A DNA stretch of 32,000 nt. Origin: Patescibacteria group bacterium. GTDB taxonomy: Bacteria; Patescibacteriota; Patescibacteriia; 2-01-FULL-39-33. Numbering within the stretch: position 1 is the stretch's first letter; each line of letters starts with the position of its first letter. Positions 1 through 32,000 of this stretch are shown here, one piece after another. The translations under genes were made by a program, and so were the position numbers. The notes beneath the pieces were generated by a model. That model had not been told where the DNA came from. It worked only from the letters and a program-made list of their open reading frames with translations, and made no database searches. The DNA lies in the NCBI GenBank assembly GCA_041649575.1, contig JBAZMW010000002.1, positions 150,001-182,000 on the forward strand, in the 5' to 3' direction.

Positions 1-1
1 G

Positions 2-667
2 CTGAAGGATATTGTTAATGAGATGGTCCGAGTGATCAGTCAAAACAATCAGCCCGTTCAGCTGCAGAACTTGCTTAACAGTTTCAAAGACTCCGAATTC
101 TATCAAAAAAACAAAGATAAAATTCTTTCTCGGGCGGTTTTTTTGGAAGCCACCGAAGAGGACGTGGATAAAATTTTAGAGAGTTATCTGCGCGCTAGCC
201 GCAAAATCAAATCCAATTTGTTTGACGAGTGGGGCTTGGTCTCTTGGGGCACTGTTCAACCCAAGAAGATCAATGATAAAATATATATGGCCCTAAAGAA
301 AGCCGGCAAGCCTTTGCATTTCACCGAGATTGCCAATTTAATCAACGAAACCAAGTTCGACGATAAAATCGCTTATCCGCCCACCGTTCATAATGAATTG
401 ATTTTGGATGACAAATATGTTTTGGTCGGCCGCGGTATTTACGCTCTGAAAGAATGGGGCTATAATCCCGGCAATGTGGCCGATGTTTTAGAGGAAGTGT
501 TAAAGGAAAATGGTCCTTTAACCCGCGACGAAGTTATCGAAAAAGTTTTGGCCAAGCGCCAAGTCAAGAAATCAACCGTCTATTTGTCGCTGATGAACAA
601 CAGCCAGATCAAGAAAAACGAGCAGGGCAAATACTATTTACTGGACGATACTGCCAAAAGTTTATAA
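2..667 (+). CDS. HARE-HTH domain protein (RNA polymerase delta-like winged helix); possibly 5'-partial at window edge
   Basis: ORF track 23..667, and the frame stays open back to nt 2. KINDKIYMALKKAGKPLHFTEIANLI...YVLVGRGIYALKEWGY fits the HARE-HTH pattern (PxHFxEI ... GRGxYxLxEW). Confidence 0.6.
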   Translation: MKDIVNEMVRVISQNNQPVQLQNLLNSFKDSEFYQKNKDKILSRAVFLEATEEDVDKILESYLRASRKIKSNLFDEWGLVSWGTVQPKKINDKIYMALKKAGKPLHFTEIANLINETKFDDKIAYPPTVHNELILDDKYVLVGRGIYALKEWGYNPGNVADVLEEVLKENGPLTRDEVIEKVLAKRQVKKSTVYLSLMNNSQIKKNEQGKYYLLDDTAKSL

Positions 668-742
668 ACTTTAATTGTCAGCTAAAGTTAGCGTTTCAGA
701 CGCTAATCTAAGATAGTCTAAAACTCAGGAAGGTGACAAGGT

Positions 743-2290
743 ATGGGAATTGAACTTAATTTTGATTTGGCTTCAGTTTGGGAAAGTTTCGTAATTTTTG
801 CTTCCCAGGATCCAATTACCATTGGCATTCAACTGTTTCTTAAAGGTGGTTGGGTGATTTTTTTAATTGTAATACTGACTGTTTTTTACGATGCGTGGCT
901 AGATGCCCGCCAAGGCCAGTATGCCGGCAAGTGGCAGCATGTTCTCTTGGCTATCGATATTCCCAAAAACAATGAACAAACACCTAAGGCGGTAGAAAAT
1001 CTTTTTGTCGCTTTGGCCGGTACGCAATCCAGCGGCAATTTGATTGATCGTTATTGGCATGGCAAAATACAAGAAAGTTTTTCCTTCGAAATCGTCAGTC
1101 TCGAAGGCTATATCCAATTTTTGGTGCGCACTCCCGTTCATTTCAGGGATCTGGTGGAGGCCGCTGTTTATGCCCAGTATCCGGAAGCGGAAATCACCGA
1201 AGTCGAGGATTACGCCAAGGATTATGCCGGATTGCGTTTTCCCAATGAGCAATATAATTTGTGGGGCACCGAATTGGTTCTGACCAAGGATTACCCCTAT
1301 CCCATCAAAACTTATATTGATTTTGAACACACTTTGACCGGCAATTTTTTGGATCCCATGGCGGGGTTATTGGAGATTTTGAGCCGCTTCGGTCCCGGCG
1401 AGCAGCTCTGGCTGCAGCTGGTGGTGACGCCGTGGAAGCCGGACTGGGGCGAAAAAGCCAAAAAAGCCATCAAGACTCTTAAAGGAGAAAATTATGCTCC
1501 GCCGACCACCATAGCCGACAGGATAGCCAAACCAATCGAGTGGTTGGGCACTCAGGCCTTAAATGTCGCTAATGAATTTGCCGGCGGCGGGGGAGAGGGA
1601 GCCAGCAAAAAAGAGGAAGATCAGTGGAAAATGTTCAAACTTACTCCTGGAGAAAGACTGGTTTTTGAAAAAATTCAGCATAAATTGTCCAAAATTCCTT
1701 TCCGGGTGAAATTTCGCATGATTTATTTGGCCAAAAAAGATGTTTTTGCCAAAGGCCGGGGCGTAGCGGCTGTGATTGGCAATATTCAGCAGTTTAATGT
1801 CTCCGACGCCAATGGCTTCAAACCCGGCCCGAAAACCAAGACGGCGGTCGATTATTTTCGCGTTAAGAAAAGATTGGCGGAAAGGCAAAAAAGGATTTTG
1901 CGTCGTTTTATTGGCCGCAGTAATTTTTATGGCGAACCGGTCAGTAATATGTTTTTGAGTACCGAGGAATTAGCCACCCTTTGGCATTTCCCGGTGATGA
2001 CCGTTAAGGCGCCCAGGCTGGAAATGATTGGCTCCAGGCGAGCCGTTCCGCCCACTCGTTTGCCCTACAAAAGTCGTGGTTTTACCGTTGAAAAAGAGAG
2101 AGTTAGAACTTTGGCGGAAAGAGACGGCAGGATTGAAGAAAAAATTGAAGGTTCACTGGAATCTCATCCCCGGTCGCCAAAGTTACCAGCGGTAGCGCCG
2201 CTGGTTCGGCCGGCCAATTTAACGGACAAATCGACCGAACCGCCGCCGCGAAGAAATCCCGAACCGCCGGCCAACTTACCCACTGTTTAA
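743..2290 (+). CDS. Membrane protein of unknown family, probable partner of the downstream ATPase
   Basis: 515-aa ORF with the SD-like GGAAGGTG upstream of the ATG. It has N-terminal hydrophobic segments (GGWVIFLIVILTVFY), a large soluble region and a Pro-rich C-terminal tail. The stop lies 12 nt before the next ATG. Confidence 0.75.
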   Translation: MGIELNFDLASVWESFVIFASQDPITIGIQLFLKGGWVIFLIVILTVFYDAWLDARQGQYAGKWQHVLLAIDIPKNNEQTPKAVENLFVALAGTQSSGNLIDRYWHGKIQESFSFEIVSLEGYIQFLVRTPVHFRDLVEAAVYAQYPEAEITEVEDYAKDYAGLRFPNEQYNLWGTELVLTKDYPYPIKTYIDFEHTLTGNFLDPMAGLLEILSRFGPGEQLWLQLVVTPWKPDWGEKAKKAIKTLKGENYAPPTTIADRIAKPIEWLGTQALNVANEFAGGGGEGASKKEEDQWKMFKLTPGERLVFEKIQHKLSKIPFRVKFRMIYLAKKDVFAKGRGVAAVIGNIQQFNVSDANGFKPGPKTKTAVDYFRVKKRLAERQKRILRRFIGRSNFYGEPVSNMFLSTEELATLWHFPVMTVKAPRLEMIGSRRAVPPTRLPYKSRGFTVEKERVRTLAERDGRIEEKIEGSLESHPRSPKLPAVAPLVRPANLTDKSTEPPPRRNPEPPANLPTV

Positions 2291-2302
2291 ATTTTCTAAA
2301 AA

Positions 2303-3904
2303 ATGACAGAAGAAAGCGTCGAACAAAAAAAAGAAATAACCATTTTTGCCGAAACCAATTTCCGCAACCAGCGGCGCAGTTTTGGTATTAAGCGCGATGA
2401 TCGCCGGCGCCATATGTATATTATCGGTAAGACCGGCATGGGCAAAACCACGCTTTTGGAAAACATGATTATTTCCGATATCATCAACGGCGAAGGTTGT
2501 TGCTATATTGATCCTCATGGCGATACCGCCGAAAAAATTCTAAATTATATTCCTTCCCACCGGGTTAACGACGTGGTCTATTTCAACCCGTCCGATACGG
2601 ATTTTCCCATCGCTTTCAATATTCTGGAGGCGGTTGACGAAAAAAGCAAGCACTTGATCGCTTCCGGCTTGGTCGGAGTTTTCAAGAAGCAATTCGCCGA
2701 CAGCTGGGGCCCGCGTTTGGAATATATTTTAAGAAATGCTATTTTAGCTCTTTTGGATTATCCCGGTAGTACGCTTTTGGGTATCATGAGGATTTTGGTT
2801 GACGCCGATTATCGCGACAAGGTGATTGAGAAAGTCACTGATCCGGTGGTCAGGTCTTTTTGGACCAATGAATACACCAAATGGAACGACCGGGTTTTGC
2901 AAGAGGTCATTTCGCCGATTCAAAACAAAGTGGGCCAATTTTTATCTAATTTTTTAATTCGCAACATCGTCGGTCAGGTCAAATCGACCATTGATATGCG
3001 CGAGATCATCGACAACAAAAAAATAATGATAATGAACTTGTCCAAGGGCCGTATCGGCGAAGACACCATGCAGCTTTTGGGATCGATGATTGTCACTAAA
3101 TTGTATTTAGCGGCCATGAGCCGCGTTGATGTTCCCGAGCAGCAGCGCCAAGATTTTTATCTTTACGTTGATGAGTTCCAAAATTTTGCTACCGACAGTT
3201 TTGCCGATATTTTGTCAGAAGCCAGAAAATATCGCCTGAACCTGGTTATTGCCCACCAGTACATCGAGCAACTGCCGGAGCTGGTGACTGCCGCGGTTTT
3301 TGGCAACGTGGGCACGCTGATCAGTTTCCGGGTGGGCGCTTCCGATGCCGAGAGCTTGGTGCGGGAATTCACTCCTACCTTTACTGAAGAAGACCTGGTT
3401 AACCTGCCTTCTTTTAATGTCTATCTGAAATTAATGATTGACGGCATTTCTTCCGATCCGTTCTCCGCCACCACTTTACCACCACTTTTCGACGAAATGA
3501 TCACCGACAGCAGTGAAAAGGTCATTAAAGTTTCTCGCGAACGTTATGCCCATGGTCGTAAGGTAATAGAAGACAAAATTAACCGCTGGAGTGGCATTGA
3601 TCTAAGTGAAAAGTTGGCCGAAGCCACCGTGGGCAAGGGAGTGCCGGTTGTCATTTCCGCTTCCGGCGACGGCGCGAAGAAGAAGAAAAAAAAGAAGAAA
3701 AAGAGCCAGGCCACCGCTGGCAATAATTTTTCCGTGGCCTGCGCTTCCTGCGGCACGCCGGTCAAGCTGAACTTTCAGCCCGATGGCAAGCGCCCGATTT
3801 TTTGCGAGAATTGCCTTAATCAAATGGCCAAAGAAGAAGTCAAGTCCGACGAGGACGATGGCTACCAGAGTTTGGAAGATTTAAAAAAGATTCTGGGCCG
3901 ATAA
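2303..3904 (+). CDS. TraD/VirD4/HerA-like P-loop NTPase with C-terminal CxxC-x17-CxxC zinc ribbon
   Basis: Walker A GKTGMGKTT and Walker B-like LYVDEFQNF. The C-terminus has a K9 linker followed by CASC-(17 aa)-CENC. Confidence 0.8.
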   Translation: MTEESVEQKKEITIFAETNFRNQRRSFGIKRDDRRRHMYIIGKTGMGKTTLLENMIISDIINGEGCCYIDPHGDTAEKILNYIPSHRVNDVVYFNPSDTDFPIAFNILEAVDEKSKHLIASGLVGVFKKQFADSWGPRLEYILRNAILALLDYPGSTLLGIMRILVDADYRDKVIEKVTDPVVRSFWTNEYTKWNDRVLQEVISPIQNKVGQFLSNFLIRNIVGQVKSTIDMREIIDNKKIMIMNLSKGRIGEDTMQLLGSMIVTKLYLAAMSRVDVPEQQRQDFYLYVDEFQNFATDSFADILSEARKYRLNLVIAHQYIEQLPELVTAAVFGNVGTLISFRVGASDAESLVREFTPTFTEEDLVNLPSFNVYLKLMIDGISSDPFSATTLPPLFDEMITDSSEKVIKVSRERYAHGRKVIEDKINRWSGIDLSEKLAEATVGKGVPVVISASGDGAKKKKKKKKKSQATAGNNFSVACASCGTPVKLNFQPDGKRPIFCENCLNQMAKEEVKSDEDDGYQSLEDLKKILGR

Positions 3905-3918
3905 AGCTATAAGCTAAG

Positions 3919-3946
3919 AGAGCGGCGCAGGAGCCGCTTTTATTTA
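3919..3946 (+). terminator. Intrinsic terminator after the ATPase gene
   Basis: Stem AGCGGC (3921-3926) / GCCGCT (3933-3938), followed by TTTTATTT. Confidence 0.6.
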
Positions 3947-3972
3947 TCTTTAAAATGTGTTAAATTTTTCAT

Positions 3973-4521
3973 ATGTGGTCTGTTGTTTGGCAAGCTTTTT
4001 ATTTGGCCTGGCCGGCTTATTTGGCCAATATGGCGCCGGTTATTTTCAAAAATTTTGGTTGGTTAAAATTTTTGGATCGGCCGATAGATGGCGGCAAAAA
4101 ATTCGGCGGTGATTATCTTTTTGGACGGCACAAGACTTGGCGCGGGCTCCTGGCCGCTATCGTCGGCGGAGCTTTGGCCAGCTTTTTTCAGCTGATTCTT
4201 TATCGTTATCAGTTTTTCAGTTCTTTTTCTCTTTTTGACTACAACCAGCAGTGGCTGCTGGTCGGTTTACTTGGTGGTCTGGGCGCTATCCTGGGTGATT
4301 TGGCAAAAAGTTTTTTCAAACGTCGCCTGAAGATCGCCTCGGGCCGGTCTTGGCCGGTTTTTGACCAGTTGGATTTTATTTTTGGTTTTTTTGTTTTTGT
4401 TTATCTAACAGTCAGGCCGCCACTATTAGTGGTTGTCGTTGTTTTTCTAATCACCCTTATTCTTCATCCTTTGACTAATGTTTTTGCTTATCTTTTGAGA
4501 TTTAAAAAAGTTTGGTGGTAA
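3973..4521 (+). CDS. carS: CDP-archaeol synthase family (CarS/DUF46-like) integral membrane CDP-alcohol synthase
   Basis: 182-aa polytopic ORF. It shows the family pattern as I recall it from archaeal CarS: PAYLANMAPV, PIDGG, HKTWRG, GDLAKSFFKRR, PVFDQLDF, HPLTNVFAYLL..KKVWW. Confidence 0.8.
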   Translation: MWSVVWQAFYLAWPAYLANMAPVIFKNFGWLKFLDRPIDGGKKFGGDYLFGRHKTWRGLLAAIVGGALASFFQLILYRYQFFSSFSLFDYNQQWLLVGLLGGLGAILGDLAKSFFKRRLKIASGRSWPVFDQLDFIFGFFVFVYLTVRPPLLVVVVVFLITLILHPLTNVFAYLLRFKKVWW

Positions 4522-4526
4522 TCAAG

Positions 4527-5420
4527 ATGAAAAAAGCGTTAATTATTTTTAACCCCACCGCCGGCCTGGTTAGCAGACAGGATGTCCGCGGGCTGGTGGA
4601 AAAAAAATTGAAAGAGCTGGGCTTCGACTGGGAATTGTTTTTGCTTAACTCGGAGTTTGAAAAAAATATCTCCAGCTTTGATTTTTCCGGGCTCAAGTTG
4701 GTGGTGGCGGTGGGCGGTGACGGCACGATCAAGGTGGCGGCCCGCACCATTTTAAAAAACAAACTGACTTGCCCGTTGGCGGTCGTGCCTTTTGGTTCGG
4801 CCAATGTGATAGCTTCCACCCTGGCCATCCCCATTAGTATTAAAGAAGCTTTAAAGCTTTTAGACAAACCTAGTACCAAAAAAATCGACGTCGGCCTGAT
4901 TAATGGCAACCGTTATTTTTTGGTCGGTTTTTCCTTGGGCTATATCTCCGACATCGTTATTAATACCGGCAAAGGACTGAAAAATCGTTTTGGTATGCTG
5001 GGCTATTTTTGGCGATTATTTTTTAATAAAATCAGAATCTCCCGGCTTAAATTCAAAATCCAAACCCGCAACAGGACTTTCTGGCTCAAGGGCAATAGCC
5101 TGATAATTTTTAACGCTTTCAATTATTTTGGTTTCCGGCCCAAAAGGCCTATCAGCATCAGCGACGGCATTTTTAATCTCTACGTCATTACTAATAAGAC
5201 TTTTTTTTCTTTGATCCGGGCTGGATTTTATATCCTGCTCTACCACCAGCCGCCGCGTTATGTTTTTACTTTGGATAATAATTTCTTTAGAATAACTCTG
5301 CGCCGTCAACACTTTCTCAAAACCGCTCAAATCGACGGCGATCATCTCAATTTGCCGCGGGAAATAATCATCGAGGTATTGCCCCGGGCGCTAGAAATGG
5401 TGGTAAAAAATAATGGCTAA
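4527..5420 (+). CDS. Diacylglycerol-kinase-family lipid kinase (YegS/DagK-like)
   Basis: The track starts at TTG 4512. The ATG at 4527 gives MKKALIIFNPTAG, the usual N-terminus of this family. The VAVGGDGTI motif is present. The gene starts 5 nt after the CarS-like stop. Confidence 0.8.
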   Translation: MKKALIIFNPTAGLVSRQDVRGLVEKKLKELGFDWELFLLNSEFEKNISSFDFSGLKLVVAVGGDGTIKVAARTILKNKLTCPLAVVPFGSANVIASTLAIPISIKEALKLLDKPSTKKIDVGLINGNRYFLVGFSLGYISDIVINTGKGLKNRFGMLGYFWRLFFNKIRISRLKFKIQTRNRTFWLKGNSLIIFNAFNYFGFRPKRPISISDGIFNLYVITNKTFFSLIRAGFYILLYHQPPRYVFTLDNNFFRITLRRQHFLKTAQIDGDHLNLPREIIIEVLPRALEMVVKNNG

Positions 5421-6531
5421 AGAAAAAGTGGTAGTAGCGATGAGTGGTGGCGTTGATTCCTCCGTCGCTGCGGCCTTACTCAAAAAACAAGACTATGAAG
5501 TGGTTGGAGTTTTTATGCAGTTTTGGTTTCCCTTGTCTCGCCAGGGACAAGCGGAGGCGGGCTCGTTTACTAAAAATAAAACCATTCAGTCAAGTATAAA
5601 TACCAAGGTTTACGAAGAAAACCGCTGTTGTAGTTTGAGGTCTTGGAACGAAGCGCAACAAGTGGCGCGAATTCTGGATTTTCCTGTTCGCAAGGTAAAT
5701 TTCGGACGGCAATTCAAAAAACTGATTGTTGATGAATTTTTGCGTGAGTACAGACTGGGTCGCACTCCCAACCCTTGTGTCGCTTGCAATAAATTTATCA
5801 AATTTGATTTGTTGTTGAAATATGCGAGAACTGTTTTTGGTGCGGATTATTTGGCTACCGGGCACTATGCTAGCTTGGTGTCATTCAAATTAGGACGGCC
5901 CAAAGACAGACAAAAAGACCAGACTTATTTTTTGTATAATTTAAAACAAGCACAATTAAAGCACCTGCTTTTTCCGCTTGGTAATTATACTAAAAATGAG
6001 GTCAGAAAATTGGCTAAGAAGTTTAAGCTGCCGGTTTTTGATAAGCCGGACAGCCAGGAAATCTGTTTTGTGGGGCAGTCACATTATGATTTTTTGAAGA
6101 AATATTTGCGCTTACAGCCGGGTAAAATCATTAGCAACCAAGGAAAAATATTGAGAACGCATCAGGGTCTGCCCTTGTATACCCTGGGCCAAAGGAGCGG
6201 CTTGGGGCTTTCGGGCGGACCGTGGTATGTGGCTGAAATGGATTATAAAAAAAATCGGCTGGTTGTCACCAAAAAAGAAAAGCAGTCAGCAATCTTTCGA
6301 AAAGAATTAGTCGCCCAAAAAGTTAATTGGCTTTTTGGCGAACCAAAATTTCCTCTCATATGCCAGGCGCAAATTCGTTATCATGCCCGGTCGGCCAGTT
6401 GTCTGGTGAAAAAGCAGGACCAAAAGATTGTTGTTGAATTCAGGCAAAAGCAGCGGGCGATAATGCCCGGCCAATCTGTGGTTTTTTATCAAGGTGATGA
6501 GCTGTTGGGCGGGGGAGTGATAGTGGGTTAG
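5413..6531 (+). CDS. mnmA: tRNA 2-thiouridine(34) synthase MnmA
   Basis: PP-loop VVAMSGGVDSSVAA, plus CCS, NPCVACN, ATGHYA and DQTYFL motifs. Overlaps the upstream gene by 8 nt. Confidence 0.9.
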   Translation: MAKEKVVVAMSGGVDSSVAAALLKKQDYEVVGVFMQFWFPLSRQGQAEAGSFTKNKTIQSSINTKVYEENRCCSLRSWNEAQQVARILDFPVRKVNFGRQFKKLIVDEFLREYRLGRTPNPCVACNKFIKFDLLLKYARTVFGADYLATGHYASLVSFKLGRPKDRQKDQTYFLYNLKQAQLKHLLFPLGNYTKNEVRKLAKKFKLPVFDKPDSQEICFVGQSHYDFLKKYLRLQPGKIISNQGKILRTHQGLPLYTLGQRSGLGLSGGPWYVAEMDYKKNRLVVTKKEKQSAIFRKELVAQKVNWLFGEPKFPLICQAQIRYHARSASCLVKKQDQKIVVEFRQKQRAIMPGQSVVFYQGDELLGGGVIVG

Positions 6532-6639
6532 TACAGAAGGAGTCAGGTTAATAATAAAAAAAGAAGACAAAGATCGGGCAGAAGAGGTTTTAGAAATTGG
6601 TAATAAGTAAATTATTAATAATAAACAAAGATTTAACGT

Positions 6640-6668
6640 TTGACATAATTTTGAAAGCATAATAAGAT
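6640..6668 (+). promoter_or_regulatory. Sigma70-type promoter for the 6771 ORF
   Basis: TTGACA (6640-6645), 17-nt spacer, TAAGAT (6663-6668), followed by AAT. Confidence 0.55.
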
Positions 6669-6770
6669 AATATATCTTTCTCCAGAGAGAATGATTCATA
6701 GTCCACTTGTGGTGGAAGATGATTGCACAAAAGACAAGGGAACAGGAACCCAAGAAGGAGGCTGTACGTC

Positions 6771-7592
6771 ATGATTAAAAGAACCGTCGTGGGGCGACTT
6801 TTCCGTGATTCTGGCGCATTCGGCCAGTTGACGCCGCCGCCCGGTCTGGAGGGAACCATTGGTGATCCCGATTGGGATTTCTTCTCGAAGCTGCCGCCGC
6901 GTTTTGATTTTCTGGAACTCTGCGATCGGGTCGGCCACGCTTTTGAGATGTCCGAGTCACCCATCTCGCCCTCCGACTGGGAGGACCAGTTCGAAAGTCA
7001 GAAGGAGCGGCTGCTCGCTCTGTCCGGCTGCTCTGATGGCCATGGCATCGTGCTTTTGCCCGGCCTATTGCCAGTGGCTCCCGGTGATTGTATCAGGAAG
7101 AGCCTTTTCAATGTCTACATCCCGGCGGTAGAACGCGGCTACGGGGCGATCTATCCCAAGAGGGCTTTTGAGGATTGGTGTGATGGTCGGGCGGACAGTG
7201 TCGCGGCTTTTCCCGGAGTGGGCCACGAGCATCTAATCCACCTCGCCAGTAAAGGCTTGGTCGCCGTCTTCGTCTACATCGCCCATTGTATGCGGGCGTG
7301 GCCCGTCTCGACCCAGCGCCGACTGCCACGGAAGTTGTTCAAATCGAATTTCTCCTTGGCCGGCGGCTGTGACACGCTTTCCGTCCTGTCTCTGCACCCT
7401 GATATTCTCGCCGCTGGTTTCTGTAGCCCGACGATCGAGCTCAGTGCCTTGCAGACAGATTCGCCGCGCCTCTCGATCTGCGTGGTGCCAGAAGACAAAC
7501 GCCTCAGACTCGACATCTGGGGTAATCCCGACGATTTCGCGCCTGAAGCTTCAGGAGGGCTTTCGTTCTGGAAGGAGCAACCTGTCTTCTAG
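6771..7592 (+). CDS. Hypothetical protein (273 aa), GC-rich island A
   Basis: The track ORF 6723..7592 is trimmed to ATG 6771, which follows the SD GAAGGAGG by 8 nt. It is the longest ORF in a stop-depleted region. No motif recognised. Confidence 0.65.
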   Translation: MIKRTVVGRLFRDSGAFGQLTPPPGLEGTIGDPDWDFFSKLPPRFDFLELCDRVGHAFEMSESPISPSDWEDQFESQKERLLALSGCSDGHGIVLLPGLLPVAPGDCIRKSLFNVYIPAVERGYGAIYPKRAFEDWCDGRADSVAAFPGVGHEHLIHLASKGLVAVFVYIAHCMRAWPVSTQRRLPRKLFKSNFSLAGGCDTLSVLSLHPDILAAGFCSPTIELSALQTDSPRLSICVVPEDKRLRLDIWGNPDDFAPEASGGLSFWKEQPVF

Positions 7593-7681
7593 CTGGCGCG
7601 CCTTAGCCGGCTGCCGGAGTTCTCTAATTGGGGCTAGTGATCATACCAATCACCGGCCTCTGTTTTTTGTTTTAAGCGTAG

Positions 7682-7710
7682 TTGACATTGATAATGAAAA
7701 CCCTTAAGAT
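7682..7710 (+). promoter_or_regulatory. Sigma70-type promoter for the acyltransferase gene
   Basis: TTGACA (7682-7687), 17-nt spacer, TAAGAT (7705-7710), followed by AAT. These are the same hexamers and spacing as at 6640. Confidence 0.55.
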
Positions 7711-7763
7711 AATCTTTCGATCTTTCAAGTTAAACTAGTAAGGCAACCATGGAGGGAGCTGCC

Positions 7764-8501
7764 ATGTTTCTGGTATTATTTTCCATTCTGGTCTACCCAG
7801 TGGCCTTTGTCACCTTCGTCGTTTGCGCCTCAATCTACCTGGCGTTTGTCTTTGTCTTCAAGTCGCTGGGCTGGGAGCTGCAGTACCTGGGGCCGTTGGT
7901 TCGGTTTCTGGCTCGCGTGATTCTCTTGAGTTGTGGCCAATGGCTCAAGGTTGGGGGCAACTGGCCCTCTCCGACTATCGGGCCTTGCATCTTTCTCTTC
8001 AACCACAGCTCTATCCTGGATGCTCTGGTGGCTGGCGCGGTGCTAAAAGGACGGTTCACTGGCGTGGCTGCCCAGGAGTATTTCTTTTGGCCGCTGTGGG
8101 GAACCATTATGCGCTGGCACAATATCATTCCCATCAAGCGCAAGTGCCACGACGAGGCCATAGAGAGCATGCGGCGGGCGGAAGAGGCGATAAAAAACGG
8201 CTGGTCAATAGGCGGCTTTCCCGAGGGCACCAGAAGCAAGACAGGAGAGTTGCAGCCGTTCAAAAAGGGCCTTTTCTATGTGGCCAAGGCCACGGGCGCG
8301 CCGATCGTGGTGATAGCCATCAAGGGGGCGTACCGTGCCAAGAGTCGCGTCGGTTGGTGTGTTCGGCCGGGAGTGATAACGGCCACTATCGGCAAACCCT
8401 GGACCCTGTGGTCTAACGGAAAGCAACGGTATGCGGCCTTGTCGGTGGAAGAGTTAAGGCAACTGGCCGAAGGGCTCATGGCAACCATGCTCGAAAGTTG
8501 A
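7764..8501 (+). CDS. plsC: 1-acyl-sn-glycerol-3-phosphate (lysophospholipid) acyltransferase, PlsC/AGPAT family
   Basis: HX4D motif NHSSILD, FPEGTRS motif, PIVVIAI block and an N-terminal TM segment. The start is moved to ATG 7764, just downstream of the SD GGAGGGAG. Confidence 0.85.
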   Translation: MFLVLFSILVYPVAFVTFVVCASIYLAFVFVFKSLGWELQYLGPLVRFLARVILLSCGQWLKVGGNWPSPTIGPCIFLFNHSSILDALVAGAVLKGRFTGVAAQEYFFWPLWGTIMRWHNIIPIKRKCHDEAIESMRRAEEAIKNGWSIGGFPEGTRSKTGELQPFKKGLFYVAKATGAPIVVIAIKGAYRAKSRVGWCVRPGVITATIGKPWTLWSNGKQRYAALSVEELRQLAEGLMATMLES

Positions 8502-8531
8502 GCGTCAGGCGGTTCCCGCTAGCGTAAGTAT

Positions 8532-8563
8532 CCGGCAACAGCGATGTTTGCCGGTTTTTCTTT
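8532..8563 (+). terminator. Intrinsic terminator ending island A
   Basis: CCGGCAA (8532-8538) / TTGCCGG (8548-8554), then TTTTTCTTT. Confidence 0.65.
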
Positions 8564-8609
8564 ACTTGATAAAATCTCCTAATTTGTTATAATTCAGTCA
8601 AACATTTTT

Positions 8610-10427
8610 ATGACCGCCAAAGAACTCAAACAAAAATATTTAGAATTTTTTGAGCGCCACGGCCACCAGATTATTCCTGGCGCCTCACTGATTCCGGAGA
8701 ACGACCCGACGGTTTTATTTACCACGGCCGGCATGCATCCGCTCGTGCCTTATCTGCTTGGCGAAAAGCATCCCGCCGGCACACGCCTGGCCGATGTCCA
8801 AAAATGCATCAGGACCGGCGACATCGACAGCGTGGGCGACGACTGGCATCTGACTTTTTTTGAAATGCTGGGCAATTGGTCGCTGGGCGACCCCAAGGAT
8901 CCCAAAGGGATCGGGGCAGGTTATTTCAAAAAAGAAGCCATTGAGATGAGTTTTGAATTTTTAACCAAAGAGTTAAATATACCTTTGGAAAAATTGGCGG
9001 TTTCTTGCTTCGCCGGCGATGATGATGCGCCAAAAGACGAAGAATCGGCGAGTGCTTGGCGTTCGCTGGGGATCAGTGACAAACGGATTGCTTTTTTGAG
9101 TAAGGAAGATAATTGGTGGCCGGCCGGTGGCAAAATGCCCGGTCCTCAAGGCCCGGACACGGAGATGTTTTATTGGAACTCGGATGAGTCGGCGCCGGAA
9201 GATTTCGACCCACAGGACAAGCGCTGGGTGGAAATCTGGAATGATGTTTTTATGCAATATAACAAGGCCGCCGACGGCAGCTACCAGCCGCTGGTGCAAC
9301 AAAATGTCGATACCGGCATGGGATTGGAGCGTACCGTTGCTATCTTAAACGGCAAAAAAAGCGTCTACGAAATCGAGCCGCTCTTAACCGTTTGTTCGCA
9401 AGTAACGGCTTTATTCGAGAGCACCCTGGAAGAACTGGAAGCCGAACAAACCAAAGCCGTCAGAATCATTGCCGATCATTTGCGCGCCGCCGTCTTTATT
9501 TTGGCCGAGAGCGTGGCGCCCTCCAACGTTGAACGTGGCTATGTCCTGCGCCGGCTGATTCGGCGCGCTATTCGCTATGGCAAGCAACTGGGCATCAAAG
9601 ACGCTTTCACTGCCAAAGTGGCCGAAGTGGTCATCGCGCAAATGGGCGGATTTTATAAGGAACTAAGAGAACAGCGAGATTTCATTATCGATGAATTAAA
9701 CAACGAAGAAGAAAAGTTTAGCGCTACTTTAGAAAACGGCTTAAAAAAGTTTGAAAAATTAAAAATTGACGAGCAAAAAAAGATCAGCGGCCAAGATGCT
9801 TTTATTCTTTTTTCCACTTATGGTTTCCCTTTGGAGATTACCAAAGACTTGGCCACCGAGCGCGGTTGGCAAGTTGACGAAGAAAATTTTAATCTAGAAT
9901 TTGCCAAGCATCAGGACATTTCCCGAAAAGGCGCCGAGCAAAAATTCAAGGGCGGTTTGGCCGATAATAGCGAAGTGACGGCCAAGATGCATACCGCCAC
10001 GCATTTGATGTTGGCGGCTTTGCGCCGGGTGTTGGGCGATCACGTTTACCAAAAAGGTGCCAACATCACCAGCGAGCGCATTCGCTTTGATTTTTCCCAT
10101 GGCGAAAAAATGACAGCAGAACAAATCAAGCAAGTGGAAGACTTGGTCAATGAACAAATTAATAAAAAGATTCCCGTGGTCTGCGAAGAAATGACGCTAG
10201 AAGAAGCCAAGGAGAGGGGAGCGATGGGAGTTTTTAAAAATAAATACGGCGAGCGGGTTAAGGTTTATACCGTCGGCGATCCCTCGGCAGGATCGGGACA
10301 GGTTTTTTCCAAAGAGATTTGCGGCGGTCCGCATGCCGCCAACACCGGTGATCTGGGCCACTTCAAAATCCAAAAAGAAGAATCCAGCTCCGCCGGAGTC
10401 AGAAGAATTAAGGCGGTTCTGGAGTGA
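8610..10427 (+). CDS. alaS: Alanine--tRNA ligase, short form (605 aa, no C-Ala/DHHA1 domain)
   Basis: The N-terminus FFERHGH...SLIP.NDPT.LFT.AGM is typical of AlaRS. The editing-domain motifs HTATHLM and CGGPH are present. The protein ends shortly after the editing domain. Confidence 0.92.
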   Translation: MTAKELKQKYLEFFERHGHQIIPGASLIPENDPTVLFTTAGMHPLVPYLLGEKHPAGTRLADVQKCIRTGDIDSVGDDWHLTFFEMLGNWSLGDPKDPKGIGAGYFKKEAIEMSFEFLTKELNIPLEKLAVSCFAGDDDAPKDEESASAWRSLGISDKRIAFLSKEDNWWPAGGKMPGPQGPDTEMFYWNSDESAPEDFDPQDKRWVEIWNDVFMQYNKAADGSYQPLVQQNVDTGMGLERTVAILNGKKSVYEIEPLLTVCSQVTALFESTLEELEAEQTKAVRIIADHLRAAVFILAESVAPSNVERGYVLRRLIRRAIRYGKQLGIKDAFTAKVAEVVIAQMGGFYKELREQRDFIIDELNNEEEKFSATLENGLKKFEKLKIDEQKKISGQDAFILFSTYGFPLEITKDLATERGWQVDEENFNLEFAKHQDISRKGAEQKFKGGLADNSEVTAKMHTATHLMLAALRRVLGDHVYQKGANITSERIRFDFSHGEKMTAEQIKQVEDLVNEQINKKIPVVCEEMTLEEAKERGAMGVFKNKYGERVKVYTVGDPSAGSGQVFSKEICGGPHAANTGDLGHFKIQKEESSSAGVRRIKAVLE

Positions 10428-10473
10428 GTTTTTGGTATAATATAGAGTTCTATAAAATAAAACATTTATTTGG

Positions 10474-10498
10474 AAAGGCAGTGTTGCCTTTTTGTTTT
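10474..10498 (+). terminator. Intrinsic terminator after alaS
   Basis: AAAGGCA / TGCCTTT stem with loop GTGT, then a T-rich run. Confidence 0.6.
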
Positions 10499-10505
10499 CA
10501 TTTCT

Positions 10506-10713
10506 GCGAGCGCATGAAAATTTAGCAACAAAACAGGCGGAGTTCGAGCGTAAATTTTAATTTGTTTGAGCAAAAGCCACCAGTAAACTGGTGGCTTTTG
10601 CGAGTTATTAAAATTAGCGAGAACAACCCTGTTTTGTCTAAATTTTCATTTAGCTCGCGCTTTTTTCTTTTGTGTCAGCTTTTCTTTTTACTAAAAAAAG
10701 AAAAGCTGACACA
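10506..10713 (-). repeat. Structured intergenic repeat, copy E1 (inverted relative to E2/E3)
   Basis: Long imperfect palindrome 10506-10660 with arms GCGAGCGCATGAAAATTTAGCAACAAAACAGG / CCCTGTTTTGTCTAAATTTTCATTTAGCTCGCGC. Its core is the perfect hairpin GCAAAAGCCACCAG-TAAA-CTGGTGGCTTTTGC. A second hairpin lies at 10671-10713. The reverse complement of 10641-10713 matches 23139-23207 with about 4 differences. Confidence 0.7.
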
Positions 10714-10738
10714 AAAAAAGAGTATATTTAATAAACTA

Positions 10739-10767
10739 TTGACAGAATTCTAATTATATGCTATTAT
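10739..10767 (+). promoter_or_regulatory. Sigma70-type promoter for island B
   Basis: TTGACA (10739-10744), 17-nt spacer, TATTAT (10762-10767). Confidence 0.55.
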
Positions 10768-10843
10768 AATAAGAAGTACCTTTTACCACTGTGAGCTGGC
10801 CGACTTAGTCGGAAAACTAAGAACGAAGAAGGAGAAACACATC

Positions 10844-11200
10844 ATGAGTCAAAAGACTGGCATACTATTGCTGCTGTTGCGGCCGAAAGACGGAGCGGCC
10901 GTCTTCTTGGACTGGACCCAGAACGCCCTCTTCATGCTGGAGAGCGCGAGTGCCACAGGCGTTTCGCCGTTGGCCGAGAGGGAAGATCTGGCCAAGTGTA
11001 TGAAGGGTTACGAGCTGTGTCCCGCGCTTGGCTACGGCCTATGCGCCAGGTGCCCTATGTCAGTCACCGGCGGTGCTCTCTGTAATTTCTGGGCTTCCCA
11101 GGGATTCGCCCGCGTGCTCGACGCGCGCACAGAAGAGGAGGCGACCTTTGCCGATCTCGATGCCATGCGCGCCGCGCTCACCGCTTCCATTACCGGCTGA
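10844..11200 (+). CDS. Hypothetical protein (118 aa), GC-rich island B, gene 1
   Basis: SD GAAGGAG 8 nt upstream of the ATG. Contains 5 Cys, including CARCP. No family recognised. Confidence 0.65.
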   Translation: MSQKTGILLLLLRPKDGAAVFLDWTQNALFMLESASATGVSPLAEREDLAKCMKGYELCPALGYGLCARCPMSVTGGALCNFWASQGFARVLDARTEEEATFADLDAMRAALTASITG

Positions 11201-11215
11201 AAGGAGAACACGGAC

Positions 11216-11593
11216 ATGCCAACGGTACAAGTGGCCGCGATAAATCTGCCGGCTGGCGCCTTCCTTTTCTTCTATCCGGAACACGCCACCCCCCAGTACC
11301 TTCTGTACAAGAATATCTGGCTGGGACAGACGATGTTCAGGCAGAAGCTAAACGAAGACGAACTTCAGGCTCTCCTCGCCGCCGGTCGAAATGGGTGGGA
11401 GGAAGTGGGCGAGGTGACTCGACGAGAGTTGCAGGCCGCGGATCTCTCTGGACTGGTTCGCAATCTCAAGACCAGGTGCGTCTGGCCCGAGAATGCGACC
11501 GCGTCAATCGCTGTCAGTCCTGACTGCAGCGGACGATGCTCGGAGTGTCGCGGGTGCTATAGCGACATGGAGCCAGTCACAGTAGAGCGATAG
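11216..11593 (+). CDS. Hypothetical Cys-rich protein (125 aa), GC-rich island B, gene 2
   Basis: SD AAGGAG 9 nt upstream of the ATG, which lies 15 nt after the gene 1 stop. C-terminal cluster C-x17-C-x3-C-x2-C-x2-C (RCVW...DCSGRCSECRGC). Confidence 0.65.
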   Translation: MPTVQVAAINLPAGAFLFFYPEHATPQYLLYKNIWLGQTMFRQKLNEDELQALLAAGRNGWEEVGEVTRRELQAADLSGLVRNLKTRCVWPENATASIAVSPDCSGRCSECRGCYSDMEPVTVER

Positions 11594-11613
11594 TCACACT
11601 GTGGTTCGTATCC

Positions 11614-11657
11614 GGGGGTTGTTGGTCGAGAAAGACCGGCAACCCTCTTTTTTTTTA
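11614..11657 (+). terminator. Intrinsic terminator ending island B
   Basis: GGGTTGTTGGTC (11616-11627) / GACCGGCAACCC (11634-11645) with G-U pairs, then TC plus T9. Confidence 0.8.
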
Positions 11658-11684
11658 TTTAAATTTTAGAATCCCATTATTTCC

Positions 11685-11752
11685 TTGACATTTTTCGGTT
11701 CTTGCTTTAAAATACTTAAAGTTGTTGACAAATTAATCAAAATTGCTATAAT
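11685..11752 (+). promoter_or_regulatory. Tandem sigma70-type promoters upstream of infA
   Basis: TTGACA (11685) - 17 nt - TAAAAT (11708), and TTGACA (11725) - 16 nt - TATAAT (11747). Confidence 0.5.
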
Positions 11753-11864
11753 TAGCTTGAGCTTAAAAGTTTCAAAATTTAGCTTAATTAGTGTAAAATT
11801 CTAGGCCGACTAGAAGCTTATAAGTTGCCAAGAATTTTATTTTTATCTAAAATATTTAAGCTGC

Positions 11865-12104
11865 ATGAATCAAAAACAAGGCAATACCCCCGATTCCAAA
11901 GATTTTTTGGAAGTCGATGGAGAAGTACTGGAGCTTTTGCCGGCCGCCAGTTTCCGGGTGAAGCTGGAAAGCGGCCCGGAAATTTTGGCCCACTTGTCAG
12001 GCAAAATGAGGATGTTTAACATCCGCATCCTGCCCGGCGATCGCGTCAAGATCCAGATGACTCCTTACGATTTGACTCGGGGCAGGATAATCTACCGTTA
12101 TTAA
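11865..12104 (+). CDS. infA: Translation initiation factor IF-1
   Basis: S1-like OB fold sequence: [12 protein letters not shown]...[17 protein letters not shown]...IRILPGDRV...[14 protein letters not shown]. Confidence 0.9.
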
Positions 12105-12109
12105 AAATT

Positions 12110-12223
12110 ATGAAAGTCAGATCATCGGTAAAAAAAATCTGCAAAGATTGCAAGCTTGTCCGTCGCAAAAAACGGCTGGTTGTCATTTGCAAAAACCCTA
12201 AACATAAACAAAGACAGGGCTAG
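12110..12223 (+). CDS. rpmJ: 50S ribosomal protein L36
   Basis: Not in the ORF track because it is under 60 aa. Hand translation gives [37 protein letters not shown], a canonical zinc-ribbon L36, in the expected position between infA and rpsM. Confidence 0.9.
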
Positions 12224-12322
12224 TGGCAGATGGCTTGTGGCATATAGCAAATAGTTAAAACTAAAAAACTATAAGCTATATACTATACGCTATAAGCCAT
12301 TTGCTATACGCTAATAAATATT

Positions 12323-12715
12323 ATGGCTTTAAGAATTGCCGGTACAACTCTGCCAAACGACAAGCGCATCGAAGTGGGCTTGACTTATATTTTCGGCATC
12401 GGCCGCAATTTGGCCGTCAAGATTTTGGCCGAAGCCAAAGTCAGTCCCGATATTCGCGTCAAGAACTTGAGCGAAGAGCAAGCCAATAAGCTAAGAGTTA
12501 TTGTCGAAAAGAATTATCGGGTTGAAGGTGAATTAAAAAGAGAAATTTTGGGTAATATCAAAAGATTAAAGGAAATCAAGGCTTATCGCGGCACCCGTCA
12601 TGCCAGAGGCTTGCCGGCTCGCGGCCAACGCACCAAGACCAACAATCGCACCGTGCGGGGCAATGTCAGAAAAACCATGGGTTCGGGCAAGAAACCGTCC
12701 GCTCAGAAGACTTAA
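12323..12715 (+). CDS. rpsM: 30S ribosomal protein S13
   Basis: [27 protein letters not shown]... and [20 protein letters not shown] are canonical S13 sequences. Confidence 0.95.
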
Positions 12716-12727
12716 TTTATTATCAAC

Positions 12728-13198
12728 ATGACCGAAGAAACAAATCCAATCGAAGAAGCTGCTAAGAGCGCTCCTGTGGCCGAAAAAGAAAGCGCGGCTG
12801 CTGGCAAAAAAGTTATCAAGCCCAGAGCCAAAAAAACCGTCGCTTATCGCCAGGTGAGCTCCGGCCGTGTTTATGTTAAGGCCAGCTACAACAATACCAT
12901 GGTGACTTTTACCGATCAGAACGGCAATGTCTTGTCCTGGTCTTCGGCGGGCCAATGCGGCTTTAAGGGTCCCAAAAAAGCTACGCCCTATGCCGCCACC
13001 ATTATCGTCAAAAATTGTTTTGAAAAGGTCAAAAATTACGGTTTGAAAGAAGTGGCAGTCTTTGTTAAAGGCATTGGCGGCGGCCGGGAAGCGGCCATTC
13101 GCGCCTTAAATGCCAACGGTTTGATTGTCACCGGCATTAAGGATGTCACTCCCATTCCTCACAACGGTTGCCGTCCCAAGAAACCGCGGCGCGTCTAA
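12728..13198 (+). CDS. rpsK: 30S ribosomal protein S11 (with N-terminal extension)
   Basis: YVKASYNNTMVTFTD..GN.LSWSSAG..GFKG.KK.TPYAA...PHNGCRPKK.RRV. Confidence 0.95.
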   Translation: MTEETNPIEEAAKSAPVAEKESAAAGKKVIKPRAKKTVAYRQVSSGRVYVKASYNNTMVTFTDQNGNVLSWSSAGQCGFKGPKKATPYAATIIVKNCFEKVKNYGLKEVAVFVKGIGGGREAAIRALNANGLIVTGIKDVTPIPHNGCRPKKPRRV

Positions 13199-13213
13199 TC
13201 CTATAAATTATTT

Positions 13214-13816
13214 ATGAAAAAGAGTACTCACAAAGCCTGCCGTCGTTATGGCGTTAAACTGTGCCAATCGGATAAGTGCCCGGTCATCAGACGCAATTAT
13301 CCGCCGGGCATGCATGGTCCTAAAGGCGCCAGAAAACTCACCGAATACGGCCGGCAACTGGCCGAGAAGCAAAAAGCCAAGATTGTTTATGGTTTAAGAG
13401 AGAAACAGTTTGCCAATTATTTTGACGCCGCTTTTAAGAAAGTCGGCAACACCGCCGAACTGTTGTTTAAGCTTTTGGAAAGCCGTCTGGACAACGTGGT
13501 CTATCGGTTCGGCTTTGCCAAAACCAGGACTCAAGCCAGGCAACTGGTCAGCCACGGCCACGTTGAGGTTAACGGCAAGAAAGTCGACATCCCTTCTTTT
13601 CAAACCAAAATCGGCGATGCCATTTCCCTTAGAGAAAAAACTTTGAAAACCAACGCTTTTGCCAATTTAGCCGAAGCGCTCAAAGACAAAGAAGTCATGT
13701 CCTGGCTTAGTTTAGACGCCAAGGAACTAAAGGGTAAAATAGTCGATCTGCCTAAATTAGGCGAAGTGGAAATGAATATCGACTGGCGCATGATTGTCGA
13801 ATTTTATTCCAAATAA
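13214..13816 (+). CDS. rpsD: 30S ribosomal protein S4
   Basis: CRRYGVKLC...YPPGMHG...YGRQL.EKQK...RLDNVVYR.GFA.TR.QARQLVSHGH..VNG. Confidence 0.95.
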   Translation: MKKSTHKACRRYGVKLCQSDKCPVIRRNYPPGMHGPKGARKLTEYGRQLAEKQKAKIVYGLREKQFANYFDAAFKKVGNTAELLFKLLESRLDNVVYRFGFAKTRTQARQLVSHGHVEVNGKKVDIPSFQTKIGDAISLREKTLKTNAFANLAEALKDKEVMSWLSLDAKELKGKIVDLPKLGEVEMNIDWRMIVEFYSK

Positions 13817-13874
13817 AAAGTTATTTTAAAAATATTAAAATATAAATTAATTAGCTTAAGGAGGAATAAAAATT

Positions 13875-14747
13875 ATGAAATATATTTCCTTGCCAAAGAA
13901 ATTCATTGTTGAGGAAGAGGCCAGAGGCACCAAGGCGAAGATCATCATCGAGCCCTGTTATCCCGGCTACGGCTTGACTTTGGGCAATGCCTTAAGACGG
14001 GTGATGCTGTCTTCTCTGCCGGGCGGCGCTGTCACCGCTGTTAAAATCAAGGGAGTGGGTCATGAGTTTAGCGCCATAAAAAATGTTTCCGAAGACGTTG
14101 TCGATATTATTTTGAACTTAAAGCAGTTGCGCATCAAGGTTTATGCCGATGAACCGGTGACTTTGCAGCTCAAAGCCAGGGGCGAAAAAAAGGTTACTGG
14201 CGCCGATATCGAGCCTTCTTCCGACGCCGAGGTTATTAACAAAGATTGTTTTATTGCCAGCCTCAATGATAAAGACGGCGAGCTGGAGATGGAGCTGACT
14301 GTTGCCAAGGGAGTCGGCTATGTGCCTACCGAAGAACAAGTAAAAAGCAAGGGCAAAGGCGAGATTGGTTTGATTTTGGTCGATTCTATTTTTACGCCGG
14401 TTCTTAATGTTCGTCTGAACATCGAAGCCACTCGTGTTGGTCAGCGCGTCGATTATGACAAGATTGTTTTGGAAATAGAAACAGACGGGACCATTTCCCC
14501 AGAAGAAGCGTTGCAGAAAGCCGCCGAAATCCTGGCCAATCAGTTCAGCTGGCTGATGGAAGGCGGCAGGCAGGAATTGGTCGAAGTTGATCTGGAAGCG
14601 CCGGTGGCTTTGCCGGAAAACAAAGAAGCGGAGTTATTAAAGGAAGTCGCTTCGTCAGACGGTTTGGACGAAAGCCAAGTAGCGGCCGAGACAGAAGTTG
14701 TCGAAGACAAACCCAAAAAACGAGGTCGTCCCAAGAAAGTTGAATAA
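13875..14747 (+). CDS. rpoA: DNA-directed RNA polymerase alpha subunit, NTD only, with acidic tail and terminal AT-hook
   Basis: SD AAGGAGG. The alpha-NTD sequence is present (GYGLTLGNALRRVMLSSLPGGAVTAVKI.GV.HEFS). After about residue 230 there is only low-complexity acidic sequence ending in KPKKRGRPKKVE. Confidence 0.9.
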   Translation: MKYISLPKKFIVEEEARGTKAKIIIEPCYPGYGLTLGNALRRVMLSSLPGGAVTAVKIKGVGHEFSAIKNVSEDVVDIILNLKQLRIKVYADEPVTLQLKARGEKKVTGADIEPSSDAEVINKDCFIASLNDKDGELEMELTVAKGVGYVPTEEQVKSKGKGEIGLILVDSIFTPVLNVRLNIEATRVGQRVDYDKIVLEIETDGTISPEEALQKAAEILANQFSWLMEGGRQELVEVDLEAPVALPENKEAELLKEVASSDGLDESQVAAETEVVEDKPKKRGRPKKVE

Positions 14748-14756
14748 AGCGTTTTT

Positions 14757-15107
14757 ATGAAACATCAGAAAAGAGGAAAAACTTTAGGCAGAACCAGATC
14801 GGTGCGTGAAGCGTTGATGAGAAATCTAACGACCAGTTTTATAATTTATGAAAAAATAAAAACCACCAAAGCCAAAGCCAAACTATTGAGGCCTAAAGTG
14901 GAAAAGCTGATTACTTTGTCCAAGCATGACACCCTGACCAATCGGCGACAGGCCTTAAGGGTTTTATATTTTGATAAAGCGGTCAAAAAATTGTTTGAGG
15001 TTTTGGGTCCTCGGTATCAAGAAAGAAATAGCGGCTATACCAGGATTGTCAAGTTGCCGCCGCGCAAAGGCGATGCCGCTGAAATGGCAATTTTGGAATT
15101 AGTTTAA
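14757..15107 (+). CDS. rplQ: 50S ribosomal protein L17
   Basis: MKHQKRGKTLGRTRSVREALMRNL... and GGYTRI-like NSGYTRIVKLPPRKGD. Confidence 0.95.
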   Translation: MKHQKRGKTLGRTRSVREALMRNLTTSFIIYEKIKTTKAKAKLLRPKVEKLITLSKHDTLTNRRQALRVLYFDKAVKKLFEVLGPRYQERNSGYTRIVKLPPRKGDAAEMAILELV

Positions 15108-15114
15108 TTCAAGT

Positions 15115-15471
15115 ATGAAAAAAATAGAAAGAAAAATTCATTCACTAGATGCCAGCGGCCGGCCGCTGGGCCGATTGGCCAGTCAGGTGGCGATGATTTT
15201 GATGGGCAAAAATCGGCCCGATTATCAGCCCCAATTGGATAACGGCGATATAGTAGAAGTTGTTAATTGCGATAAAATCAAGCTGACCGGTAAAAAGCTG
15301 GAGCAGAAGGAATATATCTGGCATTCTCATCATCCGGGCGGCTTAAAACGCAAGAAAGTCAAATTGGTTTTGGCGGCAGATCCGGGAGAAGTCTTGCGCC
15401 GGGCGGTAGTCGGCATGTTGCCCAAAAACCGGTTGCAACGGCCGCGGCTTAAACGCCTGAAAATAAAATAA
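15115..15471 (+). CDS. rplM: 50S ribosomal protein L13 (short, 118 aa)
   Basis: LGRLASQVAMILMGKNRPDY.P..DNGD.V.VVN..KI.LTGKK...K.Y..HS..PGGLK and GMLPKNRL. Confidence 0.9.
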   Translation: MKKIERKIHSLDASGRPLGRLASQVAMILMGKNRPDYQPQLDNGDIVEVVNCDKIKLTGKKLEQKEYIWHSHHPGGLKRKKVKLVLAADPGEVLRRAVVGMLPKNRLQRPRLKRLKIK

Positions 15472-15478
15472 TTTTATT

Positions 15479-15919
15479 ATGGAGAAAGAAAAAAAAGAGA
15501 AAATAGAAAAAGAAAAGAAGGTGGTTAAGAATAAGTATCTTTATGCCAAAGGCGCCAGAAAAACCTCGGTAGCCCAGGTGCGTTTGTATAGAAAGGGTAG
15601 CGGCAATTTTGAAGTTAATGGCAAAAAGTTTAATGAATATTTTAGAACCGAAAATCTGCAGAGAATTTTTTTGGCCGCTTTGACTGCCGTCAACCATCTG
15701 CAAGATATTGACCTTACTATCAAAACCCAGGGCGGCGGAATCACCTCGCAGTCGCAGGCTTGCCGACATGGCATTGCTCGCGCCTTGGTTGAACTGGATA
15801 AGGAATTGCGGCCGCTCTTAAGAGCCGAAGGCTTTTTGACCCGCGATCCGCGCGTCAAAGAAAGAAAGAAACCGGGCCTGAAGCGCGCCAGAAAAGCGCC
15901 GCAATGGAGCAAACGTTAA
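15479..15919 (+). CDS. rpsI: 30S ribosomal protein S9 (Lys/Glu-rich N-terminal extension)
   Basis: GARKTSVAQVRL..G.G.F.VNG... GGG.TSQ..A.RHGIARAL... RD.R.KERKK.G.K.ARK.PQWSKR. Confidence 0.95.
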   Translation: MEKEKKEKIEKEKKVVKNKYLYAKGARKTSVAQVRLYRKGSGNFEVNGKKFNEYFRTENLQRIFLAALTAVNHLQDIDLTIKTQGGGITSQSQACRHGIARALVELDKELRPLLRAEGFLTRDPRVKERKKPGLKRARKAPQWSKR

Positions 15920-15932
15920 GGGAAAATTTATC

Positions 15933-15965
15933 AGCTGGGGCCAAAATTGGCCCCAGCTTTTTTTA
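15933..15965 (+). terminator. Intrinsic terminator after rpsI
   Basis: AGCTGGGGCC (15933-15942) / GGCCCCAGCT (15949-15958), loop AAAATT, then T7. Confidence 0.85.
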
Positions 15966-16006
15966 TTATTGTTAATCTGTTAGAATTACTTTAGTTTTAA
16001 GCAGCT

Positions 16007-19000
16007 ATGCCAGAAAAAGGACTATCTTTAAATGCCGAGCAACAAGCCGCGGTTCTTCATGATCAAGGGCCGCTTTTAATCGTGGCTGGCGCCGGCACCG
16101 GCAAAACCACGGTGATTACCGAAAGAATAGCTTATTTGATAAAAAACAAAAATTGCCGGCCGGAGGAAATTTTGGCCCTAACCTTTACCGACAAAGCCGC
16201 CGGTGAAATGGAGGAGAGAGTCGATCGTCTTTTGCCTTACGGTTATGTCGATTTATGGATTCACACCTTTCACGCTTTTGCCGAAAAAGTTTTACACGAC
16301 CACGGCCTGGAAATTGGTCTGCCCAATGATTTTAAGCTGCTCAGTACCACCGAGCAATGGCTTTTGGTTCGTCAAAATTTGGAAAAATTTCCACTGGATT
16401 ATTACCGGCCGCTGGGCAACCCGGTCAAGTTTATCCATGCCTTGTTAAAACATTTTTCGCGCGCCAAGGACGAGAATATTTCTCCCGCAGATTATCTAAA
16501 TTATGTCCAGGAATTAAAGCTTAATGCCGATGGCGCAGAATTTATTAAAACCATCATCGACGAAGAGACCAAAAAACAATTAAGCAAAAAAGAACTTAAA
16601 GAAATTTTGGCCCAGGAAATCGCCAAGCAGACAGAGGTGGCCGAAGCCTATCACAGCTATCAGCAGTTGCTTTTGGCCAACAGCGCGCTGGATTTTGGCG
16701 ATCTAATCAATTACGCCCTGAAACTCTTTACCACCAGAAAGAATATTCTTTTGAAATACCGCAACCAGTTCAAATATATTTTGGTTGATGAATTTCAAGA
16801 CACCAATTACGCTCAATATGAATTATTGAAGCTTTTGGTCGGGCCTCAAAGCAACCTGACGGTGGTCGGCGATGACGACCAGTCGATTTATAAGTTTCGG
16901 GGCGCTTCCATTTCCAATATTTTACAGTTCAAAGACGATTATCCGCAGGCCAAAGAAATTTTTCTCAACCAGAATTACCGCAGTTGTCAGAATATTTTAG
17001 ATTTGGCTTATCGTTTTATCAAGCAGAACGATCCTTATCGTTTGGAAGTCAAGCTGGCTGGCGCCAGACAGCTTTCCAAAAAGCTCTCGGCTCAAAAGGA
17101 CGGCCAAGGGGAAATCATTCATCTCCATGGCCGCCAGTTGGCCGACGAAGTGAAACTGGTGGTGGAAAAAATAATCAAGCTTTATAACAACTCTCAAGCC
17201 GTCTCCTGGTCGGACTTCGCCGTTCTGGTTCGAGCCAATTCCAGCGCCGATGATTTTTGCTACGCTCTGGAAATGGCTGGCGTTCCTTTTAATTTTGTCG
17301 CTTCCAAGGGCCTCTATTCCAAGGCGGTGGTTTTGGATCTTTTGGCATACCTGAAACTATTGGACAATTATCACGAGGGGCCGGCTATGTATCGCTTTTT
17401 GACGTTGCCGGTTTGGCAGATAAGTCAGAGCGATATCGTCAACTTGAATTATTGGGCCAAGAGGAAAGGCCAGTCGCTTTATGAGACTCTCAAGCAGTCG
17501 GCGGCTCTAAACAATTTTACCCCAGATTTCCAGAGGCAGATTGGTCAGCTTTTGGCGGTGCTGGAGAAGCACGCCCAGCTGGTCAGAGAAAACAAAAAAA
17601 CCACCGAAATTGTCCAAGCTTTTCTGGGCGACACCGGATATCTGAAGCAGCTTTCGGCCACGGATTCTCTGGCCAGTCGCGAACAGCTCGGCTATCTCAA
17701 TCAGTTCTATAAAAAAATCCAAAATTTTGAACAGACTAGCGCCCACAACTCGGTTAAAGATTTTTTGTCTCTGGTGGAGCTGGAGCTGGAAGCTGGCGAA
17801 GAGGGGAGTTTGGAGGTCAACCTGGAGGAAGAAGGCCCCGATACCGTGAAAATCATGACCATTCATGCCGCCAAAGGCTTGGAATTCAAATATGTTTTTA
17901 TCTCTAATTTGGTTGACAAGCGTCTGCCGACAATCGAGAGAAAAGACCCGATAGAATTGCCGGACAAGCTGGTCAAAGAAATTATTCCCGAGGGCGATAT
18001 TCATTTACAGGAAGAGAGACGGCTGATGTATGTGGCCATGACTCGCGCCAAAGACGGTCTGTACCTGACTTCGGCCGCTGATTATGGCGGCGTCAGAAAA
18101 AAGAAACTCTCTCGTTTTCTGACGGAGCTTGCCGATTTGGGTTTGCCGCTGGCGGCCGAAATCAAAGCCGAGAGAGTCGGCGATTTGTCGGCCCGCCGAC
18201 CTGCTCTAAGCGATAAGACCAGAGAAAAGGCCCCCGGCTTTTTACCCAGTAAATTCTCTTTTACCCAACTCAAGGCTTTTGAGAGCTGCCCTTATCAATA
18301 TCGCTTCGCCCATGTCTTGAAGATCCCAGTCAAAGGCAAGGCCCAATTTTCTTTTGGCAAAAGCATGCACGGAACTTTGCAGAAATTTTTTCTGTTGCTT
18401 AAGACCAAGCAAAACAAACGCCAGGGTGATTTGTTCGGCGCTAAAGATGGCAGTTCTGTCGAGGCCAGCGAAGCCGAGCTCTTAAAGATTTATCAAGAGA
18501 CTTTTATCGACGATTGGTATGCCAGCAGAAAGGAGCGTGACGAATATTTTGCCAAAGGCCAGAGGGCGCTTAAAGGATTTTTTGCCCTGCACCAGCTCAA
18601 CTGGCCAAGGGTGGCGGCGCTGGAACAGTCTTTTAATTTTAAGATTGCCGACGGCGGCGTTTATACTCTTTACGGTTTTATGGATCGTCTCGACGAGGTC
18701 GAGGGCGGCCTAAGAATCGTCGATTATAAAACCGGCCAGGCCAAAACCAAACTCTCCCCGGAAGACAAGGAACAGCTTTTGATTTATCAGCTGGCGGCCG
18801 AAAAGGTGCTGGCCGAAAAAGTCAAAGAGTTGGTTTTCTATTATCTCGATGAAAACAAAGCGGTTTCTTTTTTGGGCGACGATAAAGAGCTGGCCGCTCT
18901 AAGGAAAAAAATCATGGCCATCATAGATGAGATCAAAAAAGGGGAATTCCCGCCCAAGCCGGGAGAAATCTGCAAGTATTGTGATTTTAATGGTATTTGC

Positions 19001-19018
19001 GAATATCGTTATAAATAA
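16007..19018 (+). CDS. UvrD/PcrA-type SF1 helicase fused to a C-terminal Cas4/AddB-like PD-(D/E)XK nuclease with a Cys4 cluster
   Basis: Helicase motifs AGAGTGKT, VDEFQDTN, VGDDDQSIY.FRGA, NYRS and MTIHAAKGLEF. The C-terminus has SCPYQY, FMDRLD, IVDYKTG, QLLIYQLA and CKYC-x5-C. Confidence 0.9.
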   Translation: MPEKGLSLNAEQQAAVLHDQGPLLIVAGAGTGKTTVITERIAYLIKNKNCRPEEILALTFTDKAAGEMEERVDRLLPYGYVDLWIHTFHAFAEKVLHDHGLEIGLPNDFKLLSTTEQWLLVRQNLEKFPLDYYRPLGNPVKFIHALLKHFSRAKDENISPADYLNYVQELKLNADGAEFIKTIIDEETKKQLSKKELKEILAQEIAKQTEVAEAYHSYQQLLLANSALDFGDLINYALKLFTTRKNILLKYRNQFKYILVDEFQDTNYAQYELLKLLVGPQSNLTVVGDDDQSIYKFRGASISNILQFKDDYPQAKEIFLNQNYRSCQNILDLAYRFIKQNDPYRLEVKLAGARQLSKKLSAQKDGQGEIIHLHGRQLADEVKLVVEKIIKLYNNSQAVSWSDFAVLVRANSSADDFCYALEMAGVPFNFVASKGLYSKAVVLDLLAYLKLLDNYHEGPAMYRFLTLPVWQISQSDIVNLNYWAKRKGQSLYETLKQSAALNNFTPDFQRQIGQLLAVLEKHAQLVRENKKTTEIVQAFLGDTGYLKQLSATDSLASREQLGYLNQFYKKIQNFEQTSAHNSVKDFLSLVELELEAGEEGSLEVNLEEEGPDTVKIMTIHAAKGLEFKYVFISNLVDKRLPTIERKDPIELPDKLVKEIIPEGDIHLQEERRLMYVAMTRAKDGLYLTSAADYGGVRKKKLSRFLTELADLGLPLAAEIKAERVGDLSARRPALSDKTREKAPGFLPSKFSFTQLKAFESCPYQYRFAHVLKIPVKGKAQFSFGKSMHGTLQKFFLLLKTKQNKRQGDLFGAKDGSSVEASEAELLKIYQETFIDDWYASRKERDEYFAKGQRALKGFFALHQLNWPRVAALEQSFNFKIADGGVYTLYGFMDRLDEVEGGLRIVDYKTGQAKTKLSPEDKEQLLIYQLAAEKVLAEKVKELVFYYLDENKAVSFLGDDKELAALRKKIMAIIDEIKKGEFPPKPGEICKYCDFNGICEYRYK

Positions 19019-19206
19019 CGAGTGTTTTTAGATAATTTTTTTGAATAATATTAAAACTTTTGTTATTGTGGATAATTTTTGGTATTTTCATTTGACATAC
19101 AATAAAAAAAATTTTATATTTTAAAATTATAATGATTATTATAATTTTATTTTGTTTAAATTTAGCTAAATTATTGGTATTTTAAAAAAATTACTATTGA
19201 CAAATA

Positions 19207-19235
19207 TTTATCTATATGATATAATTATAATTGTA
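19207..19235 (+). promoter_or_regulatory. Sigma70-type promoter for island C
   Basis: TTGACA (19207-19212), 17-nt spacer, TATAAT (19230-19235), inside a ~240-bp very AT-rich tract. Confidence 0.5.
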
Positions 19236-19259
19236 AAAAGATAAATAAGATATTTTTCG

Positions 19260-19790
19260 AATCTCCTTGCTCATGGCGTTACGCCAGTTATCTGGATGTA
19301 TCGCCATTGACAAGGGTCTTTGAAAGGCGTTAGAACTATAATTTAGAGGAGGATGGCGCTTTATACGCTGCCAGTCCTGGCTTCAAGATAACTTCTTGAG
19401 GCGAGGCGGCCGGCTAAGCGCCCTGGGAAATCAGGTCACAAAATATAATTTTGCGGGCCGTACGATTCTCCCGCCAATCACCCTCTAATAATTGTTCTAA
19501 AAAATCAGGCGGGGATCTTGTCCCTGCCGCGATGCGAAGGAAGCCAGTGCCCGTAAATCTGCGCCTGTTTGGCGCAGATCAGGGCAGTCAGAAAAAGTTC
19601 GGCAAGTAGCAAAACAAACATCTTTACCGTGGCCGGCAACTTTTTCTCAAGTTTTATTCGTATCGTGGCAGAGGTAAGCGGCCACTGCCCTCTCCTTGGT
19701 GGCAAGCCGGTTTGGTTTGTATGACCGACCGGCTTGCCTCTCTACTTTAGTCAACAAGATTTGTTGACTGGGGCAGGGAAGTCAACGAGG
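19260..19790 (+). other. GC-rich, hairpin-dense non-coding stretch (long 5' leader or independent ncRNA) upstream of the 62-aa zinc-ribbon ORF
   Basis: There is no credible ORF above 25 aa on the + strand. Perfect or near-perfect hairpins lie at 19508-19528, 19557-19579, 19701-19738 and 19749-19769. A 12-codon uORF (19353-19391) has the SD AGAGGAGG. Confidence 0.4.
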
Positions 19791-19800
19791 AGGGCGAGTC

Positions 19801-19989
19801 ATGATTGTACAATGTTGTAAGTGCCTTCGCGTACGCGAAGGTACACAAGGTAGTGAGTGGAGCCAGGAGCCCGGAGAACGTTTGACTGAAACAGACGTCT
19901 CCCATGGGTACTGCCCCGCTTGCACCGAGAAGGCGTTGGCAGAAGTACGCCAACACCATGGACAGAAGGAGGATACGCGGACCGAATAG
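19801..19989 (+). CDS. Small zinc-ribbon protein (62 aa; CxxC ... SHGxCPxC)
   Basis: SD GAGGAGGG 6 nt upstream of the ATG. Sequence QCCKC...W...SHGYCPAC. A terminator overlaps the stop codon. Confidence 0.6.
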   Translation: MIVQCCKCLRVREGTQGSEWSQEPGERLTETDVSHGYCPACTEKALAEVRQHHGQKEDTRTE

Positions 19990-20007
19990 GACCGCGTTTT
20001 AATTTTC
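19976..20007 (+). terminator. Intrinsic terminator ending island C
   Basis: CGCGGACC / GGACCGCG stem with one internal mismatch, loop GAATA, then TTTTAATTTT. Confidence 0.6.
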
Positions 20008-20086
20008 TCAAAAATTATCAATAAATTTTTAAAGCACTCTTGACAACATCTTGTTTTTGATTTTTTTTCTGTGTTATAATTTTTTT

Positions 20087-20212
20087 GCAGGGAAGGATTA
20101 TCACTCGTCATATTACCAGTTACACTTTAAACTCTCTCCCCTTAGTGTGGCCTGGCAATATCCAGAGTGCCTTCTCTAAATCCCGCCTTTACGGCGGGAT
20201 TTATATTTTTTA
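20087..20212 (+). ncRNA. Candidate small RNA (or attenuating leader): ~90-nt extended hairpin plus terminator
   Basis: Extended -10 TGTTATAAT (20072-20080). Nested pairings are 20089-96/20170-77, 20102-06/20165-69 and ACACT/AGTGT. The 17-nt apical loop is TTAAACTCTCTCCCCTT (20127-20143). The terminator is AAATCCCGCC/GGCGGGATTT (20178-20202) plus a T-run. Confidence 0.4.
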
Positions 20213-20262
20213 TTTTGTTAGTGTTTTATTTTGTGTTATAATAAGCCCATAAAAGGAGCGTT

Positions 20263-20643
20263 ATGACCATTAAGCAATTGCTTTATACCATTATTTTTGC
20301 CACTTTGGTTTGCTGGCTGGTGTGGTTTTTTGTTTTGTTTCAGATAGACCCGACCAGTAGCGGCCTCTTTGGTTTTTTTCTGTTTTATGCCAGTTTGTTT
20401 TTTGGACTAGCAGGCGCTTTTTTTCTGCTTAGCTTTGCCTGGCGCAAGGTTTTCGGCAAGCTGAATTTGGAATATAAGATTGTCGGCACTTCTTTCCGCC
20501 AATCGATTTTTTTGGCGCTACTGATAGTCGGCTTGCTGTTTTTACAAAGCAAGAATTTTTTGAGCTGGTGGAATGTTATTTTACTGGTGGTGGTGGTTAG
20601 TATTTTGGAGTATTTTTTCTTGACTACCAAGAAGACAATTTAG
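20263..20643 (+). CDS. Small integral membrane protein (126 aa, ~4 TM)
   Basis: SD AAAGGAG 5 nt upstream of the ATG. Four hydrophobic segments. No family recognised. Confidence 0.75.
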   Translation: MTIKQLLYTIIFATLVCWLVWFFVLFQIDPTSSGLFGFFLFYASLFFGLAGAFFLLSFAWRKVFGKLNLEYKIVGTSFRQSIFLALLIVGLLFLQSKNFLSWWNVILLVVVVSILEYFFLTTKKTI

Positions 20644-20646
20644 GCT

Positions 20647-20913
20647 GTTGTCACCTTTCTTTTTTTAGAAAATTATTTTTAATGCCGCTTCTTTTCTAAA
20701 AAGAAGCGGCAGAAGAAAATCGCAGCTATTGTAAAATCCAGACAAAATTAGGTGAGTTTTCGCTAAGGCCATTAACTCCCCGCTCAGGCGCTAGCGCGCT
20801 GAGCGGGTCAAACATAATGGCCTTTGGCCTGCGGCCACCGCTCAAACTCCCAGCCAATTTTGTTCCTGGATTTTCCAGCGCTGCCTTTTTTGATCTGCTT
20901 TTCATAGGCTCGC
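20647..20913 (+). repeat. Structured intergenic repeat, copy E2
   Basis: Starts GTTGTCACCTTTCTTTTTTTAG, 3 nt after a stop codon. Hairpin GCCGCTTCTTTT/AAAAGAAGCGGC (20684-20710). Nested long hairpin with arms 20733-52/20854-74, AAGGCCATTA/TAATGGCCTT and CCCGCTCAG/CTGAGCGGG. Ends TTTTCATAGGCTCGC (20899-20913). Confidence 0.65.
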
Positions 20914-20940
20914 CGTAATGATTTAAATAGGACAATAACG

Positions 20941-20970
20941 TTGACTAAAGCAGCGCAAAAAGGTTATAAT
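20941..20970 (+). promoter_or_regulatory. Sigma70-type promoter for pheS
   Basis: TTGACT (20941-20946), 18-nt spacer, TATAAT (20965-20970). The pheS ATG lies only 9 nt downstream. Confidence 0.55.
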
Positions 20971-20979
20971 ATTTTTATT

Positions 20980-22029
20980 ATGAAAGAAAAGCTCAAGCAG
21001 TTAAAAATCGAATTTTTTGAGGCGATCAAGAAAATAAAAACCGCCTCTGATTTGGAAAATTTAGAAAATAAATTTTTGAGCCGTAAAAACGGCTTGCTCA
21101 CCAATCTAATGAAAGGCCTGAAAGAGGTGGCGCGTGAAGAGGTGGCGGAGATCGGCCAATTAGCTAATGAGGTAAAAATCCAAATCACCGATGAATTAGA
21201 GGGCCTCAAAAGCAAGCTTTCCGACCAGAGAGTCGGTGATTTTGATTTTTCTCTGCCGGGCGAGATGCCGCCCATTGGTCATTTGCATTTGGTCACCGAG
21301 GCCATTCGCGAAATCGCTTCGATTTTTGAGGGTGTCGGCTTCCAGCGGGTCAGCTATCCGGAGGTAGAGTGGGATTATTATGCTTTTGAGGCCCTAAACA
21401 TGCCCTCTGATCATCCAGCCCGCGATGAGTGGGAAACGTTTTTTATCGACCGTGAAGCTGTCAGCAAAAAGTATGGTAAGAGGATTTTGACGCCCCATAC
21501 CTCTAACGCCCAGGTGCGGGAAATGGAAAAAGGCAGGTTGCCAATCCGCATGATGAATATCTCCAAAACCTATCGCCGGCAGATAGACATTTCTCATACC
21601 CCCATGTTTCATCAGTTCGAAGGCTTGGTGATTGATAAGGATATCAATATCACTCATCTCAAAGGCACGATCGATTACTTTGTTAAGAAATTTTTTGGAG
21701 CCGACAGGACAATTCGCCTAAGGCCGCATCATTTTCAATTCACCGAGCCGAGTTTTGAAGTGGATATTTCTTGCGGCTTGTGCCACGGTACCGGCAAGTT
21801 GGTGGATGGCTCGGCGTGTCGTATGTGCAAAGAGGGTTGGCTGGAGCTGGCTGGCGCTGGCATGGTGCATCCCAATGTCTTGAAATTTGGCGGTATCGAC
21901 TCGGGCAAATACAGCGGTTTTGCTTTTGGCTGGGGCGTGGAGCGGTGTTATACCATGAAAGCAGGATTAAACATCGATGATATTCGACTGTTGTATAAGA
22001 ATGATTTGCGGTTCAATACGCAGTTTTAA
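20980..22029 (+). CDS. pheS: Phenylalanine--tRNA ligase alpha subunit
   Basis: The track start (TTG 20941) coincides with the promoter -35, so ATG 20980 (MKEKLKQLK...) is preferred. Class II motifs are present: HP.RD..DTFF-like DHPARDEWETFF, FRPHHFQFTEPS and GWGVER. Confidence 0.92.
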   Translation: MKEKLKQLKIEFFEAIKKIKTASDLENLENKFLSRKNGLLTNLMKGLKEVAREEVAEIGQLANEVKIQITDELEGLKSKLSDQRVGDFDFSLPGEMPPIGHLHLVTEAIREIASIFEGVGFQRVSYPEVEWDYYAFEALNMPSDHPARDEWETFFIDREAVSKKYGKRILTPHTSNAQVREMEKGRLPIRMMNISKTYRRQIDISHTPMFHQFEGLVIDKDINITHLKGTIDYFVKKFFGADRTIRLRPHHFQFTEPSFEVDISCGLCHGTGKLVDGSACRMCKEGWLELAGAGMVHPNVLKFGGIDSGKYSGFAFGWGVERCYTMKAGLNIDDIRLLYKNDLRFNTQF

Positions 22030-22055
22030 TAAATTTATAAATAAGGCTGGTTTTC

Positions 22056-23135
22056 ATGAATTATATTAAACAACCAATTGGCTACATTAAAGCAGAGGGT
22101 TCTGGTCCTGATATAGTGGGTTCGGCTATTCGTATTTTAAAAGAAGTCGAAAAAAAGATGGATGTAAGATTTAAACTAATAGAGTATAAAGGCCAAGCGC
22201 CAGCACTGAAATATACCACTAAATCATTTACTGAACTAAAAAATTTTTATAAAAGAATTCGAGAAAGAAAGGGATGTATTATTCGTGGAGGAATTTACGC
22301 TAGACAGGTTTATAGATTGCGACACGATTTTAGGCTGACATATAAACCAATCTTAATCAACCCCATACCGGAATTGTTTGAAAATTCTCCTTTTAAGGCA
22401 GCCTTTGCCAAAAAAATAAACTTATTAATAGCCAGAGAAAACGCGCAAGGGCTATTGGTTTCCAAAGAGATATTAAAGAAAACAAAAACTAACGAGATAT
22501 TTGAGGGAAAATTTTTTTACGACAAAAATCTTTGCCGAAAGTTTATAGAAATGTGCTATCAGGCCGCTAGTAAAAGGAAGAAAAAAATCATGTTTTTAAT
22601 TAAGGGTGATGTTTGGAGTCGTCAGAGTTTTGGTGGTATGTGGTTTAGTTTATGGAAGGAGGTTGGAAAAAAATATCCAGAAGTGGAATTTGATTGGGAA
22701 CACGACGACACTTGGCTTGGCTATTTTATGAATCATCCAGAAAAATATGATATGGTAGTAGCTTTGGGCATTAGTGGCGATTTAATTACCGATCCGATTG
22801 CCACTTTAGCTTATGGCACCAGAGCAATTACTCCTAGCGCTAACATTGCTCCAGACGGTTTTATGACTGTTCAAACCATTCATGGCGCCGGAACCGGTAT
22901 ACCAAAAGGTAAGGCCAATCCCATCGCCATGATTAGAGGCATTGGTCTATTGATGGAATATTTTTTTGAAATGCCAGAGATGAAAAATCTTATCGATCTA
23001 TCTATAAGAAAGGTACTGGCCAGAGGATATAGAACAATAGATATTTATCTTAGTAATAATCCCAAACACAAATTGATCGGCTGTAAAGAAATGACCAGCT
23101 TAATAGTAGAAGAGATGCAAAAACTAACCAGTTAA
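22056..23135 (+). CDS. Divergent isocitrate/isopropylmalate dehydrogenase-superfamily protein
   Basis: ARENAQGL (compare RENTEG), GDLITDPIATLAYGTRAITPSANI (compare GDILSD...G.APSANI) and HGAGTGIPKGKANPIAMIRG (compare HGSAPDIAGKG.ANP.A). Lower GC than its neighbours. Confidence 0.7.
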   Translation: MNYIKQPIGYIKAEGSGPDIVGSAIRILKEVEKKMDVRFKLIEYKGQAPALKYTTKSFTELKNFYKRIRERKGCIIRGGIYARQVYRLRHDFRLTYKPILINPIPELFENSPFKAAFAKKINLLIARENAQGLLVSKEILKKTKTNEIFEGKFFYDKNLCRKFIEMCYQAASKRKKKIMFLIKGDVWSRQSFGGMWFSLWKEVGKKYPEVEFDWEHDDTWLGYFMNHPEKYDMVVALGISGDLITDPIATLAYGTRAITPSANIAPDGFMTVQTIHGAGTGIPKGKANPIAMIRGIGLLMEYFFEMPEMKNLIDLSIRKVLARGYRTIDIYLSNNPKHKLIGCKEMTSLIVEEMQKLTS

Positions 23136-23328
23136 GTTGTCACTTTTCTTTTTTTAGTAAAAAGAAAAGCTGACGCAAAAGAAAAAAGCGCGATCTAATG
23201 AAAATTTGGCGCTTTAAGTCAAAATCCTAACAAAATTTTTAAACTCGCTTCGCCTACGGCTCGCTCAAACAGTAAAAATTTAGTAACGGATTTTGCCTTA
23301 CGCTTATTCCAAATTTTCATAGGCTCGC
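23136..23328 (+). repeat. Structured intergenic repeat, copy E3
   Basis: Starts GTTGTCACTTTTCTTTTTTTAG directly after the stop codon. Hairpin GTCACTTTTCTTTTT/AAAAAGAAAAGCTGAC. Long hairpin with arms GCGCGATCTAATGAAAATTTGG / CCAAATTTTCATAGGCTCGC. Ends with the same 15-mer as E2 (23314-23328). Confidence 0.7.
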
Positions 23329-23339
23329 ATTGTAAAAAA

Positions 23340-23831
23340 ATGAGAAGAATTAATAAAAATACATTGAAATGGATAATAGGAACGATAATCGTACCTATTA
23401 TTATAGCTGTAATAATGGTTAGTAATCAAGTACAGCAAAGCATAACTAATAGTGACAATTCTATTATGGCTGGTATAAATATTGCTAAAACCACTGGTGA
23501 CAATAGTCCAGCCGTGGTTGGTGATAATAATAATTTTGAATACCATGTTAGTACTACAAGCACGCCTCAAAGACATGTTGATCAAAAGGTTATCGATTAT
23601 TTAAATAGAGAAATACCCAAAGATGATCAAATAAAAATATTTATTGGGGCTGTTGCTCTTGATTCGGAAGCGTATATTTTTGCACAAGAAATATTTCATT
23701 ATTTAACTGGTAAGTATAAAAATGTATATGGCATTGAATCTTTGGTGAATGATAATATGTCCCCAGGAATTCATATACACAAAAAGTTACAAGAAAAAAA
23801 TATTTATATTGATATTCAAACTCATGAATAA
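23340..23831 (+). CDS. Hypothetical membrane-anchored protein (163 aa), very AT-rich
   Basis: N-terminal TM segment WIIGTIIVPIIIAVIMV. No recognisable motif and no obvious SD. Confidence 0.55.
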   Translation: MRRINKNTLKWIIGTIIVPIIIAVIMVSNQVQQSITNSDNSIMAGINIAKTTGDNSPAVVGDNNNFEYHVSTTSTPQRHVDQKVIDYLNREIPKDDQIKIFIGAVALDSEAYIFAQEIFHYLTGKYKNVYGIESLVNDNMSPGIHIHKKLQEKNIYIDIQTHE

Positions 23832-23875
23832 TATAAAATACAGCCCTGTTTTGATAAAAATAGATTAAATAAAAT

Positions 23876-26344
23876 ATGAACCTCAATATCTCCTACAACT
23901 GGCTCAAAGAATATGTCAAGACAGACTTGATGGCTCATGAGTTTGCCAAAAAATTGTCTCTGTCTGGTCCTTCGGTTGACAGAATCAAAAAAGTCGGGGC
24001 GAATTTTGATAAGGTGGTGGTTGGCAAGATGCTGGAAATTAGCAAACACCCCAACGCCGACAAGTTAAATGTGGCCAAGATAGACATCGGTAAAAAAGAA
24101 CCCATTCAGGTTATTTTTGGACAGATGGCGGTGTTGAAAGTCGGGGATCAGTTACCGGTCGCTGTGGCGCCAACCAAGCTGCCTGGCGGCATAGAAATAT
24201 TGGAAAGGGAAATGCGAGGCGTCAAATCACAAGGGATGTGTTGCCTGGACAGTGAGCTGGGTTTGTCCGATCAAGACAAGGTGACGTTTTTTCCGGCAAA
24301 GATAAAACCAGGAACTCCGATCGCCCAGGCACTGGAATTGAAAGAAGATTATATTTTGGATATCGAGGTCACTTCCAACCGGCCCGATGCCATGAGTGTT
24401 ATTGGTATTGCTCGTGAAGCCGCGGCCATACTTGGCGACAAATTTTTATATCAGGAGCCCAAAGGATTGCCACCAGTCTCGCCGAGCCTAGGCGGACGGT
24501 CGCGTCGCTCCCTCGCAATGACATTAAAAGTCACCGTCAAAGAGCCAAAGCTTTGCCCGCGCTACCAGGCGGCAGTGATGACCGGCGTCAAAGTCGAACC
24601 GTCACCACTTTGGATGCAGCAGCGATTATTGGCTTCCGGCTTGCGGCCAATCAATAATTTAGTCGACATTACTAATTATATTTTGTTGGAATTCGGACAG
24701 CCGATGCATGTTTTTGATTATGATAAACTGGCCGCCGCCGAGATTAATGTGCGCCTGGCTAAAAAAGGCGAGACTATCTTGGCGCTTGATGGCAAGGAAT
24801 ATGAATTGGATGAAAAAGTGTTAATTGTTGCCGATGGCAAGAATCCTTGCGCTGTTGGTGGCATAATGGGTGGCGAATTATCCGGCGCAACCGGTATAAC
24901 CAAAAACGTAGTTTTGGAGGTTGGTAATTGGGACCCAGTTAACATCAGAAAGACCGCCAGAGTCCTAAATTTGCATTCAGAAAGCTCTGATTTATACGAG
25001 AAGGGTCTAAGCCCGGAAGGCACCCAATCGGCTCTCTTACGGGCCATGGAGCTGGTCGAGGATTTGGCCAGTGGCCAATTGGCCGGAGAAATCATTGATA
25101 TTAATAATTACAAACATAAGGTTAAAGAAATAAAACTGGACACAGCCAATGTCAGTCGCTTTTTGGGCGTGACTATCACAAACTCACAAATTAAAGAAAG
25201 TCTAGACTCTTTGGGTTTTGAAGTTTACCCTGTTAAATCCCGCTCTAAGCGGGACGGCTCTGCCGTACTTAACGGGGTAAAAGTGCCCTGGTGGCGTGAT
25301 CGGGATATGGAAGGCGAACATGACCTGATCGAAGAAGTGGCGCGGCTTTATGGCTATCATAATTTGCCCACCAAGTTAATGGCCGGCGACCTGCTTTCCG
25401 CTGTCATTCCGAGCGAAGTCGAGAAATCCCTTAATTTTTATTGGCAAGACAAGGTAAAGGACATTTTGGCCGGCTTTGGTCTGACCGAGATTTATACCTA
25501 CTCCTTCATCTCCGAAAAGCAAATTAATAATTGCCGCTTAAACGCCTCGGCCCATCTGAAAATTTCCAACCCCTTGAGCGCTGATTTTGAATACCTGCGC
25601 ACTTCGCTCTTACCCGGCGCTTTGCAGATTATTATCGAAAATGCCGGCTTTTTTTCAGAGGTCAAGTTATTTGATCTATCCAATGTTTATTTGCCGGTTA
25701 AAAAAGATGATTTGCCTCTGGAAAAAACAACGCTTCTTGTCATCGTTTCCGCCAAAAGCGGGAAAGCGGCCCTAAATGAAGCCAAAGGTATTTTTGAAGG
25801 CTTACTAAAACGTCTGAATATTTCCGATTTTAAATATTTAAAAGCTGACAATGCCGAAGGTGTTTATTGTCCGCCGAATTCGCGGATTATCGTGGCAGAA
25901 AAGGGGATTGGCAGTATTAGTCTGGTTGAGCCGAAAGTCTTAGCGGCTTTTGGCGTCAAAAACGACGTGGCCTTTATCGAGGTGGAGTTTGAAGCCATTG
26001 CTTCTCAAGCCAAATCCGCTCCTGCCTATCACTCGATTCCCAAGTTTCCGGCCATTGAGCTTGATCTGTCAATGGAAGTTGATAATGTCATTACTTTTAC
26101 CGAAGTGGCCAATGTTGCCAGCGATGCCGGCGCGCCTTTGGTTGAAAAAGTCGATTTCCTGTCAGTTTATCAGGGAGATCCGTCCCAGGCCGAGGCCAAG
26201 AAGCTGGCTGTAAATAAAAAAGCTTTGGCTATTAGAATCGTTTACCGCGATTTAAACAAAACCCTGGAGCTGGCCGAAGCGCAGGCCGCGCATCAAAAAA
26301 TTGTTGCCGCTCTGAAAAAGGGGTATAATATAAAAGTGAGATAG
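23876..26344 (+). CDS. pheT: Phenylalanine--tRNA ligase beta subunit
   Basis: N-terminal tRNA-binding domain (HPNADKL), B3/4 (CPRY...NYILLEFGQPMHVFD), B5 (DLIEEVARLYGY) and a C-terminal anticodon-binding-like domain. Confidence 0.92.
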   Translation: MNLNISYNWLKEYVKTDLMAHEFAKKLSLSGPSVDRIKKVGANFDKVVVGKMLEISKHPNADKLNVAKIDIGKKEPIQVIFGQMAVLKVGDQLPVAVAPTKLPGGIEILEREMRGVKSQGMCCLDSELGLSDQDKVTFFPAKIKPGTPIAQALELKEDYILDIEVTSNRPDAMSVIGIAREAAAILGDKFLYQEPKGLPPVSPSLGGRSRRSLAMTLKVTVKEPKLCPRYQAAVMTGVKVEPSPLWMQQRLLASGLRPINNLVDITNYILLEFGQPMHVFDYDKLAAAEINVRLAKKGETILALDGKEYELDEKVLIVADGKNPCAVGGIMGGELSGATGITKNVVLEVGNWDPVNIRKTARVLNLHSESSDLYEKGLSPEGTQSALLRAMELVEDLASGQLAGEIIDINNYKHKVKEIKLDTANVSRFLGVTITNSQIKESLDSLGFEVYPVKSRSKRDGSAVLNGVKVPWWRDRDMEGEHDLIEEVARLYGYHNLPTKLMAGDLLSAVIPSEVEKSLNFYWQDKVKDILAGFGLTEIYTYSFISEKQINNCRLNASAHLKISNPLSADFEYLRTSLLPGALQIIIENAGFFSEVKLFDLSNVYLPVKKDDLPLEKTTLLVIVSAKSGKAALNEAKGIFEGLLKRLNISDFKYLKADNAEGVYCPPNSRIIVAEKGIGSISLVEPKVLAAFGVKNDVAFIEVEFEAIASQAKSAPAYHSIPKFPAIELDLSMEVDNVITFTEVANVASDAGAPLVEKVDFLSVYQGDPSQAEAKKLAVNKKALAIRIVYRDLNKTLELAEAQAAHQKIVAALKKGYNIKVR

Positions 26345-26450
26345 AAAAAGTTTTTAAAGTTCATAAAGTTAAAAGAAAGATGCTGTCAGGCTTAATAAAG
26401 ACTTTATAAACTTTTTACTTTATAAACCTTACTAACTAATTATCATTCCC

Positions 26451-26753
26451 ATGCTTGAAACATCTAAAGACCTTTTTTGGGTCGCTCTGTCGTTTGCCAT
26501 CTTCTGGGTCGGCATCGCTGCCGGGTTTGGTTGTTTTTATTTGGCGTTGGTCTTAAGAAATTTTTGGCAAATTAGCTCTAGTGTCAAGAAAAAAATCGAA
26601 GCCGTAGAAAAAATTGTCGCCGCTTTCAAGGGCAAGGTGGAGAGTACTGCCAGTTTTGTCCCGCCGCTGGTGGAAGGCGTGACCAAAATCGTCGAAGCCA
26701 TTGGCGAAAGAAAAAAGGCCAAGTCGGCAAAGAGAAAAGAAAAAAAGAAATAG
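26451..26753 (+). CDS. Small membrane protein (100 aa) with Lys-rich tail
   Basis: Two hydrophobic segments at the N-terminus and a C-terminus of KKAKSAKRKEKKK. A terminator follows. Confidence 0.6.
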   Translation: MLETSKDLFWVALSFAIFWVGIAAGFGCFYLALVLRNFWQISSSVKKKIEAVEKIVAAFKGKVESTASFVPPLVEGVTKIVEAIGERKKAKSAKRKEKKK

Positions 26754-26770
26754 CAATATCATTTTTGTTA

Positions 26771-26794
26771 AACGGCCTTAAGCGGCCGTTTTTT
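26771..26794 (+). terminator. Intrinsic terminator
   Basis: AACGGCC / GGCCGTT stem followed by a T-run. Confidence 0.75.
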
Positions 26795-26812
26795 GTGTTT
26801 TTAACATCTTTC

Positions 26813-26995
26813 TGTTATATTAAAGTGGTCGGTTGACGGGAATGACAGCCCCAAAAGGCCAAGAGTCCAGGGAAAGGTACTAGGAGCACTGACCGCTTTG
26901 AAAGCAACCGTCTAGCAAGTAAGCCAGAAGGCCTGGCTGGACGATTCTGTCGACCGATTCCGGGGAGCTCGCGGAGGCAAAAGCGGCTCCCCTTT
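26813..26995 (+). promoter_or_regulatory. lysS 5' leader: extended -10 promoter, ~130-nt multi-helix domain closed by a long-range P1, then a terminator-like hairpin (riboswitch- or T-box-like attenuator candidate)
   Basis: TGTTATATT (26813-26821). P1 is TCGGTTGAC (26829-37) / GTCGACCGA (26949-57). Internal hairpin AGCCAG/CTGGCT (26922-38). GGGGAGC/GCTCCCC hairpin (26962-92) followed by TTTAT. The region is more GC-rich than its flanks. Confidence 0.45.
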
Positions 26996-27056
26996 ATCGA
27001 TCTTGATTATTTAATCCTTTTTTTGTAAAATTAAAACATTAAACCATTCCCAATTT

Positions 27057-28553
27057 ATGCCAGAAGACAAAAATAAGACCGATTTAGACGAACGCAAAAT
27101 GCGCTTGAAGCGCTTGGAAAATATCAAAAAATCGGGCAGCAATCCGTATCCGGAAAAATTTGACAAACAACAAACACTGGCCGACGCCAAAACTCTAAAA
27201 GAGGGGACCGAGGTCAAAACCGCCGGCCGCATTCTTACCATTCGCGACATGGGCAAAATTATTTTTTGCCATTTGCAAGATTTTAGCGGTAAGTTACAAG
27301 TTGTTTTGAAAGAAGATGAGGTTGGCAAAGAAAAATTAAAATGGTTTTTGGATAATTTTGATCTGGGCGATTTTGTCGGCGTGGCCGGCGAGATTTTCAC
27401 CACCAAAAAAGGTGAGATCTCCATTTTGGTTAAAAAATACGATTTTTTGGGCAAAGCGCTGTTGCCTTTGCCGGAGAAATGGCATGGCCTTAAAGACGCG
27501 GAGCTTATCTATCGCCAAAGATACTTGGATTTGGTAGCCAATGAAGAATCGATGGCGCGCTTCAAATTACGTTCAGAAATTGTCAAGGCGCTGCGCGAGT
27601 TTTATTGGGGCAGGGGATTTATCGAGGTAGAAACGCCGATTCTCTGCAATACCGCCTCCGGCGCTATTGCCAAGCCGTTTGTCACTCATTACAACGCTTT
27701 GGATTTGGACGTCTATTTGCGTATTGCTCCGGAAATTTATCTCAAAGAATGCATTATCGGCGGACTGGAAAAGGTTTTTGAAATTGGCCGCTGTTTCAGA
27801 AATGAGGGCATGGATCCGTCGCATCTGCAGGATTTTACCATGGTGGAGCATTACGCGGCTTATTGGAATTATGAGGACAACATGAAGTTCACCGAAGAAT
27901 TGATTTGCCATCTCCTGGATAAATTTTTCGGCGGCCGAAAAATAAAAATCAAGGATCGAAAAGGGGAGCTAAAAGAAGTCGATTTTATGCCGCCTTGGCC
28001 GCGGGTGAGTCTGCGGGAACTGATAAAAAAAGACAGCGGTATCGATATTGACAGAGCCGTCACCGCCGAAGAATTGGCTAAAGAAATAAAAAAGAAAAAA
28101 ATTGAAATCGAAGGCGCCGAAAGGTTGAGCCGCGGCGGCTTGATCGACTCTTTGTACAAGCAGGTTTCTCGGTCCAAGCTGATTCAGCCGACTTTTTTAA
28201 TCCAGCATCCGCTCGATTTGTCGCCACTGGCTCGGCGCAGCGACGACAATCCGGCCGTTGTCGATCGTTTTCAGCTGATTGTAAATACCTGGGAGCTTTG
28301 CAATGCTTATTCAGAATTAGTCGACCCGCTGGATCAGAAAGAAAGATTCGAAAAACAGTCAGTCGCCAAGGACGCTGGCGATAGCGAGGCCCATGGCAAA
28401 GACGATGAATTTGTGGAGGCCCTGGAGCATGGCGCGCCGCCAATTTCCGGCTGGGGTCTGGGCGTTGATCGTTTGGTGGCCTTGCTGACTCAACAGGATA
28501 ATTTGCGGGATGTTGTTTTGTTTCCCCTTATGCGACCCCAAAATAAAGAATAA
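27057..28553 (+). CDS. lysS: Lysine--tRNA ligase, class II
   Basis: OB-fold N-domain, then class II motifs: ETP.L, FEIGRCFRNEG, and GWGLGVDRLVALLT. Confidence 0.93.
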   Translation: MPEDKNKTDLDERKMRLKRLENIKKSGSNPYPEKFDKQQTLADAKTLKEGTEVKTAGRILTIRDMGKIIFCHLQDFSGKLQVVLKEDEVGKEKLKWFLDNFDLGDFVGVAGEIFTTKKGEISILVKKYDFLGKALLPLPEKWHGLKDAELIYRQRYLDLVANEESMARFKLRSEIVKALREFYWGRGFIEVETPILCNTASGAIAKPFVTHYNALDLDVYLRIAPEIYLKECIIGGLEKVFEIGRCFRNEGMDPSHLQDFTMVEHYAAYWNYEDNMKFTEELICHLLDKFFGGRKIKIKDRKGELKEVDFMPPWPRVSLRELIKKDSGIDIDRAVTAEELAKEIKKKKIEIEGAERLSRGGLIDSLYKQVSRSKLIQPTFLIQHPLDLSPLARRSDDNPAVVDRFQLIVNTWELCNAYSELVDPLDQKERFEKQSVAKDAGDSEAHGKDDEFVEALEHGAPPISGWGLGVDRLVALLTQQDNLRDVVLFPLMRPQNKE

Positions 28554-28569
28554 AAAATAATTTAAGTTT

Positions 28570-29136
28570 ATGAAAAGAAAAAAAATTATAGTAGTTATTA
28601 TCATTGTAATCATCATTGTCGTTATTACTTTGTTTTTTATTTTTTTAAAACCACTTTCTTCTTACTTTAAATCGAAAATCCTGGATTATCAAGAGAGCCA
28701 ATGTGAGAAGCAAAACGGATTATGGTCGTGTAATGAGTCGTTTGGTGGCTGCATGGGTGGTTATGCGTGTATTTTGCCTTTTAAAGACGCCAGAAAGCCG
28801 TGTCAGAATCCAGGTCAATGCTCAGGCAAACATTGTATTTTGTCAGATGAGCAGTTGAATCAACTAAAAGTAGTACATATAAACGGATTTTTTTATTCTT
28901 ATTTTAGCAGTCAGAAAGTTCCGGTTTTTCATTCAGAATTGTGCCCGTCTTGTACCTTAGAATTTGATCCATTATATGCTACGAAATATGAAGAGTGGCC
29001 TGAAATTATGGACTTGCCGTCGGGTTTTAGTAATCAAGGGGTTTGTATCTCTTATCCGATGGGAAATTGTGATGGAATTTTGGAAATGGATAATAATAAA
29101 ATTAAAATATTAGCTAATGAATGTCTTTTTTACTAA
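28570..29136 (+). CDS. Membrane-anchored or secreted Cys-rich protein (188 aa, 12 Cys)
   Basis: N-terminal hydrophobic anchor IIVVIIIVIIIVVITLFFIF, followed by 12 cysteines. AT-rich. No family recognised. Confidence 0.6.
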   Translation: MKRKKIIVVIIIVIIIVVITLFFIFLKPLSSYFKSKILDYQESQCEKQNGLWSCNESFGGCMGGYACILPFKDARKPCQNPGQCSGKHCILSDEQLNQLKVVHINGFFYSYFSSQKVPVFHSELCPSCTLEFDPLYATKYEEWPEIMDLPSGFSNQGVCISYPMGNCDGILEMDNNKIKILANECLFY

Positions 29137-29137
29137 T

Positions 29138-29596
29138 ATGAAAAAACTTTTTTTTCTCCTCTTGCCGGCTGCGGTTTTAGTTTTAGCCGGTTGCGGCTCC
29201 CAGCAACCCAACGCCAACACTATCGGCGGAGTTTTGGATTTAAGTAAATCGGCCCAGGAAATACAGAAAGACAGTGCCAGCCAGTCGGCTGTCACCTCCG
29301 AGGATAACGTGGACAACATCTATAAATTCTATAATTTGAACAATCAGGTCAAGGATGAAGCGGCTGCCAAAGACGCCATCAGCCAAGGCCTGGCAGACGG
29401 CAAAAATCAGACGGAATTAAATAAAACCCTGGCCAGAGACAAAGATTTTGGTTCGGCCTATCTTTTGGGCTACACCTTTGGCTGTAAAGCCACCGGCAAA
29501 GCCGAAACGGATTGCCAAAACGAGATGGGGCAGAAGCTCTCGGAAATCATGGTGGAGGATCTGCAAAATCAAATTCCCGGCGCCACGCAGCAATAA
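29138..29596 (+). CDS. Lipoprotein (lipobox LAGC)
   Basis: The track start is 29117. ATG 29138 gives MKKLFFLLLPAAVLVLAGC, a classic signal peptidase II signal. Confidence 0.7.
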   Translation: MKKLFFLLLPAAVLVLAGCGSQQPNANTIGGVLDLSKSAQEIQKDSASQSAVTSEDNVDNIYKFYNLNNQVKDEAAAKDAISQGLADGKNQTELNKTLARDKDFGSAYLLGYTFGCKATGKAETDCQNEMGQKLSEIMVEDLQNQIPGATQQ

Positions 29597-29611
29597 TTTT
29601 ATAATAAAAAT

Positions 29612-30865
29612 ATGTTAGACATTAACAAAATTAGAAACGAACTGGAGGAAGTCAAAAAAGCCCTAGCTAAAAGAATGCCACTAGCCGCTATTGATAGCGC
29701 TTTCAAAAAAATAATTACGCTTGACAATGAGCGGCGTGAACTCTTAAAAAAATCAGAAGAACTAAAATCAGAGAGAAATATTGCCAGTAAAACCAAGCCC
29801 ACTCCGAAAATTATTGCCAAAATGAAAGCGGTGGGCGAGGAGATTCAGGGATTTGATGAAAAGTTAAAAAAAGTGGAATCAAATTTTAACGAAGCTATGG
29901 CCGAGCTGCCCAATATTCCGGCTGCTGATGTCCTGCCGGGTGGCAAAGAAAATAATCGGGTCATCAAGACCTTTGGCGAAAAGAGGGAATTCAATTTTAC
30001 ACCCAAAGATCATTACGATTTAGCTGTAGCTTTAGATATTATTGATTATGAACGCGCCGTCAAAATGTCTGGTTCCGGTTTTTGGATTTACAAAGGTGCC
30101 GGCGCCATTTTGGAATGGGCCATTTTATCGTATTTTATAAAATTCCATCAGGCTAATGGCTATATTTTCATGATCCCGCCCTTTTTGCTCACCGAGCAGT
30201 CAGCTTATACTTCCGGCCACCTGCCTAAATTCAGAGACGATTTATTTTGGACTCAAGACAAGCAGTGTCTCAATGCCACCAGCGAAATGATGTTGGGCAA
30301 TTACCATCGTGACGAAATTATTCCCGAGCAGTCGTTGCCTCTTAAATATTGCGCTTACTCGGCTTGTTTCCGGCGTGAAGCCGGCAGTTACCGCAAAGAA
30401 GAAAGGGGAATGATCCGCGGCCATCAATTTAATAAAATAGAAATGTTCCATTATACTCGGCCAGAGCAATCCTGGGATAGTTTTGCCGAGCTGGTGGCCA
30501 GTGCCGAGAAATTAGTTGAGGGTCTAGGTCTGCATTATCAATCAGTACAATTAGCAGCCGAAGACGCCAGCGCCGCCATGGCCAAAACCATTGATGTAGA
30601 GGCCTGGATTCCTAGTATGGCTAGTTATAAAGAGGTAAGCAGTGTTTCCAATGCGCTTGATTACCAGGCCAGGCGAGGCAATGTGCGTTACAAAAATAAG
30701 GAAACAGGCAAAAATGAATTTGTTCATACTCTAAATGCCTCTGGTTTGGCCACTAGCCGTTTGATTCCGGCAATTTTGGAACAACTCCAGAACGCGGACG
30801 GCTCGGTGGACGTGCCAGAAGTTTTGCAGCCATTCTGCGGTTTTGATAAAATTTTCAAGTGCTAA
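29612..30865 (+). CDS. serS: Serine--tRNA ligase
   Basis: N-terminal coiled coil (MLDINKIRNELEEVKKAL), then class II motifs: SGSGFWIYKG, FRREAGS..., and TLNASGLATSR. Confidence 0.93.
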   Translation: MLDINKIRNELEEVKKALAKRMPLAAIDSAFKKIITLDNERRELLKKSEELKSERNIASKTKPTPKIIAKMKAVGEEIQGFDEKLKKVESNFNEAMAELPNIPAADVLPGGKENNRVIKTFGEKREFNFTPKDHYDLAVALDIIDYERAVKMSGSGFWIYKGAGAILEWAILSYFIKFHQANGYIFMIPPFLLTEQSAYTSGHLPKFRDDLFWTQDKQCLNATSEMMLGNYHRDEIIPEQSLPLKYCAYSACFRREAGSYRKEERGMIRGHQFNKIEMFHYTRPEQSWDSFAELVASAEKLVEGLGLHYQSVQLAAEDASAAMAKTIDVEAWIPSMASYKEVSSVSNALDYQARRGNVRYKNKETGKNEFVHTLNASGLATSRLIPAILEQLQNADGSVDVPEVLQPFCGFDKIFKC

Positions 30866-30869
30866 GTTT

Positions 30870-30919
30870 TAAATGAAAATAAAACGAGCTGGCCGAATCG
30901 TGTTGATTCAGCCAGCTCG
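30870..30919 (-). terminator. Hairpin terminator shared by convergent serS and island D gene (T-run on the minus strand)
   Basis: CGAGCTGGC (30885-93) / GCCAGCTCG (30911-19). The run of A's on the + strand upstream reads as a U-run for the minus-strand transcript. Confidence 0.65.
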
Positions 30920-30938
30920 GTTGTAGCGTGGTGGCTTA

Positions 30939-31436
30939 CTATCTGAGGTGTAGAGCTTTCACCTCCGGTCCCTCACCGAAACACTTGCGTCCCGCCGGTG
31001 ACCCCGCAAGAAGCCGCAGACTGCAGGTTCGCTTGGCTTTCTCGACTTCCTCCATCAGGATTTGCAGTACGTAGAGGAGTCGGTCGACCGAGATCAACCT
31101 GGTCTTCAACTGCACACTTTCGGTCTCCACGTCGATACTGCCGACATGTTGCATCCGCCGCGTGACTTGCAGTTTGGGTCTGCGGCCCTCGACGGCTTTG
31201 ACCGCCTCCCGTGTCAAGACGATGACGTCAGAGCAGTTGAACTCCGATTCCCTCAGTCGTCGGCCGAATTCCCGGATGTGTTTTCCGTCCGTGCCGGATT
31301 CGCCATCCGGGTCAGGCATTTCGAACAGGAACATACGCTCCAAGGCTCTCCGCAGGTCATCTCGTGGGTCGATCCCGACGCTCCTCTCTTCTTCCGACAA
31401 CTCTTGTTCTCCCATTTCTGGCTTACCTTTCAGCAT
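30939..31436 (-). CDS. Hypothetical protein (165 aa), GC-rich island D
   Basis: ATG preceded by the SD GAGGAG (minus strand). It is the longest ORF in a stop-depleted region. The acidic N-terminus gives no recognisable motif. Confidence 0.6.
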   Translation of the reverse strand: MLKGKPEMGEQELSEEERSVGIDPRDDLRRALERMFLFEMPDPDGESGTDGKHIREFGRRLRESEFNCSDVIVLTREAVKAVEGRRPKLQVTRRMQHVGSIDVETESVQLKTRLISVDRLLYVLQILMEEVEKAKRTCSLRLLAGSPAGRKCFGEGPEVKALHLR

Positions 31437-31505
31437 ATGTTTCCTCGCTCCTCAATGTTTTCCACCATAGTCCTAGCAAGCCACCGTTGCTAAGGTACTA
31501 ATTAT

Positions 31506-31535
31506 ATTATACCCCATAAACCCAAAACTTGTCAA
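31506..31535 (-). promoter_or_regulatory. Sigma70-type promoter for island D (minus strand)
   Basis: On the minus strand: TTGACA (31535-31530), 18-nt spacer, TATAAT (31511-31506). It lies back to back with the ftsQ-like gene start. Confidence 0.55.
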
Positions 31536-31540
31536 GAGAA

Positions 31541-32000
31541 ATGATAGAAGACAAAAACCAATTTAATTACCGGCCGAAAATTCAGGTCAAAAAGGATTAT
31601 TACCGCCAGCGCTTTATCAATCCTTATTTTAATAAGGATAAAAAAAATAAATACCAGGGTTTCAACACCAGATTTTATCTAAAAATTTTAGTGGCGGTTT
31701 TTTTGTTGTACCTGATAGTTTACAGTGATTTATTCAAGATAGGGGAGATAAGCATTTCCGGCACCGATATGATCAGCCAAACCGAATTTCGGCAAATGGT
31801 GGAAAAGGAAATAAATACCTGGCGTTGGCATTTTTGGCCGCAGAGGAACCAGCTTTTGCTTAGTAAAAAACGATTGGCGCAAAAGATCACCAGCCAATAC
31901 AGTCTTAGTAAGCTGGAAATAAAAAAGGGTTGGCGCCGGCTGCAAATCAATCTGGAAGAAAAAATTTCTTACCTGATGGTTTTTAATCGCGGCAAGTTTT
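31541..32000 (+). CDS. FtsQ/DivIB-like cell division protein, 3'-partial (runs off window)
   Basis: Not in the ORF track because there is no stop in the window. Hand translation from ATG 31541 gives MIEDKNQFNYRPKIQVKKDYYRQRF..., a TM segment FYLKILVAVFLLYLIVY, then the POTRA-like FKIGEISISGTDMISQTEF...LEIKKGWRRLQINLEEK. Confidence 0.55.
   Translation, partial: MIEDKNQFNYRPKIQVKKDYYRQRFINPYFNKDKKNKYQGFNTRFYLKILVAVFLLYLIVYSDLFKIGEISISGTDMISQTEFRQMVEKEINTWRWHFWPQRNQLLLSKKRLAQKITSQYSLSKLEIKKGWRRLQINLEEKISYLMVFNRGKF

Follow-up and report, generated by a model that had tools for sequence, protein, structure and literature searches.

Probable gene-sized transfers and a conserved structured RNA locus in GC-rich blocks between housekeeping genes of a Patescibacteria chromosome

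Gene-by-gene transfers and islands, mostly between Patescibacteria, have already been documented (PMC12455944). The window analysed here, a whole stretch of 32,000 nt with a mean GC of 0.449, comes from a metagenome-assembled genome (MAG) contig of an uncultured, ultra-small Patescibacteria bacterium, and contains four GC-rich blocks with six ORFs (Table 1). The four blocks are of two different kinds that share elevated GC, not of one kind. We consider it probable, at roughly 0.65, that blocks 1, 2 and 4 hold transferred accessory genes and that block 3 is an ancestral locus for an RNA and a mini-protein.

Table 1. Coordinates of features in and beside the four blocks (window numbering)
Block	Feature	Position	Strand	Details
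1	Promoter-like site, U273 unit	6640..6668	+	TTGACA-17-TAAGAT, 10/12 matches
1	U273	6771..7592	+	273 aa, unnamed family, compositionally foreign accessory gene
1	Promoter-like site, plsC unit	7682..7710	+	TTGACA-17-TAAGAT, hexamers as in U273 site
1	PlsC-type lysophospholipid acyltransferase	7749..8501	+	PF01553, E = 2e-28
1	Likely terminator 3' of plsC	8520..8555	+	Hairpin and T-run, read by eye
	AT-rich palindromic element (10514-10649) and hairpin (10665-10719)	10514..10719	.	Hairpin with 25-bp perfect stem
2	Promoter-like site, U118-U125 unit	10739..10767	+	TTGACA-17-TATTAT, TG-extended, 11/12
2	U118	10844..11200	+	118 aa, Cys-rich, singleton, compositionally foreign
2	U125	11216..11593	+	125 aa, C-terminal CSGRCSECRGC motif, co-transcribed with U118
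2	Intrinsic terminator, U118-U125 unit	11614..11647	+	14-bp stem and T9
3	Promoter of RNA	19197..19225	+	TTGACA-17-TATAAT, TG-extended, 12/12, perfect consensus
3	Structured RNA, 5' hairpin domain	19245..19325	+	About 25 bp, conserved GGCG...CGCC core
3	Structured RNA, variable middle region	19326..19519	+	Fold z -3.8; alignment A10
3	Structured RNA, 3' domain	19520..19674	+	22-bp closing helix P1 around multi-helix junction
3	Two further hairpins between RNA domain and U62 start	19675..19800	+	Fold z -5.3
3	U62	19801..19989	+	62 aa, zinc-ribbon-like (CC.C...W...SHGYCP.C), ancestral, syntenic
4	U165-unit terminator	30885..30919	-	15-bp stem; bidirectional, closes serS too
4	U165	30939..31436	-	165 aa, acidic, singleton, compositionally foreign
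4	U165-unit promoter	31506..31535	-	TTGACA-18-TATAAT, 12/12, perfect consensus

Composition and coding status of the blocks

The six ORFs have a GC of 0.55-0.61 against 0.40-0.50 in backbone genes, and the GC3 of all except U62 is 0.67-0.72 against about 0.52 (range 0.43-0.61) in the backbone. The individual GC and GC3 values are 0.583 and 0.672 for U273, 0.567 and 0.701 for PlsC, 0.611 and 0.723 for U118, 0.582 and 0.667 for U125, 0.572 and 0.681 for U165, and 0.545 and a backbone-like 0.540 for U62. The codon-usage z, which scores synonymous choice conditioned on the amino-acid sequence against backbone usage, is -5.7 for U273, -4.5 for PlsC, -2.7 for U118, -6.8 for U125, -4.5 for U62 and -5.2 for U165; the values of backbone genes lie between -2.8 and +3.1. 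These measures bear out the composition shift that an earlier note on this DNA had reported in four intervals, except that block 3, counted there among the GC-rich blocks, is so only mildly. Sliding-window GC peaks at 0.57-0.60 over 6800-7600, 7800-8600, 10800-11600 and 31000-31400, whereas block 3 (19200-20000) reaches just 0.45-0.53. The excess in the genes of blocks 1, 2 and 4 is at the nucleotide level, with GC1, GC2 and GC3 all raised and synonymous usage shifted. The window also contains AT-rich compositional outliers (22056-23135, 23340-23831 and 28570-29136; GC 0.29-0.36), absent from the earlier note, and the contig carries, just outside it, at least two further small GC-rich genes (L001 1692-2183 and 6103-6366; GC 0.59).

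Long overlapping ORFs in several frames, read earlier as stop-codon depletion, are indeed a property of blocks 1, 2 and 4. GC-rich DNA gives such ORFs, block 3 proved to be RNA, and U165, U118 and U125 are without homologues, all of which would suit the view that these blocks encode no protein and consist of structured RNAs or of chance ORFs. This view is very improbable, as three-base periodicity is strong and confined to the annotated frame (p = 1e-7 to 5e-3; U165 1e-7, U273 4e-6, U118 5e-3), the ORFs are preceded by properly spaced Shine-Dalgarno sequences, and the coding sequences fold no differently from their shuffles (z +1.0 to -1.2; U118 -0.2). PlsC and U273 moreover have homologues. 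Blocks 1, 2 and 4 are real protein genes, and their GC excess is not due to RNA structure.

The AF2 model of U273 is confident (pLDDT 90.3, pTM 0.90), although no fold in the PDB matches it at E<=1e-3, and the protein matched no Pfam or NCBIfam family. It has at least 136 homologous clusters at E<=1e-3, of which the sole named ones (two clusters) are from Patescibacteria, namely Parcubacteria and Magasanikbacteria. With these relatives, and with the syntenic homologues of U62, the claim that five of the proteins carry no recognisable motif overstated their orphan status. U118, U125 and U165 each form singleton clusters, even when sequences are grouped at 90%. For U118, family, phage and plasmid searches returned nothing; U125 had no matches; and U165 has no counterpart among the families, phages, plasmids or viruses searched, its AF2 model from the single sequence being poor (pLDDT 43). 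The PlsC translation contains the NHSSILD (HX4D) and FPEGTR motifs; NCBI annotates a 245-aa form, presumably starting at the ATG at 7764.

Promoters, junctions and relatives of blocks 1, 2 and 4

A near-consensus promoter was found for every unit, as claimed, but it is no distinguishing mark: equally good promoters lie 5' of alaS (8566), infA (11685, 11725), mem126 (20215) and pheS (20941), so the appearance of self-contained cassettes is the house style of this genome. The -10 hexamer of the U273 promoter and the next 13 nt (TAAGATAAT...) recur at 7705-7723 (repeat D3, 79%). Hairpin and T-run terminators were located for three units; the likely one of plsC (CCGGCAAC...GTTTGCCGG TTTTTCTTT) was missed by the terminator scan, probably because its loop exceeds the 8-nt limit of the scan. 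Between alaS and block 2 lie the AT-rich element and hairpin (fold z -7.7 and -7.0; inverted repeats I1, I4 and I5), partial DNA copies of which occur elsewhere in L094, L095 and L109.

The source of the sequence in a MAG contig and the abrupt changes of composition might suggest assembly chimeras or contaminant fragments. The same joins (ftsQ/U165/serS, mnmA/U273/plsC/alaS and U118/U125/infA) were, however, independently assembled from a second sample (run SRR8542065), which answers the concern about assembly artefacts, and every block lies exactly within an intergenic spacer, with host-type promoters and terminators at its bounds; a chimeric origin is hardly conceivable.

In relatives, the mnmA/alaS junction is a 370-bp gap in L007, and U273 is not present there in L007 or L008; about 200 bp separate alaS from infA in L017 and L070; and between serS and ftsQ there are 400 bp without a gene in L098, and unrelated genes in L102, L113 and L105. 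Other lineages carry different, often GC-rich, cargo at these junctions, such as a GGDEF gene 5' of alaS (L069), a 159-aa ORF (L102) and ddl (L105). The relatives compared at blocks 1 and 2, whose alaS is 55-71% identical, are too distant for "recent" to be dated. The foreign character that had been proposed for blocks 1, 2 and 4 is upheld by composition and codon usage distinct from the backbone and by the absence of the genes from the junctions of relatives, plsC excepted. For plsC the support is only partial: its composition is foreign, but L008 carries a syntenic orthologue (39% identical) of native GC3 (0.589 vs 0.595); the nearest homologues (48-49% identity) are non-syntenic and of ordinary GC.

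Each of five genomes has its U273-family gene at a different junction, and in all five the GC3 of this gene exceeds that of nearly all neighbours, one L090 neighbour being the exception. The relatives share just 30-40% identity and yet are all GC-rich, so un-ameliorated transfer would need repeated transfers from an unsampled GC-richer pool. This pattern could instead mean that the GC-rich genes are native and fast-evolving, their GC being kept high by selection, or else by GC-biased gene conversion where junctions are prone to recombination. Such an origin would fit the restriction of named family members to Patescibacteria, the native-type promoters, the failure to find a donor and the variability of the junctions in many lineages. 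We regard it as rather unlikely, because relatives lack the genes at the syntenic junctions, the U273 family lies at a different locus in each genome, which requires movement, and the ordinary GC3 of plsC in L008 indicates that high GC does not come with the junction itself. Further points against it are the AT-rich outlier genes of the same genome and the lack of excess RNA structure on which selection could act.

The structured RNA and mini-protein of block 3

The supposed 570-nt leader in block 3 has a fold z of -9.7 without codon periodicity (p = 0.84). A relatives-only nhmmer DNA profile matches the window at 19216-19662 (E = 1.3e-56), and covariance models match the window and 16-17 further loci, all on the pheS strand and upstream of mem126-pheS. 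The 5' domain is recognised by relatives-only model R2 (64.4 bits, E = 3e-14; fold z -6.0), and helices 2 and 3 of its alignment A3 contain compensatory changes. The middle region is present in long forms (window, L102, L109 and L110) and missing from short forms. The 3' domain scores 35.1 bits with model R1 in the window (E = 7e-10; fold z -7.4), its interior having diverged. Over 17 sequences, paired cells make up 91.7%, compared with 38-49% for slid controls, with compensatory change in 30 of 41 pairs. The other covariation test gave 93% of cells paired against 38-49% and compensatory change in 31 of 73 pairs. None of 500 shuffles did equally well. One of the hairpins that follow is terminator-like (GGCAAGCCGG...CCGGCTTGCC, with a weak T-run after it); neither of them is conserved in relatives.

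In 13 of the 17 loci, the window included, the RNA is immediately followed by an ORF of the U62 family, and three or four relatives have the RNA without the mini-protein. In L102, L105 and L115 the start codon of the homologue is 15-26 nt past helix P1. Residues C5, C6, C8, W20, C38 and P39 are invariant in the family, for which U62 gave no PDB or NCBIfam match. Block 3 contains a new, conserved structured RNA motif with strong covariation, ancestral in the clade and without a match in Rfam; what had been described as an ordinary 570-nt leader is a covarying, non-coding RNA region. The modest GC excess of the block is accounted for by base-paired RNA together with a Cys/Gly/Pro/Arg-rich mini-protein.

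The earlier proposal that all four blocks are recent, moron-like cargo from one GC-richer organism could draw on the five high-GC3 genes, alike in GC (0.57-0.61) and GC3 (0.67-0.72), on the promoter and terminator of each unit, and on the -10 region common to the U273 and plsC units. For block 3 it is refuted, since the RNA and the small protein recur at this very junction in up to 17 related contigs, and the GC3 of U62 is backbone-like. For the set as a whole it is quite improbable: plsC has its syntenic orthologue, the promoters are of host type, and no donor for any block was found in protein libraries of 5.8 billion and 1.8 billion, deep homology searching having been applied to U273. The proteins searched in phage and viral collections (U273, U165 and U125) gave no homologue, and none of those searched had a plasmid homologue. 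Two points tell against transfer in general, the reading preferred below included: the failure to find a donor and the lack of a visible means of insertion. As the earlier note had stated, there is no integrase or transposase nearby, a XerC/D-like gene beside ftsQ being syntenic in relatives; no flanking repeats pointing to an insertion mechanism were found, the repeats detected being at chance level.

A model of the locus and its comparison with known systems

In our preferred reading of transferred genes beside an ancestral RNA locus, U273 with plsC, U118 with U125, and U165 would be lineage-specific accessory genes that entered, singly or as pairs, the short AT-rich spacers by which conserved housekeeping genes are separated on the chromosome. 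Most likely they came by horizontal transfer of gene-sized pieces, with recombination, from donors richer in GC, which for U273 were probably other Patescibacteria; in the case of plsC a resident orthologue appears to have been replaced. The genes would be expressed from ordinary sigma-70-type promoters and stopped by intrinsic terminators, like their housekeeping neighbours, and the native-looking promoters may either have come along from related donors or have been recruited locally. In block 3 the consensus promoter would drive a multi-domain RNA of about 450-510 nt (5' hairpin, variable insert and 3' domain), forming the leader of the zinc-ribbon mini-protein gene, which is followed by a small membrane protein and pheST. 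The RNA may act in cis on the downstream gene, binding either the mini-protein, as in autoregulation, or a small ligand.

The units resemble phage morons in layout, each with its own promoter and terminator, but here the phage context is absent, the proteins searched have no phage homologues and the promoters are of host type, which leaves the moron comparison as an analogy only. The locus would instead represent horizontal transfer of the ordinary, gene-sized kind beside a single new RNA motif.

Composition and coding character of the blocks

The window belongs to a 235-kb contig (ENA ERZ27247363, k141_2894300), listed at NCBI under a MAG named "Patescibacteria group bacterium" (locus tags WC518_*). 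An independent assembly, from run SRR8542065, has the same order of genes around three of the four blocks. The backbone is made up of CPR housekeeping genes: secDF, a sigma factor, a TrwB-like ATPase, a CarS-like gene, DAGK, mnmA, a short alaS (605 aa), infA, the r-protein/rpoA cluster, a UvrD/PD-(D/E)XK helicase, pheST, aspS, serS and ftsQ. The earlier note had proposed that four GC-rich blocks of self-contained cassettes are wedged between these genes, and the change of composition is real, as GC and synonymous codon usage set all six flagged ORFs, and GC3 five of them, apart from the backbone. Sliding GC peaks at 0.57–0.60 in blocks 1, 2 and 4 and at 0.45–0.53 in block 3, with a window mean of 0.449. 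GC3 is 0.67–0.72 in five flagged ORFs, backbone genes centring on about 0.52. When synonymous codon choice was scored against backbone usage, conditioned on each protein's own amino-acid sequence, all six flagged ORFs gave z values of −2.7 to −6.8 and the backbone genes −2.8 to +3.1. The small ORF of block 3, U62, has a backbone-like GC3 of 0.54 and therefore owes its excess of GC to amino-acid composition. Such GC-rich islands number about three per 20 kb in this genome versus 0–1 per 20 kb in its closest relatives. About 4–9 kb past the right end of the window, on the same contig, two further GC-rich singleton genes lie between housekeeping genes, and the islet pattern thus continues along the contig; the 163-aa product of one has a signal-peptide-like N-terminus. 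The mirror image is seen within the window, where three genes are AT-rich outliers, and the genome has taken up genes from GC-richer as well as AT-richer sources. The features are collected in the table.

Features of the window and of related loci (window coordinates unless a locus is named; L numbers are loci from related genomes or metagenomes, L001 being the same contig beyond the window)
Feature	Location	Strand	Values
Block 1: U273; plsC	6640–8563: 6771–7592; 7749–8501		
Block 2: U118; U125	10739–11657: 10844–11200; 11216–11593		
Block 3: structured RNA; U62	19207–20007: ~19245–19674; 19801–19989		
Block 4: U165	30870–31535: 30939–31436	−	
−10 regions of the U273 and plsC units	6663–6681; 7705–7723		79% over 19 nt
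RNA 5' hairpin	19245–19325		64 bits
RNA 3' domain	19520–19674		35 bits
Tandem RNA 3' domains	L109 5135–5302; 5314–5539		124 bits; 77 bits
CAAACCTCAAACAG...CTGTTTGAGGTTTG hairpin	L100 1029–1205; L112 5667–5846; L110 8486–8718; also L098 and L101, downstream of the RNA		
Palindrome and hairpin between alaS and block 2	10514–10719		Fold z about −7
Conserved DNA between infA and rpsM	12107–12225		
Hairpin between mem126 terminator and pheS promoter	20715–20890		Fold z −7.1
Block in mnmA/alaS spacer	L017 9250–9750	+	GC 50%, fold z −4.8
Isocitrate/isopropylmalate-dehydrogenase-family gene	22056–23135		GC 0.36, GC3 0.32, codon-usage z −5.1
163-aa ORF (orf163)	23340–23831		GC 0.29, GC3 0.19, codon-usage z −4.4
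188-aa ORF (orf188)	28570–29136		GC 0.33, codon-usage z −2.3
Genes for 163-aa Thr/Ala-rich and 87-aa CxxC...CxxC proteins	L001 1692–2183 and 6103–6366	-	Both GC 0.59
U273-family gene	L089		GC3 0.587, neighbour mean 0.464
U273-family gene	L090		GC3 0.692, neighbour mean 0.569
U273-family gene	L092		GC3 0.564, neighbour mean 0.485
U273-family gene	L093		GC3 0.663, neighbour mean 0.339

The promoters and terminators ascribed to the cassettes were recovered by scans where they had been placed, so the units do carry their own signals. Promoters of equal quality lie upstream of alaS, infA, the small membrane protein gene mem126 and pheS, however, and the autonomy of the units is therefore the general style of this genome rather than a mark of the blocks.

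Blocks 1, 2 and 4 are protein genes and not RNAs. GC content in the annotated frames has a strong three-base period (p 1e-7 to 5e-3), and their coding regions fold like dinucleotide shuffles (z +1.0 to −1.2); a structured-RNA reading of all blocks was rejected for these three on both counts and retained for block 3. Searches of the six flagged proteins against Pfam, PHROGs, PADLOC and NCBIfam gave PlsC as the sole match. The 250-aa product of plsC is a PlsC-type acyltransferase, matching PF01553 over the whole domain (E = 2e-28; 99.2 bits against a curated cutoff of 23) and containing the HX4D (NHSSILD) and FPEGTR motifs. U118, U125 and U165 form singleton clusters with no family, phage, plasmid or viral match, and a U165 model predicted by AF2 without an alignment (pLDDT 43) was unusable.

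The structured RNA of block 3 and its mini-protein

No codon periodicity was found in 19232–19800 (p = 0.84). The folding energy of this region is −250 kcal/mol, where shuffles give −178 ± 7 (z −9.7), and every 200-nt window across 19201–20000 has a fold z of −4.3 to −6.8. DNA homologues were found by nhmmer in relatives at loci centred on pheS, after the helicase and upstream of mem126-pheS, and a DNA profile built from the relatives only matches the window at 19216–19662 with E = 1.3e-56. The RNA is modular: it begins with a 5' hairpin, may have a middle insert, and ends in a 3' domain that a helix of 22–24 bp (P1) closes. Short forms span about 210–240 nt, and long forms, which reach over 500 nt, occur in the window, L102, L109 and L110. 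For eight short forms in a plain MAFFT alignment, RNAalifold gave 73 pairs, 31 of them with compensatory changes. In this alignment 93.2% of cells are paired, as against 39–47% with slid partners, and covariation scores 0.43 versus about 0.09, a result equalled in 0 of 500 shuffles. The 5' hairpin (R2) and the 3' domain (R1) were modelled separately as covariance models. With the 3'-domain model, 17 sequences were recovered from 16 loci, L109 having two tandem copies, and each is on the strand of pheS; seven of them, including that of the window, lie outside the training set. Over the 17 sequences 91.7% of cells are paired, with compensatory change in 30 of 41 pairs, and the 5'-hairpin model recovers the window's hairpin when the window is left out of training. 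The structure of the RNA is thus conserved, with covariation support. Rfam 15, which includes T-box, 6S, RNase P, SRP, tmRNA, OLE, ROOL, GOLLD and raiA, gave no match at E ≤ 1 to the RNA of the window or of four relatives; identities as T-box, SRP, RNase P or 6S RNA were rejected on this ground.

In 13 of 17 loci the RNA is directly followed by a homologue of U62 (CC.C...W...SHGYCP.C, with Cys, Trp and Pro invariant), and several loci have a second CxxC mini-protein after the U62-type gene. P1 ends 15–26 nt before the U62-type start codon in L102, L105 and L115 and 126–524 nt before it in other loci. The RNA occurs without a U62-type protein in L094, L095, L099 and L109. The source collection has no gene call for U62, which gave no family match against PDB and NCBIfam. 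Several relatives, though not the window, have another conserved hairpin (CAAACCTCAAACAG...CTGTTTGAGGTTTG) in the interval that separates the 3' domain from the U62-type gene. We infer a putative cis-acting leader, responsive to a protein or a ligand. To our knowledge, very few regulatory RNAs are known in the phylum Patescibacteria.

In a scan of all 32 kb no Rfam family came up to its gathering score. As this includes the DNA upstream of alaS, pheS, aspS, serS and the r-protein cluster, T-box and r-protein leaders of the usual kinds are either missing from this lineage or too diverged. Three other elements of the window were noted. The spacer from alaS to block 2 contains an AT-rich palindrome (about 136 nt) and, after it, a hairpin with a perfect 25-bp stem; partial DNA copies occur elsewhere, downstream of pheS in L094 and L095 and also in L109, and this is possibly a small dispersed palindromic element. 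The imperfect hairpin of about 180 nt upstream of the pheS promoter has no Rfam match, T-box included, and no DNA homologue in the relatives. The DNA between infA and rpsM, conserved in many relatives, is most likely an unlisted rpmJ (L36) gene of 37–38 codons rather than an RNA element.

Junctions in relatives and the origin of blocks 1, 2 and 4

Loci centred on alaS in GTDB genomes retain the order mnmA-alaS-infA-rpsM...rpsI, and metagenome loci centred on pheS (pheS at most 83% identical) retain helicase...mem126-pheST-aspS-serS-ftsQ-xer. The Xer-type recombinase adjoining ftsQ is syntenic in the relatives and is thus a housekeeping gene. At the orthologous junctions the relatives are without U273, U118, U125 and U165, block 3 is present, and plsC has an orthologue in L008. 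The mnmA–alaS gap of L007 (alaS 71% identical) measures 370 bp and holds neither U273 nor plsC, L008 (alaS 70% identical) has a plsC orthologue there and no U273, and alaS and infA are about 200 bp apart in L017 and L070. In L098 the serS/ftsQ spacer consists of 400 bp of AT-rich DNA without genes; elsewhere it carries a 91-aa Cys-rich ORF in L113, ddl in L105 and, in L102, a GC-rich ORF of 159 aa that has no similarity to U165. Upstream of alaS, GC-rich cargo takes the form of a GGDEF gene in L069 and of a structured block without ORFs in L017. As different cargo occupies the same spacers across lineages, these spacers are recurrent landing sites for lineage-specific genes. The L017 block, in a Komeilibacteria genome of 33% GC, has no ORF above 96 aa and no Rfam match, and may be another undescribed structured RNA.

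Blocks 1, 2 and 4 behave as horizontally acquired accessory islets of an already-known kind. The suggestion of horizontal cargo accordingly survives for these three blocks and fails for block 3, an ancestral locus of RNA and mini-protein, whose presence at the same junction in relatives is the kind of outcome that the earlier note had named as refuting it. Around the blocks we found no integrase or transposase and no tRNA, and flanking repeats were at chance level; as insertion scars the repeats were rejected, being only short AT-rich or chance matches such as a 12-nt inverted repeat around U165 (about 0.7 expected). No donor was identified for blocks 1, 2 and 4 (U118, U125 and U165 being singletons at the 90% cluster level).

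The plsC orthologue in L008 is only 39% identical and has native GC3 (0.589 vs 0.595), and non-syntenic homologues are 48–49% identical with ordinary GC. An unusual −10 hexamer, TAAGAT, is common to the U273 and plsC units, as are the bases after it (TAAGATAAT...), the other promoters of the window having TATAAT-like −10 hexamers. Taken together, the identity and GC3 pattern of plsC and the shared −10 region suggest that U273 and plsC may have come in together, displacing a resident plsC.

U273 itself had been taken for an orphan, a reading that gave way when an exhaustive HMMER search returned 136 full-length homologues. A word-indexed search had found the query alone despite these homologues, and negatives from that kind of search are weak. 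The best homologue is 41% identical, the named homologues come only from Parcubacteria and Magasanikbacteria MAGs, and no member is covered by Pfam or NCBIfam. An AlphaFold model from the 136-homologue alignment (pLDDT 90.3, pTM 0.90) gave no significant Foldseek match against PDB. U273 thus represents a widespread family without a name, with a confident predicted fold unmatched among solved structures, that moves between genomes: its junctions differ in all four other genomes examined (dnaN/PBP, hyp/secG, nusA/tsaD and ychF/hyp). In the same four genomes its GC3 exceeds the neighbour mean, and only one neighbour, in L090 (GC3 0.712), tops its U273-family gene. The amino acids of the family also lean to GC-rich codons (median GARP/FYMINK 1.18 vs 0.7–0.9 for most of the backbone). 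Relatives just 30–40% identical still keep the GC excess, which recent transfer does not fully explain and which speaks for the alternative that the GC-rich genes are native but kept GC-rich. With U273, U118, U125 and U165 missing from orthologous junctions and the U273 family at a different junction in each genome, we consider this alternative improbable and retain acquisition for blocks 1, 2 and 4.

The islets show, junction by junction, how streamlined Patescibacteria genomes gain genes: single genes enter the gaps that separate essential genes, no machinery of a mobile element can be recognised, and the incoming genes are, unusually, GC-richer than the host. The cassettes are of moderate interest, and the overall value is raised by the new RNA and by the mobile, GC-rich and structurally novel U273 family. 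A broader reading, to which we tentatively give a probability of roughly 0.3, is that the RNA would found a class not known before among regulatory RNAs or RNPs, large, modular and confined to one Patescibacteria clade, sensing a ligand or binding the U62-type protein to control its gene and perhaps mem126-pheST, and that, separately, families of the U273 type may be kept GC-rich wherever they land. The latter would mean either that there is a dedicated pool of GC-richer genes or that these episymbionts are under a composition-dependent selection of their own.

Comparison with known systems

The product of plsC shares the whole-domain match and both motifs with PlsC/LPLAT acyltransferases (PF01553), but its nearest homologues are just 39–49% identical and the composition of the gene is foreign to the genome. 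The layout had been likened to that of phage morons, which are likewise extra genes with their own promoter and terminator between conserved genes and with a composition unlike their neighbours. Here, in contrast, the units stand in a cellular chromosome between aaRS and r-protein genes, next to mnmA, alaS, infA, serS and ftsQ, and the promoters of housekeeping neighbours are of the same style; there is no prophage, and none of the flagged proteins searched (U273, U165 and U125) has a homologue in PHROGs, INPHARED or IMG/VR. The moron label is an analogy only.

Singly transferred genes and small islands of atypical composition are known from the streamlined CPR genomes of Patescibacteria, which exchange genes mostly among themselves, with HGT making up at most 13% of a genome (mSystems 2025, PMC12455944). 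Frequent gene-sized exchange of this kind fits the islets, which differ from those islands in comprising one or two genes, in having no mobility genes or identified donor, and in being GC-richer than the host. The GC3 of prokaryotic ORFans lies on average about 12.5% below that of conserved genes (PMC4706650), and the GC-richer bias of the islets is the less common direction for genes of ORFan type.

Like the T-box leaders of aaRS genes, the RNA of block 3 is a structured RNA upstream of an operon ending in pheS-pheT. It differs from them in that RF00230 gives no match at E ≤ 1, the T-box sequence was not seen in the stretches read, the 5' hairpin is almost wholly paired and so offers no obvious specifier loop, and one or two genes lie between the RNA and pheS. 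It also resembles orphan riboswitch candidates and protein-binding leaders such as those of r-protein genes, with which it shares a multi-helix junction, a long P1, strong covariation and, in some members, a putative 5' UTR position before a zinc-ribbon gene of nucleic-acid-binding type. Compared with these leaders its length (about 210 to over 500 nt) and modularity are unusual, it has no match in Rfam 15, and it is kept in three or four genomes without the mini-protein; what is new is a covariation-supported RNA absent from Rfam and paired with a conserved zinc-ribbon mini-protein.

Follow-up and report, generated by a model that had tools for sequence, protein, structure and literature searches.

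Do two adjoining GC-rich genes in a Patescibacteria genome form an acquired lipid module, or do they have separate histories? They lie at 6640-8563 of a window of 32,000 nucleotides (the whole stretch of DNA that was analysed). A sequence-only reading had presented them as an island, in which a protein of no recognisable motif was a candidate partner of an acquired-looking PlsC acyltransferase in lipid salvage or remodelling. Both ORFs were confirmed. The upstream ORF encodes 273 aa (289 aa from an alternative TTG start at 6723) and the downstream ORF encodes 245 aa (250 aa from an alternative ATG start at 7749; GGAGGG at 7752-7757 points to 7764 as the start). The neighbouring genes were also as first described when examined with Pfam and NCBIfam, namely a CarS-like gene (PF01864, 4.7e-35; NF003114, 156 bits, above its cut-off of 148), a lipid kinase (PF00781) and mnmA.

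The raised GC content on which the island had been based was evident in the 273-aa gene (57.8%) and in the PlsC gene (56.7%; GC3 = 0.70) compared with the genome (44.3%). The two genes rank at the 97th and 95th GC percentiles, respectively, among 650 long ORFs, and both are thus atypical in base composition. Further, 50 of the 650 long ORFs (7.7%) have a GC content of at least 55%, and at least 56% is reached in approximately 40 islets genome-wide, so that the stretch is not unique. Neither mobility genes nor flanking direct repeats were found; there was no integrase or transposase ORF in 6400-8700 and no convincing repeat flanking the stretch.

The downstream gene encodes a PlsC-family lysophospholipid acyltransferase, as its motifs had indicated. 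The protein matched PF01553 at 2e-28 (99.2 bits against a gathering cut-off of 23) and contains motif I (HX4D, NHSSILD at 8001-8021, residue 80) and motif III (FPEGTR, FPEGTRS at 8217-8237, residue 152), which together with PF01553 defined a PlsC/LPLAT protein in our analysis. Residues 1-32 are hydrophobic, and no other PF01553 gene was found in the genome. An equivalog-level match to 1-acyl-sn-glycerol-3-phosphate acyltransferase was not reached with NF011593 (41 bits; cut-off 501) or TIGR00530 (84.9 bits; cut-off 102.95), and the assignment, made from sequence, holds at the family level only. The protein is similar to E. coli PlsC (NF011593) and PF01553 LPLATs in HX4D, FPEGTR, a length of approximately 245 aa and an N-terminal membrane anchor, but falls far below the equivalog cut-offs.

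The claim that PlsC was acquired did not survive comparison with relatives. The order mnmA-PlsC-alaS was found in four genomes (G010, G012, G014 and G024), and several genera of the same family hold PlsC in this slot. G012 possesses the full CarS-kinase-mnmA-PlsC-alaS backbone, in the order TrwB-T4CP-CarS-kinase-mnmA-PlsC-alaS. Parts of the order were found in G015 (PlsC-alaS), at locus L001 (mnmA-PlsC) and in G013 (kinase-mnmA-...-PlsC-alaS, with other DNA between mnmA and PlsC). In the PlsC tree, the window PlsC was sister to L001/L002, and this group then joined G010 and G013, with moderate supports of 84/76 and 83/90, respectively; no foreign clade was found around the window PlsC. A tree congruent with the relatives, which the sequence-only reading had itself named as evidence against acquisition, was thus obtained. 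Because the synteny is conserved and the tree groups PlsC with the syntenic relatives, we concluded that PlsC is native rather than acquired; these data indicate that it is the lineage's own gene, vertically inherited in the ancestral slot between mnmA and alaS. PlsC neither nests in a foreign clade nor is missing from the orthologous site, and only the 273-aa cassette, not PlsC, is specific to this site in the genome under study. Further, the PlsC orthologues of several relatives are also GC-richer than their own flanks. A point against this reading is the high GC of both PlsC and the cassette, since recombination with a close relative of higher GC might have replaced the entire stretch.

A search of 24 same-family genomes detected PlsC in just 9. 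In the genome under study (97.9% complete), no match was found to KAS (PF00109), ACP (PF00550), PlsX (PF02504), PlsY (PF02660), DegV (PF02645) or acyl-CoA ligase (PF00501), and the usual acyl donor system (acyl-ACP or acyl-CoA) was thus not detected by its marker families. The lipid genes found were PlsC, the CarS-like protein, the lipid kinase and two CDP-alcohol transferases. Lipid salvage by a reduced organism, the part of the earlier proposal that had called for a check of fatty-acid synthesis genes, is supported by these results. Because these marker families were unmatched, PlsC would most likely re-acylate lysolipids taken from other cells. CPR lipid-salvage gene sets similarly contain PlsC without PlsX or ACP, with lipids presumed to come from other cells (Probst et al. 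2020, PMC7242380); the genome under study differs from these sets in that PlsY was also unmatched. A re-acylating enzyme is also consistent with the enrichment of lysolipids in CPR (Probst et al. 2020, PMC7242380). Compared with bacterial PlsC in general, the families of the usual donors (ACP and acyl-CoA ligase) were unmatched here.

We next consider the 273-aa gene, which is located in the variable mnmA-PlsC spacer. This slot holds other small genes in relatives, and the 273-aa gene was absent from it in every relative examined. Its predicted elements (Table 1) indicate that 6640-7673 is a self-contained cassette of promoter, structured leader, gene and terminator. The cassette promoter aligns with the promoters of other members of the 273-aa family, and its extended form, TTGACAT..TAAGATAAT, occurs genome-wide only there and at 7682. 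The -10 TAAGAT of this second site and a leader stretch (GAAAACCC...CTTTCAA) also occur at the nearest PlsC loci, L002 and L001, and the site is therefore regarded as native to PlsC. Duplication of the promoter as an insertion scar was rejected, since the PlsC promoter is also present in relatives without the insert. The terminator was missed by a simple scan because of one stem mismatch.

Table 1. Positions and strands of the features of the 273-aa cassette and the PlsC gene in the window.
Feature	Position	Strand	Basis or detail
Cassette promoter-like site, TTGACA-17-TAAGAT	6640-6668	+	10/12 consensus positions
Structured 5' leader	6669-6770	+	Hairpin H1 6675-6694; second hairpin 6697-6716; Shine-Dalgarno
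273-aa protein, orphan member of Patescibacteria DGR variable-protein family	6771-7592	+	Homology, AF2, no TR in genome
VR-equivalent region, residues 227-268, LQTDSPRLSICVV...SGGLSFWK	7449-7574	+	Alignment A3 against relatives' VR/TR pairs
Terminator-like hairpin and T-run, GGGGCTAGTGATCATACCAATCACCGGCCTC TGTTTTTTGTTTT	7630-7673	+	Sequence and ViennaRNA fold
PlsC promoter-like site, TTGACA-17-TAAGAT	7682-7710	+	Sequence scan
PlsC-family lysophospholipid acyltransferase, 245 aa	7764-8501	+	PF01553, motifs, N-terminal hydrophobic anchor

The leader carries the Shine-Dalgarno sequence AAGGAGG within 6755-6764, and its second hairpin occupies the family's pseudoknot position. At the equivalent position, the leaders of 22 relatives form an H-type pseudoknot with 183 of 184 cells paired, a fraction somewhat inflated by the choice of segments partly by pairing. 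Note that pairs were counted on explicit segments because MAFFT mis-registered the pseudoknot cores; RNAalifold on the MAFFT alignment recovered only the 3-bp S1 stem. In the window leader, S2 pairs completely (5/5, TCCAC/GTGGA) and S1 only in 2 of 3 positions; the nearest relatives, L017 and L018, likewise have an extended plain hairpin at this position. The family leader is absent from Rfam.

Family profiles detected the 273-aa family together with PlsC in 1 of 24 same-family genomes, in which the genes are 313 kb apart. Further, most homologues of the 273-aa gene are in genomes that have no PlsC, and their loci are unrelated to this one. The suggestion that the 273-aa protein is a lipid partner of PlsC is contradicted by this low co-occurrence, by the gene's own promoter and terminator and by its absence from this slot in the relatives examined.

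The 273-aa protein is cytoplasmic by sequence, with no signal peptide or transmembrane segment seen. It matched nothing in Pfam and NCBIfam, and word-indexed homologue searches with a single sequence or a profile returned nothing. The description of a protein with no recognisable motif thus holds for curated libraries but not beyond them, as exhaustive HMMER and six-frame genome searches, by which alone the family was recovered, placed the protein in a large DGR-tied family. This unannotated family of Patescibacteria comprises 473 cluster representatives (112 at E <=1e-30) and was present in 38 of 301 genomes of the class. Profile matches at E values of 2.5e-73 and 1.5e-71 link the 273-aa protein to DGR targets, and alignment A3 is full-length except for the family N-terminal domain, which is missing from the window copy. 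Thus, the protein is homologous to proteins shown as DGR targets.

A complete DGR (gene, template repeat [TR], avd and reverse transcriptase [RT]) was found at the family locus in 8 of 28 relatives' loci. In these eight loci (L022, L027, L029, L034, L037, L043, L047 and L040), avd and RT follow the gene, and the RTs are 37-50% identical to the DGR RTs of the genome under study. VR/TR pairs of 108-132 nt were detected in all but L040, and 120 of their 133 mismatches are located at TR adenines. In canonical members, the RT copies the TR with adenine errors into the last ~42 codons, which end in ...SGGLLFLG-TAG-TG. Conservation across TAGTG corresponds to VR/TR homology that extends through the stop. 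In-frame TAG recoding ('1 TAG inside' in many family matches) was rejected, since this TAG proved to be the normal end of the gene and the profile match simply extends beyond it; coupling of the TAGTG stop/start to a downstream ORF was likewise rejected, as no conserved ORF starts there.

For the window copy, neither a VR/TR pair nor a serving RT was found. Using blastn, we detected no repeat of the 3' end of the gene in the whole 97.9%-complete genome, and the VR-equivalent region showed no nucleotide similarity to the TRs of this genome or of relatives (z <=3.2). The only RTs of the genome reside on contig C3 with their own TR/VR sets; the two apparently complete DGRs there have their VRs, at C3:76707-76814 and C3:190564-190673, in proteins unrelated to the 273-aa family. 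In contrast to the window copy, the second family copy of the genome, on contig C4, retains nucleotide similarity to a TR. The window copy forms a subclade with those of G021 and G023, in which the N-terminal domain of ~40 residues is lost; this truncated architecture is conserved in these two other genera at 39% and 33% identity. G021, the genome of the nearest homologue, possesses no RT and no TR, and G023 no TR. Further, G095 (99% complete) has two canonical family copies and no RT. Because no TR or dedicated RT for the window copy was found in the assembled genome, we concluded that the 273-aa protein is, as judged from the genome sequence, an orphan, non-diversifying family member with a frozen 'variable' region. 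The ORF, whose absence or lack of conservation in relatives had been named as part of the evidence that would count against the proposal, is conserved in relatives at other loci.

The AlphaFold/Foldseek analysis that had been proposed yielded an AF2 model of the 273-aa protein with pLDDT 88 and pTM 0.88, confident over nearly the whole length (pLDDT 32 with 4 sequences), and no PDB match. Foldseek against PDB found none at E <=0.001 (best query TM-score 0.26), nothing significant was found in BFVD, and a sequence search of PDB also returned nothing. No DGR variable protein was among the 50 PDB matches listed, although CLec folds that have diverged strongly may escape Foldseek. Within the sensitivity of these searches, the predicted fold was not matched to any solved C-type-lectin or Ig variable protein.

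Taken together, the locus is probably best explained as two independent adjoining units, a vertically inherited PlsC and an orphan DGR-family cassette without a tie to PlsC. If the whole stretch had instead been acquired horizontally as a module for salvaging or remodelling lipids, with the 273-aa protein as partner of a foreign PlsC, this would agree with the atypical composition of both genes, the nearby CarS-like and lipid-kinase genes and the unmatched lipid-synthesis markers. However, the conserved synteny and congruent tree of PlsC, the terminator and separate promoter between the two genes, the 273-aa homologues elsewhere with their minimal overlap with PlsC (1/24, 313 kb apart), the tie of the family to DGRs and not to lipid genes, and the absence of flanking repeats and mobility genes render such a module very improbable.

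Two further readings concern the state of the 273-aa gene. The N-terminal domain and the canonical end of the family are missing, pseudoknot stem S1 is weakened and the 3' end, in contrast to that of the C4 copy, has no nucleotide similarity to any TR, as might be expected of a decaying, non-functional remnant of a former DGR target whose retroelement is gone. Such decay is nevertheless unlikely. The 273-codon ORF is intact, the shortened architecture and the motifs YIADCMRxWPV and SLAGGxD are kept in G021 and G023, and a frame preserved at 33-39% identity indicates selection. Because the ORF is intact, the truncated architecture conserved, the predicted fold confident and the promoter, Shine-Dalgarno sequence and terminator retained, the copy is likely still functional. 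Active diversification of the gene as a remote target of one of the two C3 DGRs is the least probable reading, even though both DGRs are apparently complete and non-phage DGRs are known to act on remote targets over 100 kb away (PMC5758913). Local alignment of the 3' end to both C3 TRs was comparable to that of shuffled sequence (z 2.8 and 0.6), whole-genome blastn found no repeat, and the C3 targets are unrelated to the 273-aa family (hhalign probability 0.3%). On the favoured reading, that of an orphan copy, the 273-aa gene would still make a folded cytoplasmic binding-type protein with fixed specificity.

CPR DGR targets have been described as clade 2 (Roux et al. 2021, PMC8144416) and as a 'CPR set' with unclassified VR clusters UVR1-6 (Wu et al. 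2018, PMC5758913), and have no recognisable domain, signal peptide or transmembrane segment (PMC8144416, PMC5758913). The 273-aa family is similar in this last respect, and its canonical members, like those targets, reside in target-TR-(avd)-RT cassettes with the VR in the last ~42 codons and adenine-specific mismatches. In contrast, the window copy has neither TR nor dedicated RT, its subclade has no N-terminal domain, and the family has its own pseudoknot leader.

Our results remove a supposed acquired lipid module as a false lead. The PlsC result is a further case of a known puzzle, namely CPR lipid acylation without ACP. Tafazzin, a member of the PlsC superfamily, is a donor-independent transacylase on phospholipids. 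The orphan ORF is now placed in a large unannotated family, which can be named the Patescibacteria DGR variable-protein family. This family is of interest for DGR biology in that it has a confident predicted fold without a solved relative and a specific structured leader not in Rfam, and many copies survive in genomes without any reverse transcriptase. It thus bears on the question, raised in Roux et al. 2021 and Wu et al. 2018, of the role of domain-less, apparently cytoplasmic CPR DGR targets. We tentatively propose, as a joint possibility that we hold to be rather doubtful, that the family is an undescribed non-C-type-lectin DGR scaffold controlled by its own pseudoknot leader, which may act as a switch that senses a ligand or protein, and that frozen variants may be kept as fixed-specificity cytoplasmic binders after loss of the retroelement; separately, the lone PlsC, in a cell in which ACP and acyl-CoA ligase were unmatched, may be a donor-independent transacylase on scavenged phospholipids, like tafazzin.

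The two open reading frames of the GC-rich Island A, the 273-aa gene and that of PlsC, were confirmed as real, and the identification of the second as PlsC was upheld by its Pfam match, its two motifs and a hydrophobic N-terminus ahead of both (see the table of features). The window spans C2:150001-182000 of the genome (G000), a metagenome-type assembly of 920 kb in five contigs, 97.9% complete, with a GC content of 44.3%. The 273-aa gene (57.8% GC) and PlsC (56.7%) lie at the 97th and 95th percentiles of its 650 long ORFs; they are not alone in this, as the genome contains ~40 islets of at least 56% GC, and 50 of the 650 ORFs reach at least 55%. Thus the GC richness noted from the sequence alone stood, but it is a poor mark of transfer here, because the PlsC orthologues of several relatives also exceed their flanks (56% vs 50% in locus L001; 51% vs 36-42% in L010). 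A second GC-rich islet of the window (60% GC), unrelated to Island A, contains two small Cys-rich ORFs with no Pfam match and no paralogue in G000.

Positions of the features of the 273-aa cassette, PlsC, the retroelements of G000 and related loci (bare numbers, window positions)
Feature	Position	Description
Promoter-like site of 273-aa gene	6640-6668	
Leader of 273-aa gene	6669-6770	~100 nt; hairpins and Shine-Dalgarno AAGGAGG
273-aa gene	6771-7592	ORF found as earlier described
Hairpin and T-run	7630-7673	shortly upstream of PlsC promoter
PlsC	7764-8501	245 aa; Pfam Acyltransferase PF01553, 99.2 bits
NHSSILD motif	8001-8021	in PlsC
FPEGTRS motif	8217-8237	in PlsC
Second GC-rich islet	10844-11593	
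DGR 1	G000:C3:74705-77411	RT 74705-75784; TR 76149-76256; VR 76707-76814
DGR 2	G000:C3:188494-191558	RT 188494-189624; TR 190035-190147; VRs 190564-190673 and 191225-191337
C4 copy (L049)	G000:C4:52975-53937	full-length second family member; in GC-rich islet C4:52901-57000
Family gene of L040	G073:C26, 1492-2454	

The closest database relatives of PlsC were 49% identical to it, and one of these, L001, lies directly after the 3' end of mnmA. The order mnmA-PlsC-alaS, with no or one small ORF between mnmA and PlsC and sometimes a small ORF after PlsC, was observed in G010, G014, G024 and G012; G015 showed PlsC-alaS, G013 kinase-mnmA-...-PlsC-alaS, and G012 the complete window backbone (TrwB-N, T4CP, CarS, kinase, mnmA, PlsC and alaS). 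In a maximum-likelihood tree with moderate supports, the window PlsC was placed beside L001 and L002 (84/76) and this group then with G010 and G013 (83/90), separate from the sequences of other families and of the database. Further, the PlsC promoter (TTGACA-17-TAAGAT at 7682) and leader are common to the window, L002 and L001. The sequence-only reading had described PlsC as acquired-looking, a view that a phylogeny following the lineage would contradict; the tree is congruent with the lineage and sets PlsC among its syntenic relatives. We concluded that PlsC is native to the lineage. Within the taxonomic family of the window genome its distribution is patchy (9 of 24 genomes), and the copy of G016 carries three in-frame stops; PlsC thus appears dispensable for many relatives.

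G000 possesses a single PF01553 gene, two CDP-alcohol phosphatidyltransferases, a CarS-like protein and a lipid kinase, and no match was found in it for PlsY, PlsX, ketoacyl synthase, ACP, acyl-CoA ligase or DegV. No acyl donor system for PlsC was thus found among these families. This gene set shows the same pattern as the lipid salvage described earlier in CPR bacteria, in which lysolipids are enriched (Probst et al., 2020; PMC7242380), and to this extent the suggestion of salvage was borne out; we infer that PlsC re-acylates lysolipids. PlsC is thus a native gene, probably for lipid salvage, and of a kind already known. The nearness of CarS, kinase and PlsC, which had been read as a possible lipid module, is conserved backbone order with mnmA in between, and no evidence for an operon was found.

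The 273-aa gene forms a cassette apart from PlsC, with its own promoter-like site, leader and hairpin/T-run, and it was absent from the mnmA-PlsC spacer of every relative examined. When window 6532-7763 was compared with the same slot in L005, L007, L011, L055 and L056, the spacer was empty in G010 and L001, where it measures 74-160 nt. It was filled in G012 and G014 by a Cys-rich ORF of 141-144 aa resembling a zinc ribbon, in G013 by a 406-aa ORF and in the window by the cassette. The spacer is thus a variable slot, and the ORFs of the relatives there are unrelated to the 273-aa gene. The extended promoter TTGACAT-N(15-17)-TAAGATAAT occurs at just two sites in the genome, 6640-6671 and 7682-7713, which flank the cassette; that the pair is a duplication scar is unlikely, because the PlsC version is common to relatives without the insert. 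A profile of the protein family to which the 273-aa protein belongs detected members in 6 of the 24 genomes (G003, G007, G018, G021, G023 and G024), and only G024 contains both a member and PlsC, 313 kb apart, which argues against a partnership of the two proteins. The observation of the island as such was confirmed, but its reading as a horizontally acquired lipid module was largely refuted.

The 273-aa protein had no match in Pfam or NCBIfam, and word-indexed homologue searches found nothing. Its description as a protein without a motif held for these databases but not for profile searches, which place it in a family linked to diversity-generating retroelements (DGRs). Six-frame searches of relatives detected homologues, each at an unrelated locus, in G021 (39% identity), G023 (33%) and G018 (25%), and an exhaustive profile search retrieved 473 cluster representatives (112 at E ≤1e-30), mostly of ~300 aa. 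No member has a Pfam match or a PDB sequence match. Of 301 genomes sampled throughout the class, 38 had the family, frequently as multiple copies. In nearly all genomes its genes are 10-27 GC points above their flanks (28 loci, L021-L050), irrespective of host GC (68% vs 42% and 49% vs 24%, for example).

At several family loci, a near-copy of the last ~42 codons of the gene, rich in Asn (AAY) codons, lies ~0.5 kb downstream. In seven loci these form a pair of variable region (VR) and template repeat (TR) of 108-132 nt, 81-88% identical, and 120 of 133 mismatches fall at adenines of the downstream copy, although adenine makes up only about one-quarter of its bases. This adenine-biased pattern is the signature by which mutagenic retrohoming is defined. 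Further, in these loci and in L040 a reverse-strand avd is followed by a reverse transcriptase (RT) 37-50% identical to those of the G000 DGRs, giving the architecture target-TR-(avd)-RT. We concluded that the family is a DGR variable-protein family; it fits the description of CPR DGR targets as having no recognizable domains and unclassified VRs (PMC8144416; PMC5758913). Because the VR/TR homology continues through the TAG stop, the ending '...SGGLLFLG-TAG-TG' is near-universal, and an in-frame TAG in family members was dismissed as spurious. The family gene of L040, which directly abuts avd and RT, has an Asn-rich, TR-like 3' end (RANLADANDNYSGG...) that continues beyond the usual stop. This may be a genuine fusion, or VR and TR may have been collapsed during assembly.

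Family members share a 5' leader that is not in Rfam, with the order promoter, variable hairpin, H-type pseudoknot and a hairpin directly next to the Shine-Dalgarno sequence (loci compared: window 6669-6770, L021-L049 upstream of family genes, and G000:C4:53972-53993). The compact pseudoknot core is [CCC]-GG-(GCCTC)-[GGG]-CA-(GAGGC)-AAAA. Pairing was observed in 183 of 184 cells vs 85% in shuffles, a fraction somewhat inflated since the segments were picked partly by pairing; none of 2000 shuffles paired as well. Each stem has compensatory changes (TTT/AAA and CTC/GAG, for example, in S1; nine stem variants in S2). The core pattern was found at 53 places in 43 of the 301 genomes, and for 17 of 30 fetched places the gene 22-60 nt downstream encodes a family member or a protein with its N-terminal domain. 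In G000 the pattern is found only ahead of the C4 copy, and in the window subclade an extended plain hairpin occupies the pseudoknot position. Two proteins of 191-192 aa, in L065 (G125:C6) and L085 (G266:C12), resemble the family in nothing but the leader and the N-terminal domain of ~40 residues; the rest of each protein is different, which suggests that this domain is modular.

G000 harbors two DGRs, each complete with RT, reverse-strand avd, TR and VR, and both on contig C3; one VR of DGR 2 is at a contig end. On the coding strand, their mismatches are specific to adenines. The proteins that they target (243 and 197 aa) are GC-rich, lack a Pfam match and show no relation to the family (hhalign probability 0.3%). 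The resident TRs were matched by neither the window copy nor the C4 copy, and no repeat of the 3' end of either gene was found anywhere in G000. At the nucleotide level, the C4 copy was still similar to the TRs of relatives (z 9-18), but the window copy was not (z ≤3.2). When aligned, the members from the window, G021 and G023 form a subclade without the ~40-residue N-terminal domain and with central motifs of their own. Neither RT nor TR was found in G021 (95% complete); G023 had no TR, and its sole RT-like match was sub-threshold; and G095 (99% complete) contains two canonical family copies and no RT. Family members are thus commonly retained where no DGR is present; only 8 of 28 family loci have a DGR cassette within 1.5 kb.

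AlphaFold2 with a 32-sequence alignment predicted the structure of the 273-aa protein at pLDDT 88 and pTM 0.88; with four sequences the pLDDT was 32. In the model, the VR-equivalent residues 227-268 lie in β-strands, with pLDDT mostly ~90 and 76 at residues 251-260. A Foldseek search of the PDB gave nothing significant (best E 0.63, query TM ≤0.26), nor did one of BFVD, and no solved DGR variable protein was among the 50 PDB matches listed. The predicted fold may be a very diverged C-type lectin or a new scaffold. Judged from its sequence, the window copy is an orphan in a DGR variable-protein family of Patescibacteria and apparently does not diversify. DGR variable proteins are a kind of gene already known; the fold of this family, its leader and its persistence without a DGR are modestly novel.

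Follow-up and report, generated by a model that had tools for sequence, protein, structure and literature searches.

A dispersed family of modular two-hairpin repeats, most resembling ERIC/BOX/REP-type palindromes, in a Candidatus Buchananbacteria-like genome

Three intergenic elements, E1, E2 and E3, are copies of one dispersed repeat family in the 0.92-Mb, 97.9% complete genome of a Candidatus Buchananbacteria-like bacterium. The repeat is non-coding, about 200 bases long, and comprises two hairpins. It most resembles the palindromic repeats of the ERIC/BOX/REP type, and neither a transposase of the five families tested nor any Rfam family accounts for it. At a probability of roughly 0.5, we favor the interpretation that the family is an ERIC/BOX/REP-like modular palindromic repeat that resides at gene 3' ends and exerts orientation-dependent effects on RNA.

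Copies and modules of the repeat

The three copies lie in the window, a stretch of 32,000 nucleotides, at the positions given in a preliminary description of this DNA. A genome-wide search of the kind proposed there found further loci, so that the family numbers about 15 small, dispersed, non-coding loci of 55-270 nt each, spread over all five contigs, with high intragenomic identities (92-97%). The start of a mini-ORF within the element (ATGAAAATT) is not kept in genomes G009 or G010.

A full copy consists of a short hairpin (m1), an A-rich linker and a long imperfect hairpin (P2), in this order. The m1 hairpin spans about 40 nt and has one T-run arm and one A-run arm. The linker is A-rich in every aligned copy, as judged from the alignment and a rough count, and nearly invariant in alignment A2; because of its A-rich composition, a U-tract follows P2 on the opposite strand. 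P2 is an imperfect hairpin of 135-170 nt with a GCGAGC/GCTCGC base or covarying variants of it; some of its unpaired motifs are conserved, whereas the GC-rich tip varies. Flank comparison places the composite 5' end at TGTCA(C/G), and the composite 3' end reads ...GCTCGCA(G/T). Three subtypes occur, represented by E1 (a), E3 (b) and E2 (c). The palindrome cores had been described as completely different between copies; instead, the subtypes have conserved unpaired blocks in common: AACTC[tip]TCAAACA together with either TCGCTAA/CGCTC or TAAC/GTAAC. The modules also reassort: two different m1 types share the same P2 (97% identical), and P2 of subtypes a, b and c all occur with a single m1 type. 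Variant forms include m1 only, collapsed P2, nested copies and copies followed by the remnant of an older one. P2 apparently enters or leaves at a fixed point beside the m1 linker, AAGCGC|TCGCAG.

E1 is located on the minus strand downstream of alaS, which is followed by an intrinsic-terminator-like hairpin just upstream of E1 (10471..10494, plus strand; a 10-pair stem, then a T-run). Its subtype a P2 (10505..10660, minus) is 97% identical to C1:16550-16703, and the plus strand reads the reverse complement, with base TGCGAGC...GCTCGCGC and tip GCAAAAGCCACCAG/CTGGTGGCTTTTGC. The linker (10661..10672, minus) appears on the plus strand as a T-run, TTTTTTCTTTTG, directly after the P2 stem, a layout that is terminator-like for transcription arriving from alaS. 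The m1 module (10665..10719, minus; GTCAGCTTTTCTTTTT / AAAAAGAAAAGCTGAC) has 25-nt arms that are 96% complementary, and the linker pairs with the distal A-run, which extends the hairpin. Read as its reverse complement, E1 is 91-95% identical to E3 across 65-66 nt; the preliminary description gave roughly 70 nt with about four differences.

E2 and E3 both open with GTTGTCAC[C/T]TTTCTTTTTTTAG and share an identical 15-mer, TTTTCATAGGCTCGC (100% over 15 nt). E2 starts 3 nt past the stop codon of the ORF at 20263-20643, and its m1 region (20647..20710, plus) carries the conserved 5' end GTTGTCACCTTTCTTTTTTTAG and a hairpin, GCCGCTTCTTTT/AAAGAAGCGGC, at 20684-20710. The A-rich linker (20711..20721, plus; AGAAGAAAATC), assigned by sequence and alignment, leads into a branched subtype c P2 (20722..20884, plus) with a GCAGC/GCTGC base, a tip (CCCCGCTCAGGCGC/GCGCTGAGCGGG) that is 95% identical to the tip of the b-type copy at C1:165663-165700, and a second small GC hairpin. 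One correction to the preliminary description concerns the palindrome of E2, whose own arms are GCAGC..TTGTAAAATCC / GGATTTTCCAGCGCTGC; the 15-mer lies at 20899-20913, beyond the palindrome, where a T-run (CTTTTTTGATCTGC) is followed by a solitary 3' terminus (TTTTCATAGGCTCGCC; together 20885..20914, plus). This solitary terminus looks like the leftover end of an earlier b-type P2, and the copy C4:51534 has the same layout (C4:51727-51763).

E3 begins 0 nt after the stop codon of an Iso_dh-family gene (ORF 22056-23135). It consists of m1 (23136..23174, plus; GTCACTTTTCTTTTT / AAAAAGAAAAGCTGAC), a linker assigned by sequence and alignment (23175..23189, plus; GCAAAAGAAAAAAGC) and a subtype b P2 (23190..23329, plus) with a GCGATC/GCTCGC base and the loops CTAAC/AGTAAC and AACTC[tip]CTCAAACA. 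E3 is 92% identical to C5:41743-41935, and covariance model R1 scores it at 151.5 bits forward versus 46 bits in reverse.

Distribution and genomic context

By BLAST, the family is present in 13 of 24 sampled genomes of the host family, and a b-type covariance model matches 12 of 34 genomes and 8 of 19 genera, a minimum for the host family. The repeat is also found in two other families of the host's class and on 23 metagenome contigs, and E-values of homologues in these genera and metagenomes reach about 1e-31. The two-hairpin architecture with an A-rich single strand between is kept across the families of the class. Sites are mostly non-orthologous between genera: sites occupied in genomes G007, G009 and G016 are empty in the host genome, and the site downstream of pheS carries different subtypes in different genera. 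Copies group by genome, as illustrated by a flipped base stem common to both G010 copies. The only strain-level contigs recovered come from the same population; they carry the element and show neither an empty-site allele nor active movement.

Copies occur singly after core genes, including mraY, tsaD, adk, folD, trpS and a pheS-linked gene, and the flanking genes are likewise core genes (mraY, tsaD, adk, folD, pheS and trpS). Orientation relative to genes is biased, and the forward orientation predominates. In the host genome, 10 of 15 copies have a co-oriented upstream gene, and in most of these m1 starts 0-8 nt past the stop codon; elsewhere, 25 of 35 copies have a co-oriented upstream gene. 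The gap from the element to the next start codon is 9-39 nt. Such short distances to stop and start codons suggest that the element is co-transcribed with its neighbors.

As noted in the preliminary description, E1 and E2 adjoin promoters of downstream units, both of the sigma-70 type. One (10739..10767, plus; TTGACA-17-TATTAT with TG) begins 19 nt past E1 and serves the next unit; the other, that of pheS (20941..20970, plus; TTGACT-18-TATAAT), begins 26 nt past E2, ahead of the predicted pheS start at 20980. Each of the reverse copies E1, C1:16495 and C4:51534 has a gene end or terminator on one side and a promoter on the other. Two of these three come after an ordinary terminator and may simply be in untranscribed DNA.

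Fold, covariation and strand asymmetry

All three copies fold far better than shuffled sequences, with z-scores of -13.1 (E1), -6.9 (E2) and -5.2 (E3), and none of 200 shuffles of each was as good. In the alignment, 94.9% of cells are paired. The covariation test proposed in the preliminary description does reveal compensatory changes: 16 of 38 pairs show both-sided change versus 10.4 +/- 1.5 in 500 shuffles, none of which came as high, and slid controls give only 2-5 such pairs. One-sided (wobble) intermediates number about 6 cells versus 61 two-sided ones. So nearly exclusive a two-sided pattern is more typical of palindrome correction at the DNA level than of RNA helix evolution, and such correction could also suffice to produce it.

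The two strands are not equivalent. A covariance model scores 164 bits on one strand versus 42 bits on the other. The strand on which the U-tract follows P2 gives the better fold in 53 of 55 cases (mean gain 6 kcal/mol), and its mismatches are mostly G-U, U-U and G-A (45 versus 16 distinct events). Isolated in-helix mismatches also favor the strand opposite m1->P2 (A-C 17 versus G-U 7). The better-folding strand is antisense to most neighboring genes, and the asymmetry belongs to the element itself, whichever way the genes run.

Rfam searches gave no gathering-level match in the window, and with E-value thresholds the 15 copies yielded only generic miRNA-type hairpin matches far below threshold. 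VIPR vrRNA genes, as characterized in two reports (10.64898/2026.04.26.720920, 10.64898/2026.04.26.720927), have alternating GGY/NN segments; the elements are A/T-rich hairpins without this pattern, and identity with such genes was rejected.

Relation to known repeats and possible functions

The preferred interpretation rests on likeness in kind, not on homology: an imperfect intergenic palindrome of about 100-200 nt that faces both ways, changes location between related genomes and has no transposase characterizes the ERIC/BOX kind and is also what is found here, as far as the five tested transposase families go. ERIC/IRU repeats are imperfect palindromes of about 130-160 nt in intergenic regions, where they face either way and lie between co-transcribed genes or at their ends; their sites differ between related genera, gain or loss of sequence at set internal positions produces copies of different size, and their effects on flanking mRNA depend on orientation. 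They are not known to have a transposase or a clear target duplication. The present family has no sequence similarity to ERIC/IRU and belongs to a different phylum. It also differs in being compound, with an extra T-run/A-run hairpin and A-rich linker, and in combining unpaired motifs kept across family-level divergence with a hypervariable, GC-rich tip. The BOX elements of Streptococcus pneumoniae (boxA-boxB-boxC) are similar in that short modular units recombine in different combinations, are intergenic with predicted stable hairpins and lack a transposase of their own. BOX elements are also co-transcribed, as the gap lengths suggest for the present family. However, the modules are unrelated in sequence, and BOX varies by tandem boxB units; in the present family, variation is confined to a single long hairpin, at its tip and in its interior.

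Like REP/BIME/REPIN sequences, which are able to stabilize or terminate transcripts, the family consists of palindromes outside genes that gather at gene 3' ends and occur in many copies per genome. REPs, at 20-40 nt, carry a GTAG-type head that is conserved, and they require a RAYT (Y1) gene, whereas the hairpins here are about 40 nt and 135-170 nt, lack a GTAG-like head and occur in a genome with no Y1 transposase (PF01797, 0 matches; control genomes positive). The Correia elements, Neisseria MITEs of 100-160 bp, are also hairpin-forming repeats inside operons, and once transcribed they can be terminators or RNase III substrates. They differ in that their ends are inverted repeats of 26 bp and their target is duplicated (TA); the composite element shows neither feature.

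The preliminary description offered the labels MITE-like and structured RNA. Its picture of a multi-copy family whose fold is kept while the sequence diverges holds; the labels as stated do not. A classical MITE that is moved in trans, either by a DDE transposase or, as REPINs are, by one of the Y1/RAYT type, would fit the small, palindromic, multi-copy form, the high intragenomic identities, which suggest recent copying, and the patchy occurrence across genera. We nonetheless consider it very improbable. None of the Y1_Tnp, TnpB, DDE_Tnp_1, rve and IS110 domains was found in the host genome in searches that did give matches in control genomes. The composite ends, TGTCAC... and ...GCTCGCAG, are not complementary, and the sole palindromic part is the internal P2 module. 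No target-site duplication was seen in the flanks of E2, E3, C5:41743 or the A/B-X/Y junctions, and comparing P2 with the m1-only site shows at most an ambiguous 2-nt GC duplication. Also, BLAST, covariance-model and metagenome searches found no longer, protein-coding version. Chance similarity, or remnants of a single duplicated intergenic segment as the preliminary description had considered, can be practically dismissed: the A/T-rich composition of intergenic DNA is its only recommendation, the copies are on five contigs beside unrelated core genes and so are not such remnants, and the copy number, the homologues in other genomes and metagenomes and folding z-scores down to -13 refute it. 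Another unlikely explanation is a single-stranded DNA hairpin that is the site of an unknown recombinase or nuclease, either attC-like or for an unrecognised strand-specific mobility enzyme, with conserved extrahelical bases marking the active strand and the tip as variable terminal structure. Like an integron attC, the element is an imperfect hairpin directly past a stop codon that keeps structure and fixed unpaired bases with little sequence, and the intrinsic strand asymmetry and the apparently fixed point of P2 entry or exit agree with this explanation. Metagenome contigs in which two inverted copies have exchanged their flanks at the element also agree, but homologous recombination in the shared 5' part explains the exchange equally. 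Moreover, the stem base lacks R''/R' core sites (RYYYAAC ... GTTRRRY), no recombinase or integrase is adjacent, and copies are dispersed singly after core housekeeping genes rather than in cassette arrays.

It is possible, though we hold it only tentatively, that the element acts in cis as a structured RNA module under host selection, such as one for processing or stability between cistrons. In that case, m1 might cap the upstream message at its 3' end, the single-stranded A-rich linker might be the cleavage site, P2 might cap the downstream message at its 5' end, and the conserved loops might be recognized by a specific protein, such as RNase III, which the host genome encodes, or an unknown binder. 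The architecture conserved across families, the unpaired A/C-rich motifs invariant across genera, the strand-biased covariance-model score, the placement of m1 just past stops in core-gene operons and the predominance of the forward orientation support this idea. The mismatch bias toward the opposite strand, the near absence of wobble intermediates, the non-orthologous sites, the lack of an Rfam relative and the presence of copies in apparently untranscribed spacers and in both orientations argue against it.

Under the preferred ERIC/BOX/REP-like interpretation, the family would spread or homogenise within genomes without any of the five tested transposase families, perhaps by recombination, gene conversion or hairpin-templated copying, and would survive at the 3' ends of genes, with orientation-dependent effects at the RNA level. 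In the common orientation, with m1 first and just past the stop codon, the element would be read through in the operon transcript, which would gain a pair of stable hairpins. An inverted copy, in which the U-tract comes directly after P2, would behave as an intrinsic terminator. A GC-rich stem base with an immediate U-tract is found opposite m1->P2, as in E1 (GCTCGCGC-TTTTTTCTTTTG), whereas a T-run after P2 is rare on the m1->P2 strand, E2 being an exception. No Rho was found in the host genome. Terminator-like behavior would explain why the reverse orientation is rarer and occurs in the host genome only between the end of a unit and the next promoter. Against this, one reverse copy, G009 L017, lies 12 nt before the next start codon, which leaves no room for a promoter; either some transcription passes the terminator or the filter on orientation lets exceptions through. 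The unpaired TAAC/GTAAC, TCGCTAA/CGCTC and AACTC..TCAAACA motifs are conserved across genera and families; that they have resisted palindrome correction points to a specific partner, or to a function beyond that of a selfish repeat.

Architecture of the repeat

The three copies of the repeat in the window, E1 (10505-10719, inverted), E2 (20647-20914) and E3 (23136-23329), lie where the preliminary description placed them, and each forms hairpins as stated there, far outfolding its own dinucleotide shuffles (z = -13.1, -6.9 and -5.2, respectively). E2 and E3 do share their starting 22-mer, found 3 and 0 nt past stop codons, and the reported similarity of inverted E1 to E3 is recovered as a 91-95% match between the reverse complement of E1 and the first 65 nt of E3. 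The 15-mer TTTTCATAGGCTCGC is present in both E2 and E3 as claimed, but it is not a palindrome arm in E2. There it is a solitary 3' terminus beyond the palindrome and T-run, a layout that is identical in the copy at C4:51534 (C1 to C5 are the contigs of the host genome, G000).

A full copy, read on the strand termed forward here, comprises, in this order, a short hairpin (m1), an A-rich linker (AAAAG or similar) and a long imperfect hairpin (P2). The m1 hairpin has a T-run as its 5' arm and an A-run as its 3' arm, closed by a few covarying G-C pairs (for example, GTCAC-TTTTCTTTTT...AAAAAGAAAA-GCTGAC); GGCAC-TTTTT, GCCACC-TTTT and GTTAC-TTTTG are variants in other genera. P2 spans 135-170 nt, and its base, GCGAGC/GCTCGC, is followed by an A/T helix, ATGAAAATTT/AAATTTTCAT, and then by conserved unpaired blocks and a variable, usually GC-rich tip. 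Its four subtypes are a (E1), b (E3), c (E2, branched) and d, which occurs in other genera only. The cores had been described as completely divergent yet self-complementary; most of the arms do differ between subtypes, but two unpaired features are shared. All subtypes have the tip junction AACTC[tip]TCAAACA in common, and the P2 internal loop is TCGCTAA/CGCTC in a, c and d and CTAAC/AGTAAC in b.

Types of m1 reassort with types of P2, and one GC-rich tip is common to b-type and c-type P2. Reduced forms in the host genome include m1-only or collapsed copies at C1:5435 and C5:53216 (in the latter, TCGCAG directly follows AAGCGC), a miniature P2 at C2:92885 and a P2 lacking m1 at C3:92828. On neither strand did inspection by eye reveal a conserved promoter in the element or beside it; a promoter scan flagged no such promoter, apart from a weak TTGTCA-17-AATTAT match inside E2. 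Mini-ORFs beginning at ATGAAAATT were rejected, as this start is not conserved.

Other repeats were also noted. Smaller palindromes are nested inside P2 in one relative (G009), where two loci (L037 on G009:C16 and L039 on G009:C2) carry the 12-14-nt palindrome CCGCCGCGGCGG in place of the GTAAC loop. In other G009 copies, this palindrome makes up the tip of P2, and its occurrence at both positions indicates a second, smaller palindromic repeat nested in the first. Distinct from these is a GC-rich hairpin repeat, CCCGCCC...GGGCGGGG, about 60 nt long, which occurs in the host genome at C2:92826-92883, inserted between the m1 linker and the miniature P2, and at C3:170958-171020. In relatives (L045, L047, L048 and L098; G023 and others), a repeat resembling GTCATTCCCGC...GCGGGAATC often lies just upstream of m1, and in G013 and G023 P2 is followed by a conserved tail, CAGGAAT...GGGTGCGGGTGC. 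These observations hint at further modules.

Distribution and turnover

Further copies were sought and found: BLAST searches with all variants locate about 15 loci in the host genome (0.92 Mb), with each of the five contigs represented. The closest PheS relatives of this genome carry the labels Candidatus Buchananbacteria or Patescibacteria. Of 24 genomes sampled from the host family, 13 have the repeat by BLAST; a covariance model of b-type P2 (R1), run on 34 genomes of 19 genera in this family, has matches in 12 genomes and 8 genera. A class-wide sample of 151 genomes (150 besides the host) adds copies in two genomes of other families, G035 and G117, which keep the three-part layout with very different arm sequences. 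The exact b-type core also occurs on 23 JGI metagenome contigs. Phage and viral collections yielded no match to the element, Rfam gave no real hit at gathering or E-value thresholds, and no published description of the family was found in the literature searched.

Sites occupied in G007, G009 and G016 are empty in the host genome, and copies within one genome are more alike than same-site copies across genera. E1 is 97% identical to the copy at C1:16550 and E3 is 92% identical to that at C5:41743, compared with about 80% between E3 and the copy behind pheS in G010. Behind pheS, the spacer is occupied by a b-type copy in the host genome and in G010/L093, by a d-type copy in L102, by a remnant in L107 and by a c-like copy in G021/L111. 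In most relatives, pheS and pheT are adjacent or have orphan genes between them. Of about 22 close relatives, only 5 carry a copy downstream of pheS, and these differ in subtype, so vertical inheritance at this site and a hot spot or replacement are equally likely. The two 97%-identical a-type copies (window 10584-10589 and C1:16621-16626) differ in the direction of the tip loop relative to its asymmetric flanks (TAAA versus TTTA), which amounts to a loop flip between perfect arms.

In the classical sense, the earlier proposal of a MITE-like element is not borne out. None of five transposase families is present in the host genome, and no target duplication was seen at flank junctions in metagenome contigs. 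Two reverse-transcriptase genes of group-II/DGR-like character, both below family cut-offs, are present at C3:74894-75508 and C3:188740-189411. No element lies near either, and the two genes lend no support to retro-mobility and do not count against it. A search for empty sites at strain level by exact-protein look-ups recovered only the same population (ERZ27247363, SRR8542065), in which the element is present or the contig breaks off at it.

Metagenome contigs of one sample series join two upstream flanks (A and B) to two downstream flanks (X and Y) in all four possible ways (L204, Ga0233422_10001034; L195, Ga0233423_10002509; L189, Ga0233423_10002843; L186, Ga0233421_10001155). The flanks are more than 99.7% identical, A-Y and B-X occur together in one sample, and the switch falls at the 5' edge of m1 and so of the element, which sets the 5' boundary at TGTCA. 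The four combinations fit an inversion, at population level, between two copies in opposite orientation; an assembly mis-join at the repeat is a less likely source. On the basis of this putative natural inversion, the repeat appears to drive rearrangements. The family also breaks assemblies, and masking or modelling it is advisable for gene callers and RNA-motif screens.

Covariation and strand asymmetry

Covariation was evaluated in 16 b-type copies from eight genomes, in which 94.9% of cells are paired. Two-sided change is found in 16 of 38 pairs, compared with 10.4 +/- 1.5 in column shuffles (none of 500 reached 16) and 2-5 in controls with slid partners. About 61 cells have two-sided change and only about 6 have one-sided change. 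Base stems are genome-specific and compensated; for example, the host genome has GCGAGC/GCTCGC, G010 has GCTCGC/GCGAGC, and G009 has GCCGCA/TGCGGC, or GCAAGC/GCTTGC in one of its copies. The compensatory changes anticipated for a structured RNA are thus present, but an inverted repeat is open to correction by intrastrand template switching, in which both arms change at a single stroke, so covariation in a palindrome is no proof of RNA function. By contrast, the unpaired motifs are identical across genera although such correction would tend to erase them, which argues that they are probably under real constraint.

The two strands of the element are not equivalent. At a given site, the covariance model gives the forward strand a score at least 100 bits higher than that of the reverse strand. 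In 53 of 55 sequences, a set with a few duplicates, the reverse complement of P2 outfolds the forward strand (mean difference 6 kcal/mol; Wilcoxon p = 2e-10). Isolated mismatches with two Watson-Crick pairs on either side, read on the forward strand, comprise 22 A-C versus 8 of the complementary type G-U, 25 A-A versus 6 U-U, and 21 C-U versus 5 G-A. With shared events collapsed, mismatches benign on the reverse strand are favored 45 to 16.

Established deamination biases of leading or non-template strands would enrich G-T on the forward strand, because this strand is, by local GC skew, the leading strand for 11 of the 15 host copies and lies mostly on the strand of the upstream gene. Since the opposite is observed, we infer that the usual mutation biases do not account for the asymmetry. 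A replication-strand rule for orientation was rejected, because 11 of 15 is no better than a rule based on gene orientation and E1 breaks it. GC skew changes from positive to negative near C2 position 180000 (about 30000 in the window), which likely marks a replication terminus or origin.

On the better-folding reverse strand, the conserved linker becomes a U-tract right after P2 (for example, GCTCGCGC-TTTTTTCTTTTG in E1), so that, judged by sequence, P2 and this tract have the layout of an intrinsic terminator. A T-run after P2 on the forward strand is rare, with E2 an exception.

Gene context and possible roles

Neighbors of the element are core genes, including alaS, pheS, pheT, mraY, tsaD, adk, folD and trpS. 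Relative to the upstream gene, 10 of the 15 host copies are forward, 3 are reverse and 2 lie between divergent genes; in most forward copies, m1 starts 0-8 nt past the stop codon. In other genomes, 25 of 35 copies share the orientation of their upstream gene and 18 of 36 face a convergent gene on the P2 side, so the element favors 3' ends of genes and avoids divergent promoter regions. Each of the three reverse host copies (E1, C1:16495 and C4:51534) has a gene end or an ordinary terminator on one side and a sigma-70-type promoter on the other, as expected if the reverse orientation were polar and tolerated only at unit boundaries. One G009 copy, 12 nt from the next start codon, contradicts a strict boundary rule. 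E2, with its T-run after P2, also occupies a unit boundary: upstream lie the promoter and terminator that belong to the orphan gene, and downstream lies the promoter of pheS. Adjacent promoters were correctly noted for E1 and E2.

The family is distinct from classical MITEs, REP/RAYT systems, attC sites and known RNAs, and is best filed as a new family among the intergenic palindromic repeats of other bacteria. ERIC is closest in kind and BOX is closest in modular build. An integron-cassette reading was rejected, as the preceding genes are core genes and core sites are absent, and a VIPR guide RNA reading was rejected as well. The reading we favor, with a probability of roughly 0.5, is a spreading or homogenised repeat whose RNA-level effects would be set by orientation, with read-through hairpins one way and a terminator the other. 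Such consequences would account for the places in which copies persist. In the main rival reading, which we regard as rather unlikely, the element would be an RNA module that is selected by the host and bound by a specific partner. The conserved loops support this view; the mismatch spectrum speaks against it, as does the lack of orthologous sites. Also unlikely is a new class of structured nucleic-acid element, confined to Patescibacteria, in which a putative protein would read the conserved unpaired motifs TAAC/GTAAC, TCGCTAA/CGCTC and AACTC..TCAAACA on one strand. It might insulate or terminate transcription in one direction, in a genome where Rho was not found, or copy itself via a single-stranded hairpin with no conventional transposase.

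Patescibacteria genomes are tiny and tightly packed, and the host genome still gives about 3 kb to a repeat kept in at least ten genera. If the repeat is merely selfish, hairpin repeats can persist and spread in streamlined genomes without a recognizable transposase. If domesticated, it may help these organisms to end and insulate transcripts; the Rho RNA-binding domain was not found in the 97.9%-complete host genome, and RNase III is present (C4:33655-34050).

The 126-aa orphan gene upstream of E2 (20263-20643) has its own terminator-promoter pair in front (20177-20242) and is conserved next to pheS in G010, with no element between. Within 20941-26344, the interval between pheS and pheT contains an Iso_dh-family gene, E3 and an A/T-rich orphan of 163 aa. 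This spacer is hypervariable across Buchananbacteria-like genomes, in which it is missing (the genes being adjacent) or contains unrelated orphans, other GC-rich repeats, or the element with an orphan after it.

Follow-up and report, generated by a model that had tools for sequence, protein, structure and literature searches.

Type II toxin-antitoxin systems are made up of small, adjacent genes that are co-transcribed from a promoter of their own and have a patchy distribution. Islets and integration hot spots are found between core genes, where conserved flanks surround contents that vary from genus to genus. Among cysteine-rich sequences, the described systems include the Cys4 zinc knuckles and ribbons and the Fe-S motifs of the radical-SAM enzymes (CX3CX2C) and ferredoxins (CX2CX2CX3C), and the compact spacing of the CX3CX2C triad is typical of cubane ligation. 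A further point of reference is provided by MbnC and TglI, the partners of DUF692 enzymes (models TIGR04160 and TIGR04061; chain C of PDB entry 7TCR). Much of the accessory proteome of ultra-small episymbiotic bacteria has no assigned function.

In the present study, we compared with these systems a two-gene cassette located within a 32,000-nucleotide stretch of a Patescibacteria genome (hereafter referred to as the window; contig JBAZMW010000002.1, positions 150,001 to 182,000). All features of the cassette lie on the forward strand. The cassette is a single GC-rich unit composed of a promoter, two ORFs, and a hairpin followed by nine T residues. As such it agrees with a preliminary description of the window, which had identified a self-contained two-gene unit for small Cys-rich proteins of no known family; the ORFs, their Shine-Dalgarno sequences, the shared promoter and the terminator were all found at the positions given there. 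The promoter (10739-10767) is of the sigma-70 type, TTGACA-17-TATTAT with a TG extension, and matches 11 of the 12 consensus positions. By itself this call is weak, as the AT-rich spacers of this region are rich in promoter-like sites (eight between positions 10300 and 12000, compared with 1.5 expected). It gains weight because the promoter is conserved in two other genomes: alignment revealed a similar one upstream of the homologous genes (see below) of L045 (5896-5924) and of G013/L005 (1889-1861).

The promoter is followed by a 5' leader of about 76 nt (10768-10843), which contains a small hairpin (CCGAC-TTA-GTCGG, 10800-10812) and the Shine-Dalgarno sequence of ORF1. The first 35 or so nucleotides of this leader (AATAAGAAGTACC..TGTGAGCTG) are similar to a 76-nt leader in L045. 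ORF1 (118 aa; 10844-11200) is separated from ORF2 (125 aa; 11216-11593) by a 15-nt spacer (11201-11215) that carries the Shine-Dalgarno sequence of the second gene. In both cases this sequence is AAGGAG (10829-10834 and 11201-11206), placed 9 nt before the ATG codon. A sequence of the type preceding ORF2, GAAAGGAGA.CA.G.A.ATGCC, is also present before its homologue in L045. The unit ends with an intrinsic terminator (11614-11656), with a T9 tract at 11648-11656; its GC-rich stem (11614-11647, with a 6-nt loop) is formed by 14 pairs and not by 12, as previously reported. Strong hairpins followed by T-rich stretches were also recognized by eye 3' of the homologues in L045 and G013, and a consensus terminator scan of these two sequences listed none of them. 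In an independent Logan assembly (run SRR8542065) the cassette adjoins infA and the sequence is identical (100%) along 1.5 kb, so that the cassette is not an assembly artefact. L001 is the sole assembly other than the one analysed here, and it shows no differences (100% identity).

The GC content of the cassette (0.59 and 0.58 in intervals of 400 nt) stands out against that of its flanks (0.33-0.37). A GC-rich island placed between a promoter and a terminator, whose transcript folds better than shuffled sequences (z = -4.2, 20 shuffles), might be a structured RNA embedded in an AT-rich spacer, with ORFs that arose by chance. This is extremely improbable: the ORFs stay open in other genomes, the Shine-Dalgarno spacing is correct, and no Rfam match was found within the cassette. 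In addition, GC content is periodic along the codons, since both ORFs show the order GC3 > GC1 > GC2 that is the pattern of coding sequences (GC3 of 0.73 in ORF1 and 0.66 in ORF2). In aligned codons, pN was lower than pS for ORF1 compared with its homologue in G013 (0.48 vs 0.73) and for ORF2 compared with its homologues (0.44 vs 0.86). The preliminary description had made its view of the cassette depend on conservation and purifying selection in other genomes; homologues do occur elsewhere, and non-synonymous change is below synonymous change. Both ORFs are thus real genes, on which purifying selection acts in a relaxed form. Their dN values (0.66-0.78) are far above those of infA, rpsM and alaS (0.16-0.25), which indicates that the cassette genes evolve fast.

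ORF1 has a single homologue, P0003 (113 aa, about 35% identity, E = 9e-11), encoded by G013, a Candidatus Buchananbacteria MAG. HMMER, run in full against 1.84 billion representatives, revealed two full-length homologues of ORF2, P0004 (44% identity, E = 9e-19) and P0005 (41%, E = 1e-14); the former is encoded on an 802-kb ENA contig, and the latter is the hypothetical protein MFA5047548.1 (WC516_00735) of a MAG named "Patescibacteria group bacterium". Judged by sequence similarity, these proteins define two tiny, apparently Patescibacteria-specific families, with two (ORF1) and three (ORF2) members. All the homologues come from Patescibacteria MAGs or metagenome contigs. Word and profile searches of a set of 5.8 billion clusters yielded nothing outside related Patescibacteria, and no relatives were detected in viral contigs, phages or plasmids. 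Neither protein has a relative in Pfam, NCBIfam or PDB, or a paralogue in its own genome, and the two family profiles found no match beyond G000 in 401-genome samples of the class. Literature searches on Buchananbacteria and on Cys-rich small proteins from the Candidate Phyla Radiation gave nothing relevant to the two proteins. Matches to DUF4177 (E = 0.06), to phrog_5301, a "repressor" (E = 0.02), and to the tail of an HTH protein (PDB 9iaq, E = 0.18) were sub-threshold and mutually inconsistent, and they were rejected.

The cassette is placed in a set of housekeeping genes, with plsC-like, alaS, infA, rpmJ, rpsM, rpsK, rpsD and rpoA as its neighbours. It had been proposed that it interrupts the position where secY-adk-map usually precede infA. 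This did not hold: of 29 relatives, 20 have alaS directly upstream of infA, and in the present genome secY lies on another contig. The alaS-infA junction goes back to the ancestor of the family instead of having arisen through the cassette, so that the supposed operon interruption turns out to be a normal, family-wide junction. Within the 29 relatives the gap between the two genes is between 205 and more than 1500 bp long and is either empty (in 8 of them) or filled with unrelated cargo. Depending on the genus, this cargo comprises (i) an ORF with transmembrane and coiled-coil segments, (ii) methyltransferase-like, (iii) HAD-like and (iv) dCMP-deaminase-like genes, (v) a ThiF+Ubl pair, and (vi) a transposase.

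The two homologues whose context could be read, P0003 and P0005, reside in the same slot, preceded by a similar promoter and leader, and each of them is single. The gene order in G013 is alaS-ORF1'-infA, with the homologue of ORF1 alone, while that in L045 is plsC-like-alaS-ORF2'-infA-rpsM-rpsK-rpsD, with the homologue of ORF2 alone. In G023, the sister of G013, the slot is empty, which places a presence/absence difference inside one genus. In a tree based on InfA, S13 and S11, nodes with support of 0.93-1.0 lie between G000, G013 and L045. The best reading of this distribution is that gene gain and gene loss have a hot spot in the alaS-infA spacer of this family. It resembles the islets and integration hot spots found between core genes in that the conserved alaS and infA flanks surround genus-variable contents, but it differs from them in that neither an integrase nor att sites were seen, and in that the cargo is tiny (0.5-1 kb), each unit having its own promoter and terminator. 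A small-scale hot spot of gene turnover is thereby documented beside the infA/ribosomal-protein operon.

The same data bear on the proposal that the two genes are a toxin-antitoxin or defence pair. Such a pair (a toxin-antitoxin system, or a two-component anti-phage system) would fit two small genes lying 15 nt apart between one promoter and one terminator, with a patchy distribution. It is nevertheless very unlikely, as each gene occurs without the other at the same locus of another genome; the search for the pair as a conserved module, suggested in the preliminary description, thus led to single homologues in the two cases with a readable context. It follows that the ORF1-ORF2 pair is not an obligate module. 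Moreover, the PADLOC database gave no family at E ≤ 1 for ORF1, ORF2 or P0003, there was no match to a toxin, antitoxin or defence family in Pfam or NCBIfam, and the flanks (alaS and the infA/ribosomal-protein operon) are not those of a defence island. Compared with type II systems, therefore, the partners are not co-inherited, they match no toxin or antitoxin family, and no DNA-binding domain of the antitoxin type was detected in either protein. The candidate pair turns out to be two independent orphan genes, and in this respect the value of the analysis is mainly negative.

Since the two homologues with a readable context are single and occupy the same slot, we consider that the two proteins work independently and are encoded by dispensable accessory genes. 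The reading that we favour, with a probability of roughly 55%, is that the cassette is a bicistronic unit for two independent accessory small proteins, situated in the alaS-infA turnover hot spot. It would constitute a self-contained expression unit for two unrelated, soluble and lineage-restricted proteins of Patescibacteria of the Candidatus Buchananbacteria type. No signal peptide or transmembrane segment was visible on inspection of either sequence.

The composition of the cassette could alternatively reflect its recent acquisition as a foreign islet, the source being a donor of higher GC content or a mobile element, outside the gene pool of the lineage. The GC contents of ORF1 (0.61) and ORF2 (0.58) are 2.3-2.8 sd above the gene mean of the genome (0.448, sd 0.058, calculated from the 784 ORFs with 100 aa or more); this, the patchy occurrence on the family tree down to the difference within one genus, and a dispersed hairpin repeat directly upstream of the cassette (approximately 10495-10720) would all be expected of such an islet. 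However, a similarly high GC content was found for 51 of the 784 genes, among them the plsC-like neighbour (whose counterpart in L045 is likewise GC-rich), and it is common to the orthologues of the cassette genes despite the saturation of their synonymous sites. Divergence among the homologues is greater, and not smaller, than that of the flanking genes. Furthermore, the only homologues belong to related Patescibacteria (those with a readable context sharing the slot and a similar promoter and leader), neither the scan of 1.84 billion representatives (ORF2) nor the 5.8-billion-cluster searches pointed to a foreign source, the viral, phage and plasmid sequences were equally negative, and no integrase, transposase or att-like direct repeats of at least 10 nt were identified in the slot or its flanks. 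A recent foreign origin is thus unlikely.

Another explanation places the origin of the genes in the slot itself. A third group of slot proteins (86-108 aa), present in G009, G020 and G018 and designated the A5 family, might share with ORF1 and ORF2 descent from one resident, very fast-evolving gene, ORF1 and ORF2 being an old tandem duplication. The N-terminus of ORF2 resembles that of A5 (hhalign P = 0.002) and the C-terminus of ORF1 resembles that of A5 (P = 0.003), and in shuffle tests several pairs drawn from different families reached p values between 5e-4 and 1e-2, with 16 of the 50 pairs of this kind below 0.05. The position and the layout of the transcription units are identical, and the two Shine-Dalgarno regions of the window resemble each other. 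Against this, the hhalign probabilities reached only 10-13%, a comparison of ORF1 with ORF2 gave nothing (P = 0.25), the A5 HMM did not place either of them among its top matches in the 6846 ORFs of the genome, and phmmer revealed no cross-family significance. Common descent of the three groups is accordingly unlikely.

A more far-reaching view, which we hold to be quite unlikely, is that the alaS-infA spacer of this Buchananbacteria-type family is a dedicated expression slot exchangeable by recombination. A strong promoter and a leader, both conserved, would serve there to express a set of interchangeable small proteins that evolve very fast; the A5 proteins together with ORF1 and ORF2 would then form one diverged family, some members of which acquired Cys4 metal sites. 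If this were true, the fast evolution, patchiness and persistently high GC content would reflect diversifying selection, for example from dealings with the host cell or the phages of these episymbionts.

In ORF1 a beta-rich segment at the N-terminus is followed by a variable Cys-rich middle part (cysteines C52, C59, C67, C70 and C80) and a conserved C-terminus, W-x2-QGF-x-R-x2-D-x-RT-x-EE-x-TF...AAL. The Cys-rich region is very different in P0003 (10 cysteines compared with 5, and a 10-residue indel). A profile match of ORF1 to polyubiquitin (E = 7e-8) proved to be an artefact, as it summed many weak repeat matches and no single stretch passed. In E. coli alaS is adjacent to csrA, and for this reason we tested for a CsrA-like N-terminus; this was rejected (hhalign P = 0.71). 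AlphaFold2 models computed from two-sequence alignments had pLDDT values of 41.7 and 44.9, too low for the models to be used in a fold search.

The conserved globular part of ORF2 is marked by the motifs MP..A.N..FLF, LY..I..GQ..F, GWEEV and WP. Its cysteines are C88, C104, C108, C111 and C114, and hence the C-terminal cluster noted previously is present, with the spacing C-x15-C-x3-C-x2-C-x2-C rather than one beginning with C-x17. Only the terminal knot (C104-x3-C108-x2-C111-x2-C114) is shared by the family; C88 is not conserved.

A stretch of 36 residues of ORF2 (28-63; WL.Q..FR..L.ED.L....A....W) is common to this protein and MbnC, with weak matches to PDB 7tcr_C (E = 0.027), TIGR04160 (E = 0.021) and TIGR04061 (E = 0.0076). 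Together with the C-terminal framework of conserved cysteines separated by variable residues, and with the three radical-SAM/SPASM genes present elsewhere in the genome, this could suggest a RiPP-type system, in which ORF1 would be a Cys-rich substrate, while ORF2 would act either as a peptide-binding partner resembling MbnC/TglI or as a precursor with a long leader and a Cys-rich core. Such a role is highly unlikely. The scores of 14.3 and 16.1 bits are to be compared with cut-offs of 185 (TIGR04160) and 124 (TIGR04061), the match weakens when the family profile replaces the single sequence (E = 0.058 vs 0.027), and P0004 and P0005 have no match to the MbnC-type models of NCBIfam. Homology of ORF2 to MbnC/TglI therefore failed the profile, family-sharing and DUF692-partner tests; DUF692/MbnB (PF05114) is absent from this 98%-complete genome, as is a C39 peptidase. 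The SPASM genes are located on other contigs or at a distance of over 100 kb, with no maturase adjacent to the cassette, and neither ORF matched a leader model of long-leader RiPP precursors (NHLP/Nif11 type).

As two independent accessory proteins, the products of ORF1 and ORF2 would each fold around a predicted four-cysteine site for Zn or an Fe-S cluster. The putative ligands are C52, C59, C70 and C80 of ORF1, invariant in its two-sequence family, and C104, C108, C111 and C114 of ORF2, which correspond to the pattern C-x3-C-x2-C-x2/4-C, invariant in three sequences; with so few members (2 and 3), both claims of invariance are weak. From the pattern of cysteines, the two proteins probably bind metal through Cys4 sites, and they are probably small cytoplasmic metal- or redox-linked accessory factors rather than enzymes, toxins or secreted peptides. 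The likeness of ORF1 to Cys4 zinc knuckles and ribbons and to Fe-S motifs lies in its four invariant cysteines. In ORF2 the CX3CX2C spacing is present, and the whole cysteine pattern is that of the ferredoxin motif in reverse order, a likeness of motif only. In contrast to members of the Zn-ribbon, ferredoxin and radical-SAM families, neither protein has a sequence match to these families in Pfam, NCBIfam or PDB, nor is there a radical-SAM barrel or a ferredoxin fold of suitable size, the motif of ORF2 being located at the extreme C-terminus of a domain of about 100 aa. If Fe-S or Zn binding is true, the two proteins would extend the accessory proteome known from ultra-small episymbiotic bacteria, which is poorly characterized. 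It is also worth mentioning that four cysteines within 11-13 residues are unusually compact for a Zn site.

The window corresponds to C2:150001–182000 of the 920-kb, five-contig, 98%-complete source genome (G000). It carries two small genes for Cys-rich proteins on the forward strand between alaS (8610–10427) and infA (11865–12104): ORF1 (10844–11200; 118 aa) and, 15 nt downstream, ORF2 (11216–11593; 125 aa). Each is preceded by an AAGGAG Shine-Dalgarno sequence (10829–10834 and 11201–11206) 9 nt before the ATG. Together they are bordered by one promoter (TTGACA-17-TG-TATTAT; 10739–10767) and one terminator (a 14-pair hairpin, 11614–11647, followed by T9), an architecture that predicts a bicistronic mRNA. 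The GC content of the cassette is 0.59/0.58 (vs 0.33–0.37 in the flanks). The cysteine patterns agree with the preliminary description, except that C88 and C104 of ORF2 are separated by 15 residues and not 17 (C88-x15-C104-x3-C108-x2-C111-x2-C114). Logan assembled run SRR8542065 independently, and the cassette and infA are present there at 100% identity, which rules out an assembly chimera.

A word-indexed search of 5.8 billion clusters returned only ORF1 and ORF2 themselves. When 1.84 billion representatives were scanned in full with HMMER, two full-length homologues of ORF2 emerged, P0004 (125 aa; 44% identity, E 9e-19) and P0005 (124 aa; 41% identity, E 1e-14). P0005 comes from a Patescibacteria MAG and is annotated at NCBI as a "hypothetical protein" (MFA5047548.1). 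The motif C-x3/4-C-x2-C-x2/4-C is invariant in both, and many hydrophobic and aromatic positions are conserved too; C88 is not kept. A 113–116-aa homologue of ORF1 (E 9e-11, ~35% identity) is encoded in G013, a MAG named "Candidatus Buchananbacteria bacterium" that belongs to a different genus within the family. The two proteins have in common C52, C59, C70 and C80 as well as the motif W..QGF.R..D.RT.EE.TF near the C terminus; no further members were detected in 34 family genomes, 401 class genomes or a profile search of the 5.8 billion clusters.

In a codon-level comparison pN was lower than pS in both families (0.48 vs 0.73 for ORF1, 0.44 vs 0.86 for ORF2), although dN/dS values are unreliable because synonymous sites are saturated. 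The dN values (0.66–0.78) are 3–4 times those of infA, rpsM and alaS (0.16–0.25) in the same genome pairs. GC by codon position follows a coding pattern (GC3 0.66–0.73), and an Rfam search gave no match within the cassette. These homologues, the codon statistics and the Rfam result show that ORF1 and ORF2 are genuine, fast-evolving protein genes, with the conservation and purifying selection in other genomes on which the preliminary description had made its proposal depend. The predicted transcript folds better than shuffled sequences (z-score −4.2), as a non-coding RNA might, but this does not outweigh the coding evidence, and it is very unlikely that the cassette is such an RNA.

The leader segment 10787–10799 (CACUGUGAGCUGG) could base-pair with CCAGUCACAGU, which lies near the ORF2 stop codon (11571–11583), and does so in the MFE fold; CACTGTG occurs again right after the ORF2 stop codon (11596–11605). 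The pairing has no equivalent in L045, a 508-kb JGI contig, and is probably due to chance.

The two genes are not inherited together. The order in G013 is alaS – ORF1 homologue – infA – rpsM – rpsK, without ORF2, and that in L045 is plsC-like – alaS – ORF2 homologue – infA – rpsM – rpsK – rpsD, without ORF1. In each of the three loci a near-consensus promoter with a TG extension comes just after alaS, and a strong GC-rich hairpin lies 3' of the small gene. Between the window and L045, the promoter and some 35 nt at the start of the leader can be aligned, and the −10 box and the ATG are 76 nt apart in both. Since each gene occurs singly, the two do not form an obligate module, and the products are shown to be mutually independent, dispensable and lineage-restricted. 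A toxin-antitoxin or defence pair, proposed from the size and pairing of the genes, is very unlikely, as co-inheritance, family homology and context all fail.

The position of the cassette is itself variable. Within the family, alaS lies no more than 1.5 kb upstream of infA in 20 of 29 relatives; the gap is empty (205–252 bp) in eight genomes and holds a 65–97-aa transmembrane/coiled-coil ORF in four (G010, G024, G014 and G033; loci L019, L036, L039 and L041). Other cargo comprises methyltransferase-like, HAD-like, RluA-like, HD-domain and dCMP-deaminase-like genes, a ThiF-like and ubiquitin-like pair, a transposase and further small ORFs. It follows that the direct succession of alaS and infA is the family's ancestral arrangement and that their junction is a hot spot of gene turnover. 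The cassette does not interrupt a secY-adk-map-infA order, as had been supposed; secY is on another contig. G000, G013 and L045 fall in separate clades (node support 0.93–1.0) of an InfA+S13+S11 tree in which all 31 rows were kept, and in G023, the sister of G013, the slot is empty and the infA promoters start ~14 nt after the alaS stop codon.

The 65–97-aa ORF sits directly after alaS, three of its four genomes belonging to the largest genus, and its single transmembrane helix and leucine-zipper-like coiled coil appear FtsB/DivIC-like by eye. In two genomes of one genus (L021 in G025, L027 in G027) the slot holds a ThiF/E1-like gene (209–221 aa) upstream of infA, followed 3' by a GC-rich gene for a 109–122-aa protein with a beta-grasp-like C-terminal half ending in GRKG or GTKG, possibly a ubiquitin-like conjugation pair. 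Small proteins also fill the slots of G020, G009 and G018 (family A5, 86–108 aa; L014, L015 and L034) and, as a 131- and 86-aa tandem, of G004 (L022), each unit having a promoter and a terminator of its own. Short motifs at the N and C termini of these proteins show a faint likeness to ORF2 and ORF1, respectively. Weak hhalign and shuffle signals would link ORF1, ORF2 and the A5 proteins as one diverged slot family, but this fails genome-wide HMM ranking and we consider it unlikely.

High GC content is not peculiar to the cassette. It reaches at least 0.56 (range 0.56–0.68) in 51 of 784 G000 ORFs (≥100 aa), on all five contigs, with GC3 of about 0.6–0.79 against a gene average of 0.45; window examples are 6723–7592, 7749–8501 and 30939–31436. 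Among the products, as read from the sequences, are surface proteins with Ig repeats, PilM/PilT-like proteins and a DinG-like helicase. The plsC-like neighbour and the orthologues of ORF1 and ORF2 likewise have a high GC content for the genomes that carry them (0.51–0.58 vs 0.42–0.44), and the plsC-like gene is as GC-rich in the distant L045 as in G000, so the heterogeneity is long-standing. Recent foreign acquisition, which the composition might suggest, is improbable, because the orthologues stay GC-rich despite saturated synonymous divergence, which argues against an import that has not yet drifted towards the composition of its host. No relatives were found in viral contigs, phage records or plasmids.

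Searches of Pfam, NCBIfam, PHROGs, PADLOC and PDB sequences gave no significant match, and the closest known relatives are unnamed hypothetical proteins. The best lead was MbnC, against residues 28–63 of ORF2 (7tcr_C, E 0.027; TIGR04160, E 0.021; TIGR04061, E 0.0076). The ORF2 family profile brought no gain (E 0.058), P0004 and P0005 lacked the match and G000 has no MbnB/DUF692 gene, which leaves a RiPP-type system highly improbable. A polyubiquitin match of the ORF1 profile was a sum over repeats with no significant single stretch, and a resemblance to CsrA was absent by hhalign. AlphaFold2 models from two-sequence alignments had pLDDT values of 41.7 and 44.9; at low confidence, ORF1 is predicted to have the secondary structure beta-beta-beta/alpha-alpha/beta/alpha, and ORF2 to form a beta-hairpin with three helices after it. 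By inspection, neither has a signal peptide or transmembrane segment.

The four invariant cysteines of each product would hold a metal centre, an Fe-S cluster or alternatively Zn. In radical-SAM enzymes, cysteines spaced as C-x3-C-x2-C hold cubane Fe-S clusters, and ORF2 (C-x3-C-x2-C-x2-C) contains this spacing; its compact motif also mirrors that of ferredoxin, both being likenesses of spacing and not assignments to these families. The metal site itself is a tentative proposal, based on cysteine conservation. The most economical reading is that ORF1 and ORF2 are small cytoplasmic metal- or redox-linked accessory proteins; to the complete statement (a bicistronic mRNA and independent, dispensable, lineage-restricted products with a metal centre and an accessory role) we assign a probability of about 0.55. 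They represent new, very small families and nothing categorically new: small accessory proteins that are specific to one lineage and encoded in a variable spacer are a familiar category.

The stretch that separates the cassette promoter from the alaS terminator contains a dispersed hairpin-forming intergenic repeat (~10495–10720), with nested palindromes (10514–10649, 10570–10601) and a 25-bp hairpin (10665–10719). By blastn it occurs, complete or in part, at least 15 times, and all five contigs carry copies (best, C1:16505–16710, 92% over 207 nt); by a rough count ~5 of ~16 have a GC-rich gene (≥0.56) no more than 200 bp away, slightly above expectation. The repeat is absent from this position in L045 and G013.

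In the infA leader (11685–11864) two consensus promoters, TTGACA-17-TAAAAT and TTGACA-16-TATAAT, stand in tandem. Downstream of them, a long-range stem AAAAUUCUAGGC...GCCAAGAAUUUU (arms 11794–11806 and 11827–11839) forms around a variable inner hairpin and continues into UUUUAUUUUU, with a U-run to 11845. This structure resembles a terminator or attenuator placed before infA. Its outer stem and U-run were identified by a script at 15 of the 29 loci of the family; the inner helices vary in sequence and remain self-complementary, which suggests a conserved cis-regulatory leader, for which Rfam gave no match. A short ORF 3' of infA (12108–12221) looks like rpmJ (L36), and if so, the order downstream of the slot is the canonical infA-rpmJ-rpsM-rpsK-rpsD-rpoA-rplQ.

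Follow-up and report, generated by a model that had tools for sequence, protein, structure and literature searches.

A large structured RNA conserved in Candidatus Buchananbacteria and kin, and the small zinc-ribbon gene at its 3' end

The DNA analyzed here (the window) is a stretch of 32,000 nucleotides from a member of the Candidate Phyla Radiation (CPR) with a genome of 920 kb in five contigs. On its + strand, a sigma-70 promoter (19197–19225) is followed by about 570 nt of structured sequence, a gene for a zinc-ribbon protein of 62 amino acids (19801–19989) and a terminator-like hairpin and U-run (19976–20005). The promoter agrees with the consensus at 12 of 12 positions, with TTGACA at 19197–19202, a 17-nt spacer and a -10 element of the extended type at 19220–19225 (TGaTATAAT, TG present). 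A preliminary description of the locus had placed a consensus promoter at 19207–19235; a perfect sigma-70 promoter does exist, but its true site lies about 10 nt to the left. Transcription would start near 19232. A promoter of the TTGACAAA...TGTGCTATAAT type is also present 5' of the RNA in relatives, at a distance of about 24–302 nt. The terminator-like hairpin, CGCGGACC-GAAUA-GGACCGCG and then UUUUAAUUUU, was read from the sequence and is seen in the fold, and its loop contains the stop codon of the zinc-ribbon ORF; the consensus scanner missed it because the stem has an A/A mismatch. The statement that about 570 nt carry no credible ORF holds, in that no ORF longer than 66 amino acids was found from the promoter to 19801. 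The GC content is 0.53 inside the region vs. 0.23 in the flanking spacer, and the roughly 770 nt downstream of the promoter fold with exceptional stability (z = -9.7 to -13). Compared with dinucleotide-preserving shuffles, the fold has z = -13.0 for 19232–20010, z = -9.7 for the pre-ORF part (19232–19800) and z = -6.2 for the ORF and terminator (19801–20005).

The sequence first described as a leader is a conserved structured RNA that begins with a 5' hairpin, continues with a core of several helices (about 360 nt) and closes with a 3' three-way junction. Because G-U pairs are frequent, the strand of the RNA could be fixed as +. The 5' hairpin (19256–19324; UUCGAAUCUCCUUG...CCAG-UUAU-CUGG...CAAGGGUCUUUGAA) showed 76–84% identity in three other genera by BLAST, and 15 of its 26 pairs carry compensatory changes in an RNAalifold analysis of 10 genomes. 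Its two sides account for elements that had been interpreted otherwise: CTCCTT (19263–68), proposed as a partner sequestering a Shine-Dalgarno (SD) sequence, is one side of the hairpin, and the related segment at 19273, regarded as a repeat of the start of an upstream ORF (uORF), is the other. The core (19320–19683) is matched by model R1 with 175.7 bits (E = 8.6e-39). It includes helix P1, in which 19330–36 pairs with 19494–500 (UUAGAAC/GUUCUAA) and 19344–54 with 19477–88 (UAGAGGAGGAU/AUCACCCUCUA), and a lineage-specific arm (19353–19430) that is missing from most relatives and holds the uORF. An ORF of 12 codons is indeed present at 19353–19391 after AGAGGAGG, but it is absent from most relatives, and where genus g10 does show an AUG at this position, the encoded peptide of 23 residues is unrelated. 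The uORF was rejected as a coding unit, with no conservation among relatives, and AGAGGAGG, described as its strong SD, is instead the 5' strand of the conserved P1, paired with CCCTCT at 19480–86. The core also contains a modular hairpin, GGUC-ACAA...GGGCC (19434–19459), in which GGTCACAA and GGGCC are invariant in six genomes. In G016, the motif of this hairpin is found elsewhere, in a loop of the 3' domain, and it therefore looks like a movable module.

The 3' domain of the core (19514–19683) is the most conserved part of the RNA and is matched by model R2 (E = 3.9e-14). Its long helix P4 (19516–40 with 19656–78; CGAUGCGAAGG/AUUCGUAUCG with extensions) closes hairpin P5 (19548–87) and hairpin P6 with an A-rich loop (19589–19655). 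A local hairpin, P3 (19508–19528; GGCGGGGA/UCCCUGCC), competes with outer P4 for 19516–28, and the minimum-energy and centroid folds differ exactly at this site. Hairpins equivalent to P3 are predicted in eight of 18 genomes, belonging to four genera, and are absent from the rest except for a weak ninth in G011 (-2.7 kcal/mol); the sequence of the competing hairpin co-varies with the P4 strand that it mimics. The 3' three-way junction (19684–19797) is closed by a helix of CUCUCCUU (19690–97) with the SD of the zinc-ribbon gene, GAGGAGGG (19787–94), and its arms are the hairpins 19701–38 and 19749–69, both of which recur in G007 as read from its sequence. All four hairpins of the preliminary description (19508–28, 19557–79, 19701–38 and 19749–69) are present at those coordinates, the second as the variable tip of P5, and the third GTCAAC was also read at 19781.

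A BLAST search against relatives first matched the 5' hairpin only. Reading of the relatives' loci revealed blocks arranged as they are in the window, closing with the zinc-ribbon ORF. The consensus fold of a five-sequence alignment, from which model R1 was built, has 83 pairs, 21 of them with compensatory changes; model R2, which covers the 3' domain, was built from 18 sequences. The comparative alignment that had been recommended at the outset indicated conservation of the structure in relatives with strong covariation. In the alignment of R1 hits, 89.7% of the cells were paired vs. 73.2% in shuffles and 42–46% when the partners were slid by 1–3 columns. Compensatory change was found in 63 of the 83 pairs vs. 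36.6 in shuffles, and 0 of 500 shuffles attained the observed count, although these covariation figures overstate independence because the alignment was fitted to model R1 and the genomes are kin. The row-filtered count (64 of 83) agrees, as do the slid controls. In helix 5, 18 of 27 pairs have compensatory changes.

The structured RNA is an uncatalogued family from the CPR. The Rfam scan proposed in the preliminary description yielded no Rfam 15 match at the gathering score in the whole window, and the loci of three relatives likewise gave none; the set includes OLE, ROOL, GOLLD, HEARO, raiA, group I/II introns and riboswitches. At E <= 10, no match was obtained within 19232–19960, and the weak matches all lie at 19963 or beyond. 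ARAGORN reported nothing in the region, and no description of this RNA was found in the literature searched.

Within its family, which comprises Candidatus Buchananbacteria and kin, the RNA is nearly universal. Model R1 gave one match per genome in 18 of 34 genomes, and R1 and R2 together located the RNA in 25 of the 34 (25 of the 29 of good quality) in single copy each; the genomes are related, and neither this 25 of 34 nor the 15 of 15 given below counts independent events. Elsewhere in the class, 149 genomes representing about 90 other families gave no match to either model. Among loci preselected by the seed pattern CGAAGGAGGCN{2,3}TGYTTG, which is short and too unspecific, R1 matched 0 of 62 from viral contigs and one of 80 from metagenomes (L222). 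The synteny is fixed, again with a single copy, across 13 genera. In all 25 genomes, the RNA lies between a helicase-nuclease gene and a second small RNA, which is followed by a gene for a membrane protein of 126 amino acids that has no Pfam or NCBIfam match.

The RNA and the zinc-ribbon protein do not always occur together. Both are present in 15 of the 34 genomes, the RNA only in 10, the protein only in three and neither in six. Two of the protein-only genomes belong to genus g7 and one is 86% complete; no upstream RNA was detected in any of the three, even with filters off. Where RNA and protein coexist, the ORF always follows the RNA on its own strand, 8–516 nt downstream (15 of 15), a strict order that could mean a functional tie, with the ORF more than a mere passenger. 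The gap is only 8–30 nt in compact relatives and therefore leaves no room for a promoter or terminator. The 10 RNA-only genomes have no zinc-ribbon gene anywhere. In six of these that were examined, a consensus promoter lies 5' of the core, at 24–48 nt in four and at 120 and 302 nt in the remaining two, and the GC-rich 3' domain is followed by a terminator-like hairpin, which is clear in five genomes and only weak in G010. Beyond it, these six continue with the conserved second small RNA, to which the gene for the 126-residue membrane protein is the next neighbor. In two genomes, G025 and G027, the 5' hairpin is separated from the core by an insertion of one to four small ORFs that are unrelated to each other, and a palindromic element of about 90 nt (CCAAAACTATCTTG...CAAGATAGTTTTGG) comes after each of them; the unit tolerates passengers.

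The zinc-ribbon ORF is present at 19801–19989 as described and encodes a member of a conserved protein family, with MIVQCCKC...W...SHGYCPAC and a C-terminal helix. A pattern and tblastn scan of public genomes recovered 61 loci encoding relatives, mostly from Hydrogenedentota and Nitrospirales and the remainder from Desulfobulbaceae, Parcubacteria/Buchananbacteria and Saccharibacteria. Among 27 sequences from several phyla, 12 columns are invariant (M1, C5, C6, C8, W20, S34-H-G-Y-C-P39 and C41), and the small ORF is by this conservation under selection at the protein level. A search with the single 62-residue query returned no candidate homologues, the word index being too coarse for such a short protein. 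A profile search of 1.84 billion representatives yielded 4527 matches at E <= 1e-3 and 430 at E <= 1e-10, and most of the 150 best-scoring representatives are stand-alone modules of about 50–100 amino acids. The earlier suggestion that the protein resembles a zinc module at the C-terminus of PAS sensors (ICxxCKKIR...SHGxCPxC) was borne out, since the family profile matches P0092, a PAS protein of 343 amino acids; the SHGxCPxC relationship for which a profile search had been advised is confirmed through this match. P0092 (PAS_9, E = 2e-9) contains two modules, ICxxCKKIRNEQGVWE...FSHGYCPDC. The 62-residue protein has the four Cys ligands and the SHG[YIF]CPxC signature of the module family and shares the CxxC...SHGxCPxC module with the PAS sensors, but the module of the window stands alone and has an invariant M-x-x-Q-C-C N-terminus. 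The protein has no counterpart in Pfam or NCBIfam, and searches of the PDB by fold and by sequence returned nothing significant. The AlphaFold2 model consists of three short strands and a C-terminal helix (pLDDT 84), and Foldseek returned no significant match to it. Outside the CPR, a sigma-54-type element, GGCAY-N5-NTGC, lies 44–102 nt upstream of the start codon at 29 of 33 loci, compared with 1.2% of control windows, and the family appears to be a member of the sigma-54 regulon in Hydrogenedentota and Nitrospirota. No sigma-54 was found in the window genome. The result on the protein stands by itself, as an orphan family of more than 4500 representatives homologous to the unexplained tail of PAS sensors.

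The SD of the zinc-ribbon gene is predicted to be paired with the anti-SD CUCUCCUU in the window, with a probability of being unpaired of 0.02, and the minimum-energy partners agree. Masking of the SD was predicted in 6 of 12 genomes examined. Besides the window genome, genera g5, g8, and g15 show it, with P unpaired at 0.01–0.21. For g13 and g10, an open SD is predicted (P unpaired 0.43–0.94), and masking is therefore not family-wide. Forcing P3 in silico revealed no link between the P3/P4 competition and SD masking (accessibility of the SD 0.01 vs. 0.02). Control of the translation of the zinc-ribbon ORF is plausible in the window genome on the basis of the predicted fold.

The preliminary description had left a choice between a heavily regulated micro-protein and an independent large non-coding RNA followed by a small gene. 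The latter fits best, given the covariation and the presence of the RNA without the ORF in 10 of 25 genomes. The former is upheld as far as the SD of the ORF is predicted to be paired, but the uORF and the sequestration of its SD are unsupported. The RNA has been kept in genomes where there is nothing for it to regulate, which speaks for a separate RNA gene and against a mere leader. The locus probably encodes an autonomous, abundant structured RNA whose transcript here doubles as a structure-gated mRNA for the zinc-ribbon protein. This reading draws on what was computed, namely the conserved fold, the distribution among genomes, the independence of the RNA from the ORF, the conservation of the protein and the predicted pairing of the SD. 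According to it, 19232 to about 20005 would be a single transcription unit, with co-transcription and both ends presumed, and its main product would be a lineage-specific, highly structured non-coding RNA working on its own. Such an RNA would most likely act by binding cellular factors, as their scaffold or platform. The analogy with OLE, ROOL, and GOLLD may favor this role, given the A-rich loops of the ACAA type that recur in the RNA, its modular hairpin and its long rod. In the window genome and 14 relatives, the transcript would run into the zinc-ribbon gene and so be a bifunctional RNA. In the window, the ribosome-binding site of that gene would be locked in the closing helix of the last RNA domain, and the protein would presumably be made only once this helix opens.

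Other explanations were weighed against this autonomous RNA. Zinc ribbons are common nucleic-acid binders, and the RNA and the protein might form an obligate pair, either as a ribonucleoprotein of the two or with the RNA serving to deliver or regulate the protein; the RNA-only genomes would then be recent losses or users of another partner. The position of the ORF directly 3' of the RNA on the same strand wherever both occur, the co-transcription implied by the compact arrangements and the frequent binding of nucleic acids by zinc ribbons all speak for such a pair. It is nevertheless judged unlikely, though worth keeping in mind, as the protein is entirely absent from 10 of the 25 RNA-bearing genomes and is abundant in Hydrogenedentota, Nitrospirota, and Desulfobulbaceae without such an RNA upstream, the gene in those groups being preceded by a sigma-54 promoter (29 of 33 loci), and as the adjacency may be inherited synteny. 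We regard with more doubt the combined proposal that Buchananbacteria-type cells, whose class shows no detectable SRP system, 6S RNA or sigma-54, need a lineage-specific assembly, ribonucleoprotein or RNA-only, with this RNA at its core and the zinc-ribbon protein as a conditional partner translated when the SD-masking junction opens. If true, this would be a new functional class of large bacterial RNA, one that carries a structure-gated gene for a cofactor of its own. Less probable still is that the whole 570 nt is a cis-acting leader, similar to a giant riboswitch or thermosensor, with control of the zinc-ribbon gene as its sole task, exerted through alternative pairings (P3 vs. outer P4, anti-SD vs. 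SD). The masked SD in the window and in genera g5, g8, and g15, the hairpin co-varying with the P4 strand with which it competes in eight of 18 genomes (and weakly in G011) and the divergence of the minimum-energy and centroid folds at P3/P4 are as such a leader would have them. Contrary to this explanation, the RNA is kept in 10 genomes with nothing to regulate and ends in a terminator in the six examined (weak in G010), half of the family has no competing hairpin, the SD is open in g13 and g10, and the forced P3 leaves SD accessibility unchanged in silico.

The small ORFs and palindromic elements of G025 and G027 could also suggest a platform, integron-like or phage-derived, that is mobile or captures cassettes, the element being one of its parts and no housekeeping RNA. 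This is very improbable: the RNA keeps one copy and a fixed synteny throughout 13 genera, the window locus has neither an integrase nor a reverse transcriptase in its vicinity, and the 62 seed-pattern viral contigs gave no match. No recombinase ORF of an integron-like array was found near the window locus and no cassettes were found in the window. The slightest probability of all is given to a very divergent form of a universal RNA (SRP RNA, 6S, RNase P or tmRNA), a reading that gains from the failure to detect either SRP RNA (RF00169, RF01854) or 6S RNA (RF00013, which is poorly conserved in sequence) in the window genome and SRP RNA in any of the family's 34 genomes. RNase P RNA and tmRNA, however, are located elsewhere in the genome, at C1:239999-240397 (160.6 bits) and C3:161668-162059 (111.6 bits), respectively, and both identities were rejected. 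An SRP RNA was dropped because there is no Ffh or FtsY for it to bind. No Ffh M domain or SRP-type GTPase was found in the window genome with the HMMs SRP_SPB and SRP54 or the motifs DTAGR and TKxDG, tblastn with an E. coli Ffh sequence gave no match there, and no real match to the SRP54 domain was seen in any of 61 genomes of the class. An SRP RNA look-alike with 'GAAA...AGCA' at C5:113313 had no SRP match. The 6S RNA is a rod of about 180 nt with a central bubble resembling an open promoter, and the consensus fold with its two multi-branched domains does not look like this rod and is unlike the SRP hairpin. In addition, no Rfam match was obtained within 19232–19960 even at E <= 10.

To our knowledge, large ornate bacterial RNAs such as OLE, ROOL, GOLLD, and raiA are rare and almost nothing is known about the non-coding RNA of the CPR. 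Each earlier large ornate RNA has opened new biology, e.g., membrane ribonucleoproteins and RNA cages. A stretch of 0.3–0.8 kb that is transcribed from a perfect promoter to no use is a luxury hardly affordable in genomes of about 0.9 Mb. Among dual-function RNAs, Staphylococcus RNAIII/hld, SgrS/SgrT, and SR1/SR1P regulate known targets by base pairing. The window RNA shares with them a structured RNA and a short ORF on what is presumably one transcript, but its ORF comes after the structured part, on the 3' side, and 10 of 25 genomes dispense with it. SD-sequestering leaders include RNA thermometers and the expression platforms of riboswitches. As in these, the small gene has an SD whose predicted partner is an anti-SD, the two forming the foot of a stem-loop domain; unlike in these, no ligand-binding aptamer was recognized in the window RNA, the masking is not family-wide and the upstream RNA outlives the gene.

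Among the large RNAs, OLE (ornate, large, extremophilic) is also lineage-restricted, has a strong promoter and occurs in one copy per genome (PMC3413148, PMC12265935). Both OLE and the window RNA are large and intricately folded and are found in a fixed neighborhood adjoining the gene of a small conserved membrane protein. The window RNA has no sequence or structure match to OLE by Rfam, its host belongs to the CPR/Patescibacteria and not to the Firmicutes, no oapA-type partner was recognized (the 126-residue neighbor being without a Pfam or NCBIfam match), and it carries in addition a protein-coding ORF at its 3' end. The ROOL and GOLLD RNAs build RNA-only assemblies (PMC12286853). They resemble the window RNA in their length of several hundred nucleotides, multi-stem junctions, A-rich loops and discovery by comparative genomics. 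The window RNA does not match their models. ROOL and GOLLD are often phage- or tRNA-associated and patchy, in contrast to the chromosomal, syntenic distribution of the window RNA in one family. The system offers handles for experiments in the predicted SD-masking helix, the conserved and presumably co-transcribed zinc-ribbon protein and the compact version of the RNA carried by G027, which is only about 290 nt long.

The signal recognition particle (SRP) system was not detectable in the genome that holds the window (G000) or in 60 other genomes of the class. Models of SRP RNA matched in 0 of the 34 genomes of the family, and no Ffh M domain and no DTAGR or TKxDG motif were found in G000. A tblastn search of the same genome with an E. 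coli Ffh sequence also gave no match. A search of 61 genomes of the class gave no real match to the SRP54-GTPase, so that Ffh and FtsY both appear to be absent. A brief literature search found no published statement of SRP absence.

The large structured RNA has a conserved upstream neighbor, a gene of 1003 aa for a fusion of a UvrD-type helicase with a PD-(D/E)XK/Cas4-like nuclease (16007–19018). In G025 (locus L066, 200–2060) and G027 (locus L002, 1570–2240), the 5' hairpin is separated from the RNA core by one to four small unrelated ORFs. Behind each ORF stands an element of ~90 nt with CCAAAACTATCTTG...CAAGATAGTTTTGG as its ends, which occurs in both orientations. The layout is cassette- or MITE-like. 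Tandem duplication of the 3' domain of the RNA was seen in one genome (G016:C1:114074–114393; loci L082/L299, L316).

The coding region of the 62-aa zinc-ribbon gene, directly downstream of the RNA, is itself structured, with a folding z of -6.2 for the region as a whole. It contains a perfect 10-bp hairpin, GUGCCUUCGC-GUAC-GCGAAGGUAC, at 19820–19843 within codons 7–14, which is not shared by the zinc-ribbon ORFs of relatives. Where the gene stands alone, a sigma-54-type -24/-12 element (GGCAY-N5-NTGC) was present upstream at 29 of 33 loci, compared with 1.2% of control windows. The element lies 44–102 nt upstream of the gene in Hydrogenedentota, Nitrospirales, and others (loci L007–L051), and the zinc-ribbon gene at these loci is often divergent from an ABC-ATPase gene. 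In Parcubacteria ARS52 (locus L005, 3420–4186), a 194-aa ORF shares its last 4 nt with the zinc-ribbon ORF and has a similar CxxC...W...CCPxC module at its own C-terminus.

In the window, downstream of the zinc-ribbon gene, a second small structured RNA was located at 20084–20211, consisting of AGGGAAGGA...CCUUCUCnAAAUCCCGCC-loop-GGCGGGAUUU and then a U-run. It is preceded by promoter-like elements, TTGACA at 20041 and TGTTATAAT at 20073–20081. The RNA is conserved in relatives at this position, immediately upstream of the gene for a 126-aa membrane protein, and in several of these a DnaA-box-like TTATCCACA lies ~45–50 nt upstream of its -10.
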